A stretch of 64,000 nt of DNA from Octopus sinensis (lineage: Eukaryota): assembly GCF_006345805.1 (NCBI RefSeq), contig NC_043009.1:69316001-69380000 (forward strand), read 5' to 3'. Numbering within the stretch: position 1 is the stretch's first letter; each line of letters starts with the position of its first letter. The translations under genes and the position numbers were made by a program. Positions 1-64,000 of the stretch are shown piece by piece. The notes beneath the pieces are model-generated. The model saw only the letters and a program-made list of their open reading frames with translations. It ran no database searches and was not told the origin of the DNA.

Positions 1-900
1 GATACCAGTGCTCATGAGGCTGTCATGAAGTTTGTAAGGTTTCAAACCCAGGGAGGTGGGGGGGGAACTTTATGATAGGAGCTGAGGGGCATAAGATGGA
101 TAAGCATGAGGCGGATAAGAGGGACAGATGGAAAGTTGTGGCTGCTGACTTCAACGGGGAATGAGGCCGCATGCCATTCCATGACAAGGACCTTGTTGGC
201 TAAGTCCTGATATTTCAATTCCTTTAGCTGGTGGTAAAGTCAATCCTCCCGGGGCAGTGTGAGTCTGACCATGATGATTGTTTTTGTATTCCTGGAGTGC
301 AGGAATGCAAATTGTATTGGTGGGGGTGGAGTAGAGAAGAGTATTAATGGACGAAGAGTGGGAAACAAGGGAAATGGTGCTGGACAGTAAGAAAAGAAAG
401 TGGTCACATGGAAGCAGTGCAGTTTGGGAGATAACTAAGGGTGTACCTTAGGGTGGAAGGAAATGGTGAAACTAAATAGGAACCTGCAAGTGTCGTTGTT
501 ATATTAATCTTTACATAAAAACAAAATGTGTGGAATTATCTTTGAATTATCATCATCAATATTCTTGTGTAAAAAGCACCTGTGCTGGTACCACATATAA
601 GGCAGCCAGTACCCTGTAAAGTGGTTGGTGTTAGGAATAGCATCTAGCAATAGAAATCTTGCTAAAACAGGTAATTGGAGCCTGGGTGGCTCTCCAGCCT
701 TGCCAACACCTGTCAGACCATCCAGCATTAAATGAAGATGAGGAGTTGAACTGGTTTTTTATAAGTTACTATGAAATATCCAGCAAGGAACTCATTTATT
801 TTTAGCAGTAGAGTTGATGGAGACTGTGTAAAGCCATCTTTAATATTCTTCTTTAGGAAAACATTGCTGTGAGTTGAATTATTGCTGTGCTGACCATATT
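1..900 (+). repeat. Paralogous copy of the ZNF downstream region (segmental duplication); implies another ZNF paralogue left of the window
   Basis: 1-555 closely matches 19428-19983 and 411-555 matches 11273-11417; about 560-900 matches 20290-20545 plus 20915-20960. Confidence 0.85.
125..305 (-). mobile_element. Fragment of an RLE-type (HERO/NeSL-like) non-LTR retrotransposon
   Basis: Reverse complement aligns with 23385-23560 of the HERO-like remnant (ctccaggaatacaaaa..., gaaatatcaggactta..., ggcatgcggcctcattccccg.tgaagtcagc). Confidence 0.65.
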
Positions 901-2994
901 TAAAAAAAAATAAATGAATTTATTAATCCAATTTCCATGGAATATTTTTTTATTGATTACAATAAGGAGAGATTACAAAAAAATTTTTTTTAGAAATTGC
1001 ATGAAAAAATTAGATCAATCCTTTTGGCAGCTTGGCTGATTTGGACAAGTTGGTAGGAGGTCAAAAAATAAAAAATAAATAGGTCAATAATTATTTTAAA
1101 AAAAACAAAAAAACAGCGTTCTTTGCATGTAAGCAAAGCAGTCAAAAATGTATATCAAAAGTAAATCTGGAAATATAAAGTATAAATATTATAAATACTA
1201 TAGTTGTATAAAATAAAGTTTAGAAAAGAATTTGGTTCAGCAGTTTGTGGGTTATAATGATTTTTCAAAATTTGACAGCAAAAAAATGCTTTTTAGTTTT
1301 TGTGGTAAAATATTACTCCATATATTAATCTAGTACATATAAATTGTAGAATATGTATGTATATTGACTAACACACATTTCCACAATTTTCAACTGATTT
1401 TCACCAAACTTTACACACTCATTACTTATGTCTCAAAGATGGTCATGCACTATAACATTTTGCCTAGAGCTCCCACATAAATGGACAAACCAGCAAAAAC
1501 TGGTTTACACAGGTTTTTTCTCTAATTTGTTGTATGTACATTGTTTTTTTTTGTTTGTAGGGTTTTCCATAGTTTTTTAATCTCTATGGTCATATATAAG
1601 CATTAGAGAATATTTTTGAGTGGTTTCCACATTTTTAAAAATTATTTATTTATATGTTGTAATTGTGTTTTATTACTTGATTAGAGAATATAATAAAAGT
1701 GAAAGGATTTTATCTCTTTCAACTGTCCACCTGTTAATATTTATTTGCTTGTTGTAAATGTGTATTATTACGTGGTTTGAGAATATTATAAAAGTGATAT
1801 GATTTTGTCTATTTATTTATTACCCTAACCCTAACTTGCCACAGGGATTAAATTGACCAGGAACACTGAACACAGGGAATATCCAATACCAATCTTAATC
1901 TCCATAGTTAAACTGCATTACACCTTTGTCAAACTTACCTTTACCTATTCTGAGTTACCTGAAAGGTGATGTTCCCTTCCCTCTCTTCTATTTGTTGGTA
2001 CCTTCGTTTACCTACCAAGGCGTTGTTTCACTTTAAGGATGCTTATTTACCCATCCGTCATGATATTTTGAATGCAACATCTTTTCACTGTGAACTGCTA
2101 GAGATTCAAAGCAATATTCGTGAACTGAAGCCAAACACTTCATATCTTCATCTTTTGTGACCTGAAGTCACATTCAGACTGGTCGTACTCTGTAAGCAGG
2201 TAACAAATACATTCTTTTAACTCTGCTTTTTCAAGTACGTTGTATATTGCCATTTTTGAACTTACCAATCATACTTCTCTCCCAAGAAATAGCTCCCTTT
2301 GCTGTTGAAAAAAATAAACTTGCAGAGGGGAAGTTTCAGCATCTTCCTTCAGTTTCCTTACACCATTTATGTGGTTGTTTCACACAAGGAACTTCGCTTT
2401 CATATAAAACAACTATATTTTGTAGTCATTATCTGTAATCTACTGCCAAAACACTTCATTAGCTCTACTTTGCATCGCCTGCAAACTTACATGTTCTGTG
2501 ATCATTAAAGTGCAGCGACCTCCGCAATAACCAGTCTTCAATTTCGTTTTCCGTCCCTAGGTTAATCGCAAACATAGATTGCCATGCTATTCATAAACCT
2601 TCTCGGGAGTTCAAATATTTGGTGAAAGAAAACCACCAAAGCAACTTAAACCATCCAAAGGATGGGTGTGTTTGCTAGCCCTGTTACAAATAAAGCTCTT
2701 TTGACAAACCAATACTCAACAAAGGTGATGGTGGTGGTGGGGGGGGGGTCAAAATTCAAGCCAGTGATACTTTTTGTTAGTTATGAGGGAGAGAATGACG
2801 ACAGATAATTTCATAGAAAGAAGTATGGCGGTTATGACGAAATATTTTGTGGAACTTGATGGCAGTGTCGTATGTATATGTATGTGTGTGTGTGTATACA
2901 TATATATATATATATATAAAGTGAAAGTAGTTTTGATTGAGGATTGTTTATTTTGGGAGTCTTCCATGATTTATGAATGACATGTGGAGTAAGA

Positions 2995-5040
2995 GAACTT
3001 TGCAATTTCCTCTGGCAGCAACATAGTAAGAGAATTTTGAGTATATTAAAGAATAATAAAGAGTGATTCTAACATTTTCAGGAAGAAGGTAAGGAATTCT
3101 ATTTAATATACCAAGAGCATGGGAATTTTGTTTGAATAAATTGCTTATCCATGTTTTGAAACTGAAAGAGTGATATGAATGCTGAGAAATTTTGTTGATG
3201 TTACATGTGAAATTGCTTTACCTGCGATGAGGACATTAGGAAGAAGCTGTTTGGGATTTGTGGAGAAAAACATGTAGCAGGGTTTTTTTCTATATTAAGG
3301 GTAAGCTGATTAGTGATAAGCCATTAATAAACCTTGTTCAGTTCTGAATTAATTGTATTGAATAGGGAGGGAAGGTCCCGGTGACTAATAAAAATAGTAG
3401 AGTCACCAGTGAAATGTAGAAAATTTAATAAATTAGTAGAATTGCACAAATCATTTATATAGATAAGGAACAGTAATGGGTCCACTATGGACCCCTAGGG
3501 GATTCCTAGCTTTATAGTGGATAATGGTGATTTTGATGTTTCAACAGTAACCTATTGTTAGGAACTCCATGTATTCCTGTATGCCTAAGTTTGGCCAACT
3601 ATATCTCTGACTGTACTGAATTGAACGCTTTACTGATATCTAAGAAAAGTGCAAGGAAATATTTAGATATGTTTAGTGAGCAGTAGGCATGATCTAGAAA
3701 TTCAAGGATTGCATCAGCAGTACTTGAGTTTTCTCTAAAGCCAATTTGGTGATTTGATAGTATTTTGTTAAGACTGAGAAATGACTGTAGTCTCTTGTAC
3801 ATTCACTTTTCAAAAAACTTTGAGAACGGATAGATATAGGCCTGTAGTTCCAAGGTTAGAGGCGTCTGTTTTATGGGGTGGAATGACATGTGCTGTTTTT
3901 AGACAGTCAGGGAATCCACCTTGTGCAATTGATTCAGGAAAGAGCATTGTAACAGGTAAGTTGATTATGTCAACAGACTTTGTAAATATATGAAGGGATA
4001 TTTCCATTTGAGTCTGGTTTATTTTTAATGGAATTTATAACAGATCTTACTTCGTCTGGGGAAAAATGAAATGCAAAGAAAAAGTTTGGGTTTCTAGGGC
4101 CCATGTAGCGGGGATCCAATCGTTAAGGTTCGTAGCTATATTAGAGAAGTAATTATTGAAGGTGCAGGCTATATCTTGTGGGGTTAGGGATTTATTTTCC
4201 TGTAGAATTTTATGCATCATATGTTTCTTCTTTTGATTGTTTGCAAGAGTGCTTTTTGTTTTCTTCGTATCACCAAGGTTTGCATGAAAGTTATTTTGAA
4301 AATATTTATATTTAGCCCATTTTATAATGGTAGTGAGTAGTATTTCATATTTATTATAATTTTGAAAGGTTAGTTGGTCATTTTGTATATTGGCAAAAAA
4401 GCGCATACTTTTTATTGATGTGATTTCGAATCCCACTTGTCAACCATGGTTTGAGGTAAGAATTAGGAGAGATTTGTTTTGATCGAATCGAGCAATACAT
4501 ATATATTTCAGAGAAAGTTGTGGTAAAAGTTTCTGTTTTAAGATTAATGTCTGAAATCAGAAGATTTATAAAATTCGAAGTAAATGTCTGAAGAGACTTG
4601 TGCATTTTATCTAAGGAGGTCTGGCTATGATGATCACAGTGATATTTTATGATTGGATCATGTAAATATCCTTCAAGGTTGAATAGGGTGAATGTAGGAG
4701 ATTGATCAGTTATTTCTATGTCAAAAACTCCAGAATGAGTATTGGAAAGTTGATTATACCATATTTGATCGAGACACGAACTGGAAGTTGCTGAAGATTG
4801 AGTAGATAATGTGATGAGGGGCAGAAAAGATGAAGACTAAAGCGTAATTATTAATTGATTTCCAGTGTTTGTAGGATTTAAGATATCAATGTTAAAATCA
4901 TCAGATACAACTGCGGTGTGGTTCAGATTACAAGAAGACAAAATATTTGATAGACACATACTAAATTCCTGGATGCTGGCGTCAGGAGCTCAATAAACTC
5001 CTATTACATGTAGAGGAATTAACAGTTATTTTAACAGAAC
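2995..5040 (-). mobile_element. Decayed L2/Crack/CR1-group LINE (endonuclease-RT remnant)
   Basis: Frameshifted ORF pieces 3599-3802 (LSNHQIGFRENSSTADAILEFLD...LALFLDISKAFNSV), 3810-4007 (AHVIPPHK), 4047-4436 (FNNYFSNIA) and 4378-4605 (KPWLTSGI) match LINE ORF2 motifs. Confidence 0.8.
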
Positions 5041-5262
5041 ATGCTTCCATATTATTATTATTATTAATATATGACCAGTTATCTATTAAAGAAGAACTTA
5101 GTTTGGATTGTATATACACACTTATACAATCACCTTTTTTTATGCACATGAAAAATATTGTAGCCAGGTGTGTAGATGCACTATTGTTTATACTAAACCA
5201 GGTTTCAGAAAATACGAGAATTTCAAGTATTTTTACATAATTTGTTTAAGTATGATAAGAAT

Positions 5263-6735
5263 TCATCATCGTTTAACGTCCATCTTCCATGTTAGCATGG
5301 GTTGGAAGGTTTGACCGGGGTCTGGGAAACCAGGACACTGCACCAGGCTCCAGTCTGATCTGGCAGTGTTCCTACAGCTGGATGCCCTTCCTAATGCCAA
5401 CCACTCCGTGAATGTAGTGGGTGCTTTTTACATGCCAGGTGAGGCTGGCAATGGCCACGATCAGTTGGTGCTTTTTACGTGCCACCAGCATGGAAGCCAG
5501 TCAAGGCAGCCCTGGCATCAGCCACGTTCGGATGCTGCTTTTTATGTGCCACTGGCACAGGTACCACAGCTATAATTTCCATTTGTTTTTTATTTTGATG
5601 TTGCTGTACTTGACTCAATAGGTCTCCTCAAGCACAGCTCTACGACACAAGGTAAGCACAGCAGGTTGTCCTATGATCCAAGTTACTCTAGAACGGACCA
5701 GCATGGGTTATGCAAAACTGGTGTAGGATACAGCCATGAACTCACTTTATTTGCCGGGTTTTCTCAATCACAGCATATCTCCAGAGGTCTCAGTCTTTCG
5801 TCATTGCCTCTATGAGGTCCAACATTCGAAGGTCATGCTTGACCACCTCATCCCATGTCTTCCTGGGTCTGCCTCTACCCTGGATTCCTCCAGCTGTTTG
5901 GGAGTGGCACTTCTTCACACATGCATCGCACAATCTACTTTTCACTCTGAGCGAGAGACCCTTTGTCACCAGTAGGGGTAGGAGCTTTCTGAACTTTGCC
6001 CAGGCTATTCGTATTCTAGTGGTGACACTCTCTGAGCATCTACCTCCACTAATAACTTGGTCACCTAGGTAGCAGAAACTATCAACTACTTCTAGTTTCT
6101 TCCCCTGGAGTATGATGGAATCTGTTTTCTGAGTATCTGTGGTGTCTATGGTCCCTGTGCATCTGCCACACACGAAAGCTATCTTCTTGGTTAATCTTTC
6201 TTTCATGTTGCTGCACCTCTTATGTGTCCATAGCTTATACTGGGTACATCTTATGGGGTTTCGACCTACACCTTTTCTACAGATCAAGCAAAGCCACCTA
6301 CCTGAAGGGGTGTGTGATGAGTTTGCCTTCTTACTAGAACTTTGGTCTTTGCTACATTGACTCTAAAGCCTTTTGATTCTAAACCTTGCTTCCACACCTG
6401 GAATTTCTTTTCTAGTTCCTGTAGTGATTCTTCTATGAGGGTCAGGTCATCAGTATAAAGGAGCTCCCCGGGGCAACCTGTCTTGAATTCCTCTGTTATT
6501 GCCTGGAGGACTATGATGAATAAAAGGGGACTGAGGGCTGAACCTTGGTGAACTCCTACTTCTACCCAGAATTCTTCCCTATACTCATTGCCAATCCTAA
6601 CATTACTAACGGCCTCTCTGTATAGGGCCTGTACAGACCTTATTAACCATTTGTTAGTTTCCGCATCGCCCACCAGATAAGAGATCAGGGGATCCTGTCA
6701 AAGGCTTTCTCCAAGTCCACAGAAGCTAAGTATCT
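5263..6735 (-). mobile_element. 5'-truncated RTE-clade LINE with internal deletion and (GAT)n tail
   Basis: ORF pieces 6284-6673 (GVHQGSALSPLLF, LLYTDDL) and 5790-6287 (VDSFCYLGD); tail at 5263. Relative to the copy at 12490-12725, about 230 bp is deleted at a cacacat microhomology. Confidence 0.9.
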
Positions 6736-6894
6736 ATGTTTTTATTAAACAAATCAATAGAAAATAGTAGCTGTAACATACTAAAATGGTTCCAATTGAA
6801 ATAATTTGAGATTTTAAAGAATATTGTTAATTATTGAAGAAAAAAATTGTTAGCTTCAGACCCTTTCTGTTAGTTTCATCAGGTTAGATTGTTT

Positions 6895-7412
6895 TTTCGA
6901 TTCCTGTTGGGGCAAACGAAATTGAACCAATCCTATGACTGGCACCCTGCAGTTGCCAGAGCCGCTGGACTGACTCCTGTGCAGGTGGCAAGTAAAGAAA
7001 CAGTGTTTCGACCCTGTGCTTGAGGAGACCTATGGAGTCAAGTACACCAACATCAAAAATCAATGGAAACTGTACTTGTGATTCCTGTCCCGGTGGATCG
7101 TAAAAAGCACCATCCGAACATGGCCGATGCCAGCACCGCCTTGAATGGCTTCTGTGCCGGTGGTACGTAAAAAGCACCAATCCGATCGTGGCCGTTGACA
7201 GCCACGCCTAGCACCTGTGCCAGTGGCACGTAAAAAGCACCCACTACACTCACGGAGTGGTTGGCGTTAGGAAGGGCATCCAGCTGTAGAAACACTGCCA
7301 GATCAGACTGGAGCCTGGTGCAGCCTCCTGGCTTCCCAAGACCCCTGGTTGAACTGTCCAACCCATGCTAGAATGGAGAACGGACGTTAAACATGGATGA
7401 TGGTGATGATGA
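6895..7412 (+). mobile_element. Non-autonomous element made of the RTE 3' UTR (SINE-like)
   Basis: Three gtgccRgtggcacgtaaaaagcacc-like units, then ggttggcgttaggaagggcatccagctgtagaaac and a (GAT)n tail, as at the 3' end of the RTE at 49850-50143. Confidence 0.85.
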
Positions 7413-7959
7413 TAGCATTGTGATAATCAGAAAACCTCTTTTCTTCACCATTTTAAGTTACGCACGTGTATTAAAGTTTTATTGTTTGGAAAATGGTGAA
7501 TTAAAGTTGATTGGATTAATTTATTTTTAATTTGTTCTGGCAGAAATTTGTCAGTCCAAGTTGTGCTTTGGGATCTGAGCAAACATTACAAGTCAATGCA
7601 GGGGTACATTGTGCAAGGCATTTGGGTATCCTGACTTCTGGGAGTTACCAGTGGTATATATTTTGTCTTTCTTTAGTGTATATATGTATGTTAAACAAAA
7701 CTGTGTTTGTAATTATACTTCATAAATTTGATGTTGGAAATTCTCTTATCCAAATCAGTTTCTCATCTTAAAATTTGGGGTGGGTTGGTGATGGAGGGTG
7801 AAATTCCATTGTTTTTGCTTTAAAAAATTGCTGACTCAGAATCATGATTTTCAAATTTTAAATTTAAGTCATCACAAACATATTAGGTTATGTTTAAAAA
7901 CTCCTTATTTTATTTTTTAATTTTTTTTTGTTAACGTAAGTTTATATTCTTGAATATGT

Positions 7960-8340
7960 TTAACAAATCTTCATCTGCCGTAAGCGTTAGAGTTTATCAT
8001 TTTAGAGAAATCAGAAAAGGAGAAATGCGAACAACGCAAGAATAATTTGAAATTGGGTCCAGGCTAGCCCTGGCGGTAATTTGAAATCGATTTTAGATGA
8101 CCGGGTGGTAACTTGAAATGCAGGGAACGTTGAAGGCTTTACACCGGGCTATTATCATCGTCGTCGGAGGCGGAATGATTACGAAACTGCGGTTGACAAT
8201 AAACCTCTGTCTCCTTTTATGTTAATTGCATTCGTTTCCCTGATTTTCGCCGATTCCGACCAAAGTCTGCTGCAACGATTGCCAAAGATGTCATAGTGTT
8301 AGCCAAGCGAATTACCATTATGTAAATTAAACGTGAGTAT
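7960..8340 (+). promoter_or_regulatory. Putative promoter and non-coding exon 1 of ZNF-A (donor 8333; acceptor 9529)
   Basis: Local CpG enrichment; ggaatgattacgaaactgcg motif shared with other paralogue promoters; ac|GTGAGTATT donor; polypyrimidine tract with tttcag| at 9529. Confidence 0.6.
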
Positions 8341-9939
8341 TTAAAGGAAATTCAAAACTACATAAATTATTTCCAAGCGGAGAGTTTCGGAATCCCACAT
8401 CGACAAGTACCTGCTGCCCATCGAGTACCGTCAGCTATTCTGAAACTCCACCGTCCTCAATATTTCCGCCGTTTCTCCTTTGCAATTTTCACTTTCTGTA
8501 GATTTCTTTCCCACCCATAGCTACACCTCGGACTCCGCATAGAAATCCCACCCTACTCTACCAAAGTCAATTCCTTCTCGATGGGAACAGGGTCTTCTCT
8601 TCTTTCCTACTTACTAATACATTAATTTTCGCTGTCTGTCGATTGTTTCCATGCTTGAAAGGGAGTAGAGCATCAGAATAAGGGGCTACCCCTTAGCAGC
8701 CGGCCTTAAAGTCTTTTGTTGGGGCTTAGAGAACTATAACGAACAGAAACTGAAGGGAGAGAGAGAGAGGGTCCTGGTGCAATCCCCTCTTCCCGCTGAA
8801 TTCGTAGCCATACTCTTTCTTAAGTCTCACTTTGCTCCCTATACATCGCTTGTGTGGCTCTCACAAGGCATTATTCAGCTATTCCAGATGTCTTCGGTTT
8901 TCACCAGACCACAGCTATGAACCCTATCATAGTTACTTGGGCAACAAATGCTAGGTGTAGGGGCCAAGTCATGGCTAGATACTTCTCGGTTTTGACACTA
9001 AATAACATTGCTTTATATAAATATCAGTCACTTCTTGAAAAAGGATTTTCAATGTCAACTACCTAAACAACATCAATTCGTTGCAGGCGAAATTTTCCCT
9101 TTTCATTTGCAAAGTTTGTCACTGTCCATTAATGTTTTCATTCGCTATTTGCAAACAACTACGACAAATTACTAAAAGAAATATTTACTACAAATTTAAA
9201 TCTTTGATATAAGATAGTTTTTACCAGTAAGGTAATATTGTTTGTTGGTCAGAGATGTGTTTATGCAAAACTAGAAACAAATGATGTTTTTCGCTTGGTA
9301 ATGACCCTTGCTTCCAACAATCAAGACAAGTAGACATTTCTTTTCTGTGGTATGATATGTATCTCTATTAGATGTTTATTTCTGCTCTGTTATGTATGAA
9401 ATAATGTTGTGATACGCTGGACAAGTTCAGTTGTATTCTAAAATTTATCACCATAAAAATGTGAATTTTTGGTGATTCTCTACAGTTTAATTATTCTTCA
9501 TATCTTTTACTGTTTCTCTATCATTTCAGGTCCTTGATGAAACTGGTATCGAAATATTATCTTACATCAGAAGCATCATCAATATTTATCAGCTTTTAAA
9601 GATAAAGGAAGATTCTGTATAAGAAATATGATACTTGTATAAATCTGGGGAAGCATGGCAAAATGTTTCACTCTGGGTGAGATTATTAGCAACATTTTTG
9701 AAGGCCACCGTCTGGAATGAGAACAAAATTCTACATTCTAAATAAATATATTTATAAATTACTTTACATCATCTTCAGATATTGGTAAAGACTGCAGCTG
9801 ATGGGAATATAACTGAAGGAATACTTGTTAAAAATAATTTATAAAAAGAAAAGCAAGTGAAGTGTTCTTATATTGTGGAGAAATAAGAAAAACTTATGTT
9901 ATGAGTTAAAAGATTGCTTTAAATGTTTGTCCTTCAGAA

Positions 9940-11154
9940 ATGGCCAAAAAATTAGGAAAGTCCTCACATGAGTGTGATATCTGTGGAAAGTTATTCACTA
10001 CAAAAAGTCATCTTACTACTCACGTACGTATTCATACAGGAGTGAGACCTTATCACTGTGATATCTGTGGTAGATCATTCTCTCAATGTACTGAATTAAA
10101 TAATCACAAACGTGTTCATACAGGAGAGAGACCTTATCACTGTGATATCTGTGGACAATCATTCACTTGTAGTAATGTTTTAACTACGCACAGACGTATT
10201 CACACAGGAGAGAAACCGTATCAGTGTGACATTTGTAGTAAATCATTCCGCAATAGTACGAACCTGACTGCTCACAAACGTATTCATACTGGAGAAAAAC
10301 CATATCATTGTGATTTTTGTGGTAAAGCATTCTCTCGGTCTACTGAATTAACTACTCACAAACGTGTTCATACAGGAGAGAAGCCATATAAATGTGATAT
10401 CTGTGGTCAGTCATTTACACGTAGAGATGTTTTAACCAGACACAGACGTATTCACACAGGAGAGAGACCTTATCAGTGTGACACGTGTAGTAAATCATTC
10501 CCCAATAGTACAAACCTGACTGCTCACAAACGTATTCATACTGGAGAAAAACCATATCATTGTGACTTTTGTGGTAGATCATTCGTTCAAAATATCCAGC
10601 TAATTAATCACAAACGTATTCATACAGGAGAAAAGCCCTATCAATGCGATTTGTGTGATAAATCATTCTCTCGAATTGATACTCTAACAGTTCACAGACA
10701 CATTCATACAGCAGAGAAACCATATTGGTGTGATATCTGTGGTAAATCATTCCCTCGAAATCGTGCCTTGATTGATCACAAATGCATTCATACTGGGGAA
10801 AAGCGATTCCATTGTGATGTTTGTGGTAAAGCATTCGTTCAAAGTAATGTTTTAAAGGGACATATACTCATTCATACTGGGGAAAAACCATATCACTGTG
10901 ATATCTGTGGTAAATCATTTGCTAAAAGTACTGCTGTAACTCTACACAAACATATTCACACTAAAGAAAAGCCATATCATTGCGATATCTGTGGTAAATC
11001 ATTCTCTCGCAGAAATTATCTGGCTAAGCACAAGAGTATTCATACAGCTTCAAGACTACATCACTGTAATATCTGTGATAAATCATTCTCTCAGCATGAT
11101 GAATTAACTAATCACATATGTATTCCTACATCATCAGACAAAACACATCATTGA
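9940..11154 (+). CDS. Tandem C2H2 zinc-finger protein A (404 aa; 13 canonical fingers + 1 degenerate)
   Basis: Repeated C-x2-C-x12-H-x3-H with TGE(K/R)PY linkers; intact ORF; no effector domain. Confidence 0.95.
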
Positions 11155-11617
11155 TACAAACATTGTATCAGCACTCTGATGCTGATGATCTTGATAGACA
11201 AGTTGAGCATAAGAGGCATGAGATGTGGTGTGAAAGAGAGATGACTGTGATGCGTATGGACGAGGACAGGAAGCAGTGCAGTTTGGGAGATAACTAAGGG
11301 TGTACCTTAGGGTGGAAGGAAATGTGAAACTAAATAGGAACCTGCAAGTGTCGTTGTTATATTAATCTTTACATAAAAACAAAATGTGTGGAATTATCTT
11401 TGAATTATCATCATCAACATTTCTCTAACATTTTGTCATTTCATTAGTTTGAAATTTAAAACTCCAGAGTTCTGGCTGCACCAATCCTTGTGAATATTCT
11501 TGATTTGAAATCGAAATAAAACTGGTTTACTCTTAAAGTGTTCTTGTTTTTTATCAAATTAATGAAAGTTTTTACTGATTTCAACATCATTTTACAGGCA
11601 TTTTAAATACATATATG

Positions 11618-11790
11618 TAAAAAGCACCCACTACACTCTCGGAGTGGTTGGCATTAGGAAGAGCATCCAGCTGTAGAAACTCTGCCAGATCAAGATTGGA
11701 GCCTGGTGCAGCCATCTGGCTCGCCAGCCCTCAGTCAAAATCGTCCAACCCATGCCTGCAATGGAAAGCGGACGTTAAACGATGATGATG
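11618..11790 (+). mobile_element. Short RTE-tail SINE-like copy
   Basis: aaaagcacccactacactctcggagtggttggc...ggacgttaaacgatgatgatgat. Confidence 0.8.
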
Positions 11791-11929
11791 ATATGTGTGA
11801 TTACTTTTATATCAAGAGCAATCGACATTACAACATGAAAATTACTTATAAGATATGGTAATAATTTGAAGAAGAATAACAGAATTGCTGGAAACTTTAT
11901 TTGTTTTTTATGGAGTGCTATTAACATTA

Positions 11930-14080
11930 TTATCATCATTTAATGTCCTTTTTCCATACTAGCATGGGTTGGATGGTTCGACTGGGGTCTCGGAAGCCAG
12001 ATGCTGCACCAGGCTCCAGTCTGATCTGGCAGTATTCCTATTGCCAACCACTCCGTGAGTGTAGTAGGTGCCTTTTATGTGCCACCAGCACAGGGGCTAG
12101 AGGAGGCTGGCAACAGCCATGATCAGTTGGTGCTTTTTATGTGCCACTGGCACAGGTATCACAACTACAATTTCCATTTGATTTTCATTTTTATGTTGAT
12201 GTACTTGACTCAATAGGTCTCCTCAAGTACAGCAGGTCACCCTATGATCCAAGGTACTTTTGAATGGGCTGGGGCTGGTTATGTGAAACTGGTGTAGGAT
12301 ATAACCATGAACTCACTTTATTTGCCGGGACTTCACAGACACAGCATATCTCCAGAGGTCTCGGTCTTTCATTATTGCCTCTGTGAGGCCCAACGTTCAA
12401 AGGTCATGCTTGACCACCTCACCCCATGTCTTCCTGGGTCTGCCTCTACCCTGGATTCCTTCAACTGTTTGGGAGTGGCACTTCTTCACACATCTTTCCT
12501 CATCCATCTGTAGTACATGACCGTACAAACATCCTCTCTAGCACACCACATCTGATGCTTCTTATGTCTAACATTTCTCTCAGGGCACTTACACTCTGTT
12601 GTGTGTGCACACTGACATTACACATCCAGCGGATCGTGCTAGCTTCATTTCTTTCAAGCCTACGCATGCCCTCTGCAGTCACAGCCCATGTTTCACTACC
12701 GTGAAGCATGGCAGTTTACACACATGCATCGTACAATCTGCCTTTCACTCTGAGCGGGAGACCCTTTGTCACCAGTAGGGGTAGGAGCTTTCTGAACTTT
12801 GCCCAGGCTATTCGTATTCTAGTGGTGACACTCTCTGAGCATCTACCTCCACTAATAACTTGGTCACCTAGGTAGCAGAAACTATCAACTACTTCTAGTT
12901 TCTTCCCCTGGAGTATGATGGAATCTGTTTTCTGAGTATCTGTGGTGTCTATGGTCCCTGTGCATCTGCCGCACATGAAAGCTATCTTCTTGGTTAATCT
13001 TTCTTTCATGTTGCTGCACCTCTTATGTGTCCATAGCTTATACTGGGTACATCTTATGGGGTTTCGACCTACACCTTTTCTACAGATCAAGCAAAGCCAC
13101 CTACCTGAAGGGGTGTGTGATGAGTTTGCCTTCTTACTAGAAATTTGGTCTTTGCTACATTGACTCTAAGGCCTTTTGATTCTAAACCTTGCTTCCACAC
13201 CTGGAATTTCTTTTCTAGTTCCAGTAGTGATTCTGCTGAGGGTCAGGTCATCAGTATAGAGGAGCTCCCCGGGGCAACCTGTCTTCAATTTGTAAGAATT
13301 AGCACTTCCTTCTCTAAGCCTAGATTCGAAATCAAATCCAAGAATCCTTGGTTGTCCAAACCAATGCAATTAAAGGCGCAAAAGCAAGAACCCCTTTGTT
13401 CTGTCAAAAAGTGATTGATCATCTCCCTTTGACCTGCGACCTCAGCCATGTCAGGCTAAGTTCAACTGGACAAGTGCTGACCTAAATAACCACTGTTTCT
13501 GTTGTGATATGTCTGTTTTTCTAGCTGTCACAAATATTATAAATACAAGGGAAAAACAGAGAAGGGACAAACGGGAGACGAGATAGATCTATCTACGCCC
13601 CAAGTTTATGGCAGACGACAGACAGAGAGAAATGCTCACAGTGTCTATCGACTACTGTTTCGAATGAAACATGCACACAAACATATTCATTTTTAATATG
13701 TGCTCTATACAAGCAATTCGTAGCATTTGCTTACATTTGTATGTAGTGTACTTATAACCCTATAAATAAATTCCTTTTAATCATGAAGCAGTTTATGTAT
13801 TTGTTTACGTACACACATATCCACTACAAATTCCTCTGTTATTGGCTGGAGGTCTATGATGAATAAAAGGGGACTGAGGGCTGAACATTGGTGGACCCCT
13901 ACTTCTACCCAGAATTCTTCACTATACTCATTGCCAATCCTAACCTTACTATCGGCCTCTCTGTATAGGGCCTGTACAGCCCTTATTAAACATTTGTTAG
14001 TTTCCACATCGCCCACCAGATAAGAGATCAGGGGATCCTGTCAAAGGCTTTCTCCAAGTCCACAGAAGCTAAGTATCTAT
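11930..14080 (-). mobile_element. 5'-truncated RTE LINE interrupted by a solo LTR
   Basis: ORF pieces 12500-12709 (LHGSETWAVT), 12716-13090, 13166-13369 and 13777-14016; paralogous to 5263-6735. Confidence 0.9.
13291..13828. mobile_element. Solo LTR (538 bp), probably Gypsy-type
   Basis: Starts TGTA and ends TACA; 4-bp TSD AATT (13287-13290, 13829-13832); the empty site is at about 6485 in the paralogous RTE. Confidence 0.85.
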
Positions 14081-14589
14081 GTTTTTATTAAACAAATCAA
14101 TAGAAAATAGTAGCTGTAACATACTAAAATGGTTCCATTGCAGAATATTGCCAAGAGCAACAAATTCATAAAGTCATTTCAACTTTAATGTATATTATGA
14201 AAAATGGATAGGATTTGCATTTTTCAGTAGAGTAAAATTGCAAATATTTGGGAAATGAAGTGTTGGAGTGTGGCATATATTAACCACAGTATATTATCAT
14301 TAATTATTAATTAACCCTAGTCAAATGAAATCAGTAGTTGAACTTGGTAAAAAAAAAACTGGACAAAACACAGGATTTGAAGAGCAAACTTAATTAGTGG
14401 TTTGTTATGTAAAGAAATGGTCTGTATCTTTACCATGTGTTTCCTTAGAAAGCTAAAGTAACCAGCAATCATTCATCAGTTGAATAATTGAAATAAGTTG
14501 AGATTTTAAAGAATATTGTTAATTATTGAAGAAAAAAATTGTTAGCTTCAGACCCTTTCTGTTAGTTTCATCAGGTTAGATTGTTTTTT

Positions 14590-15114
14590 CGATTCCTGTT
14601 GGGGCAAGTGAAATCGGAAACGAAGTTGAACCAATCCTATGACTGGCACCCTGCAGTTGCCAGAGCCGCTGGACTGACTCCTGTGCAGGTGGCAAAAAAG
14701 AAACAGTGTTTCGACCCTGTGCTTGAGGAGACCTATGGAGTCAAGTACACCAACATCAAAAATCAATGGAAACTGTACTTGTGATTCCTGTCCCGGTGAC
14801 ACGTAAAAAGCATCATCCGAACATGGCCGATGCCAGCACCGCCTTGAATGGCTTCTGTGCCGGTGGTACGTAAAAAGCACCAATCCGATCGTGGCCGTTG
14901 ACAGCCACGCCTAGCACCTGTGCCAGTGGCACGTAAAAAGCACCCACTACACTCACGGAGTGGTTGGCATTAGGAAGGGCATCCATCTGTAGAAACACTG
15001 CCAGATCAGACTGGAGCCTGGTGCAGCCTCCTGGCTTCCCAGATTCTCGGTCGAACTGTCCAACCCATGCTAGCATGGAGAACGGACGTTAAACGATGAT
15101 GATGGTGATGATGA
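14590..15114 (+). mobile_element. RTE-tail SINE-like element, duplicate of 6895-7412
   Basis: Same motifs and the same position relative to the ZNF gene. Confidence 0.85.
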
Positions 15115-15659
15115 TAGCATTGTGATAATCAGAAAACCTCTTTTCTTCACCATTTTAAGTTACGCACGTGTATTAAAGTTTTATTGTTTGGAAAATGGTG
15201 AATTAAAGTTGATTGGATTAATTTATTTTTAATTTGTTCTGGCAGAAATTTGTCAGTCCAAGTTGTGCTTTGGGATCTGAGCAAACATTACAAGTCAAGG
15301 CAGGGGTATGTTGTGCAAGGCATTTGGGTATCCTGACTTCTGGAGTTACCAGTGGTATATATTTGTCTTTCTTTAGTGTATATATGTATGTTAAACAAAC
15401 TGTGTTTGTAATTATACTTCATAAATTTGATGTTGGAAATTCTCTTATCCAAATCAGTTTCTCATCTTAAAATTTGGGGTGGGTTGGTGATGGAGGGTGA
15501 AATTCCATTGTTTTTGCTTTAAAAAATTGCTGACTCAGAATCATGATTTTCAAATTTTAAATTTAAGTCATCACAAACATATTAGGTTATGTTTAAAAAC
15601 TCCTTATTTTATTTTTTAATTTTTTTTTGTTAACGTAAGTTTATATTCTTGAATATGTT

Positions 15660-16040
15660 TAACAAATCTTCATCTGCCGTAAGCGTTAGAGTTTATCATT
15701 TTAGAGAAATCAGAAAAGGAGAAATGCGAACAACGCAAGAATAATTTGAAATTGGGTCCAGGCTAGCCCTGGCGGTAATTTGAAATCGATTTTAGATGAC
15801 CGGGTGGTAACTTGAAATGCAGGGAACGTTGAAGGCTTTACACCGGGCTATTATCATCGTCGTCGGAGGCGGAATGATTACGAAACTGCGGTTGACAATA
15901 AACCTCTGTCTCCTTTTATGTTAATTGCATTCGTTTCCCTGATTTTCGCCGATTCCGACCAAAGTCTGCTGCAACGATTGCCAAAGATGTCATAGTGTTA
16001 GCCAAGCGAATTACCATTATGTAAATTAAACGTGAGTATT
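15660..16040 (+). promoter_or_regulatory. Putative promoter and non-coding exon 1 of ZNF-B (donor 16032; acceptor 17228)
   Basis: Near-identical to 7960-8340 at offset +7699; same 1197-bp intron length. Confidence 0.6.
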
Positions 16041-17638
16041 TAAAGGAAATTCAAAACTACATAAATTATTTCCAAGCGGAGAGTTTCGGAATCCCACATC
16101 GACAAGTACCTGCTGCCCATCGAGTACCGTCAGCTATTCTGAAACTCCACCGTCCTCAATATTTCCGCCGTTTCTCCTTTGCAATTTTCACTTTCTGTAG
16201 ATTTCTTTCCCACCCATAGCTACACCTCGGACTCCGCATAGAAATCCCACCCTACTCTACCAAAGTCAATTCCTTCTCGATGGGAACAGGGTCTTCTCTT
16301 CTTTCCTACTTACTAATACATTAATTTTCGCTGTCTCTCGATTGTTTCCATGCTTGAAAGGGAGTAGAGCATCAGAATAAGGGGCTACCCCTTAGCAGCC
16401 GGCCTTAAAGTCTTTTGTTGGGGCTTAGAGAACTATAACGAACAGAAACTGAAGGGAGAGAGAGAGAGGGTCCTGGTGCAATCCCCTCTTCCCGCTGAAT
16501 TCGTAGCCATACTCTTTCTTAAGTCTCACTTTGCTCCCTATACATCGCTTGTGTGGCTCTCACAAGGCATTATTCAGCTATTCCAGATGTCTTCGGTTTT
16601 CACCAGACCACAGCTATGAACCCTATCATAGTTACTTGGGCAACAAATGCTAGGTGTAGGGGCCAAGTCATGGCTAGATACTTCTCGGTTTTGACACTAA
16701 ATAACATTGCTTTATATAAATATCAGTCACTTCTTGAAAAAGGATTTTCAATGTCAACTACCTAAACAACATCAATTCGTTGCAGGCGAAATTTTCCCTT
16801 TTCATTTGCAAAGTTTGTCACTGTCCATTAATGTTTTCATTCGCTATTTGCAAACAACTACGACAAATTACTAAAAGAAATATTTACTACAAATTTAAAT
16901 CTTTGATATAAGATAGTTTTTACCAGTAAGGTAATATTGTTTGTTGGTCAGAGATGTGTTTATGCAAAACTAGAAACAAATGATGTTTTTCGCTTGGTAA
17001 TGACCCTTGCTTCCAACAATCAAGACAAGTAGACATTTCTTTTCTGTGGTATGATATGTATCTCTATTAGATGTTTATTTCTGCTCTGTTATGTATGAAA
17101 TAATGTTGTGATACGCTGGACAAGTTCAGTTGTATTCTAAAATTTATCACCATAAAAATGTGAATTTTTGGTGATTCTCTACAGTTTAATTATTCTTCAT
17201 ATCTTTTACTGTTTCTCTATCATTTCAGGTCCTTGATGAAACTGGTATCGAAATATTATCTTACATCAGAAGCATCATCAATATTTATCAGCTTTTAAAG
17301 ATAAAGGAAGATTCTGTATAAGAAATATGATACTTGTATAAATCTGGGGAAGCATGGCAAAATGTTTCACTCTGGGTGAGATTATTAGCAACATTTTTGA
17401 AGGTCACCGTCTGGAATGAGAACAAAATTCTGCATTCTAAATAAATATATTTATAAATTACTTTACATCATCTTCAGATATTGGTAAAGACTGCAGCTGA
17501 TGGGAATATAACTGAAGGAATACTTGTTAAAAATAATTTATAAAAAGAAAAGCAAGTGAAGTGTTCTTATATTGTGGAGAAATAAGAAAAACTTATGTTA
17601 TGAGTTAAAAGATTGCTTTAAATGTTTGTCCTTCAGAA

Positions 17639-18583
17639 ATGGCCAAAAAATTAGGAAAGTCCTCACCTGAGTGTGATATCTGTGGAAAGTTATTCACTAC
17701 AAAGGATCATCTTACTACTCATATACGTATTCATACAGGAGTGAAACCATATCAATGCGATATCTGTGGTAGATCATTCTCTCGGTCTACAGAATTAACT
17801 ACTCACAAACGTGTTCATACAGGAGAGAAGCCATATAAATGTGATATCTGTGGACAATCATTTACACGTAGAGATGTTTTAACCAGACACAGACGTATTC
17901 ACACAGGAGAGAGACCTTATCAGTGTGATACGTGTAGTAAATCATTCCCCAATAGTACAAACCTGACTGCTCACAAACGTATTCATACTGGAGAAAAACC
18001 ATATCATTGTGATTTTTGTGGTAGATCATTCACTCAAAATAACCAGCTAACTAAACACAAACGCATTCATACAGGAGAAAAGCCCTATCAATGCGATTTG
18101 TGTGATAAATCATTCTCTCGAAATGATAATCTAACAGCTCACAGACACATCCATACAGGAGAGAAACCATATTGGTGTGATATCTGTGGTAAATCATTCC
18201 CTCGAAATAGTGCCTTGATTGATCACAAATGCATTCATACAGGAGAAAAGCGATTTCATTGTGATGTTTGTGGTAAAGCATTCGTTCAAAGTAATCTTTT
18301 AAAGGGACATATACGCATTCATACTGGGGAAAAACCATATCAGTGTGATATTTGTGGTAAATCATTTGCTAAAAGTACTGCTGTAACTCTACACAAACAT
18401 ATTCACACTAAAGAAAAGCCATATCATTGCGATATCTGTGGTAAATCATTCTCTCGCAGAAATTATCTGGCTAAGCACAAGAGTATTCATACAGCTTCAA
18501 GACTACATCACTGTAATATCTGTGATAAATCATTCTCTCAGCATGATGAATTAACCAATCACATATGTATTCCTACATCATGA
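17639..18583 (+). CDS. Tandem C2H2 zinc-finger protein B (314 aa; 10 canonical fingers + 1 degenerate)
   Basis: C2H2 repeats with TGEKP linkers; close paralogue of A with three fewer fingers. Confidence 0.95.
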
Positions 18584-18619
18584 GACAAAACACATCATTG
18601 ATACAAACATTGTATCAGC

Positions 18620-19224
18620 ACTCTGATGCTGATGATCTTGAGAGACAAGTTGAGCATAAGAGGCATGAGATGTGGTGTGAAAGAGAGATGACTGTGATGC
18701 GTATGGACGAGGACAACTGCATAAAGAAGTGCCAATCTCTAACTGTGGATGGTAGCTAGGGTAGAGGTAGACTCAGGAATACATGGTATGAGGCAATGAC
18801 TAGTGACCGAGACCTTTGACAATATGCTGTGCTTGAGAGGACTTGTCAAGCAAGGTGAAGTCGTAGTTGTGGATAATGCTGGTTGCGTGTAAAAAGCAGC
18901 TTTTGAGTGTTTGACCTCACGGAGGCAATCACAGAAACCTTTGGCATTGCGCTGTGCTAGAGAATAAAAACCATCAAGCCAAGTAAAGTCACAGTTGTGG
19001 AAGATACCGGTGTCATGCAAATGGCACCCGTGCCAGTGTAACTTAATAGCACCCATTACACTCTCAGAGTGGTTGGCATTAGGAAGAGCCTTCAGCTATA
19101 GAAACCATGCCAAATCAGACTGGAGTCTGGCGCAGACTTCCCGCTTACCAGCTCTGGTCAAACTGTCCAACCCATACCAACATGGACAACAGACATTAAA
19201 TGATATTGATGATGATGATGATAT
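18620..19224 (+). mobile_element. 3' fragment of an RTE LINE just downstream of the ZNF-B stop
   Basis: Matches the RT C-terminal region and 3' UTR motifs, ending in (GAT)n. ZNF-A keeps only the first ~90 bp of it (to 11270). Confidence 0.8.
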
Positions 19225-19551
19225 TACCAACAGTTTGGTTGTTGGTAATATCTTCAGTATTTCTTGTCCATGTTTAATGCTGGAATGGGTTGAATAGTCT
19301 GAGAGAGGATCTGATGGGACGAAGGGCTGCATGGTGCTTCAGTGTCTGCTTTGGCCTGGTTTCTATCTTTGGATGTCCTTCTTAATGCCAGCCACTTCAC
19401 AGCATGTGCTGGGTACCTGTTCTCATGATACCAGTGCTCATGAGGCTGTCATGAAGTTTGTAAGGTTTCAAACCCAGGGAGGTGGGGGGGGAACTTTATG
19501 ATAGGAGCTGAGGGGCATAAGATGGATAAGCATGAGGCGGATAAGAGAGAC

Positions 19552-19735
19552 AGATGGAAAGCTGTGGCTGCTGACTTCAACGGGGAATGAGGCCGCATGC
19601 CATTCCATGACAAGGACCTTGTTGGCTAAGTCCTGATATTTCAATTCCTTTAGCTGGTGGTAAAGTCAATCCTCCCGGGGCAGTGTGAGTCTGACCATGA
19701 TGATTGTTTTTGTATTCCTGGAGTGCAGGAATGAA
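19552..19735 (-). mobile_element. HERO-like LINE fragment, paralogue of 125-305
   Basis: Near-identical to 125-305. Confidence 0.65.
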
Positions 19736-20551
19736 AATTGTATTGGTGGGGGTGGAGTAGAGAAGAGTATTAATGGACGAAGAGTGGGTAACAAGGGAAA
19801 TGGTGCTGGACAGTAAGAAAAGAAAGTGGTCACATGGAAGCAGTGCAGTTTGGGAGATAACTAAGGGTGTACCTTAGGGTGGAAGGAAATTGTGAAACTA
19901 AATAGGAACCTGCAAGAGTCGTTGTATCAATCTTTACATAAAAACAAAATGTGTGGAATTATCTTTGAATTATCATCATCAACATTTCTCTAACATTTTG
20001 TCATTTCATTAGTTTGAAATTTAAAATTCCAGAGTTCTGGCTGCACTAATCCTTGTGAATATTCTTGATTTGAAATCGAAATAAAACTGGTTTACTCTTA
20101 AAATGTTCTCGTTTTTTATCAAATTAATGAAAGTTTTTACTGATTTCAACATCATTTTACAGGCATTTTAAATACATATATGTAAAAAGCACCCACTACA
20201 CTCTCGGAGTGGTTGGCATTAGGAAGAGCTGTTAATAAAACAATTTGGATTTTATTATATAAACATGTTAGGGTGAAATAAATATATGTAAAAAGCCCCT
20301 GTTCTGATACCACAAATAAGTGCCCTGTAAAGTGGTTGGTGTTAGCAATAGAAATCTTGCTAAAACAGGTAATTGGAGCCTGGGCGGCTCTCCAGCCTTG
20401 CCAACACCTGTCAGACTATCCAGCATTAAATGAAGATGAGGAGTTGAACTGGTTTTTTATAAGTTACTATGAAATATCCAGCAAGGAACTCATTTATTTT
20501 TAGCAGTAGAGTTGATGGAGACTGTGTAAAGCCATCTTTAATATTCTTCTT

Positions 20552-20910
20552 TAGGAAGAATATTACAGCATTGAGCCTCATGGAGGCAAAGTTCCTTTCA
20601 AGTGTTGGGCATCACGGAGGTAAAGTGGCTGAGTTCCTTGTGAGTGTGGGTCCTCACAGAGGCAATGGCCAAGACCTTTGGCATTACTGTGTGCTTGAGA
20701 AGAAGACCCACCAAGCTGAGCAAAATCGCTGTCACGGCAGATACCAGTGTCATGCAAATGGCACATAAAAGCACCGATTACACTTTCAGAACGGTTGGCG
20801 TTAGGAAGTGTATCAGTCGGTAGAAAGCCAAGTGAAATCAGACTGGAGTCTGGTACAGGCTTCCAGCTTGCCAGCCCATACCAACATGGATAAAGGATGG
20901 TAAATGATGA
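20552..20910 (+). mobile_element. RTE 3' fragment
   Basis: gtgtgcttgagaagaagacccacc..., ggttggcgttaggaag; flanked by gcattg on both sides; apparent empty site at about 860-870. Confidence 0.7.
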
Positions 20911-21249
20911 AGGCATTGCTGTGAGTGGAATTCTTACTGTGCTGACCATATTTAAATGACCAATCAATAGAAAATAGTAGCTGTAACATACTAAAATGGT
21001 TTCGTTGCAGAATACAATGCCAAAAGCATCAAATTCATTACATAAAGTCATTTCAGTTGTAACAGACATGAGTTGAAATAAGAACAGCAATAAACATGGG
21101 AAGAACAAATATACATAAAGTACCTGAGTTTATTTGGGAAATAAAAAATCACTATCCCGAAGTATAACAATATTTGTTTCGACACATGATTTCACATCAG
21201 GAATTTTGCAAAACAAATTGATAAATGTGCTGCTTGTGAAGAACTGTTG

Positions 21250-21662
21250 AGGCAAGTGAAATCGAAATCAAATCAAATTCAATGACTGGCACCCAAGCCA
21301 GTGAAGTACTAATTGCACCATCCGAGCGTGATCATTGCCAGAGCAGCTGACTGGCTTCCGTGCCAGTGGCATGTAAAAATGCCAATGGCAGATGAAAAAG
21401 CATTCGAGCAAGGTCATTGCCAGTGCCGCCTGACTGGCTCCTGGGCAGGTGGCATGTAAAAAGCACCATTTGAGTGTGGCCGTTGCCAGTACGGCCTGAC
21501 TGGACTTCATACCGGTGGCACATAAAATCACCCACCACACTCAGCTGTAGAAACTCTGCCAGATCAAGATTGGAGCCTGGTGCAGCCATCTGGTTCACCA
21601 GTCCACAGTTAAATCATCCAACCCATGCTAGCATGGAAAGCAGACGTTAAACGATGATGATG
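21250..21662 (+). mobile_element. RTE-tail SINE-like element
   Basis: ctgttgaggcaagtgaaatcgaaatc head, three ggtggca..taaaa units and a (GAT)n tail. Confidence 0.8.
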
Positions 21663-21964
21663 AAAGTTTTAATATATTTTAAGAACAATGGATAGAATTT
21701 ACATTTTCAGTAGTGTAAAATTACAAATATTTGTGAAGAGTGGTATCTATTAACCACAGCATACTACTTTTAATTATTAATTAACCCCAATTAAATGAAA
21801 TCACTAGTTGAACTTGGTAAGAGAGATATGACAAAGAAGTTCTACTGGAAAGAATATTAGCTTTGGATGGTTTTTAAAGTACCAATCCTTGAAGTACCTT
21901 AGAATTTAAGTACTGAAGCGGATATATATATACCCAACTTTTCAATGTGTACATTTGTATTAAT

Positions 21965-22290
21965 TTTTTCATGCACATCCACTTTGCTTTGTGTCTTTCC
22001 AGCCTTCTCAAATTCTCTGCATTTGAGGCCCATGTCTCACTACCATACAGCATTGCAGTTCTAATACAAGCATCATAGAATCAGCCATTCTCCATTAGGG
22101 AAAAGACCTTTGCTGTTAACAGTGTTAATAGCTCTGAACTTTCTCCAGCAGCTATACTTTCAGAACAACTACCTCTTTTGCTAATTACATCTCCAAAGTA
22201 ACAAAAGCTATCAACTACTTTTAATGAGCCATCAAGACATTTAAGGGACTCAATTTTGGGTGTACTCACACATACTGCCCCGGTGCAGCT
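21965..22290 (-). mobile_element. Old RTE RT fragment shared by the downstream regions of several ZNF paralogues
   Basis: ORF 22081-22269 (VDSFCYFGD); homologous pieces at 32540-32900, 40385-40645 and 61250-61720, always antisense to the neighbouring ZNF. Confidence 0.75.
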
Positions 22291-22525
22291 ACATTTTCAG
22301 ATTTTGTAAACTTACATAATAAGCTGTCTGGAAATATCATTTATTATTATTTATTAGTTCCATTGGAATATGCAGTGTTGGAGCACTGGGGCTGGAGTCA
22401 GCATTTGTGTCTAAGACCCCTGCCCTTCTAAAATGCTGTCTTAAGTGAAAAATTGTTATTCATTAGCCCCAGGTGAGCCCTGTTGAGCAGACATAGGATT
22501 AAAGATATTCCAGTATGACCAATTT

Positions 22526-22690
22526 ATGAGGGTGGGCTGAAAAGTTCATATTCTGATTATGAAGTGGTGATGCTAGAGCTGTGAAATCTTGCATATATTA
22601 ATTTCAATGCTTCTTATTGATAGCTGCATTGTTTCCTTCCAGGTAAACTGACATCTGACTGTTCAAAGAAAACTTCAAAAGTAACAAACA
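22526..22690 (+). mobile_element. Possible mariner-like terminal fragment
   Basis: Begins tatgagggtgggctgaaaagtt, resembling mariner terminal repeats; recognised from memory, with no partner TIR found. Confidence 0.4.
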
Positions 22691-22865
22691 CAGTCTCACT
22701 AAATATGTTTGTTATATGTAATCATAAACACATTGCATGTATTATTAACAAACACGTGCCCAGCATGATGGCGTTTTATAGCGAGAAATGCATTAATGAA
22801 TATAGTCCTCCCTTTCAAGATTGAATGAGATAACTTGAGGGAAATTTGACTGCTATTTTTAGGAG

Positions 22866-23800
22866 ACGATGCAAGTAGAAGTGGTACTATTGCTGCTACA
22901 TAAATGTTTAGCCTCCTGCATAGCCATAGCTACCCTAGTAAGCAGACATTGGATCAAAAACCATTTTGTCCTTTCCTCTGGTATTTTATATTACAACCTT
23001 AAACTATGGGGTAAAGAAAAAGACTCCTCTAGCAAGCAATGTGGAACAACTCTTTGCACCCTGAGTCACATTTTGACAGGATGCCCTTGGACACTAAGTG
23101 AAGGTTGATACAAGCGGGGACAGAACAAGGTTCTTGCAAATATTACAAAGTGGACTGCTCTGCAAAGGATGAAGACAAATAGACACCAGCCAGCCCAACC
23201 AAAGGGCATCATATTCCCAAAGGAAAGGGACAAAACAACCAATATGAAAATAATGGGAGGAGATACGTTTTCTATTTTGTGTTCAGCCTCAGAATGGGTG
23301 ATGCAAGTTCACCTGAGGGGCTGACTTGTCTTCCCAGAGGAAATAATGGTAATATCACTCTGACTAGGCATGATCTTGCTCTCCAGGAATACAAAACAAT
23401 CCTCATTGTCAAACTCACAATGCCTCGGAGAGACAGACACGATATTTCCCAGGTAAAGAAATCGAAATATCAGGACTTAACCGACGAGACTCTTGTCAAG
23501 GGTTGGCATGCAGCCTCATTCCCCGCTGAAGTCAGCTGCTGCGACTTTCCGTCTAGGTGGGTGTGCACTTTCTAGCACAAGTTAGGTCTGGAACCCAGAT
23601 AATTGAAGAGAGCCATTAAAGAGATAGGTGAGTCAGCTGAAACTAAGTTAAGTTGGCTATGGTTGATAACAGACCCCAAATGGAACACTGCTACAGATGA
23701 AGACTAGCTCAATCGTCTCCGCCCGCTCGGGTGAAGCGCACGGACGAAATGCTTGTGACCGTGAGATACCTGCTGACGATACGGAAAGGTTTACAGCATT
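22866..23800 (+). mobile_element. 3' part of an RLE-type (HERO/NeSL-like) non-LTR retrotransposon
   Basis: Zinc-knuckle region QCGTTLCTLSHILTGCPWTLSEG, an RLE-like stretch (HDLALQEYKTILIVKLTMP...KSKYQDL...FPAEV) and a C-terminal WLWL motif; frameshifted. Confidence 0.7.
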
Positions 23801-24059
23801 GAAATCGATTTAGAAAAGCTTGCAAAACCTCTGAGTATCTCCTTCAGTTCTTGTGTGCGGGGAGTAAAGCCTCTCAGATGTTTATTTTTACCTGCAGGAG
23901 TACATAAATAAATGTCAAGACTGTACGGTATAATCTGAGGGAAATGAGGCTGCTGTTTCTAGCAGATTGTGCAAGTACGTAGTGGTTCCATTGATAATGT
24001 GAAGTTGTTTAGTACCAGAAAAGCGACGACTGAGCAGACTTGGCTACTACACGCTGCTG

Positions 24060-24270
24060 GTTAATCCATTGTCGTTGTGAACGGAATAACTACGAAACTA
24101 CGTGTAATTAGGAATCACAATTAGTGTCGACATATTTCTTCTTTTCTCTCCTCAGAACCGTTTCCGCCCAGAATCTACCAAAATCATTTCCGGCGGAGAA
24201 CAACATTTTCTCGTCTTGTGAAAAGAATTTAGCAAAGAAAACACAAAGAGAAAAAGAAGAAGTGAGTATT
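24060..24270 (+). promoter_or_regulatory. Putative promoter and non-coding exon 1 of ZNF-C (donor 24262; acceptor 26830)
   Basis: ggaataactacgaaactacg motif; ttccgcccagaatctaccaaaatcatttcc block shared with D, E and the orphan copy; aa|GTGAGTATTT donor; cttatttcag| acceptor. Confidence 0.65.
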
Positions 24271-24751
24271 TATAGTGTTTCAATTTACATAAAACATTTT
24301 AAAAGGCGGAGTTTCGGAATAATTGTCCTTTCCTCACGAGGAAAGGCTGAAGAATTTAATATTCTGCCAAAGTCCGCCAAAATTTGTATCCGAATCGTTA
24401 TTTCCTTTGCATCAAATTGTAATTTTAGAAGAAAAAAATGAGGACATCTGTCACTAAGAAAATACTTTTTCTTCGTGGGGGTTTTATCGGCATTTTTTCA
24501 GTATTTTCAATATTTTATGGAATCCCGCTTTGCTAAACAGTTGTGAATCGCTACAGTCTTTTGGTTTTAGGTCTATAAACTCGTCGGACAAAAACCAAAG
24601 CTGGACAATATGAGGGAGAATACAAAAATAAATCTGGGGTCTCCCGACAAAGCGAAACAAAAATACTTGACTAACAGAAATACATTAATTTAATGTTCTT
24701 TCGACCAAATCTTTACAAATATATTTTTCTAACTTCCTAGAAGTGTTTCCA

Positions 24752-24955
24752 GATTGGCAACGGGCTTGCAGAATCGTCACCACACTTCGTTCTGTTTTAT
24801 TCTGTCTCTTTATGTACTGAGTTCGAATTCCGCTGAGGTCAGTTTTCCCTGTCATCCTCTCGGGTCGATTAAGTATTAGCACAGTACTGGATTCGATGTC
24901 ATTCACTTGCGCCCTCCTCGAAATTTGCTGCCTCGGCACCAAAACTTGAATGAAT
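24752..24955 (+). mobile_element. tRNA-derived SINE (diverged)
   Basis: A-box-like gcagaatcgt; B-box gagttcgaattccg; family body gaggtc...catcctctcgggtcga. Confidence 0.7.
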
Positions 24956-25633
24956 TAATATTATTGTTGCTGTTGTTCTTTTTTGAGGTCGGTTTATTGT
25001 CGGAAGTAAAAGACAGGGACTTCACCGCAGGATGTGGCAGGGAGCAAAAAAATCACAGACTTTTCAAAGTTACTTTGTTGCATTTTTAGCCTTGCAGATA
25101 CCGAAAGCCGAAGGTCGGATGAATCGCTTTTGCTAATTACTTTTTTCCTTTTTCAATATTTTGTGGTCCTAGCAGCCACCTCCCTCTCAGTCGCACCTTC
25201 TGCAATGGCTTCCATTATTATAATGGTTATATTTATTTTCTTTGCTATATTTCATCATATGATAATACTCCATATTCTGAAGCACTTGTTATAGACTTGT
25301 AATTAGCATTAAAACACCTTCTTCCCCCCAACCCCAATCAATGTCTTTTCTAACTCCTTAACATCCTTCCCACCACCCTTCATCCTCAAGTGCCATTCTT
25401 GAAAACAAATTTTGTTGCCACTAGTACCAACCACCTTTTTTCTTTTCTTTTTTTCTTCACTCTTTTGCCGTTCTTTAAAATCTTTTTCCTTTCTATATGC
25501 CACAAAGAGTAAATGAATTTAAGCTGTGCAACTTTGCCCCACATGTTCATTAATTCACCACTTGTTCATTAATTATCTTTTTACCTGTGAAATTACATAT
25601 CTTTCTCACTTGCCATTCTGCAAGAATTTTTTC

Positions 25634-25790
25634 ATCATCATCAGACGTCCATTTTCCATGCTGTCATGGGTTGGACAGTTTGACAGGAGCTGGCAGCTCA
25701 GCTGTAGAGTCTGCTTCTGCATGGCTTCTATGGCTAGATGCCTTTCTAACGACAACTACAGTATGTACTGGGTGCTTTTTACATAGCTCC
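25634..25790 (-). mobile_element. RTE-tail SINE-like copy
   Basis: catcatcatc...catgggttggacag...ggatgcc-like reverse-strand motifs. Confidence 0.7.
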
Positions 25791-27236
25791 TGCAGTAGTG
25801 AGGTCACTTGCAATACGAAACCCTTTAACTTAGGGGTGAGTAGTATTGAGGGAGGTGGCTTTGTGCCAGGAGATGAGAGGGAAAAGAAATGGGTATCTTG
25901 CAATAAGTGAGATACGTGGCTACCTGTGTTGGAGGGAGATGAGAAGGTGAAGATGTCTCAGGTGGGGTACGCTCAAATTACTAGCAGACATATATAAGTG
26001 AAGCGGAAGCAAGGATTGGATGGGGTGAGTGAAGTTCACAAGAATGTGGAAGGTGAAGGAGAGCGAATGTAGTGAGTGGACACAAATAGATGGAAGGGGT
26101 GTTGGAAGAAGGGGTTCAACAGAGAGACATTAAGTGCAAGTAGGCTTGCAAGGATGTGAAGGGTGAGTGAGAGAGGGGGAGGGAAATACAACTGAACTTG
26201 AGTGGGGGGGGACGTTTAGGAAGATGGGTAGTTGGGGAGGGGTTTGTCAAGGACAGTATGCAGCAGAATGGACATAAATAACATACCTGTGTGGTCTTGT
26301 TTTACTTAACTGGATAGGTCTTCTCAAGCACACCAAATCGCCAATCAACTTGACCCTTTGTCAAGCTCCTCTGTGACACTCAACATCTGAGGATCAGTTT
26401 TTACCACTTCATTCAATGTTTCCCTGGGTCTTCCTCTTCCCACCACATTTTGAGATCTGCACTTCTTTATGCAGCTGTCTTCATATGCATCACATGACCG
26501 CATCAGTGCACTCTTCTCTCTTGCACACTACATTCGATGTGTCTTCTAACCAAATTACAGGAATGAAGAGAAAACCAAGAATTTATTAAGGTTTACTTCA
26601 TTTCACCAGTTTAAGTTTGCCATGAATTTTGTCCACTAAAGCCAAGAATAATAAAGAGACACATTTTATGATATGTTTCTCTACTCTGGCATATAAGAGC
26701 ATAGGGATACACTGGAAGAGTTCACTTGTTAGGGGTCAAGGTTCACTTCTACAGTTTATCTTTATAGAAATGAAGTGAATTTCCACAATTTAATTATCCT
26801 CTAAGTCTTGTACTGTTTTTCTTATTTCAGGATCCTTACTGAAGCTGGCATAAAAAAAAAAAGCGTTTTGATATCAGAAGCATCATCACTATTCACTATC
26901 TTTTCAAAACTCAAGGACGATGTTATGCAGAACAAATATAACCATGTTTATATAAGTCTTTGGAATTACGGTGAAAGGTTTCTACTGGCTGAGATTATTT
27001 GCAACATCTCTGTAATTCACTGTCTGGAATGAGTACAAAATACTTTTGCATTGTGAAAAGATAAATCTATAAAGGATTTTGTAGAATAGAGTAGAGTTGA
27101 TGGACCTACAGCAGAAGGGATATTTGTTAGAAATAAATTGCAGAAAAGGAAAGCAAGAAGCCTATTCATATGTTGTGGTGAAAGAAGGAAAATTGTTGTT
27201 CAGTTGTTTAAAATATTAATTCTTTATCCTGAAGAG

Positions 27237-28532
27237 ATGGCAAAAGATGTAACAAAATTCTCATATGAGTGTGATATCTGTAACAAGTCATTCAGTAAAC
27301 AATGTCAGCTCACCACTCATATACGTATTCATACAGGAGAGAAACTGCATTACTGTGAATTCTGTGGTAAAGCGTACATTCGAAATGATGAGTTGACTAT
27401 TCACAAGCGTATCCATACAGGAGAGAGACCATATCACTGTGATGTCTGTGGCAAGACTTTCTATCGAAGTGGTGAGTTAACTATTCATGTACGTGTTCAT
27501 ACAGGAGAGAAGCCATATCAGTGTGATATCTGTGGCAAATCCTTCACTCGTACAGATATTTTAACCACACACAAACGTATTCACACAGGAGAGAAACCGT
27601 ATCAGTGTGATATGTGCAGTAAATCATTCCCCAATAGTACAAACCTAACTGATCACAAACGCATTCATACTGGAGAAAGACCATACCATTGTGATATCTG
27701 CGGTAAATCATTCAATCAAAGTAATCAGTTAATTAAACACAAACGTATTCATACAGGAGAAAAGCCTTATCAATGTGATATCTGTGACAAATCATTCTCT
27801 CGAAATGATGAGTTAACTGCTCACAAATATATTCATACAGGAGAAAAACCTTATCAGTGTGATATCTGTGGTAGATCATTCCTTCAAAATAGTGCCTTGA
27901 CTGGACACAAGCGTATTCATACAGGAGAAAAGCGATTTATTTGTGATGTTTGTGGTAAAGCATTTCCTCGAAGTAATAACTTAACTGCTCACAAACGTAT
28001 TCATACCAAAGAAAAACCATTTCATTGTGATGTGTGTGGTAAATCCTTTTCACACAGTAATTCCTTAACTGATCACACTCGTATTCATACTGGAGAGAGA
28101 CCATATCACTGTGATGTCTGTGGTAAATCATTCCCTCGGAGTAATTCTTTGAGTGATCATAAGCGCATTCATACTGGAGAAAAACCGTATCATTGTGATA
28201 TTTGTGGTAAAGCATTTATTCGGAGTAATGAGTTAAAGGTCCATAAACGTATTCATACAGGAGAAACGCCATATCATTGTGATGTCTGTGGTAAATCATT
28301 CTCTCAAAATAATTCCTTGACTAATCACAAACGCATTCATACTGGAGAGAAACCATATGATTGTGATATCTGTGGTAAATCCTTCTCTAGAAATAATTCC
28401 TTGGCTGATCACAAACGCATTCACACTGGGGAAAAACCATATCAGTGTAATGTCTGTGGTAAATCTTTCTCTCAGCATGCTGCTGTAGCTGTACATAAAC
28501 GTGTTCATGCCAGAGAAAAGCCACAGCATTGA
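27237..28532 (+). CDS. Tandem C2H2 zinc-finger protein C (15 fingers); likely start is ATG 27237, not TTG 27138
   Basis: MAKDVTKFSYE aligns with the MAKxLxKSSxE start of the paralogues; 15 canonical fingers. Confidence 0.95.
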   Translation: MAKDVTKFSYECDICNKSFSKQCQLTTHIRIHTGEKLHYCEFCGKAYIRNDELTIHKRIHTGERPYHCDVCGKTFYRSGELTIHVRVHTGEKPYQCDICGKSFTRTDILTTHKRIHTGEKPYQCDMCSKSFPNSTNLTDHKRIHTGERPYHCDICGKSFNQSNQLIKHKRIHTGEKPYQCDICDKSFSRNDELTAHKYIHTGEKPYQCDICGRSFLQNSALTGHKRIHTGEKRFICDVCGKAFPRSNNLTAHKRIHTKEKPFHCDVCGKSFSHSNSLTDHTRIHTGERPYHCDVCGKSFPRSNSLSDHKRIHTGEKPYHCDICGKAFIRSNELKVHKRIHTGETPYHCDVCGKSFSQNNSLTNHKRIHTGEKPYDCDICGKSFSRNNSLADHKRIHTGEKPYQCNVCGKSFSQHAAVAVHKRVHAREKPQH

Positions 28533-28682
28533 TGTATCTGTAGTAAATTATTTCCTTACTGTATAATCTGTTAACTAAACACAAAGGTATTCACATGGGT
28601 GGAGAAAAATGATCTTACTGTAATGTCTGGTAAATTTTTCTGTCAAACTGATTTAGCTATTCACATCTGTAAGCTCACATGA
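28533..28682 (+). pseudogene. Two decayed terminal fingers after the ZNF-C stop codon
   Basis: Frameshifted ...NLLTKHKGIHMGGEK...CNV...DLAIHICK, matching the last two fingers of ZNF-D (YSNLLTKHKCIHMAEN...DLANHVC). Confidence 0.7.
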
Positions 28683-29109
28683 GAGAAAGAACTTCATTCT
28701 GATATTTGTGACTGTGATGGGTGGGAGACTAAAAAATCTCTTAATTGTTTGCATTGATAAACAATTGTGGCCCTAAATAATAAGGAAAAGAAACAAATAA
28801 AGTACAGTATTTCCTTATACTATTAAGCTGATGAATAAATTTGTTCCTTTCTTTCCCGTATCCTTTCAATTAACATGAAAAATATTCTTATCATAATGTT
28901 TTCTTGTTTATTTGTAGCTCTTTTCTTCCTGTACAATTTTCGTTTATTATTTTCCAAGTTTGAACAAAATTCTATCTCATTTCAGATGATGAGGGAATGC
29001 CAGTTCCATCATCTTAATTGGTATTCCATCATATGATGAGGAAATGCTAATTAGAAAGAAAAAACCCCAAATGTTTTTAATATCTACTTTTATTTGCATT
29101 CAATTAAGA

Positions 29110-29610
29110 CTCCGAAGCTGATGCAGAGCCGTTTGAGACATTTGTGCTGTGTACTGGAAAGACACCATTACTGAAAGAACTTCACAGAAATAGTTTCCAG
29201 CCTTCAAAGAGGGGGAAATCCAACCACAAAAGCCATTTGTGTTCTGGCCGACATATTTAATTCAAATGAGAATTGATTGAATGAGTTCATCCTTGAGGAT
29301 CCGTGCCAATCCACGAGGGGATTGACCAAGCTGATGGGATGGTCTCCTGATACTGTTGTCTGTCACCTCTTGATGGGTAAGGTGGCTTGGTGCATGAATG
29401 CCATGCGTACTGTGAACAAAAGAGGCAAACTCCAGTGCTCCTTTCTCACTGCCAGGTTGCTCATGAACACAGACTGGAATTTCTTTACTGCATTGTCACC
29501 AGCAATGAAAAGGGGTGTGTTTACATCGATATGATGCAGAGGAAAAACAATGACTGAATCCTGACACGGTCTGGGTCAGCAAGGCAATCCAGCTAAAACG
29601 ACCTGACTGG
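29110..29610 (+). mobile_element. Mariner transposase remnant
   Basis: KDTITERTSQK*F, NEFILEDPCQSTR...CHLLMGKV and a CIVTSNEK-like (IVTGDEKW) region resemble the mariner HTH and catalytic N-terminal part. Confidence 0.65.
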
Positions 29611-29777
29611 CATCATGGCATATTTCTCCAACACAACATTGCTTACTCCCAAATATCTAATTTGCTGAAAAATGCTATTCAGGTCCTTGGATGCGAAATC
29701 CTGCACTCACCATATTCTGATATAGCTCTTTTAGATTAACATCCTTATCGGTAGTTCAGCAGACTGCATGGCATTTG

Positions 29778-29850
29778 TGGGAATTAGCTCAGATGGTAGA
29801 GCACTCACTCAGCATGCAAGAAGTACCAGGTTCAATGCTCAGGTTCTCTA
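29778..29850 (+). pseudogene. tRNA-Ala(AGC) pseudogene
   Basis: TGGGAATTAGCTCAGATGGTAGAGCACTCACTCAGCATGCAAGAAGTACCAGGTTCAATGCTCAGGTTCTCTA is colinear with metazoan tRNA-Ala(AGC), but the anticodon and T stems carry mismatches. Confidence 0.8.
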
Positions 29851-29929
29851 TGTGTTTTTGATATTTGATTTTTGGTAATGTCAACGTGCATATATGACAA
29901 ATGTAAGTGATTTGGGAGAAAAACTGGTT

Positions 29930-30170
29930 ATACAAGGCATCGGATGTTGTGTGCAAGAGAAGAATGCACTGGTATGGTCATGTAATGCGTACGAATGAAG
30001 ACAGTTGCATCAAGAGGTACCGATCTCTAATTGTAGAAGAAACATGTGAAAGGAGTAGATCTAGGAAGATGTGGGACTAAGTGGTGAGAAAGGACCTACG
30101 GACATTGGGACTCACTCTGTAAAGTGGTTGATGTTAGGAAGGGTATCCAACCATAGAAACCAAACCAAAA
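29930..30170 (+). mobile_element. Degraded RTE 3' fragment
   Basis: gatgttgtgtgcaagagaagaatgcactggtatggtcatg and ggttgatgttaggaagggtatcc. Confidence 0.65.
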
Positions 30171-30497
30171 CAGACATGGAGCCTGCACCCACCATATTCT
30201 GACATAGCTCTCTTAGATTAACATCCTTTTTGGTACTCCTCCAACAGACCACAAGGTGTTTTGTTCAACAACATGATGATGAAACCCTAGCCTGATTGAA
30301 TTCTTTGAGTCAACAGCCTGTCATTTCTGCCATCAAGGCATTGACAAGTCAGTGGAACATTGGTAAGAAGTCATTAGCAATAAAACAGAACATACTGAAT
30401 TGCTAAACTTATCGGTGAAAAAGTAGGATCAAAAGAGACGGAAAAAAGCAAACGAAGCTGGCCACCCTATGTTGTAGGATATACTTATATCTCACAG

Positions 30498-30705
30498 ATC
30501 ATCATCATCATCTGTTTTCCTGGGTTGGATGGTTCGACTGGGGCCAGGGAAGCCAGAGGCTGCACCAGGCTCCAGTCTGATCTGGCAGTGTTTCTACAGC
30601 TGGATGCCCTTCTTGCTCATACCAACCACTCCGAGAGTGTAGTGGGTGCTTTTTACGTGCCACCGGCACAGGTGCCAGGCGAGGTGGCAACAACCACGAT
30701 TGGTT
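30498..30705 (-). mobile_element. RTE-tail SINE-like copy
   Basis: catcatcatcatc...ggatgccctt...gggtgctttttacgtgccaccggcac. Confidence 0.8.
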
Positions 30706-30751
30706 GGAAATTTGACAATATTATTATTATTATTACTATTATTATATAAAA

Positions 30752-30945
30752 GTGAGCTGGTAGAATCGTTAGTTCGCCAAGCGAAATGCTTAGCGGTATT
30801 TCATCTATCTTCATGTGCTTAGTTCAAATGCTGCCAGGGTTGATAAATTAAGTACCAGTTATGCACTAGAGTCGATATAATTGACTTAATCCCTCCCCCA
30901 AATTTGAGGCCTTGTGCTTCCAGTAGAAAGGATTCTTATTATTCT
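30752..30945 (+). mobile_element. tRNA-derived SINE
   Basis: gagctggtagaatcgttag...gttcaaatg...taagtaccagtt...ggccttgtgcttccagtagaaagg. Confidence 0.75.
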
Positions 30946-31149
30946 ATATATATCCAACCCATGCTAGCATGGAAAACGGACGCTAAACGATGATGATGAT
31001 GATGAGAACCAGTGGCTTGAGGGAGGTTTTTTTGGTTTGGGAGACAATCTGTCATGGAAAATTGTGATGTAGGAAAGAAGTGCATTGGCATGGAGGATGG
31101 TTCATTTGTTGGTGAATCCGCAAAGAAAGGCTTGGAAGTGCCTCTATTA

Positions 31150-31680
31150 AAGGCTGCTAAATGTAGAGAATGGATGGGTGAAGAAGAGTCTGCTTAGTGT
31201 GGATCCAACAGAGGGAGTAGCTTGGGAGATAGAAGATAGGAAGAGCCATAGACCCATCAGGAATCACTGCTGAGGTGCTTAAAATATCTGGTGGATTGGA
31301 GTACGGTCTGGTCACCTGTATAGTTAATCGGGTCCTCCATAAGGGAGTTATAGCCAATGACTGGTGTAGCAGCATTATAGTCAGCTATAATGTTAAAAGT
31401 GACGCCTTAACCGGATATAATTATAGAGGTATCAAATTGCTGAACCAGGTGATGAAAGTAAGAAAGCAGGTCGTCGCTCAGCTAATTAGGAAGAGGGTCT
31501 TGATGAGAGACGGTTTGGTTTTCTGCCAGGGAGAAGCACTGCTGATGCTGCATTCCTGGAAAGGCAGCTACAGAAGTACTTAGCCAAGAATAAACCTTTA
31601 TATTTGATTTTTGTTGACCTGAAGAAAACCTTTGACAGGACCCCACTTCCTTATATATGGAGACATACAGAGTGTCCATA
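31150..31680 (+). mobile_element. Degraded RTE RT fragment
   Basis: ORF 31275-31583 (GVIANDWCSSIIV...NYRGIKLLNQVMK). Confidence 0.8.
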
Positions 31681-31769
31681 AATCATGAGTACACTTTGAA
31701 TGACATGAAGTAAATGATAAGTAATGATAACAACTGGATAACTCAGCAGAGTTAATTAGAAATATCCAA

Positions 31770-32520
31770 ACATTTCCATGTAGCCCCCTTTGGTTGCATG
31801 CAAAACATCTAGACGATTCCTGCTTTCTGACCATGTGCACCGGAGCATCGCTCCATCAATGATGCATGTAGCTTGGTGTGTTTGTTTTCTTTTGAGGTCT
31901 TCAACATTATTTATGATAGACTCTGTATTTATAATGGCCCCATAAGAAAATGTCTTGAAGGATTATATCTGGTGACCTATGTGGCCAGTGTCCTGGACTG
32001 CGTCTGGGACACTCAACCGACAGTGGGGCAGTGCACCATGTTTTTGGAAAGTAACTGTTGGTTGCATTTGGTGCAACTGTAGCTCAATGAATTCTTGTAA
32101 AAGATCAAAGTAAGTGTTGGAATTAATTGTTTCTTCTACAAAGAAGAATGGGCCAATTTCTCAATGAAACACGAGGCTGCATCAGGCATTGATTTTTGGA
32201 TTGTTTCTCTCCAGTTCTCTTCAGATCCTGCTGTTGGTCGCTTTTGTCATTCCTGGCACAACAAGTTGTTTCATCACCGAAACAAAATCTTTTCAAAGAA
32301 GCTTTCCTCTTCATGATATAGAACTGAACATGTCCACCACAAATTGTTTTCTTTGGTCTGATATGCTTGCAAAAGTTGCATTTTATAAGCATAGAATCAC
32401 GGTTTACTGTGCAAAACTTCATGAATTGTTGACTGTGGTAGACTTCACTGTTTACTTGCAGTATGGATAATCTATGGATACCAAGCATATCTGGATTGTA
32501 TGTACAGTTTTTATGTTTTG
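31770..32520 (-). mobile_element. Tc1/mariner-superfamily transposase remnant
   Basis: Alternative frames give AYKMQLLQA, FFEKILF..DE, a QxDGAP-like site and RLDVLHATKGG; homologous copy at 41860-42190 in the opposite orientation. Confidence 0.65.
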
Positions 32521-33660
32521 TGCATTCTTTCCACAAATTCTTTGAAACATATCCACTTGTGCAGACTTGCTTTGTTTCTTTCCAGCCTTACCAAATTCTC
32601 TACATTCGAGGCCCATACCTCACTACCATGCAGGATTGCACTTCCAACACAAGCATCATAAGACCAACCATTCACCATTAGTAAAAAAGATCTCTGTAGT
32701 TAATAGTGGCAATAGCTCTGAACTTTCCCCAACTAGTACTTACCCTAGCACCTCTCTTGCTAGTTACATCTCCAAGGTAACAAAAACTATCGACTACTTT
32801 TAATGAGCCATAAAGACATTTGAGAGACTCAGCTTCCGATGTGCTCCTCACATGTACTGCTCCACTGCAGCCACTTTCAATTGGGTTGGCTTGCATTTAG
32901 GAAATTACAGAACAGCGGACAATAGCATAGTAATCTCTTTGGAACTCTCATTTACCGTTATTTGTTTGCTGCATTGGATCTGGCGGTGTCAGAGCAGTAG
33001 ACTCTCATCTCTCTGGAGCTTATGAAATAAAGTACCAGTGAAGTGCTAGAATCAGCACTTGTGTCTAAATCTCTCCTCCCAGATTGCTGCCCTTACGTTT
33101 AACTTAGAAACAGTTAGTCACTAGCCCCAGCTCAGTCCAGCTGAGCAGACATAGGTTCAAGATATTCTGTTGTGAGCAATTTAGTCGTTACCTCTGGGGA
33201 ACTTGTTAAATTTTCTCCAATCAGTTGATGTTTTTCACATTTTTATAAAATTCTTTTTTTAAAAAAATCAATCTAGTCTTCGCATTCTGGTGATGGAAAT
33301 CGTATTCATCTTTTCCTTCTCGAACTTAATAAAGAAGTCACAAACATATACAGTTCTGTAATGTAGGCCAATCAAAGACATTTATTGCCAACGTACTTTA
33401 GGTGAGACCTGTCTGTTGTCATGGAAATCGGCAAAGACAAGAAAGATGAAACCTTTACGTGGTCTCTAAGCCTGCTAGAAATAGCAGTCAAATCTCCCTT
33501 AAACTACACCGGGTTGAAGTGGGGGCATTGTTATTCTTTTTCTCGTTCATAATGAGAGTGCAAATTCGTACACATTGAATGCACAGTGACACTAAATATG
33601 TTTATTATATGTAATAAACATTAAAGGGTAGGGTAAAGACCCCCTTCAGTCATGAATGAT
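32520..33660. repeat. Inverted segmental duplication arm; partner at about 60480-61612
   Basis: ORFs 32567-32803(+) and 61341-61577(-) differ by one residue; the sequences stay colinear for about 1.1 kb. Confidence 0.9.
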
Positions 33661-34504
33661 CTTGGGCTTGCTCTTAGAAAGATCGCATCCAAGACAAGTA
33701 TGGGCAGCGAAATTTTTTTTTCCCTACGAGAGTTCCAGAGCCCTGTAATGAATTCATTTGCATGCAGTCAATCAGAGCTCGTCTTGACCTCGTCAAATTA
33801 ACAAACACATTTTACCAAGTAAACTCAAGACAAAGAACAGTGTTGTAAGTCGACCAAGGATCTAGTCTTTTTCACTCATAAAATCAGCCCCCTTTAATTT
33901 GGCTCAGATTGCTTTCAATTTTGGTCTATCGATGCAACTCTGAATTTTGATTACGATTAACCAGTTACTTTATCTATTAGAATTTGATGTTATTTGGAAT
34001 TAAAGTTGGGAAATTTGGGTGATTTTAGCCCCAATCAACAGATAGGTGGCATCAGTAGCTTGTTACCATGACAACACATTAACCACCCCAGTGTTTAAAA
34101 GACCTAAAACGTTACGGGTCCAAAGTTAGCTTTTTTGTTGTTGATGTGTATGTAGTTTCAAAAAACCCCTTATTTTGCAATTGTGAGATTTATTGCTAAT
34201 TGTCATGATTTTTATCTTACTGTAATCAACAACAAACACATTTTGTCAATATAAAAGTCTTTATTAGATAAAAAAAAATACTATTAGGTGTCCACCAAGG
34301 TTCACTCCTCAGCCCCTTCCTATGTTAAATATAAAAGAATTCTAGCTATTACTCTATTATCAATTCACATACGGTTAGGATTGGTTTTTCCAACACAAGA
34401 AATCTCTTACAAATTATCTCTTCACATAATAACAAACTGTTAAATATTAATACATTTACTAAAACTAACATTAATTTAGCTAATACCATCAATCCCTCTA
34501 GAAA

Positions 34505-36408
34505 TACTTATTAGGGAGAGAGTCAGTTTGGATGAGATGCAGTTTGGTTTCATGCCAGGGAAAAGCACCACTGATGCTATATTCCTGGTAAGACAGCTGC
34601 AGGAGAAATACCTAGCCAAAGATAAGCCCCTGTACCTGGCTTTCGTTGACATGGAGAAAGCCTTCGACAGGGTCCCCCGATCCCTTATCTGGTGGTCAAT
34701 GAGGAAACTAGGGATAGATGAATGGTTAGTGAGAGCCGTGCAAGCCATGTACAGGGACGCTGCTAGTAAGGTGAGAGTTGGCAACGAGTACAGTGAAGAA
34801 TTCTGGGTAGAGGTAGGGGTCCACCGAGGTGCAGTCCTCAGCCCCCTCCTATTTATCATAGTTCTCCAGACAATAACAGAGGAATTCAAGACAGGATGCC
34901 CCTGGGAGCTCCTCTATGCTGACGACCTTGCTCTAATTGCTGAGTCACTCTCAGAACTAGAGAAGTTTCAAGTATGGAAACAAGGATTAGAATCGAAGGG
35001 CCTTAGAGTCAACCTAGCGAAAACCAATGTCCTAATAAGTAGGAAGGCAGGCAAACCACAAATCCCTTCAGGTAGATGGCCCTGCACAATCTGTAGAAAA
35101 GGCGGAGGTAGAAACTCTATAAGATGTACCCAGTGTAAGCTATGGACACATAAGAGTTGCAGCAACGTCAAAGAAAGGCTAACTAGGAAGATAGTTTTTG
35201 TATGTGGCAGATCCTCGGGAGCAATAAACACTGAAAATGTGCAGAGAACAACTTCCACCACATTCCAGGGAGAAAAACTAGAAATAGTTAATAGCTTCTG
35301 TTACCTAGGTGACCAAGTCAGTAGCAGGGGAGGGTGCACTGAAAGTGTAGCTGGTAGAATAAGAATAGCCTGGGCTAAGTTCAGAGAGTTCTTACCTCTG
35401 CTGGAGACAAAGGGCCTTCACTCAGAGTAAAAGGTAGACTGTATGACGCATGTGTACAAACAGCCATGCTACATGGCAGTGAAACATGGGCCGTGACTGC
35501 TGAGGACATGCGTAAGCTTGCAAGGAATGAGCCAGCATGCTCCGATGGATGTGTAATGGATTGGACCTAAGAAGCATCAGTTGTGGTGTGCAAGAGAGAC
35601 GACTGTGCTGGTATGGTCATGTGGTGAGAATGGATGTGGATAGCTGTGTGAAAAAGTGCCACACACTAGCAGTTGAGGGAACCTGTGGAAGAGGTGGTGA
35701 AGCATGACCTTCAAACATTGGGCCTCACTGAGGCAATGACTAGTGACTGGGACCTCTGGAAATATGCTGTGCTTGAGAAGACTTGGCAAGCGCAAGTGAG
35801 ATCATAACCTTGTGGCCTATGCTAGGGGTGTAACCAGTCCACTTATGCATGCCTTTCCTTTATTGGACACTAAACTCTGCTTGCAAAGACCTGTTGAGGC
35901 AAGTGAAATCGAAATCAAACTCGGTGACTGGCATCCATTGGTAGTGGAGCGCTAAGAGTACCATACGAGTGTGATCGTTGCCAAAGCAACAAGCTGGCCT
36001 TTGTGCCGATGGCATGTTAAAAACACCATGATCGTTACCTTTGTCACCTTACTAGCACATGTGCTGGTGGCACATGAAAAAACATTCGAGCGAGGTTGTT
36101 GCCAGTGCCACTGGTATCAACCATTTGAGCATAGTTGATACCAGTGCTGGTCCCATGCCGATGGCACATAAAAAGCACCATTTAAGCGTGGGCGTTGCCA
36201 GTACCGCCTGACTGTCCCTCGTGCCGGTGGCACGTAAAAGCACCTACTATACTCTCAGAGTGGTTGGCATTAGGAAGGGCATCCAGCTGTAGAAACTCTG
36301 CCAGATCAGACTGGAGTTTGGTGCAGCCATCTGGTTCGCCAGACCTCAGTCAAAATCGTCCAACCCATGCTAGCATGGAAAGCGGACGTTAAACGATGAT
36401 GATGATGA
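34505..36408 (+). mobile_element. 5'-truncated RTE LINE with RT, PHD-like insert, 3' UTR repeat array and (GAT)n tail
   Basis: ORF 34528-35430 (QFGFMPGKSTTDAIF, AFVDMEKAFDRV, LLYADDL); frameshifted C-terminus; tail ends at about 36408. Confidence 0.92.
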
Positions 36409-36489
36409 TATATATATATACACACATATATTTAATCTCTCTCTAGTTTCAAATAAAATAGAATAGACCCTTAAATTATAACTAATAAT

Positions 36490-36712
36490 TTAGGTTGAAT
36501 ATTGATTTCAAATTTTGCCTCAAGGCCAGCAATTTGGAGACAGGGAGTGCAAGTCGATTACATCGACCCCAGAGTTCAACGAGTACTTATTTTATCAACC
36601 CCGAAAGGAAGTAAAGCAAAACTGACCACAGTGGAATTTGAACTCAGAATATAAAGACAGAGGAAACACTGCCAAGCATTTTGCCCAGCGTGCTAATGAT
36701 TCTGCCAACTCC
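36490..36712 (-). mobile_element. tRNA-derived SINE
   Basis: Reverse complement of the family body (ggaatttgaactcagaa; gctaatgattctgcca). Confidence 0.75.
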
Positions 36713-37254
36713 CTACTTTATTTAGATAAATATTACAAATAATTTTCATCTTATAGGATCATGTATAGTTGTGAGGGTGAGGGTTTAGCTTTGCCACTAC
36801 ACGGTTGCAGCCACGGGTTCCTTTCTCCTACCAGAATTGGAGACCCAGAAAAAATTGATAAGTGCCGCCCCTTTTTCTTCTAACAAACAAAATTTAAAAC
36901 TTCAGACTTACTTTGTTCAAATCTTCTTGTAAGACACATTTGTCGAGAGCCAAATCTTTCAATTTGTCACTGGGTATTCCAATAGTTGTCTGGTCAACTG
37001 CTTGACCAGCATATTGTCATATTTATATGAGGAAAATATTTTGTGATTTTAATTGCATTACTGAAATTAGAGAAGAAAAAAAAACAAAAATTAAATGAAA
37101 TTCGAAAAATTAACACTGATTTCTTACAAAGGTACAAAGTTACAAATTTGGTGGGAAAAGAACAATCAAGTACATGACCTCCCCACCCCCTACCCTCATT
37201 TGGCTGGTATTTTATTAACTTTGGAAGGATGAAAGGTAACTTTAATTGCAGAGG

Positions 37255-37790
37255 AATTGGGAAGACCTGTTGAGTCAAGTGAAATCATTGTTGTGGCTGA
37301 TGCCAGTGCCACCTGACTGGCTCCCCTGCTGGTGACACATGAAAAAGCACCCACTACGCTCTTGGAGTGGTTGGCATTATGAAGGGCATCCAACTGTAGA
37401 AACCTTGCCAGATTAGATTGGGAGTCTGGTGCAGCCTCCTGGCTTGACAGTCCCCAGTCAAACCATCCAACCCATGCCAGCATGGAAAGCGGACATTAAA
37501 CAATGATGATGATGATGATGATGAACAAGAAGAACCAGAACTAAAGCTTCAAAACATTTTGTCAAATGCTTTTGGGATTTTACCAACCATCATCATCATC
37601 ATCATCATTGTTGTCATTTAACGTCTGCTTTCCATGCTGGCATGGGTTGGACGATTTGACTGAGGTCTGGAAAACCAGGCTCCAATCTTGATCTGGCATT
37701 GTTTCTACAGCTGGATGCCCTTCCTAATGCCAACCACTCCGCATTGACTATGCTTGAATGATGCATTTTACGTACCACTAGCACGGGAGC
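37255..37790. mobile_element. Two RTE-tail SINE-like copies, tail to tail (37255-37523 +; 37587-37790 -)
   Basis: (GAT)n tail at about 37503-37523 and (CAT)n at about 37589-37607, with mirrored bodies. Confidence 0.8.
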
Positions 37791-37889
37791 CATACAATGG
37801 GCTTCTTTTCAGTTTCCATCCACCAAATCCATTAACAAATCCCCAATATATCATCATAATTCCATTCTGTGGATGCAACATAGCCTAAT

Positions 37890-38150
37890 GATAGAGTGTT
37901 GCAATTGTGATTGGGACATCGAGAGTTCAATTCCCAGACCGGGTGGTGGGTTGCATTCTTGAACAAAATACTTCATTTCATGATGAAGCAGTCCACTCGG
38001 CTGTAAATGGGTAACTCTACGACTGAGTAGCCTTCTGACCAGGGAGAATGCTGACCTGTTCGCCCCACCCAGTTGGGTTGGCATCATTCAAAAGCTAAAA
38101 AACAATGCAAAGCACATTGTGACCAGTGAGGTATAACAACATCAGAGAGT
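37890..38150 (+). mobile_element. tRNA-headed SINE with a CORE-like middle
   Basis: gagttcaattcc B-box, then ttcttgaacaaaatacttcatttc...cagtccactcggctgtaaatggg, resembling the CORE domain. Confidence 0.5.
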
Positions 38151-38241
38151 CTGGTTGATCAAGTGAATACCATTCTATTGGCTTTGAAAAATTAGCAATA
38201 AAAAGGAAAAGAAAATCCGTTTCCATTATCTTCAGCTTTTA

Positions 38242-38440
38242 TAAGGCAGCAAACTGACAGAATCATTTGCATGCTGGACATAAAGCTTAGCGGCGTTTTG
38301 TCCATCTTTGTGTTCTGTGTTCAAATGCCACCAAGGTCAACTTTGCCTTTCGTCCTTCTGGGGTTTCATGAAATAAATAACTGGGATCGATTTACCCCCA
38401 CTTCCCCAAAATTCCACGCCTTGTGCCTAGAGTAGAATGG
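38242..38440 (+). mobile_element. tRNA-derived SINE
   Basis: aaggcagcaaactgacagaatc...gttcaaatgcc...ccttgtgcctagagtagaa. Confidence 0.75.
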
Positions 38441-38760
38441 ATTAGCTTTAGCGTTTGTCAAATACGAATGTCCCCTTAATCCTCCGGCCAGTTCAAATAT
38501 TCTGCCTGTTTTATGTTCAAACTGGCCAGATCTGACCGCTTGCACCTGTCCAACAATGTCATTCAGAAAAATAAACAATCACAGCATTGAAATCTGGAAG
38601 CTTTGAGATAATTCAAGACCAATTATAAAAAATCTGAATAAATAAGCAAAACATTTGGTAGAGAAATATGAATGCAAAAAGATTGCACAATAATTGATTC
38701 TGCCAAAGAAATAAAGTTCATTTTTTTCCTCCCCAAAAAGAGGTGGGGAGGATAAAAATC

Positions 38761-39148
38761 ACCATCATCATTTAACATCTGTTTTCCACGCTGTCATGGG
38801 TTGAACAGTTTAGCAGGAGATGGCATGGCTGGAGAGCTGCACCAGTTTCCATTTGTCTGCTTTTGGTATAGTTTCCAGCATGGTCGATACCAGTGTCAAC
38901 TGACTAGCTCTTGTGCCGGTGGCACATAAAAAGCACCCACTACATGCTCGGAGCGGTTGGCATTAGGAAGGGCATCCAGCTGTAGAAACACTGCCAGATT
39001 GGATTGAAGCCTTCTGGCTTGCCAGTCCCCAGTCAAACAGTCCAACCCATGCCAGAATGGGAAGTGGATGTTAAACGACGATGACAATGCCCTTCCTAAT
39101 CCCAACCACTCTGGTGCTGGGTGCTTTTCACAAAGTGCCAGCACAGAT
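38761..39148. mobile_element. RTE-tail SINE (+, about 38878-39087) nested in an RTE-tail SINE (-)
   Basis: The minus-strand copy is split between ...gtttccagc and atgcccttcctaat... Confidence 0.7.
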
Positions 39149-39810
39149 GTTTTATTAAATGGCAAATGAAATAAAACTGTTAGTTCTAGTGCAGCAGTTC
39201 CACTTCAATGTGGAACCATATTCTAAATGGAAAAGAAATGGCTTTAGCAAACTTTCTCAAGGTACAATCCTTGCAGCCAAAGTTCTCAGAAATTTCAAAT
39301 CTCAAATCACTTTGAATGGAACCATTCTGCTATTTCAACTCATAACAGTTCTATGTTCAGCACAAGGGCAGCAATTTTAAGGGGAAGGGAAAGTTGATAC
39401 CATCGACACCCCAGTAAATGACTGGTACTTTATTTATTGACCCTGGAAGGATGAAAGCTGACTTTGGTGGGATTTGAACTCAGAACATAGCAAGCAGGAA
39501 GAAATGCTACAAGGCATTTCTTTTGATGCTCTACTGATTCTGACACGTGACAGGTGAAATCCAGACACCTCAAGGCAAAATAATAACTTCCTAAACAAAA
39601 CCCAGCAAACAAAACAATCTTTCTTTCTTTCTTTCTTATCTTTCATTTCATTTTCTTTGTATTTTAGTTCCAAATTTCAAGTTGATAAAAGCAGTTTATT
39701 TATCATAAAAAAAAAACCTGAAGCAGGCAGCTTTTGTCATCATTGTTGGTGACCACCACAAAGAACACCGCCACCGCCACCACCACCACCACCAATATAT
39801 ATATTTATCT

Positions 39811-40027
39811 AAGGCAGGGGGAGCTGGCAGAATCATTTGCACACCGGGCAAAATACGTAGTGGTATTTTGTCCGTCTTTACTTTCTAAGTTCAAATTTCG
39901 CCAAAGTTAAGTTTACCTTTCATCTTTTGGGGTCGATAAATTAAGTACCAGCTGTATACTGCGGTTGATCTAATCGACTGCCCCACCACCCAAAATTTCA
40001 GGCCTTGTACCTAGAGTAGAAAAGATT
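39811..40027 (+). mobile_element. tRNA-derived SINE
   Basis: aaggcagggggagctggcagaatc...gttcaaatttcgcc...ggccttgtacctagagtagaaaag. Confidence 0.8.
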
Positions 40028-40384
40028 ATATATATATATCTCCAAAATATCCTCTACTATAAATTTGCTAAGGATCTCCCTTAATTCCTTCCTCTCTGAA
40101 GATGGAATCGTCCCTTAATATATGGAGAGCTTGTCTTCATCAGCTGAGAAATGCATCATATGTGCATCTATTTGCAAAACGGTAAGAGGCCATCAGCAAA
40201 ACTTGCTCCCTTATTTTTACAATACACTTAATTCTGTTCTAACAACTCTGTTTGGGTAAATAAATTCCATGCTCTAAGCCAGGGATTGCCAAACATTTTA
40301 GACCATCGACCACTGAAGAAAGCTCGAGCAGATCCGGCTGCCGTAGGCATGGATGTCCTTTGCCGCCCACAGTCTTTTTCCGAA

Positions 40385-40645
40385 CGGTGAATGGTTGGTC
40401 TTATGATGCTTGTGTTAGAACTGCAATGATGCAGGGCAATGAGACATGGGTCTCAAATGCAGAAAATTTGAGAAGGTTGGAAAGAAACGGAGCAAGTCTG
40501 CACAAGTGGATGTGTTTGAAAGAATTTGTGGAAAGGCACTGAGTGAAAAACTGGTTATAACAGGAATGAGATGTTGTGTTGAAGAAAGAAGCCTGGTATG
40601 GACAGGTGATGCATATGAAGACAACTGTGTAAAGTACCATTGATG
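40385..40645 (+). mobile_element. Old RTE fragment (ZNF downstream marker)
   Basis: YDACVRTAMMQGNETW; homologous to 61450-61720. Confidence 0.75.
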
Positions 40646-41859
40646 TAACTGGAACCTGGAACCAGGGGAAAAGGAAGAGCTAGGAGCACATTGAATGAAA
40701 TTTAATCCTTACGATCCTGTGCCTGAAAGGACTGGGGTCTCTGGCAATATGAGGTTCTCAATAAGAATCTCCCACTGACTCCTGGAAGTGATCTCTCTGC
40801 ACCTCTCATGCATCATGCTTACCTCTTCCTCTTCCACTTCTCATGCTTGCCTCTTCCTCTTCCACCCATTTTCGATGCAGGAATGCATTGGGCAATGGAC
40901 ATAAAAAACATTAATGTTGGTAATTCATATATTACTCTCCACCAATTTTGTCTTGACATGAAGCCCACATGTTGAAAGTAATACTTAAGGTTCAGCATGA
41001 AGTCATGAAGGAACCATGCCATGCATGAAATGTCACCAACAAAAGAATTTGTCTCTCAACTGAACAAATAGGAAACAATATCAACAAAAATCTGCATAAG
41101 AATACCTCAAAGAATGCACAAAACATATTAAAAAAACTGTACGTTTCAATCCAGATATGCAATGGTAGCCATAGATTATCGTTACAACTTCCACAATTTA
41201 TTGAATCTATTGAAGGTGAGATCCATCAAGCAACTTCTTTGCATGTTAAATATTATTCAAAGTTTTAATATATGTACATTGTTTTAGTATTTCCATCATT
41301 TGCTTTTGTTTTTTAAAGGTGTTTATTATTATCTCTGACTTGTAATGAAAGTGATACCACCACAAGACAAAGTGCAATCTTTATCCTGGTTCATAGAGAA
41401 CGAATCAGGCACTCAGGTTTGGAGGAATTCTTCTATGAAGAATGGAAAAGAACCACCAACTCATGTAAGCATCAGTGCCTGGCATAAAAAGTTTATAGAA
41501 ACCACAAGTCATCATCATTTAACAGGTGTCTCCCTTTTTGACATTGGTTGGATGGTTTGAGAGGAGCTGCATCAGGTATGATCCAGGTTTCAATAGCTGG
41601 ATGCCCTTCTTAACATCAACCACTTTACAAAGCATACTGCATGCTTCTTATGTGGCACCAATACTAGTGGAGTTACCAAGTATATTGCAAAACAAAGACC
41701 TCTCAGATGGGTGAAGGAACAGAACCAAAGGAAGAAGCTGTGTGCTAGGTGAGAGCTTAGAGTATAACCGAGGGATAGTAGGAGACGTCTTACCGTACTT
41801 GGCTAATCTTACAGAAAACAAGGCCCGTGTGACCAAAAACCTCTATGGAATACTTTCAG

Positions 41860-42190
41860 CAAATTCATCATAGTACTACAAAGACCATTCGTATAGCAAG
41901 TACACAGTTAAGTGTACCACATTCAACAATTCATGAAGTTTTGCAAAGTAATCTGTGATTCTATGCTTATAAAATGCAACTTTTGCAAGCACTTCAGTTC
42001 CAAGTAAACCATTTCTGGTGGACATGTTAGTTCTATATAATGAAGATGAGAGCTTCTTTCAAAAGATTTTGTTTCAGTGGTGAAGCAACATGTATCAAAA
42101 CTAACAAGAAACACCAGCAACAGGATCTGGGGTTCAGAAAACATTTTAATATTATCTGACAATATTTGAAGGCTGTGACCTGGCAGAATG
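41860..42190 (+). mobile_element. Tc1/mariner transposase remnant, paralogue of 31770-32520
   Basis: YAYKMQLLQA and aggatctggggttcagaaaac (RIWGSEN). Confidence 0.65.
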
Positions 42191-43430
42191 ATAAGTACAT
42201 CAGATGAAATGCTCAGCAACATTTCATCTGCCTTTATGTTCAGGGTTCAATCTCCACCAAAGTCAACTTTGCTCTCATCATTTCAGGTCAATAAGAAAAG
42301 TACCAGTTGAACTCTGGCCTCAACGTAATCTAACTTACCCCACTCCCCTGGATTTGCTGGCATTGTGCCAAAATTTGAAACCAATATTATCTGAGAATGG
42401 GGAAATATCTTGTCCTTACACAGCCTCTCACTTGGCTCTCATCAACCAACTCACTGCATCACCACTACAAAGCCACCGTCATCACCATTTCATCTACAAT
42501 ATCATCCAATTATTTACATCTCATTCACTTCCTTGTAACATCAGATCACATCTTGTATCAAACAGTGTCAATAAATTAAATGGCTTTAAAGTAAACAGTC
42601 GGTGAAAACCAGTTTAGAAAACGTGCAAACAAGACTTGCTTTTTGAAAAATAAAAAGAGAATAATTTCAGAGTAAACCATTTTTATTTAGAGTTCAAATT
42701 AATATGAAAATACAAAGAGACTGTTGCAGTGAGAACTCTGGAATTCACACTTGAAATGAGAAAATGCTTGAGATAAAAATCATCATCCAGAAATGACGAT
42801 GACGATGATGTGGTCCAACACATTCCAGCATCGTCAATGGACATAGAAAAATCACTGATGATGATAATTCAAAAAAATTGCTCCACCAATTTCGTTTTTA
42901 TGCAAAGTTTAAAACGACAATGACAAATTAACATTAGTTTTCACCATAAACACCTGAAGGAACCATGCCATAGTTTAAATTACAGACATTACCAACAACA
43001 GAATTGGTCTCTTGATAAAATACAATAAGGATAAACCAATAATCAAGATAGTACACCTGAAAGAATATACACAACATACAGAGAAAGTGTACCCACAATC
43101 CAGATGAGCACATGATATACTTGTCTTATAGTATAGATTAATGAAATACTATATTTTATGAATTGTTTGTTCCTTCTTACTTAGTATCAGACATAGGTAT
43201 GAATGCTTACAGTTGAGAGATTTCTCAGTCTTTCTCTCATGGAATAACACAGACATGATTGGCTAAATCCTCCTGTTGAAAGTATATATACATATAACAT
43301 ACACAATCCAGATAGACAAGCACATGATACACTTCTGTCTTAGAGTATACTGTGATGAAATGCTATATTTTATGATTTGCTTATGACAGTTGAGAGATGT
43401 CTCTTACCCGCCACAAGGAAATTCTTTCTC

Positions 43431-44624
43431 TCATGGAATAACACAGACATGATTGGCTAAATCATCCTGTTGAGAGAAGGACTCACCACAGACATTACAC
43501 CGATATGAATTTTCTGCCATATGAATACATTTGTGCTTAGTTAATAGGTTACTGTAAGAGAATGATTTACCACAGATATCACAATGATATGGTGTTTCTC
43601 TGGTATGAACACGTTTATGTACAGTTACAGCAGTACTTTGAGAGAAAGATTTACCACAGATATCACACTGATATGGTTTTTCTCCAGTATGAATACGTAT
43701 ATGTCCCTTTAAATCGTTACTCTGAATAAATGATTTACCACAGATATCACAGTGATATGGCTTTTCTCCAGTATGAACACGTTTATGGACAGTTACAGCA
43801 GTACGCTGAGAGAAGGATGTACCACAGATATCACAATGATACGGTTTTTCTCTTGTATGAATGCGTTTATGTACATTTACAGCAGGCCTATGTGTAAATG
43901 CTTTACCACAAATATCACAACGATATAGTTTTCCTCCAGTATGAATGCTTTTATGATCCTCTAAATCACGACTTTTAAGAAAAGCTTTACCACAAATATC
44001 ACAAATAAATCGTTTTTCTCCGGTATGAATACGTTTGTGTACAGTCAAGGCATTATTTACAGGGAATGATTTACCACAGATATCACACCTGTAAGGTTTC
44101 TCACCTGTATGACTAAGTTTGTGTGTAGTTAACTCATCATTTCGAGAGAAAGATTTGTCACAGATATCACAGTGATAGGGTTTTTCTCCTGTATGAATTC
44201 GTATGTGTTTAATTAACTGATTATTTTGATTGAATGATTTACCGCAGATATCACAATGATATGGTTTTTCTCCAGTATGAATGCGTTTGTGATCAGTTAA
44301 GTTGGTACTTTTAGCGAATGATTTACTACACATATCACACTGATATGGTTTCTCTCCTGTGTGAATACGTCTGTGTGTAGTTAAAATATCTTTACGAGTG
44401 AATGATTGTCCACAGATATCACACTGATATGGTTTCTCTCCCGTATGAACCCGTACATGAACAGGCAACTCACCTTTTCTAGTAAACCTTTTTCCGCAGA
44501 AATCACAGTGAAATGGTTTCTCTCCTGTATGAATACGGATATGAGCAGTTAAATTACTTCTTGAAGTTAATGACTTTTTACAGACATCACATTCGTAAGA
44601 AGACTTTGCTAAGCTTTTTGCCAT
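43431..44624 (-). CDS. Tandem C2H2 zinc-finger protein D (397 aa; 13 canonical fingers + 1 degenerate)
   Basis: C2H2 repeats with TGEKP linkers; intact ORF. Confidence 0.95.
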   Translation of the reverse strand: MAKSLAKSSYECDVCKKSLTSRSNLTAHIRIHTGEKPFHCDFCGKRFTRKGELPVHVRVHTGEKPYQCDICGQSFTRKDILTTHRRIHTGEKPYQCDMCSKSFAKSTNLTDHKRIHTGEKPYHCDICGKSFNQNNQLIKHIRIHTGEKPYHCDICDKSFSRNDELTTHKLSHTGEKPYRCDICGKSFPVNNALTVHKRIHTGEKRFICDICGKAFLKSRDLEDHKSIHTGGKLYRCDICGKAFTHRPAVNVHKRIHTREKPYHCDICGTSFSQRTAVTVHKRVHTGEKPYHCDICGKSFIQSNDLKGHIRIHTGEKPYQCDICGKSFSQSTAVTVHKRVHTRETPYHCDICGKSFSYSNLLTKHKCIHMAENSYRCNVCGESFSQQDDLANHVCVIP

Positions 44625-46049
44625 CTTTTTAGAACCAAAAAATAACAGTTAACTCATTGAATAATAATTCTTCCTTCTCTCACCACAATATATTATGTTT
44701 GCTGTTTTCCTTTCTATAATTTATTTCTAACAAACATTCCTTCTGCTACAAGTCCATCATCTGGATGCAAAGTGCTTCATAAATCGATCTTCATATATTT
44801 TCAATGCAGAATTGTATTGTACTCATTCCAGGGAATGACACACACAACTGTTGCTAATAATCTTACCCAGGGGAAATCTTTCAACCATAATTCATTAAAT
44901 TTATGTGAAAATGGTCAGATTTGTTCAGTATAACATTTTTTGTCTTTAAAAGATGTTAAATATTGTTGATGCTTCTGTTGTATGATAAACAAAAATGTTG
45001 ATGCCAGTTTCAGCTTTGATTCTGAAATAAGAAGGAAAACAGTATAAGCTTTCAAGGATACATAAACAGCATCAATGTTATTGCTATACTTATAAATTGT
45101 ACAAGTGAAACCTTGACTAGAACGAATGAACTCCTCCAGCGTATCTCTATCAGTTTACAAATATAACAGAGCAGAGAAATAAATATATTTTAACAATACA
45201 TCATATCCTAAAAAGATAACTGCCTGCTTGGCTTCGTGTTGCCTGATGGTTGGAAGCAAGAGTCACAGGATCATGCAACAAGTGTCGTTTGTTTCCAGTC
45301 TTCTGCGAACATGACCAGTGAAGGGACAGCTTTACCTTACTTGGAAACAAGTGAAGGTTGCAGACAATAGAAAATCTGCCTCAATCCTTGGACATGAAGA
45401 TGAACAAAAAAAAAAAAAGGTTATAATATTCTAGACATGTTGATATATCACTTTCATGTCAGTTTTTCTCTACTGTCAAAATGTTTTGGCTCTAGGAGTT
45501 TTGTGATACAAACCCTTTTAATTGTCTATTATGGCATGCAGGTCTATACTTTGTACATCCATAATATATTATGGCACATATATATATATATCATTCAACT
45601 ACAGTAGTAATTGAATAATATTGGGAAGGCCACAGTTTGCTCCCATGCAGCATTTTTCAGAGCTTGTCACTAATTCGGTTCTTAACTGAGATTTGATCCA
45701 GTAGAAAAAAGTTTACATCAAAACTTATAGCAACACTATAGTATAATTAACTATTAAATTTTATAAACAGACTATATTTTAATTAGGCTTAATTGATAGA
45801 GATCGATTCAAGGAGCTTCAAGGTATCAATCTCATGCAATGAAGTTTTAAAATAAAAAGGTAATGAGTGTTTGTTTCTGAAATTTGAGGGTGATAGTATA
45901 GTTCTATACTTTCTATGAATATAGTCCTATAAGGGGACTTTTAATATACGTCACCGATGTTATTGGGGTAAGGAAAAATTATCAACGACACCACTAATTG
46001 ACACGTTATTAATTAGCATAACAGCACAGCATGGAAAAAACGTGGATTA

Positions 46050-46555
46050 CATGGGAAAATTTGAGCAAGAGAAATAATATTCTTACGATTATAAACCTGG
46101 AAAATTGCAGGACAAGTTATTACACTTGGAAAAGTTCAGAACAGGTTATTACATCTGGTAAAATACAGAGCAAGAAAATGTTTACTTAAAATATTGCAGC
46201 TAAGGATAAAATTTGAAAATTTAAAATTATTTGATTTTAATTTACATTATAATTAAAAGAGGTATCATCATTTTGTTAAAATACTGACACACTAGAATAT
46301 TTTTAAAATGAGAGCCAGAAGTATCAATATAGCTAAAGTTTTATGCAAAATAGAATAGTATATATGGTAGGCAAATTTCGAATTCTAAATATTTTATTTG
46401 AAATTTTATCCTTGGCTGCAATATTTTAAGTAAAAATTTTCCTGTTCTGTAATAAGCTGTCCTCAACTATTTTTAGGGGTAATAACTTGTCCTGTAATCT
46501 TCCAGGTTTATAACCTTAAGGATATTATTTCTCTTGTTTGCAGTTTTCCTTCACT
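46050..46555. mobile_element. Foldback/MITE-like element with ~170-bp imperfect inverted arms, in ZNF-D intron 1
   Basis: Left arm caagagaaataatattcttacgattataaacctggaaaattgcaggacaagttattac mirrors right arm gtaataacttgtcctgtaatcttccaggtttataaccttaaggatattatttctcttg; inner arms also pair. Confidence 0.75.
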
Positions 46556-46662
46556 TATGTGTAGTGTACTCTATTAAATGGTGCACTGAACATTCCATTA
46601 TAAGCACCAAGCATTCCACCTAAAAGCAGGATACATAGTTTTCTAAGTTATTTCTACGTACA

Positions 46663-47057
46663 AGGCGGCCAGCTGGCAGAAACGTTAGCACTAAATGCTT
46701 AGCCCTATTTCGTCTGCCGCCACGTTCTGAGTTCAAATTCCGCCGAGGTCCACTTTGCCTCTCATCCTTTCAGGGTCGATTAAATATGTACAGTTACGCA
46801 CTGGAGTCGATATACTCGACTTAATCCGTTCGTCTGTCCTTGTTTGTCCCCTCTGTGTTTAGCCCCTTGTGGATAGGAAAGAAATAGGCATTTCATCTGT
46901 CTTTATGTCCTACGTTCAAATTCCGCCGAGGTCCACTTTGCCTCTCATCCTTTCGGGGTCGATAAATTAAATACCAGTTGCGTATTTGTTCGATCTAATC
47001 GACTGACACCCACCCAAAAAATTCCGGGCCCTGTGCCTACAGTAGAAATGAAACAAA
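46663..47057 (+). mobile_element. Dimeric tRNA-derived SINE
   Basis: One tRNA head, two B-box/body units with different tails; TSD aagtta(t/c)ttctacgtaca at 46645-46662 and 47058-47075. Confidence 0.85.
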
Positions 47058-47540
47058 AAGTTACTTCTACGTACAGGATTATACTGCATCTGGACCCACA
47101 AATGTTACTCGTCAAATACTAGGGTCAACTTTTATACAGGATCCATGGAAAATTACCAAGTTTTTGCCCAAAATAGGGGATCGGCTTCTACTCGAGTATA
47201 GACGACAGATGGTGAAAGGTGCGATGAAGTGTGAGGTGCATTTGGTAGTTTTTGTTATTTTGTATTATTTCTAATGTGAATTGTAAGTATTTCAGAAGAG
47301 ACGGGAAATTGGGAAGGAAATTAATTCCTGTGAATCGTGGCAGTTATTCGGAAGGCGTAACTGAGAGGGACAGAGAGACTGAGACATTTCCAAAGAAGCA
47401 AAGATACTCAATTTCTTTTCTTTTTTCGTTTTTTAAGAAGGCGATTAATATCTTGTTTTGCCAAGTGAGATTCTATAAAATGGTGAAAAATGCTAAAAAA
47501 AAGAATATTTTATATCCATTTAAACACTATAAATACTTAC

Positions 47541-47650
47541 TTTTCCTTGTAGCTTTATAATTTCTTGGATAAATTCGATTCAGACGAGAGAAAGTTCTTG
47601 GCTGGAAATGATTTTGGTAGATTCTGGGCGGAAGTAACAGAATCCGAAGA
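47541..47650 (-). promoter_or_regulatory. Putative non-coding exon 1 / TSS region of ZNF-D (intron 45022-47540)
   Basis: Minus-strand acttccgcccagaatctaccaaaatcatttcc...aaaa|GTAAGTATTT; acceptor cttatttcag| at 45022. Confidence 0.65.
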
Positions 47651-47869
47651 AATATTTTCGTAAATAGAAAAACAAAATTTGCCGTAAATCGTTCAATATG
47701 GTAATATTAAAAAGTAATTAAAAATTAAGTTGCGAGATAATTAGTGAAACAAGTAACTTTTTACACAGCATTAAACAATGGACATGGCCATTGCACACAC
47801 ACACACACACACACACTCTTTCACCCCTTCCTTTGTCATTCAGCTGTCACCCTTTCCTTTCTCATTCCT

Positions 47870-50143
47870 ATGTTGTGACGGAGAAAATAGTGTGTGAGAG
47901 AAAATAGTGATGTTACAGGAGAGAAATGTGTCCGCATGGATGACGGGGCACTTGCTTTTAATGTTGGTGAAAAGAAAGAGGCTTAGAGAAGCCATTATGA
48001 AAGACTGCTGAATGTGGAGAATGAATGGGAGGAGGAGAGCCTGCCAAATGTTGACCCAGTAGAGGGACCAGCTATCCGAATAGACAGCTCCCTTGTAGTT
48101 AAGGCAATTAAGGGTATGAAACCAGGTAAAGCCCCTGGCCCATCAGGAATCACCGCTGAGATGCTTAAAACAGTTGGTTATGTGGGCTATGGCCTAGTCA
48201 CCCACATTGTAAACCAGGTAGTTCATATTGGAATCATACCCAATGACTGGCGTAGCAGCACCATAGTCAACTGCTACAAGGGTAAGGGTGATGCTCTAGA
48301 TAGAAATAACTACAGGGGTATTAAACTGTTGGATCAGGTGATGAAGGTCACAGAGAGGGTCATAACCCATCTCATTAGGGAGAGAATTTGCTTAGATGAG
48401 ATGCAGTTCGGGTTTGTGCCAGGTAGAAGCACCACCGATTCTATATTCTTGGTCCGACAACTGCAGGAGAAGTACCTAGCTAAAGATAAACCCCTCTACA
48501 TAGCTTTTGTGGACTTGGAGAAAGCCTTTGACAGGGTCCACCGATCCCTTATCTGGTGGTTGATGCGGAAACTGGAGATTGACAAATGGCTAATAAGGGC
48601 TGTACAGGCCTTATACAGAGAGGCTGTCAGCAAGGTTAGAATTGGCAACGAATATAGTGAAAAATTCCGGGTAGAAGTAGGTGTACACCAAGGCTCAGCC
48701 CTCAGTCCCCTTTTATTCATCATAGTCCTCCAGGCAATAACAGAGGAATTCAAAACAGGTTGCCCCTGGGAGCTCCTCTATGCTGATGACCTGGCTCTCA
48801 TAGCAGAATCACTACCGGAACTAGAAAAGAAATTTCGGGTGTGGAAGCAAGGGTTAGAATCAAAGGGCCTTACAGTAAATGTAGCAAAGACCAAAGTATT
48901 AGTAAGCAGCAAGAGGTACTCAGCACACACCCCCTCGGGTAGGTGGCCCTGCTCGATCTGTAGAAAAGGTGTAGGTAGAAACTCCATAAGATGCACCCAA
49001 TGTAAGCTATGGATGCATAAGAGGTGCAGCAACATCAAAGGGAAATTAACTGATAAGATAGCTTTCATGTGCGGCAGATGCACAGGGACAATAGACACCA
49101 CAGGTACTCAGAAAACAGATTCCATCACACTCCAGGGGGAGAAACTAGAAGTAGTTGATAGTTTCCGCTACCTGGGTGACCAAGTTAGTAGTGGAGGTGG
49201 ATGCTCAGAGAGTGTCACCACTAGAATACGAATAGCCTGGGCAAAGTTTAGAAAGCTCCTACCCCTACTGGCGACAAAGGGTCTCTCGCTCAGAGTGAAA
49301 GGCAGATTGTACGATGCATGTGTGGAAACTGCCATGCTTCACGGTAGTGAAACATGGGCTGTGACTGCAGAGGACATGCGTAGACTTGAAAGGAATGAAG
49401 GTGGCATGATCCGCTGGATGTGTAATGTCAGTGTGCGCGCACGACCGAGTGTAAGCACCCTGAGAGAAATGCTGGACATAAGAAGCATCAGATGTGGTGT
49501 GCAAGAGCGACGCTTGCGATGGTATGGTCATGTACTGCGGATGGATGAGGAGAGATGTGTAAAGAAGTGCCGCTGCCAAACAGTTGAAGGTATCAGGGAG
49601 AGAGGTAGACCCAGGAAGACATGGGATGAGGTAGTCAAGCATGACCTCAGAGCGTTCGGCCTCACACAGGCAATGACGAAGGACCGAGATCGCTGCAAAG
49701 GCCCGGGCTGCTTCCTGCACCAGTCCCGCATAGCCCCTGCCCATTCAAAGTACCTTGGATACCAGAACATCCCGCTGTGCTTGAGGAATCCTATTGAGTC
49801 AAGTACATGCACATCGAAATAAATATCAATAGAAATAGTAGTTGTGATACTTGGGCCGGTGGCATATAAAAAGCACCATCCAAACGAGGCCGATGACAGT
49901 GCCGCATCGACTGGCTTCCGTGCCGGTGGCACGTTAAAAGCACCAACCAAACGGGGCCGGTGGCACGTAAAAAGCACCCACTACACTCGCGGAGTGGTTG
50001 GCGTTAGGAAGGGCATCCAGCTGTAGAAACATTGCCAGATCAGACTGGGCCTGATGCAGCCTTCTGGCTTCCCAGACCCCGGTTGAACTGTCCAACCCGT
50101 GCTAGTGCGAAAACAGACGTTAAACGATGATGATGATGATGGT
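47870..50143 (+). mobile_element. Young 5'-truncated RTE LINE upstream of, and divergent from, ZNF-D
   Basis: Long open RT frame, 3' UTR repeat array and (GAT)n tail; no APE domain present. Confidence 0.95.
48014..49822 (+). CDS. RTE reverse transcriptase (partial, 602 aa) with an internal PHD-like C4HC3 finger
   Basis: KAPGPSGITAEML, NYRGIKLL, QFGFVPGRSTTD, AFVDLEKAFDRV, GVHQGSALSPLLF, YADD, FRYLG; the C-terminal tail runs into non-coding 3' sequence. Confidence 0.9.
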   Translation: MENEWEEESLPNVDPVEGPAIRIDSSLVVKAIKGMKPGKAPGPSGITAEMLKTVGYVGYGLVTHIVNQVVHIGIIPNDWRSSTIVNCYKGKGDALDRNNYRGIKLLDQVMKVTERVITHLIRERICLDEMQFGFVPGRSTTDSIFLVRQLQEKYLAKDKPLYIAFVDLEKAFDRVHRSLIWWLMRKLEIDKWLIRAVQALYREAVSKVRIGNEYSEKFRVEVGVHQGSALSPLLFIIVLQAITEEFKTGCPWELLYADDLALIAESLPELEKKFRVWKQGLESKGLTVNVAKTKVLVSSKRYSAHTPSGRWPCSICRKGVGRNSIRCTQCKLWMHKRCSNIKGKLTDKIAFMCGRCTGTIDTTGTQKTDSITLQGEKLEVVDSFRYLGDQVSSGGGCSESVTTRIRIAWAKFRKLLPLLATKGLSLRVKGRLYDACVETAMLHGSETWAVTAEDMRRLERNEGGMIRWMCNVSVRARPSVSTLREMLDIRSIRCGVQERRLRWYGHVLRMDEERCVKKCRCQTVEGIRERGRPRKTWDEVVKHDLRAFGLTQAMTKDRDRCKGPGCFLHQSRIAPAHSKYLGYQNIPLCLRNPIESSTCTSK

Positions 50144-50181
50144 GATATATATATATATATATACATACATTCATACATACA

Positions 50182-50225
<44 letters not shown>

Positions 50226-50580
50226 CAAAGGACATACTAAGTATGTCTACCTGCTTGAAATAAGAGTCAAAACTCTTATTAAATCGCCAAAAATACTTTG
50301 ATGAAAACTACAGAAATCAAAACGAAGGCAAAATCAGGTTAAGACTATCTATTTAAGTAGCTGGACTCATGTGGACACGTGTCTGCACTGCCAAAAGAAG
50401 CCTTAACTTCTTCAGCACGCGTTACCATAATTAGAGATTCCCAACCCATTGTTCCGAAGTCTGTGCTGCAACTGATTCGTTTCGCGCCGAAATCACAGCA
50501 GCCACCAGTGTAAAAGAATCTCGATACAATTTACGAGAAAAATAATTCACCAAAGATTAATCTATGACACCTTCGTAAAT

Positions 50581-50617
<37 letters not shown>

Positions 50618-50618
<1 letters not shown>

Positions 50619-50815
50619 GGGAGAGTTTACGAAAAAAAAAACAAAAGACGAAGACAGGTGGTGTACTAAACAAACAGATGTATTAGTATAATGCTCAGGA
50701 ATAGAAAAAGACTTTTACGTTTCGAGCCTATGCTCTTCTACAGAAAGGGACACAGAAAAAAACGAGAGAAACAAGGAGAAAAAAAATGGAGACAGAAAAA
50801 CGGACAAAGATATAT
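50618..50815 (-). mobile_element. Penelope-like terminal repeat fragment
   Basis: Carries a minimal hammerhead-like motif and abuts a (TA)n microsatellite. Confidence 0.55.
50712..50747 (-). ncRNA. Minimal type I hammerhead ribozyme-like motif (variant core)
   Basis: Minus strand: CUUU CUGUAGAA GAGC-AUAG-GCUC GAA ACGU A AAAG, giving a 4-bp stem I, a 4-bp stem II, a loop-less palindromic stem III and a GUA cleavage triplet. Confidence 0.55.
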
Positions 50816-50897
50816 AAAAGTACTAGGCTCATTATTATACTGGGAGATAGTTTCATAGTTATTCTCTTAACAACTATGGATTGACTAGCACTGAATA

Positions 50898-50997
50898 NNN
50901 NNNNNNNNNNNNNNNNNNNNNNNNNNNNNNNNNNNNNNNNNNNNNNNNNNNNNNNNNNNNNNNNNNNNNNNNNNNNNNNNNNNNNNNNNNNNNNNNN
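50898..50997. other. Assembly gap (100 N, true size unknown)
   Basis: Exactly 100 Ns; the flanks belong to different parts of the repeat unit. Confidence 0.99.
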
Positions 50998-51866
50998 TAT
51001 GGCGTTTCTCCGGTATGAATACGTTTATGCACAATTACCGCAGTACGACCAGAGAATGATTTACCACAGATATCACAATGAAATGGCTTTTTTTTGGGAT
51101 GAACACGTTTATGTACAGTTACATCATGTCTATGTGTAAATGCTTTACCACAGATATCACAATGATATTGTTTTTCTGCAGCATGAATTCTTTTATGTGC
51201 TTCTAAAGAATAATTTCGAATGAATGCTTTGCCACAAATATCACAAATAAATCGTTTTTCTCCGGTATGAATACGTTTGTGTACAGTCAAGGCATTATTT
51301 AGAGTGTATGATTTACCACAGATATCACACCTGTAAGGTTTCTCACCTGTATGAATGTGTTTGTGAGCAATTAACTCATCATTTCGAGAGAATGATTTGT
51401 CACAGATATCACAGTGATAGGGCTTTTCTCCTGTATGAATGCGTCTGTGTTTAATTAACTGATTATTTTGATTAAATGATTTACTACAAAAATCACAATG
51501 GTATGGTTTTTCTCCAGTATGAATGCGTTTGTGATCAGTTAAGTTAGTACTTTTAGCAAATGATTTACTACACATATCACATTGATACGGTTTCTCTCCT
51601 GTGTGAATACGTCTGTGTGTAGTTAAAATATCTTTACGAGTGAATGAGTGACCACAGATATCACACTGATATGGTTTCTCTCCTGTATGAGCACGTACAT
51701 GAACAGTCAAGTCATCTGTTCTAGTGAATCTTTTACCACAGATATCACAGTGATATGGTTTCTCTCCTGTATGAATACGTACATGAGCAGTTAGTGTACC
51801 TCTTGAACTTAATGACTTTTTACAGACATCACATTCATATGAAGACTTTGCTAAGCTTTTTGCCAT
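50998..51866 (-). CDS. Tandem C2H2 zinc-finger protein E (10 fingers visible; 3' end in the gap)
   Basis: C2H2 repeats; same N-terminus as D and F; the YSVLVNP read-through past the gap is artefactual. Confidence 0.9.
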
Positions 51867-53744
51867 CTTTTTAGAACCAAAAAATAACAGTTAACTCATT
51901 GAATAATAATTCTTCCTTCTCTCACCACAATATATTATGTTTGCTGTTTTCCTTTCTATAATTTATTTCTAACAAACATTCCTTCTGCTACAAGTCCATC
52001 ATCTGGATGCAAAGTGCTTCATAAATCGATCTTCATATATTTTCAATGCAGAATTGTATTGTACTCATTCCAGGGAATGACACACACAACTGTTGCTAAT
52101 AATCTTACCCAGGGGAAATCTTTCAACCATAATTCATTAAATTTATACGAAAATGGTCAGATTTGTTCAGTATAACATTTTTTGTCTTTAAAAGATGTTA
52201 AATATTGTTGATGCTTCTGTTGTATGATAAACAAAAACGTTGATGCCAGTTTCAGCTTTGATTCTGAAATAAGAAGGAAAACAGTATAAGCTTTCAAGGA
52301 TACATAAACAGCATCAATGTTATTGCTATACTTATAAATTGTACAAGTGAAACCTTGACTAGAACGAATGAACTCCTCCAGCGTATCTCTATCAGTTTAC
52401 AATATAACAGAGCAGAGAAATAAATATATTTTAACAATACATCATATCCTAAAAAGATAACTGCCTGCTTGGCTTCGTGTTGCCTGATGGTTGGAAGCAA
52501 GAGTCACAGGATCATGCAACAAGTGTCGTTTGTTTCCAGTCTTCTGTGAACATGACCAGTGAAGGGACAGCTTTACCTTACTTGGAAACAAGTGAAGGTT
52601 GCAGACAATAGAAAATCTGCCTCAATCCTTGGACATTAAGACAAGCAAAAAAAAAAAGCACAAAGTTATTATATACTAGACAAGTTTATAAGTCATCATG
52701 TTGATGTCAGCTTTTCCATGCTGTCCAAATCATTTGTCTCTAGGAGTTTCCTGATACAAACCCTTTCGTCTCTTATGGCATGCAGGAATATACTGTGTAC
52801 ATCCACATTATATTATGGCACATATAATACTGTGCATATATATAAGATTATCTTTGACTTATGACTACTAGAAGCTAGGACTACCCGTAAGAAACCAATA
52901 AGAGGGAACTGTCCATGCTATCACATGCAATCTGTAGTTGTCTCATTCCACAATCTCAACAATTCTTCAGGACAAGGAACAACCTTTGGGTTCTGAAAGT
53001 GATTCAACAACCACGTGGACAGCAACGATATTATACTTTTCTTCAGTTACAAATATTCTCTTCTACTTTTTAAACAACTGAAATTATCATTTTATAGATA
53101 CTACTTTCAGAATTCCAATCATATTCTTCACACATCCACTTGTGGAAGTCTTGGATAAAATATCTTGCAAATAGCACTCTCTGACAAAACCTGTTGCAGT
53201 GCAGCAGAATTTTTCCTCTCACTCAAACTTCACATTTTCTGGAGGATGCTTAATGGGGAAAATAGTCATAAAAAGTTCATCAGTTGATGTCGAAAATTGA
53301 ACTGATGTATTAAGTTGGCTTAGTAAATTCCTGTTTCTCATTTTTTTCTCTTTCTTTTTATCATGTCATACAAGCAAAATTTTATTTAGAGGGCAAAAGT
53401 GTGAAAAAAGTGTAATTTTGGGATGAAAAATAATCAATAAATATGTGGTAGGCATGGTTTCTTTGTGATATTTACTGGCAACTTGGGAAAGAAAAGGGGA
53501 AAAGATTCTACGAAATGGCATAAGGGTGGGAAAAAAAAGGTGAAGACGAAATGTTAAAAAAAATGGAATTTTAAACAATTGTTTTCTCAGGAATGGAATG
53601 GCAATTTCAGGATGAAGGATGGTGAAGAATTTCTAAAAAATATGTATGTTTTGAAAAAAAAAAAAATGAAAACAAAAATCTAAAGTATATTACAAGTCTT
53701 TCAAAATGAGAAATACAGAAGAATGATGGAAAAAAAAATAGATA

Positions 53745-54110
53745 GGTGCAGGTGTGGCTGTGAGGTAAGAAGTTTGCTTCCTGATCGCATGCTTCTGGGT
53801 TCAGTCCAGCTGCATGGCACCTTGGACAGGTGTGTTCTACTATGATCCAGAGCTTTATGAAAGGATTCGTTAGGCGGAAACTGAAAGAAGCCGGTTGTGT
53901 ATATGTATGGATGGATGTGTTTCACCACCGCTTCACAACTGAAGACGATCTGTTTACGTCATCGTAACTTAACGGTTGGAGAAATAGTAACCGATATAAT
54001 AAGTACCAGGCATTAAAAAATAAGTACTGGCATTGATTTGTTCGACAGAACCTTTGAAGTCGATGCCCCAGCTTGGCCGCAGTCTAATGACTGAAACAAG
54101 TATAAGATAC
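53745..54110 (+). mobile_element. tRNA-headed SINE of a second family, in ZNF-E intron 1
   Basis: ggtgtggctgtgaggtaag A-box-like and gggttcagtcc B-box-like head; tail gatgccccagcttggccgcagtctaatgactgaaacaag. Confidence 0.65.
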
Positions 54111-54658
54111 AGATGGTGAAAGGTGCGATGAAGTGTGAGGTGCATTTGGTAGTTTTTGTTATTTTGTATTATTTCTAATGTGAATTGTAAGTATTTCAGA
54201 AGAGACGGGAAATTGGGAAGGAAATTAATTCCTGTGAATCGTGGCAGTTATTCGGAAGGCGTAACTGAGAGGGACAGAGAGACTGAGACATTTCCAAAGA
54301 AGCAAAGATACTCAATTTCTTTTCTTTTTTCGTTTTTTAAGAAGGCGATTAATATCTTGTTTTGCCAAGTGAGATTCTATAAAATGGTGAAAAATGCTAA
54401 AAAAAAGAAATCTCTGAGCAATTCCCTTTTATTTGCGACAGCTATCTCGAAAGCCAGCGCACTTTTTCCTAGTATTTCTGTGTTTGATAGAAAGGAAATT
54501 CTGATTCTGATCGAAATTTTGGCGGAGAATCGTAAAATATTGAAATGACGAAGAAAAAAACCTTCCCGATTCTTTGCTCTTTTCATTGCCCCAAAGAGTT
54601 ATTCCGAAGATCCGTCCTCAAAATATTTTATATCCATTTAAACACTATAAATACTTAC

Positions 54659-54760
54659 TTTTCCTCGTAGCTTTATAAATTCGATTAAGACGAGAGAAAG
54701 TTCTTCGCCGGAAATGATTTTGGTAGATTCTGGGCGGAAGTAACAGAATCCGGATAAAAC
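54659..54760 (-). promoter_or_regulatory. Putative non-coding exon 1 / TSS region of ZNF-E (intron 52264-54658)
   Basis: Same exon-1 block and GTAAGT donor as D. Confidence 0.65.
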
Positions 54761-54881
54761 AATCATTACTATTATTATTATTATAATGAGAAAACCAAAT
54801 TATGGATACAATTAGTGATTTATTATTACACACAGTTTCGTAGTTATTCTGTTAACAAGTATGGATCGACCAGCACTGAAT

Positions 54882-55122
54882 ATATTTCTTTAATACCCAC
54901 AAGGGGCTAAACACAGAGGGGGACAAACAAGGACAGACAAACGGATTAAGTCGATTACAACTACCCTAGTGCGAAACTGGTACTTATTTAATCGACCCCG
55001 AAAGGATGAAAGGCAAAGTCGACCTCGGCGGAATTCGAACTCAGAACGTTACTGCAGACGAAATATCGCTAAGCATTTCGTCCGACGTGCTAACGGTTCT
55101 GCCAGTTCCTCGCCGCCTATTA
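54882..55122 (-). mobile_element. Young tRNA-derived SINE
   Basis: 13-bp TSD accagcactgaat (54869-54881, 55123-55135); empty site at about 59983-59997. Confidence 0.9.
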
Positions 55123-55374
55123 ACCAGCACTGAATTGGCAGAGCTGCTCAGTCGGGGTTTTTCTTAGACTAAACAACTACGTAGGTGGAATGGAACCTCT
55201 ACGTACTTGGACGATCTGCCAGAAATAACTATGAGATTTTCCCTCAGGTTATACCATTCAATCTTGATTGGAATTCATTAATGTATTTCACGCTACACAA
55301 TACTAAAATGCTGTGTACATGTTTGTAATTAAAACCACGTTAATGCATTTCACTGAGCTGTAGAAATGAGTTGC

Positions 55375-55930
55375 TCAAGGTGGCGAGCTGGCAGAGTCGT
55401 TAGCACGCCGGGAGAAATGCTTAGCGGTATTTCGTCTGCTATTACGTTCTGAGTTCAAATTCCGCCGAGGTAGACTTTGCCTTTCATCCTTTCGGAGTAG
55501 ATAAATTAAGTACCAGTTACGCACTGGAGTCGATATAATCGACTTAATCCCTTTGTCTGTCCTTGTTTGTCCCCTCTGTGTTTAGCCCCTTGTGAGTAAT
55601 AAAGAAATAGGTATTTCGTCTGCTGTTACGTTCTGAGTTCAAATTCCGCCGAAGTAGACTTTGCCTTTCGGGGTCGGTTAAATAAGTACCAGTTACGCAC
55701 TGGGGTCGATGTAATCGACTTATTCCGTTTGCCTGTCCTCGTTTGTCCCCTCTATGTTTAGCCCCTCGTGGGTAATAAAGAAATAGGTATTTCATCCGAG
55801 GTTGACTTTGCCTTTTATCCTTTTGGGGTCGATTAAATAAGTACCAGTTTTGCACTAAGGTCGATGTAATCGACTTATTCCGTTTGTCTGTCCCCTCTAT
55901 GTTTAGTCCCTTGTGGGTAGTAAAGAAATA
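55375..55930 (+). mobile_element. Trimeric tRNA-derived SINE inserted into an older SINE
   Basis: One head and three body units each ending in a.taaagaaata; 13-bp TSD agaaatgagttgc (55362-55374, 55931-55943); empty site at about 60318-60335. Confidence 0.9.
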
Positions 55931-56792
55931 AGAAATGAGTTGCAATGTCACTGGTGCCCAGCTGTATCGGATTTAGACATTCCCTTTGGATAAGCAAGGT
56001 GAGCGGAGGCTGATATGCTAGGGCGACTGCTGGTCGTCCATAAACAACCTTGCCCGGATCTTGTGCCTCGGAGGGAAACTTTCTAGGAGCAACCCCCATG
56101 ATCATTCATAACCCAAGTGGGTCTTTACCTTACCCTTTCATATTTACTGCATATAATAAACGGGATCCGGACAAAAGCGCGAAAGTGGACAAGGGCCCTA
56201 AGGTTATACTTGCCTTTTTAAAAACTTTTATTTGTTGTAATCACTAGACTTTGGCCATACTGGGGCACCACCTTGAATTTTTAGTCGAATGTATCGACCC
56301 CAGAATCATTTTTAGGTGATTTTCAACCAGCACATGAAGTTAAGCCTTTGTATCCTCACATGCTAGAAATAACAGCCAAACATTAAAAAATAATTTTTAA
56401 AAAAAAATTTCTCTTAAACAAAATCGGAAATCGCGTTTATAAAAACATTTTGTTTTCCTAAATTCCAGTTTTGAAGTAAACAAATCTATTCAATCGAAAA
56501 TAAATAAGTAGAATAGAATAACAGAACAGAAGACTCTTTAATACTCAATCTAGATATTGTCTGAATTCTAACAAGAAAGAAAACATTTTCTTCAAGAAGT
56601 GAGTTTCAATGATTCGCCTTCGACGCCAGAATTCTGTTGGAGAAAACAAAAATCTTTTGATTTAGATTTTAAAATGCTGATTTTTCTGCAGCAAAAAATT
56701 CTTCAGTGTGGTGCCCCAGCATGGCCGCAGTCTAATAACTGCAACAAGTGAAAAACAAATTCTGGCGTCGATACATTGAGAACTGTGAGCTC

Positions 56793-56980
56793 GGTGCGCG
56801 CACTCGCGCTAGCTAGTCATGACTAGTCGATCCTTTGTGTTTTTGCGTGTTATTTTCTTTGTTTATAAAATTTATTTACTTTGTGTTTTTGTGTCTCATT
56901 TTCTTTGCTAGGTAGTCGTTGTAGGATCGACTAGTCACGACTAGCTAGCGCGGATGCGCGACTATGCGAGTGCGCGCACC
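56793..56980. repeat. CpG-rich inverted-repeat (MITE-like) element
   Basis: Left arm ggtgcgcgcactcgcgctagctagtcatgactagtcgatcct (56793-56834) is mirrored at 56923-56980 with a 16-bp insert; T-rich spacer. Confidence 0.8.
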
Positions 56981-57251
56981 CGGACCACTGTTCGCTAGTA
57001 TTACCTATAAAAGCGGATGTGAATAGATAAAAGTTGTTGAAATGTGGTTACATTGTATGTGATTGAGGCTGAAACAGAAGAAGAGAGTAAGAAATGCGCC
57101 CGCGATATAATGGGGAAGCAGTAATGGGGCCAAGTGAAAAGGGAGCTGGGCTGTCGTCGGTTGACGAGGGGGAGCAGCGGGAAGAGAGAAAGATCCGTCG
57201 TCGCTCGAACGTTTTTACGCCTCGCTAGCGGTGGTGCCTACCGACGACAGA

Positions 57252-57332
57252 ATGAGGGAGCATGATTCTGCCCTGTTCCTTTTAGCACTTATGGCCCTTG
57301 CTACACTACTCCGCCCCCACCCCACCAAAGCT
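57252..57332 (+). CDS. Putative first coding exon encoding a signal peptide (MREHDSALFLLALMALATLLRPHPTKA)
   Basis: Hydrophobic core, T-K-A end, A at -3, phase-0 GTAAGT donor at 57333, upstream TATAAAAG at 57006; no downstream exon identified. Confidence 0.3.
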
Positions 57333-57622
57333 GTAAGTCGAAAAGGAGGTTTGTCGTAGCAAAGGGCCAACCTGGGGAACAGAAGTGAAAATATCAGGAA
57401 AGGCATGTACATAGTGGAAGGAAAAGAGATAAAAACAGCCCCAACAAGGAAAAAAGAAAATAAAACCTGCAAAAATTAACAGAGGTTCCAAAAGTTTGAA
57501 GACAAGGCGTGGGCCACATGAAAAAATGACAAAATGTGGAAAAAGTCAAAGCATACTAAAATGTTCAAATAAAATGCATAGAAGTATGCCAAGATGCATA
57601 AAAGTCAGGGTACAGCATATGG

Positions 57623-57925
57623 AGTCATCATCATCATCATCATCGTCGTCGTCGTCGTTTAACGTCCGCTTTCCATGCTAGCATGGGTTGGACGATCTGA
57701 CTGAGGGTTGGCGAACCAGATGGCTGCACCAGGCTTCAATCTTGATCTGGCAGAGTTTCTACAGCTGGATGCCCTTCCTAACGCCAACCACTCCGAGAGT
57801 GTAGTGGGTGCTTTTTACGTGCCACCGACACGGGGGCCAGTCAGGTGGTACTGGCAACGACCACGTTCGAATCTTTTACACATGCCACCGGCACAGGTGC
57901 CAGTAAGGCGATGCTGGTATTGCTA
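57623..57925 (-). mobile_element. Young RTE-tail SINE-like copy
   Basis: (cat)n(cgt)n tail, then tttaacgtccgctttccatgctagcatgggttgg...gggtgctttttacgtgccacc. Confidence 0.85.
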
Positions 57926-57959
57926 GAAAACTGTGATATATAATCAAGATGTTGGATCT

Positions 57960-59345
57960 TTCTCAGCGAATTGGTAAACAGAGCAAAAGTAAGGGGTTGG
58001 TAGTCCGTGAATATTGTAAACGCCTTTCCTCCTGACTAAAATGCTTCACTGCAAGATAAATGGTGAGAAACAGCTCCCATGACTTCAGGAAACATTTTTT
58101 CACGCTGAGAGTTGCTGAAGCATGAAACAAACTGCCGGCATCGGTTGTTAGTTGTCGGAGCACTGCATCCTTCAAGACTTCCATGCTTCCTGAGAATCGC
58201 CAACACTACACTTGATTTTCTCCCCTCCATACACACACAAGCATGTTCACTTTCCAGACATTTCTACATTACTGCATGTACTTTATATGCACTGTCTGAC
58301 AAGTTGTGGTGCACCTGAGCACTGTATACAATAATTTCATTATTATTATTATTATTTAAACATGCTATGGTGCTTCTCTGCAGGCTTGAACTGGTGGGAA
58401 TAAAATGCCAGCAGTTAGAGAATTTCTGGGTCAGCTTGCTGTAATACTGCACCGTAGCTGCATCCAATGCATCGACCACAAGTGAAAGCTTTCCATCAGA
58501 TTCGGAGTGTACTAGCATTGAAATGTTAGAGAAGGTCTGTTTGAAAGTCTGAAAACTTGTAACAAGTGGTAGTGGAAGGGAGGTAACTTCGTTCTTCTTT
58601 TTACGATTCTTCAGTAATGGTGTTAAGAGAACTGAATTTTTCTGCACAATTTGGGATGAATCAACGATAAAAATTGACCAAACCGAGGAAATGATGAAGC
58701 TGCTTAACAGAAGATAGAAGAGGAAGCTGCCTGTACCTTCTCTGGGAGAGGAAAAATTCCATCACGGTCGACGATGTGGCCCCAAAATACGGGCGACACA
58801 AAACCAATGACACACTTCACTGGTTTGATTTTAGCTCAATAATCGTGTGGGCAGTGAAAAAGCATTCGGTGGGGAAGATGCCCTTCCTCCTTAGGACTGG
58901 TGATGAGTAAGGGATCACTGAGGCAGAGATGATGTCGAGACTGCAAATGAGCTCATCTATAAACCTTTGAAAGGTGCTAGTTGCATTAACCAACCCAAAA
59001 GGCATTGAAAGGATTTCGAATGAACCAAAAGGGGGTAGTAATGGCAGCCTTTGACATACCATGTAGATCTAAAGGAATCTGGAGATACGCCCGGAAGACA
59101 TCGATCTTAGAAAAGACGGTACTACTGTGCAAAGTAGAAGAAAAGTTCTGCAGTAGTGAAACAGGGTATCTACCCGGGTTCGAAATAACATTTAATCTTT
59201 GAAAATCCCCAAATGGGCGGAAATCAGAATTTGCCCCAAAGAACAAATAAGATTTGCAGCAAATTCCGTTGTTCTGCTTCTGAATATTGCAATGACTCAT
59301 AAAGCAGAGGTTTTGCATTCTCCTGTTCTTTGTTCTTGATACAAT
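57960..59345 (-). mobile_element. Gypsy LTR-retrotransposon pol remnant (RT-RNase H)
   Basis: RPFGDFQRLN..PGRYP..FSKIDVFRAYLQIP..KAAITTPF, MPFGLVNATSTFQRFID, LSLVVDALD and ELFLTIYLAVKHF; frameshifted. Confidence 0.85.
58075..58357 (+). mobile_element. CR1-like LINE 3' end inserted in the Gypsy RNase H
   Basis: RKHFFTLRVAEA.NKLPASVVSC motif, 3' UTR and (ATT)n tail; splits the KHHSMF / ELFL Gypsy motif. Confidence 0.75.
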
Positions 59346-59460
59346 TTGCAATCTTATATGATTCTATACCACAATATTTTTAAATAAATGTAAAACATCA
59401 GGCTCCTCCTATAACTGAGAAGATGGCTGATGGTGTTATTAGAGAGGATGAGGATGTACC

Positions 59461-59590
59461 TTTATAAATTCGATTAAGACGAGAGAAAGTTCTTGGCTGG
59501 AAATGATTTTGGTAGATTCTGGGCGGAAGTAACAGAATCCGAATAAAACAATTATTATTATTATTATAATGAGAAAACCAAATTTTGGAT
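59461..59590 (-). pseudogene. Orphan, donor-less copy of the ZNF exon 1/promoter
   Basis: Near-identical to 54672-54800 but cut before the GTAAGT donor; no ZNF body follows. Confidence 0.7.
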
Positions 59591-60229
59591 ATACTTAGAG
59601 TCGCGTGCACTCCATCCATTTCCGATGTTTTTTATTTTATTTAATTATACCCAAGATTTTTTCCGGTTTTCTATGCTTTCAATGTAGGAGAATAAGATCT
59701 TACCCAAAATTTTACCCCCCATCATTTCTTAATTTTTTCCGAATTCTAAAAATACAGAAATTATGAATCTAGAAATTTCTGTTTTTAAATTTAATTTTTC
59801 TTAAAAGAAAGAGTCAAGGCCCCTCCCCCAAGGTCGCCCACTCACGACTTCCCCGCTTTCAAAAAGCTGAAAAACTCCAGCTGTTTCACTTTCGTCGGAT
59901 GCTTTGCACACGTTTCACCTTCGCCCACTTCGACATTTATTACACGTAGTTTCATAGTTATTCTGTTAGCAACTATCGATTGACCTGCACTGAATAGGTA
60001 GAGCTGATCAGTTATGGTTTTTCTTGGACTAAACGACGACGTAGGAGCAATGGAACCTCTACGTACTTGCACAATCTGCTCGAAATAACTGTCATATTTC
60101 CCTCAAGTGATACTGTTAATCTTGGATCGGAGGACTATGTTCATTAATGTATTCCTCGCTATACAATGGCATAATGCTGTGTACGTGTTTGTTATTAATA
60201 CATACAATATATTTGTGAAAATATACTAC

Positions 60230-60520
60230 AATCATGAGTTCGATTCCTGGACCAGGCTGTGTGTTGTGTTCTTGAAGAAGACACTTTATTTCATGTTGCT
60301 TCAGTTTACTCAGCTGTAGAAATGCGTTGCAATGTCACTGGTGCCAACCTGTATCGGATTTAGACATTCCCTTGGATAAGCAAGGTGAGCGGAGGCTGAT
60401 ATGCTAGGGCGACTGCTGGTCGTCCATAAACAACCTTGCCCGGAGTTGTGCCTCAGAGGGGATGTTTCTAGGAGCAACCTATGGTCATTCATGACGGAAG
60501 TGGGTCTTTACCTTACCCTT
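60230..60520 (+). mobile_element. SINE with a CORE-like middle, paralogous to the split copy at about 55335-56135
   Basis: gagttcgattcctgg B-box; gtgttcttgaagaagacactttatttcatgttgcttcagtttactcagctg. Confidence 0.55.
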
Positions 60521-61249
60521 TACGCTTTAATGTTTATTACATATAATAAACATATTTAGGGTCACTGTGCATTCAAACGGATGATGAATTCGTACTCTCA
60601 TTATGAACGAAAAAAATATGCCCCGACCCCCTCTCGGTGTAGTTTAAGGAAGATTTGACTGCTATTTCTAGTAGGTTTAGAGACCACGTAAAGTTTTCAT
60701 CTTTCTTGTCTTTGCCGATTTCCATGACAACAGACAGGTCCCACCTAAAGTACGTTGGCAATAAATGTCTTTGATTGGCCTACATTACAGAACTGTATAT
60801 GTTTGTGACTTCTTTATTAAGTTCGAGAAGGAAAATATGAATACGATTTCCATCACCAGAATGCGAAGACTAGATTGATTTTTTTAAAAAAAGAATTTTA
60901 TAAAAATGTGAAAAACATCAACTGATTGGAGAAAATTTAACAAGTTCCCCAGAGGTAACGACTAAATTGCTCACACTAGAATATCTTGAACCTATGTCTG
61001 CTCAGCTGGACTGAGCTGGGGCTAGTGACTAACTGTTTCTAAGTTAAACGTAAGGGCAGCAATCTGGGAGGAGAGATTTAGACACAAGTGCTGATTCTAG
61101 CACTTCACTGGTACTTTATTTCATAAGCTCCAGAGAGATGAGAGTCTACTGCTCTGACACCGCCAGATCCAATGCAGCAAACAAATAACGGTAAATGAGA
61201 GTTCCAGAGATTACTATGCTATTGTCCGCTGTTCTGTAATTTCCTAAAT

Positions 61250-61720
61250 GCAAGCCAACCCAATTGAAAGTGGCTGCAGTGGAGCAGTACATGTGAGGAG
61301 CACATCGGAAGCTGAGTCTCTCAAATGTCTTTATGGCTCATTAAAAGTAGTCGATAGTTTTTGTTACCTTGGAGATGTAACTAGCAAGAGAGGTGCTAGG
61401 GTAAGTACTAGTTGGGGAAAGTTCAGGGCTATTGCCACTGTTAACTACAGAGATCTTTTTTACTAATGGTGAATGGTTGGTCTTATGATGCTTGTGTTGG
61501 AAGTGCAATCCTGCATGGTAGTGAGGTATGGGCCTCGAATGTAGAGAATTTGGTAAGGCTGGAAAGAAACAAAGCAAGTCTGCACAAGTGGATGTGTTTC
61601 AAAGACTTAGTAGAAAGGTGCTGAGTGAAAAACTGGGTATAACAGGAATTAGATGTTGTGTTCAAGAAAGAAGGCTGCACTGGTATGGACAGGTGATGCG
61701 TATTCATGAAGACAGCTGTA
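61250..61720 (+). mobile_element. Old RTE fragment (ZNF downstream marker)
   Basis: VDSFCYLGD and LHWYGQVMR in broken frames. Confidence 0.75.
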
Positions 61721-62320
61721 TAAGTACTGCTGACTTAATGTACTCCACCAACTTTGTCTTGACTACATTACATCACCACTACAAAGCCACCGTCATCACC
61801 ATTTCATCTACAATATCATCCTTTTATTTACATCTCATTCACTTCCTCGTAACATCAGATCACATCTTGTATCAAACAGTGTCAATAAATTAAATGGCTT
61901 TAAAGTAAACAGTCGGTGAAAACCAGTTTAGAAAACGTGCAAACAAGACTTGCTTTTTGAAAAATAAAAAGAGAATAATTTCAGAGTAAACCATTTTTAT
62001 TTAGAGTTCAAATTAATATGAAAATCATAAGATGATGATGATGATGATGATAACGTGGTCCAACAAATTCCAGCATTGACACTGGCCATGAAAAAAAAAA
62101 CATTGATGATGATAATTCAGAAAATTGTTCCACCAGTTTGTTTTTATAGCCACAATCCAGATAGATAGGTACATGACATACTTCTATCCTATTATAACAT
62201 GATGAAATACTATATGTTATCAATTGTTTATTCCTTATTATTTGGTTTCATACATAGGTATGAATGCTTACAATTAAGGGATTTTTCAGTCTTTTACTCA
62301 CCGCAAAGAAATTCTTTCTC

Positions 62321-63340
62321 TCATGGACGAATACAGAAATGAATAGCTACATCCTGTTGAGAGAATGATTTACCACAGAAATTGCACTGATAGGATTTTT
62401 CTCCTGTATAAATACATTTGTGCGTAGTTAATACCTTTCTGTTAGAGAATGATTTACTACAGATGTCACAACGATAAGGCTTCTCGCCAGTATGAACACG
62501 TTTATGTACAGTTAAAGCAGTACTTTGAGAGAAAGATTTACCACAGACATGACAATGATACGGTTTTTCCCCAGTATGAATACGTGTATGTGCTTTTAAA
62601 TCGCTACTCCGAATGAATGATTTGCCACAGATATCACAGTATGGCTTTTCTCCAGTGTGAATACGTTTGTGATAACGCAAAGAATAGTTTCGAAGGAATG
62701 ATTTACCGCAGATATCACAACTATATCGGCTTTCTCCAATATGAATACGTTTGTGTACAGTCAAGGCATTATTGCCAGGGAATAATTTACGACAGATATT
62801 ACATTTATAAGGTTTCTCTCCTGTATGAATGTATCTGTGTGTAGTTAACTCATCATTACGAGAGAAAGATTTGTCACAGATATCACATTGATAAGGCTTT
62901 TCTCCTGTATGAATACGTATGTGTTTAATTAACTGATTATTTTGATTGAATGATTTACCGCAGATATCACAATGGTATGGTTTTTCTCCTGTATGAATGC
63001 GTTTGTGATCAGTTAAGTTGGTACTTTTAGCAAATGATTTACTACACATATCACACTGATATGGTTTCTCTCCTGTGTGAATACGTTTGTGTGTACTTAA
63101 AATATCATTACGAGTGAATGAGTGACCACAGATATCACACTGATATGGTTTCTCTCCCGTATGAACCCGTACATGAACAGGTAATTCACCTTTTCTAGTA
63201 AACCTTTTACCACAGATATCACAGTGAAATGGTTTCTCTCCTGTATGAATACGGATATGAGCAGTTAAATTACTTCTTGAAGCTAGTGACTTTTTACAGA
63301 CATCACATTCGTAAGAAGACTTTGCTAAGCTTTTTGCCAT
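62321..63340 (-). CDS. Tandem C2H2 zinc-finger protein F (339 aa; 10 canonical fingers + 2 degenerate); exon 1 lies outside the window
   Basis: C2H2 repeats; one linker is a codon short (TGEKPYCDIC); acceptor at 63738. Confidence 0.95.
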   Translation of the reverse strand: MAKSLAKSSYECDVCKKSLASRSNLTAHIRIHTGEKPFHCDICGKRFTRKGELPVHVRVHTGEKPYQCDICGHSFTRNDILSTHKRIHTGEKPYQCDMCSKSFAKSTNLTDHKRIHTGEKPYHCDICGKSFNQNNQLIKHIRIHTGEKPYQCDICDKSFSRNDELTTHRYIHTGEKPYKCNICRKLFPGNNALTVHKRIHIGESRYSCDICGKSFLRNYSLRYHKRIHTGEKPYCDICGKSFIRSSDLKAHTRIHTGEKPYHCHVCGKSFSQSTALTVHKRVHTGEKPYRCDICSKSFSNRKVLTTHKCIYTGEKSYQCNFCGKSFSQQDVAIHFCIRP

Positions 63341-64000
63341 CTTTTTAGAACCAAAAAATAACAGTTAACTCATTGAATAATAATTCTTCCTTCTCTCACC
63401 ACAATATATTATGTTTGCTGTTTTCCTTTCTATAATTTATTTCTAACAAACATTCCTTCTGCTACAAGTCCATCATCTGGATGCAAAGTGCTTCATAAAT
63501 CGATCTTCATATATTTTCAATGCAGAATTGTATTGTACTCATTCCAGGGAATGACACACACAACTGTTGCTAATAATCTTACCCAGGGGAAATCTTTCAA
63601 CCATAATTCATTAAATTTATTTGAAAATGGTCAGATTTGTTCAGTATAACATTTTTAGTCTTTAAAAGATGTTAAATATTGTTGATGCTTCTGTTGTATG
63701 ATAAACAAAAATGTTGATGCCAGTTCCAGCTTTGATTCTGAAATAAGAAGGAAAACAGTATAAGCTTTCAAGGATACATAAACAGCATCAATGTTATTGC
63801 TATACTTATAAATTGTACAAGTGAAACCTTGACTAGAACGAATGAACTCCTCCAGCGTATCTCTATCAGTTTACAAATATAACAGAGCAGAGAAATAAAT
63901 ATATTTTAACAATACATCATATCCTAAAAAGATAACTGCCTGCTTGGCTTCGTGTTGCCTGATGGTTGGAAGCAAGAGTCACAGGATCATGCAACAAGTG

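Follow-up and report, generated by a model that had tools for sequence, protein, structure and literature searches.

Near-identical upstream DNA and diverged finger arrays in a tandem C2H2 zinc-finger cluster of Octopus sinensis: a probable case of gene conversion

Neighbouring zinc-finger genes at this locus carry almost the same DNA in front of their start codons and differ behind them, which raises the question of whether the proteins have changed unusually fast or the upstream DNA has been kept alike. The first-pass annotation described a constant leader (the non-coding sequence before the ATG) joined to hypervariable recognition helices, and it proposed a KRAB-free arms race, possibly against the surrounding RTE or SINE families, with expression control in common. 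Gene conversion, not unusually fast protein evolution, is the best fit to this contrast between leader and coding sequence.

Six finger-only genes in one cluster

The window, a stretch of 64,000 nucleotides from Octopus sinensis chromosome CM016871.1, holds six poly-C2H2 open reading frames within 54 kb, with A, B and C on the forward strand and D, E and F on the reverse strand. Albertin and colleagues are said to have described, in 2015, large clustered C2H2 expansions in octopus comprising roughly 1,800 C2H2 genes. The genes and the assembly gap that interrupts one of them are as follows.

9940..11154, + strand: ZNF gene A, 404 aa, 13 canonical fingers and a degenerate C-terminal finger (open reading frame, finger parse and Pfam)
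17639..18583, + strand: ZNF gene B, 314 aa, 10 canonical fingers and 1 degenerate, three fewer than A
27237..28532, + strand: ZNF gene C, 15 fingers in 431 aa counted from the conserved ATG, alone in its subfamily within the window
43431..44624, - strand: ZNF gene D, 397 aa, 13 canonical fingers and 1 degenerate
50898..50997, no strand: assembly gap of 100 N, truncating E
50998..51866, - strand: gene E, 5' fragment with at least 10 fingers, ending at the assembly gap
62321..63340, - strand: ZNF gene F, 339 aa, 10 canonical fingers and degenerate ones

Each gene begins with an 11-residue N-terminus and then consists of fingers alone, the first starting at +34 from the ATG. A finger parse places each array in a single uninterrupted reading frame with 10-15 canonical fingers per gene. 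The fingers are of the C-x2-C-x12-H-x3-H type with TGEKPY-like linkers, as in Krüppel-type tandem poly-C2H2 clusters, and they match Pfam zf-C2H2 and zf-H2C2_2 (E = 1e-70 to 1e-131); the reading frames match no other Pfam family. Neither KRAB (PF01352) nor a SET domain was found in them by Pfam, so by their reading frames they qualify neither as KZFPs nor as PRDM9-like genes. A search for hidden effector exons covered the 3 kb before A, C and E, where the ten longest stop-free segments on the sense strand gave no Pfam match. The annotated tandem, KRAB-less poly-C2H2 cluster is thus upheld by reading frames, finger parse and Pfam alike.

Gene E is interrupted immediately after finger 10 (…TGETP) by the gap, which is most likely a scaffold join. 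On the low-coordinate side there is no finger homology, and a stop is reached after 7 codons. Because the gap cuts E at this point, the listed 330-aa reading frame, whose translation runs through the N, is an artefact, and the D/E and E/F comparisons below use only the sequence right of the gap. The reading of E as a haplotig or allelic copy of either D or F was rejected on its coding dS of 0.19-0.28 and on upstream regions that are not collinear. A TTG-started extension of C from 27138 is not conserved in the other genes. Gene F has a 6-residue linker between fingers 8 and 9, a Tyr in place of the last His of finger 11, and a shortened final finger.

The exact product of B is a called gene in GCA_006345805.1, and exact look-ups of the B, D and F proteins matched this source assembly alone; those of A and C gave no match. 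The window's proteins were not found in a clustered protein collection. Long vertebrate ZNFs dominated a search with the full-length D protein, and a profile of the 67-aa N-terminal region returned only proteins of at most 118 aa, with 67% identity at best.

Divergence of leaders and coding sequence

The near-identical leaders, and a CpG-rich stretch within two of them, lie at these positions.

7697..9939, + strand: homogenised leader of A (-2243 to -1), 3 substitutions relative to the B leader
15396..17638, + strand: homogenised leader of B, partner of the A leader
44625..45396, - strand: homogenised leader of D (-772 to -1), sharing 99.4-99.6% identity with those of E and F
51867..53366, - strand: homogenised leader of E, 99.6% identical to that of F to about -1500 and near-identical to that of D to -772
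63341..64000, - strand: homogenised leader of F, running about 0.9 kb past the window end
7840..8440, + strand: CpG-rich stretch (observed/expected 1.2-1.7) in the A leader; its counterpart in B lies at about 15540-16140

Alignment counts bear out the near-identity that had been read by eye within subfamilies, including about ten differences for A/B and half a dozen for D/E. The A and B leaders differ by 3 substitutions in 2.24 kb (-2243 to -1) and by roughly a dozen differences over 2.5 kb. Across the final 772 bp there are 4 substitutions and 1 indel between D and E, 3 differences between D and F, and 5 between E and F. The E/F comparison, carried to about -1500 with 10 kb retrieved past the window end, gives 6 differences in about 1.5 kb. 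Coding divergence then begins within about 30 bp of the ATG. Matches to the leaders in the window are confined to subfamily partners, which argues against a high-copy transposon, and no Rfam match was found in the window. The CpG-rich stretch in A and B is a candidate promoter or first exon on the basis of its composition. An acceptor-like TTTCAG lies about 410 bp before the ATG in A and is common to all six genes.

Synonymous sites in the same genes tell of a much greater age. The dS is 0.11 for A/B, 0.15-0.28 among D, E and F, and 0.28-0.60 between subfamilies. For A/B, 3 of 2240 leader positions differ versus 17 of 188 synonymous sites (Fisher p = 6e-17). The D/E/F pairs have 3-6 leader differences per 780-1500 bp versus a pS of 0.16-0.21 (Fisher p = 5e-15 to 2e-24). 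Over all pairs, pS is 0.09-0.22 and leader divergence 0.001-0.006, a 20-70-fold excess in codons of the same genes. This disparity (0.1-0.6% in non-coding DNA versus 9-22% at synonymous sites, p down to 2e-24) is of the kind expected under concerted evolution by gene conversion with a divergence peak. The leader/coding contrast consequently gives no sign of accelerated protein evolution, since synonymous sites are raised equally (pS 0.09-0.22).

The description of the leader as constant holds for near-identity within subfamilies and fails for conservation, since the leader Jukes-Cantor distance between subfamilies (0.36-0.43) is comparable to the coding dS (0.28-0.60). The longest invariant runs between subfamilies are 10-11 nt, within the expectation from shuffled alignments. 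Because the leader diverges at the synonymous rate between subfamilies, it is not under strong constraint.

The edges of the near-identical blocks point the same way. The A/B leader ends on its 5' side at -2243, where divergence rises to about 4% just upstream and homology goes on. For D versus E and F the edge is at about -772, where divergence falls from 15-20% upstream to less than 1% across a poly-T tract. At their other end, two instances are well resolved (A/B, and E versus D/F), and in each the tract stops at the ATG. Such step changes within continuing homology, together with discordant relationships among segments, are characteristic of gene conversion. Divergence in the A/B leader is lower than in the 3' flank of these genes (7/510, p = 5e-4) and in the distal 5' region (38/960, p = 3e-17). 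The remaining flanks of the units show 1.4-20% divergence, so the duplications are old. The step edges and the synonymous-rate divergence between subfamilies therefore identify the leader as recently homogenised, and it appears constant for this reason and not because it is conserved.

Recognition helices and array history

Every helix difference quoted earlier for A/B, D/E and D/E/F was found to be correct when re-read in the translations. The accompanying statement that replacements fall mostly in recognition helices survives as an enrichment (37% at positions -1 to +6, 25% expected), but 63% lie outside. DNA-contact positions take 24% of replacements (14% expected) and are, as claimed, the fastest-changing residues (pN 0.133 versus 0.050, odds ratio 2.9, p = 4e-6). 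This difference is significant for A/B alone (p = 0.005) and not for fingers 1-7 of D/E/F alone (p = 0.24). Overall dN/dS is about 0.23-0.31. By a pooled counting method on few sequences, omega is about 0.8 at contact positions, above the value of about 0.3 at non-contact positions. The expected dN/dS above 1 at -1, +2, +3 and +6 did not emerge, as the pooled omega of about 0.8 is compatible with evolution at the synonymous rate (p = 0.28). Contact positions drift at about the neutral rate; the structural Cys, His, Phe and Leu are strongly constrained, and the remaining framework and the linkers moderately so.

Finger number varies between paralogues, as had been proposed, and the clearest example is a segment present in A and missing from B.

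10076..10327, + strand: in-register three-finger segment of 252 bp, in A, missing from B

Finger B2 is a hybrid whose N-terminal part comes from A2 and whose C-terminal part comes from A5. The split of A2-4 from A5-7 (dS 0.285) is older than that of A5-7 from B2-4 (dS 0.12). Fingers of one gene share about 55-85% DNA identity, with the pair A4/A7 (95%) as the sole exception. Histories are also discordant along the genes: E and F group as sisters between -1500 and -800, the closest pair in fingers 1-2 is D and F, and C4-8 lies almost as near to D3-7 as E does. Lineage-specific coding differences are grouped by finger, those of E in fingers 1, 2 and 5 and those of F in 6-7, and this grouping hints that patchy exchange may have occurred within arrays too. 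A few derived states match A or C exactly over 24-51 bp. The search for donors within the window found none for the main E-specific or F-specific clusters; the genome contains many more ZNF genes.

Gene conversion and its alternatives

We consider it moderately probable that these are old tandem duplicates whose upstream DNA was recently overwritten between neighbours by non-allelic gene conversion. The ZNF genes would have duplicated anciently (dS about 0.11 for A/B and 0.15-0.28 for D/E/F), and the DNA just 5' of each ATG, probably an intron, the 5' UTR and, in A/B, a CpG-rich promoter region, would later have been exchanged by this route among neighbouring paralogues. The conversion tracts would measure 0.8-2.2 kb, with differing 5' ends, and wherever the resolution allows they would all end no more than about 30 bp from the ATG. 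Because the leader was overwritten while the array was not, the finger array would form a peak of divergence. Two explanations could account for the halt at the coding exon. Selection may act against homogenised arrays and so keep DNA specificities distinct, or the diverged, internally repetitive arrays may block heteroduplex extension; to judge from the sequences, such a mismatch barrier would yield a picture identical to a selection-maintained peak. Finger number would change through in-register unequal recombination. The bolder proposal, that the arrays are actively protected, by selection for distinct DNA specificities among co-regulated, effector-less ZNFs, from an ongoing conversion that keeps the promoters and introns of neighbours alike, strikes us as rather doubtful. 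One observation on A/B counts against conversion: the coding dS of 0.11 is higher than the divergence seen in the remaining flanks (1.4-4%), so either several older flank conversions or an extra input of variation to the fingers must be assumed.

The opposite account takes the leader as the true age of very recent duplicates and has positive selection drive the helices apart in an arms race with transposons. Contact positions do change 2.9 times faster than others, their pN roughly matches or exceeds pS in the C-terminal fingers, where orthology is poor, and matches of octopus ZNF motifs to transposable elements have been predicted (PMC10547256). The synonymous divergence of 20-70 times that of the leader nevertheless makes this account improbable, as do the low dN/dS (0.2-0.3 overall, contact omega about 0.8), the 63% of replacements external to helices, and the remaining unit flanks, whose divergence of 1.4-20% implies old duplications. 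A related scheme, in which whole genes duplicated recently and only the arrays were then overwritten piecemeal by ectopic conversion from genomic ZNF arrays, the leader having no donors, would explain why the boundary sits where repeat homology starts, the first finger beginning at +34. It would also fit the clustering of differences by lineage and finger, including adjacent multi-base changes, and the exact 24-51-bp matches of some derived states to C or A. Homology 5' of the identical blocks is, however, 4% (A/B) or 15-20% (D versus E/F) diverged and the A/B 3' flank 1.4%, and because homology beyond these blocks is more diverged, the units are older than their leaders. With no window donor for the main E-specific or F-specific clusters and a D/E/F coding dS that matches the divergence of their distal non-coding blocks, we give this scheme slightly less credence than the arms race.

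Alternatively, correction of long reads or polishing with short reads might have drawn the leaders of similar paralogues to one consensus in GCA_006345805.1, which we take to be a PacBio plus Hi-C assembly. The 100-N scaffold gap lies inside the cluster, and some leader differences are 1-bp homopolymer indels. Yet the copies retain substitutions and are not identical, the adjoining flanks of the A/B units (1.4-4% diverged) were left unhomogenised, the edges are sharp, the identical block in D differs in length from that of E/F, and finger segments of equal similarity stayed distinct. We regard an artefact of this kind as unlikely, on a par with the arms race. Least credible of all, and very improbable, is the view that strong purifying selection keeps the leader unchanged because it serves as an ultraconserved RNA or regulatory element. 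Near-identity over 0.8-2.2 kb and the shared TTTCAG site would suit such an element, but between subfamilies the leader evolves at the synonymous rate and shows no conserved run beyond the shuffled expectation, and neither Rfam nor, in the ten longest stop-free leader segments of A, C and E, Pfam gave a match.

The conversion reading has close precedents. In primate LW/MW opsins, colobine RNASE1B and RHCE/RHD (Teshima and Innan 2008; PMC3924837), tandem paralogues likewise have introns or UTRs more alike than their coding sequence, with sharp boundaries. For the LW/MW opsins and RNASE1B, conversion has brought non-coding divergence far below coding divergence (PMC3924837), and the pattern in these genes and RHCE/RHD is read as ongoing conversion with selection or a barrier shielding the coding part (PMC3924837). 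The opsin-type peaks comprise one or two sites, whereas the octopus peak is an entire multi-finger exon, and the opsin case was established by a cross-species test, whereas the octopus case is known from one assembly.

Vertebrate KRAB-ZFP and zebrafish FiNZ-ZNF clusters (Emerson and Thomas 2009, PMC2604467; Wells et al. 2023, PMC10547256) have the same single-exon, TGEKPY-linked arrays, and they share with the octopus genes finger gain and loss between paralogues and a variability that peaks at -1, +2, +3 and +6. Unlike them, the octopus genes were found to have no KRAB, SCAN, BTB or FiNZ domain, and the contact omega, reported to exceed 1 in those families, is below 1 here on few sequences. 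PRDM9 arrays also change by in-register recombination, but PRDM9 has a PR/SET domain and a near-perfect minisatellite varying at contact codons, in contrast to octopus fingers of about 55-85% identity. Other cephalopod C2H2 expansions, as portrayed in parts of Albertin et al. 2022 (PMC9068888) and Holzinger et al. 2025 (PMC12513265), are likewise clustered and lineage-specific in a retroelement-rich genome, with KRAB absent from the reading frames there as here. The passages searched in these two papers do not mention C2H2 promoter or exon structure or gene conversion of these genes, and in them conversion is suggested for protocadherins alone. A transposon arms race for octopus ZNFs is already a published idea (PMC10547256, PMC12513265). 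Holzinger et al. (PMC12513265) predict regulatory divergence of duplicates, whereas the upstream DNA here is nearly identical.

What looked like hypervariable helices on a constant leader thus becomes a mosaic that can be dated, in which old finger arrays adjoin upstream DNA exchanged in recent times. For cephalopod ZNF work, this means that promoter or non-coding similarity badly underestimates paralogue age, and that positive-selection tests on such clusters need a control for conversion. If tracts stop at the coding exon across octopus C2H2 genes, this would be population-genetic evidence for selected DNA-binding diversity. Were it true genome-wide, it would indicate selection on specificity diversity in a ZNF family not known to carry a repressor domain and would explain how tandem paralogues could retain common regulation. 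If the arrays are protected, selection in an invertebrate would have left a direct footprint in the divergence peak beginning at the ATG, and selected fingers could be sought across the genome by means of such peaks.

A further short block of high identity, which adds to the case for conversion, occurs farther upstream of D and E.

47195..47505, - strand: patch of 312 bp lying about 2.6-2.9 kb before D, 99.0% identical to 54099-54409
54099..54409, - strand: partner of this patch, upstream of E

This patch stands isolated amid blocks of 85-88% identity.

Leader identity and finger divergence

The window carries six poly-C2H2 open reading frames (ORFs), in which A/B and D/E/F are subfamilies.

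Poly-C2H2 genes of the cluster
9940-11154, plus strand, gene A, poly-C2H2 ORF
17639-18583, plus strand, gene B, poly-C2H2 ORF
27237-28532, plus strand, gene C, poly-C2H2 ORF
43431-44624, minus strand, gene D, poly-C2H2 ORF
50998-51866, minus strand, gene E, poly-C2H2 ORF, up to an assembly gap
62321-63340, minus strand, gene F, poly-C2H2 ORF

All six ORFs start with MAK..K.S.E, with codon 12 as the first Cys of finger 1, and every gene goes on with 10-15 fingers of 28 residues joined by TGEKPY-type linkers. A degenerate finger terminates A, B, D and F. The reading frame of gene E stays open from the ATG to '…TGETP' at 50998, just past finger 10, where it meets the only run of N in the window (100 nucleotides, 50898-50997). 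On the opposite side of this gap there is no finger homology, and a stop codon follows after seven codons. A 330-aa ORF for E is not real because its reading frame passes through N, and the D/E and E/F comparisons use only sequence from 50998 upward.

The leaders, which are the non-coding DNA before each ATG, are nearly identical within subfamilies, as the first-pass annotation had noticed. From -2243 to -1, 3 substitutions separate those of A and B, and their aligned coding sequences differ at about 36 positions, the first at +28. Across the last 772 bp, the leaders of D, E and F are 3-5 substitutions apart, and E and F remain 99.6% identical as far as about -1500. Coding differences in this subfamily begin at +27 (E) and +55 (F) and reach a density of 5-15 per 100 bp. 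Every helix difference that the annotation quoted among A, B, D, E and F is also present. Its further inference of an arms race does not follow. In paralogues as young as their leaders and driven apart by selection, synonymous sites would be expected to show as little change as the leaders, and they do not (pS 0.090-0.22). The values are pS 0.090 and pN 0.029 for A/B, and pS 0.16-0.22 and pN 0.045-0.076 for fingers 1-7 of D/E/F, with an overall dN/dS of 0.23-0.31. Leader and synonymous sites differ with high significance in A/B (p = 6e-17) and in D/E/F (p = 5e-15 to 2e-24).

The near-identical part of the A/B and D/E/F leaders, or homogenised block, has sharp 5' edges within continuing homology. 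Divergence between A and B drops from about 4% to 0.1% at -2243, and D and E/F, about 20% diverged upstream of a poly-T tract at about -780, differ by under 1% downstream of it; E/F identity runs 0.7 kb past the edge of D. An isolated 312-bp patch in a CpG-rich region 2.2-2.9 kb upstream of D and E (47195-47505 and 54099-54409) is 99% identical between them. Its flanking blocks are only 85-88% identical and the F homologue only 81%. The patch resembles a further conversion tract, separate from that of the leader. Relationships also change along the genes. The distal leader pairs E with F as sisters, fingers 1-2 place D nearest to F, and C4-8 is nearly as close to D3-7 (dS 0.30) as E3-7 is (dS 0.19). 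To judge from sequence comparison, this mosaic of segments is what non-allelic gene conversion typically leaves behind in a tandem gene family. Divergence peaks are a textbook result of gene conversion. The LW/MW opsins and RNASE1B likewise have documented non-coding divergence far below that of their coding sequence (PMC3924837).

Three other explanations bear on the identical blocks. Purifying selection could hold a leader constant, and this idea is contradicted by the comparison between subfamilies, in which the 500 bp adjoining the ATG can be aligned and the leader diverges neutrally. The leader distances (JC 0.36-0.43) are close to the coding dS of the same gene pairs (0.28-0.60), and the longest runs of invariant columns in these alignments are not longer than in shuffled alignments. 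Leader evolution is thus about neutral, and identity within a subfamily reflects recency, not constraint. A recent duplication of the whole unit, with fingers later overwritten from other arrays, is contradicted by the diverged yet homologous sequence that flanks the identical blocks on both sides. In A/B this flanking sequence differs at 7/510 positions in the 3' flank and 38/960 in the distal 5' region and is 96-98% identical in the remaining blocks, so that the leader is far less diverged than other non-coding parts of its duplicated unit. An assembly or polishing artefact may have made the leaders alike, but it fails to explain why neighboring flanks that are 1.4-4% diverged were spared or why block lengths are unlike in D and E/F.

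Tract ends and putative promoters

Dense coding differences allow the 3' end of the converted tract to be located in two cases. It lies between -207 and +28 in A/B and between -281 and +27 in E versus D/F. In each of the six genes the ATG is directly preceded by a pyrimidine-rich stretch with an AG, which reads …TCCTTCAGAAATG (A/B), …TCCTGAAGAGATG (C) or …GGTTCTAAAAAGATG (D/E/F). Farther upstream, about 410 bp before the ATG in A, an acceptor-like TTTCAG is conserved in all six genes. A consensus-like splice donor, CAAGTAAGG, occurs about 715 bp before the ATG of D (window about 45330-45345), just inside the D/E/F homogenised block, and has equivalents in E and F. Together with TTTCAG, this donor suggests a short 5' exon and an intron. 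Given the conserved TTTCAG and the pyrimidine-rich stretch and AG at the ATG, the homogenised block may comprise an intron together with a preceding exon or promoter, the finger exon then beginning at the ATG.

Stretches 1.5-3 kb upstream of the ATGs have CpG observed/expected (o/e) ratios of 1.0-1.7, compared with about 0.2-0.5 elsewhere (window GC is 38.7%), and are candidate unmethylated promoter regions. They lie at -2100 to -1500 in A/B, within the homogenised block, and at about -3000 to -2100 in C, D and E.

CpG-rich stretches (CpG o/e)
7840-8440, upstream of A
15540-16140, upstream of B
about 24240-24950, upstream of C
about 46700-47600, upstream of D
about 53950-54850, upstream of E

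Conversion might halt at the exon if homogenised, converted arrays are selected against, or if a diverged, internally repetitive array rejects heteroduplex. Published work covers both the clustering of expanded C2H2 genes in octopus and the proposal that they track transposons (PMC10547256, PMC12513265, PMC9068888). The papers covered here give no description of leader homogenisation reaching the coding exon in cephalopod ZNF clusters. Holzinger et al. (PMC12513265) predict that duplicates diverge in regulation, whereas the leaders of this cluster are nearly identical.

Contact positions and array evolution

Pooled across all independent contrasts, the DNA-contact positions (helix -1, +2, +3 and +6) have an omega of about 0.8 and a pN of 0.133. 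Omega is about 0.3 at all remaining positions, with a pN of 0.050, and about 0.04 for zinc ligands and hydrophobic core. The annotation's view of hypervariable helices stands to the extent that contact sites change at 2.9 times the rate of other sites (p = 4e-6), but they are not faster than synonymous sites in the pooled contrasts (p = 0.28). Nor do amino acid changes fall mostly in recognition helices, as it had stated; the helix accounts for only 37% of replacements and contact positions for 24%. Across all 72 fingers, entropy is maximal at +3, +6 and +2 and is slightly higher at the residue directly before -1 (2.74) than at -1 (2.57). This profile is close to the usual C2H2-family pattern.

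Gene A has a 252-bp, three-finger in-register segment (10076-10327) that is absent from B at 17774/17775. Finger B2 is an exact hybrid with its first eight residues from A2 and the remainder from A5. The two three-finger copies of A are older than the A/B split in those fingers, with a dS of 0.285 between A2-4 and A5-7 and 0.12 between A5-7 and B2-4. From the hybrid and these distances, the most likely history of B is the loss of three fingers from an ancestor with 14, through in-register unequal recombination. Only 2 positions differ between A and B in the last 250 bp of coding sequence, suggesting that this patch was exchanged as well. Changes specific to one lineage cluster in fingers 1, 2 and 5 in E and in fingers 6-7 in F. 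Several features of gene F suggest decay or relaxed constraint. Finger 7 with its linker holds 11 changes found only in F, most of them replacements; the linker between F8 and F9 lacks one residue (6 remain); the last His of F11, a zinc ligand, is changed to Tyr; and the final finger is shortened.

Annotation, setting and local repeats

B, D and F each have a product that is a called gene in the Octopus sinensis assembly GCA_006345805.1 (chromosome CM016871.1, about 69.33-69.39 Mb). In the ORFs, Pfam detects no families other than C2H2-type ones, and it gives no match in the ten longest stop-free sense-strand segments from the 3 kb that precede A, C and E. The original description of the array as effector-less therefore holds as far as scanned, within the ORFs and these segments; short or distant 5' exons may lie outside them. 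An annotated 312-aa gene model on the strand of D (minus; window 44946-47624, L001 1-2679 in the numbering of the assembly stretches) ends 322 bp upstream of the ATG of D, and the equivalent stretch of E, the copy scanned, gives no Pfam support for it. Another annotated model of 923 aa covers the entire B locus (L002 1-6945). Both are probably ab initio merges of leader ORFs or of several arrays.

No further ZNF genes occur in the next 10 kb past the window end. A Solute_trans_a gene (PF03619) on the opposite strand, 7.7-10 kb past that end (L003 1-2339), borders the cluster on the F side. The 3' flank of B contains 1120 bp absent from A (insertion 18716-19835). Part of this insertion and the sequence after it (19427-19986) are 98% identical to window positions 1-563. 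The match suggests that the sequence immediately to the left of the window may hold one more copy of the A/B 3' flank and perhaps an additional ZNF gene.

Retroelement ORFs with RVT_1 domains (Pfam) lie between the ZNF genes. One non-LTR retrotransposon family is present at 48014-49822 (+), 34528-35430 (+), 5790-6287 (-) and 12359-13290, with mutual identity of 79-89%; in its longest ORF, of 602 aa, a weak PHD-like Cys-rich motif comes after an RVT_1 domain. An inverted 1.17-kb pair, 95.4% identical, is located between C and D (32527-33684) and downstream of F (60461-61617). Albertin et al. are said to have described in 2015 clustered octopus C2H2 expansions, the transposon-tracking idea, and an enrichment of 70-90-bp tandem repeats near these genes. 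In the window, 63-bp tandem units (2.4 copies) occupy matching places in the A and B units (7084-7241 and 14787-14944), and other tandem repeats occur at 55426-55793 (176-bp unit, 2 copies) and 1643-1814 (95-bp unit, 1.8 copies).
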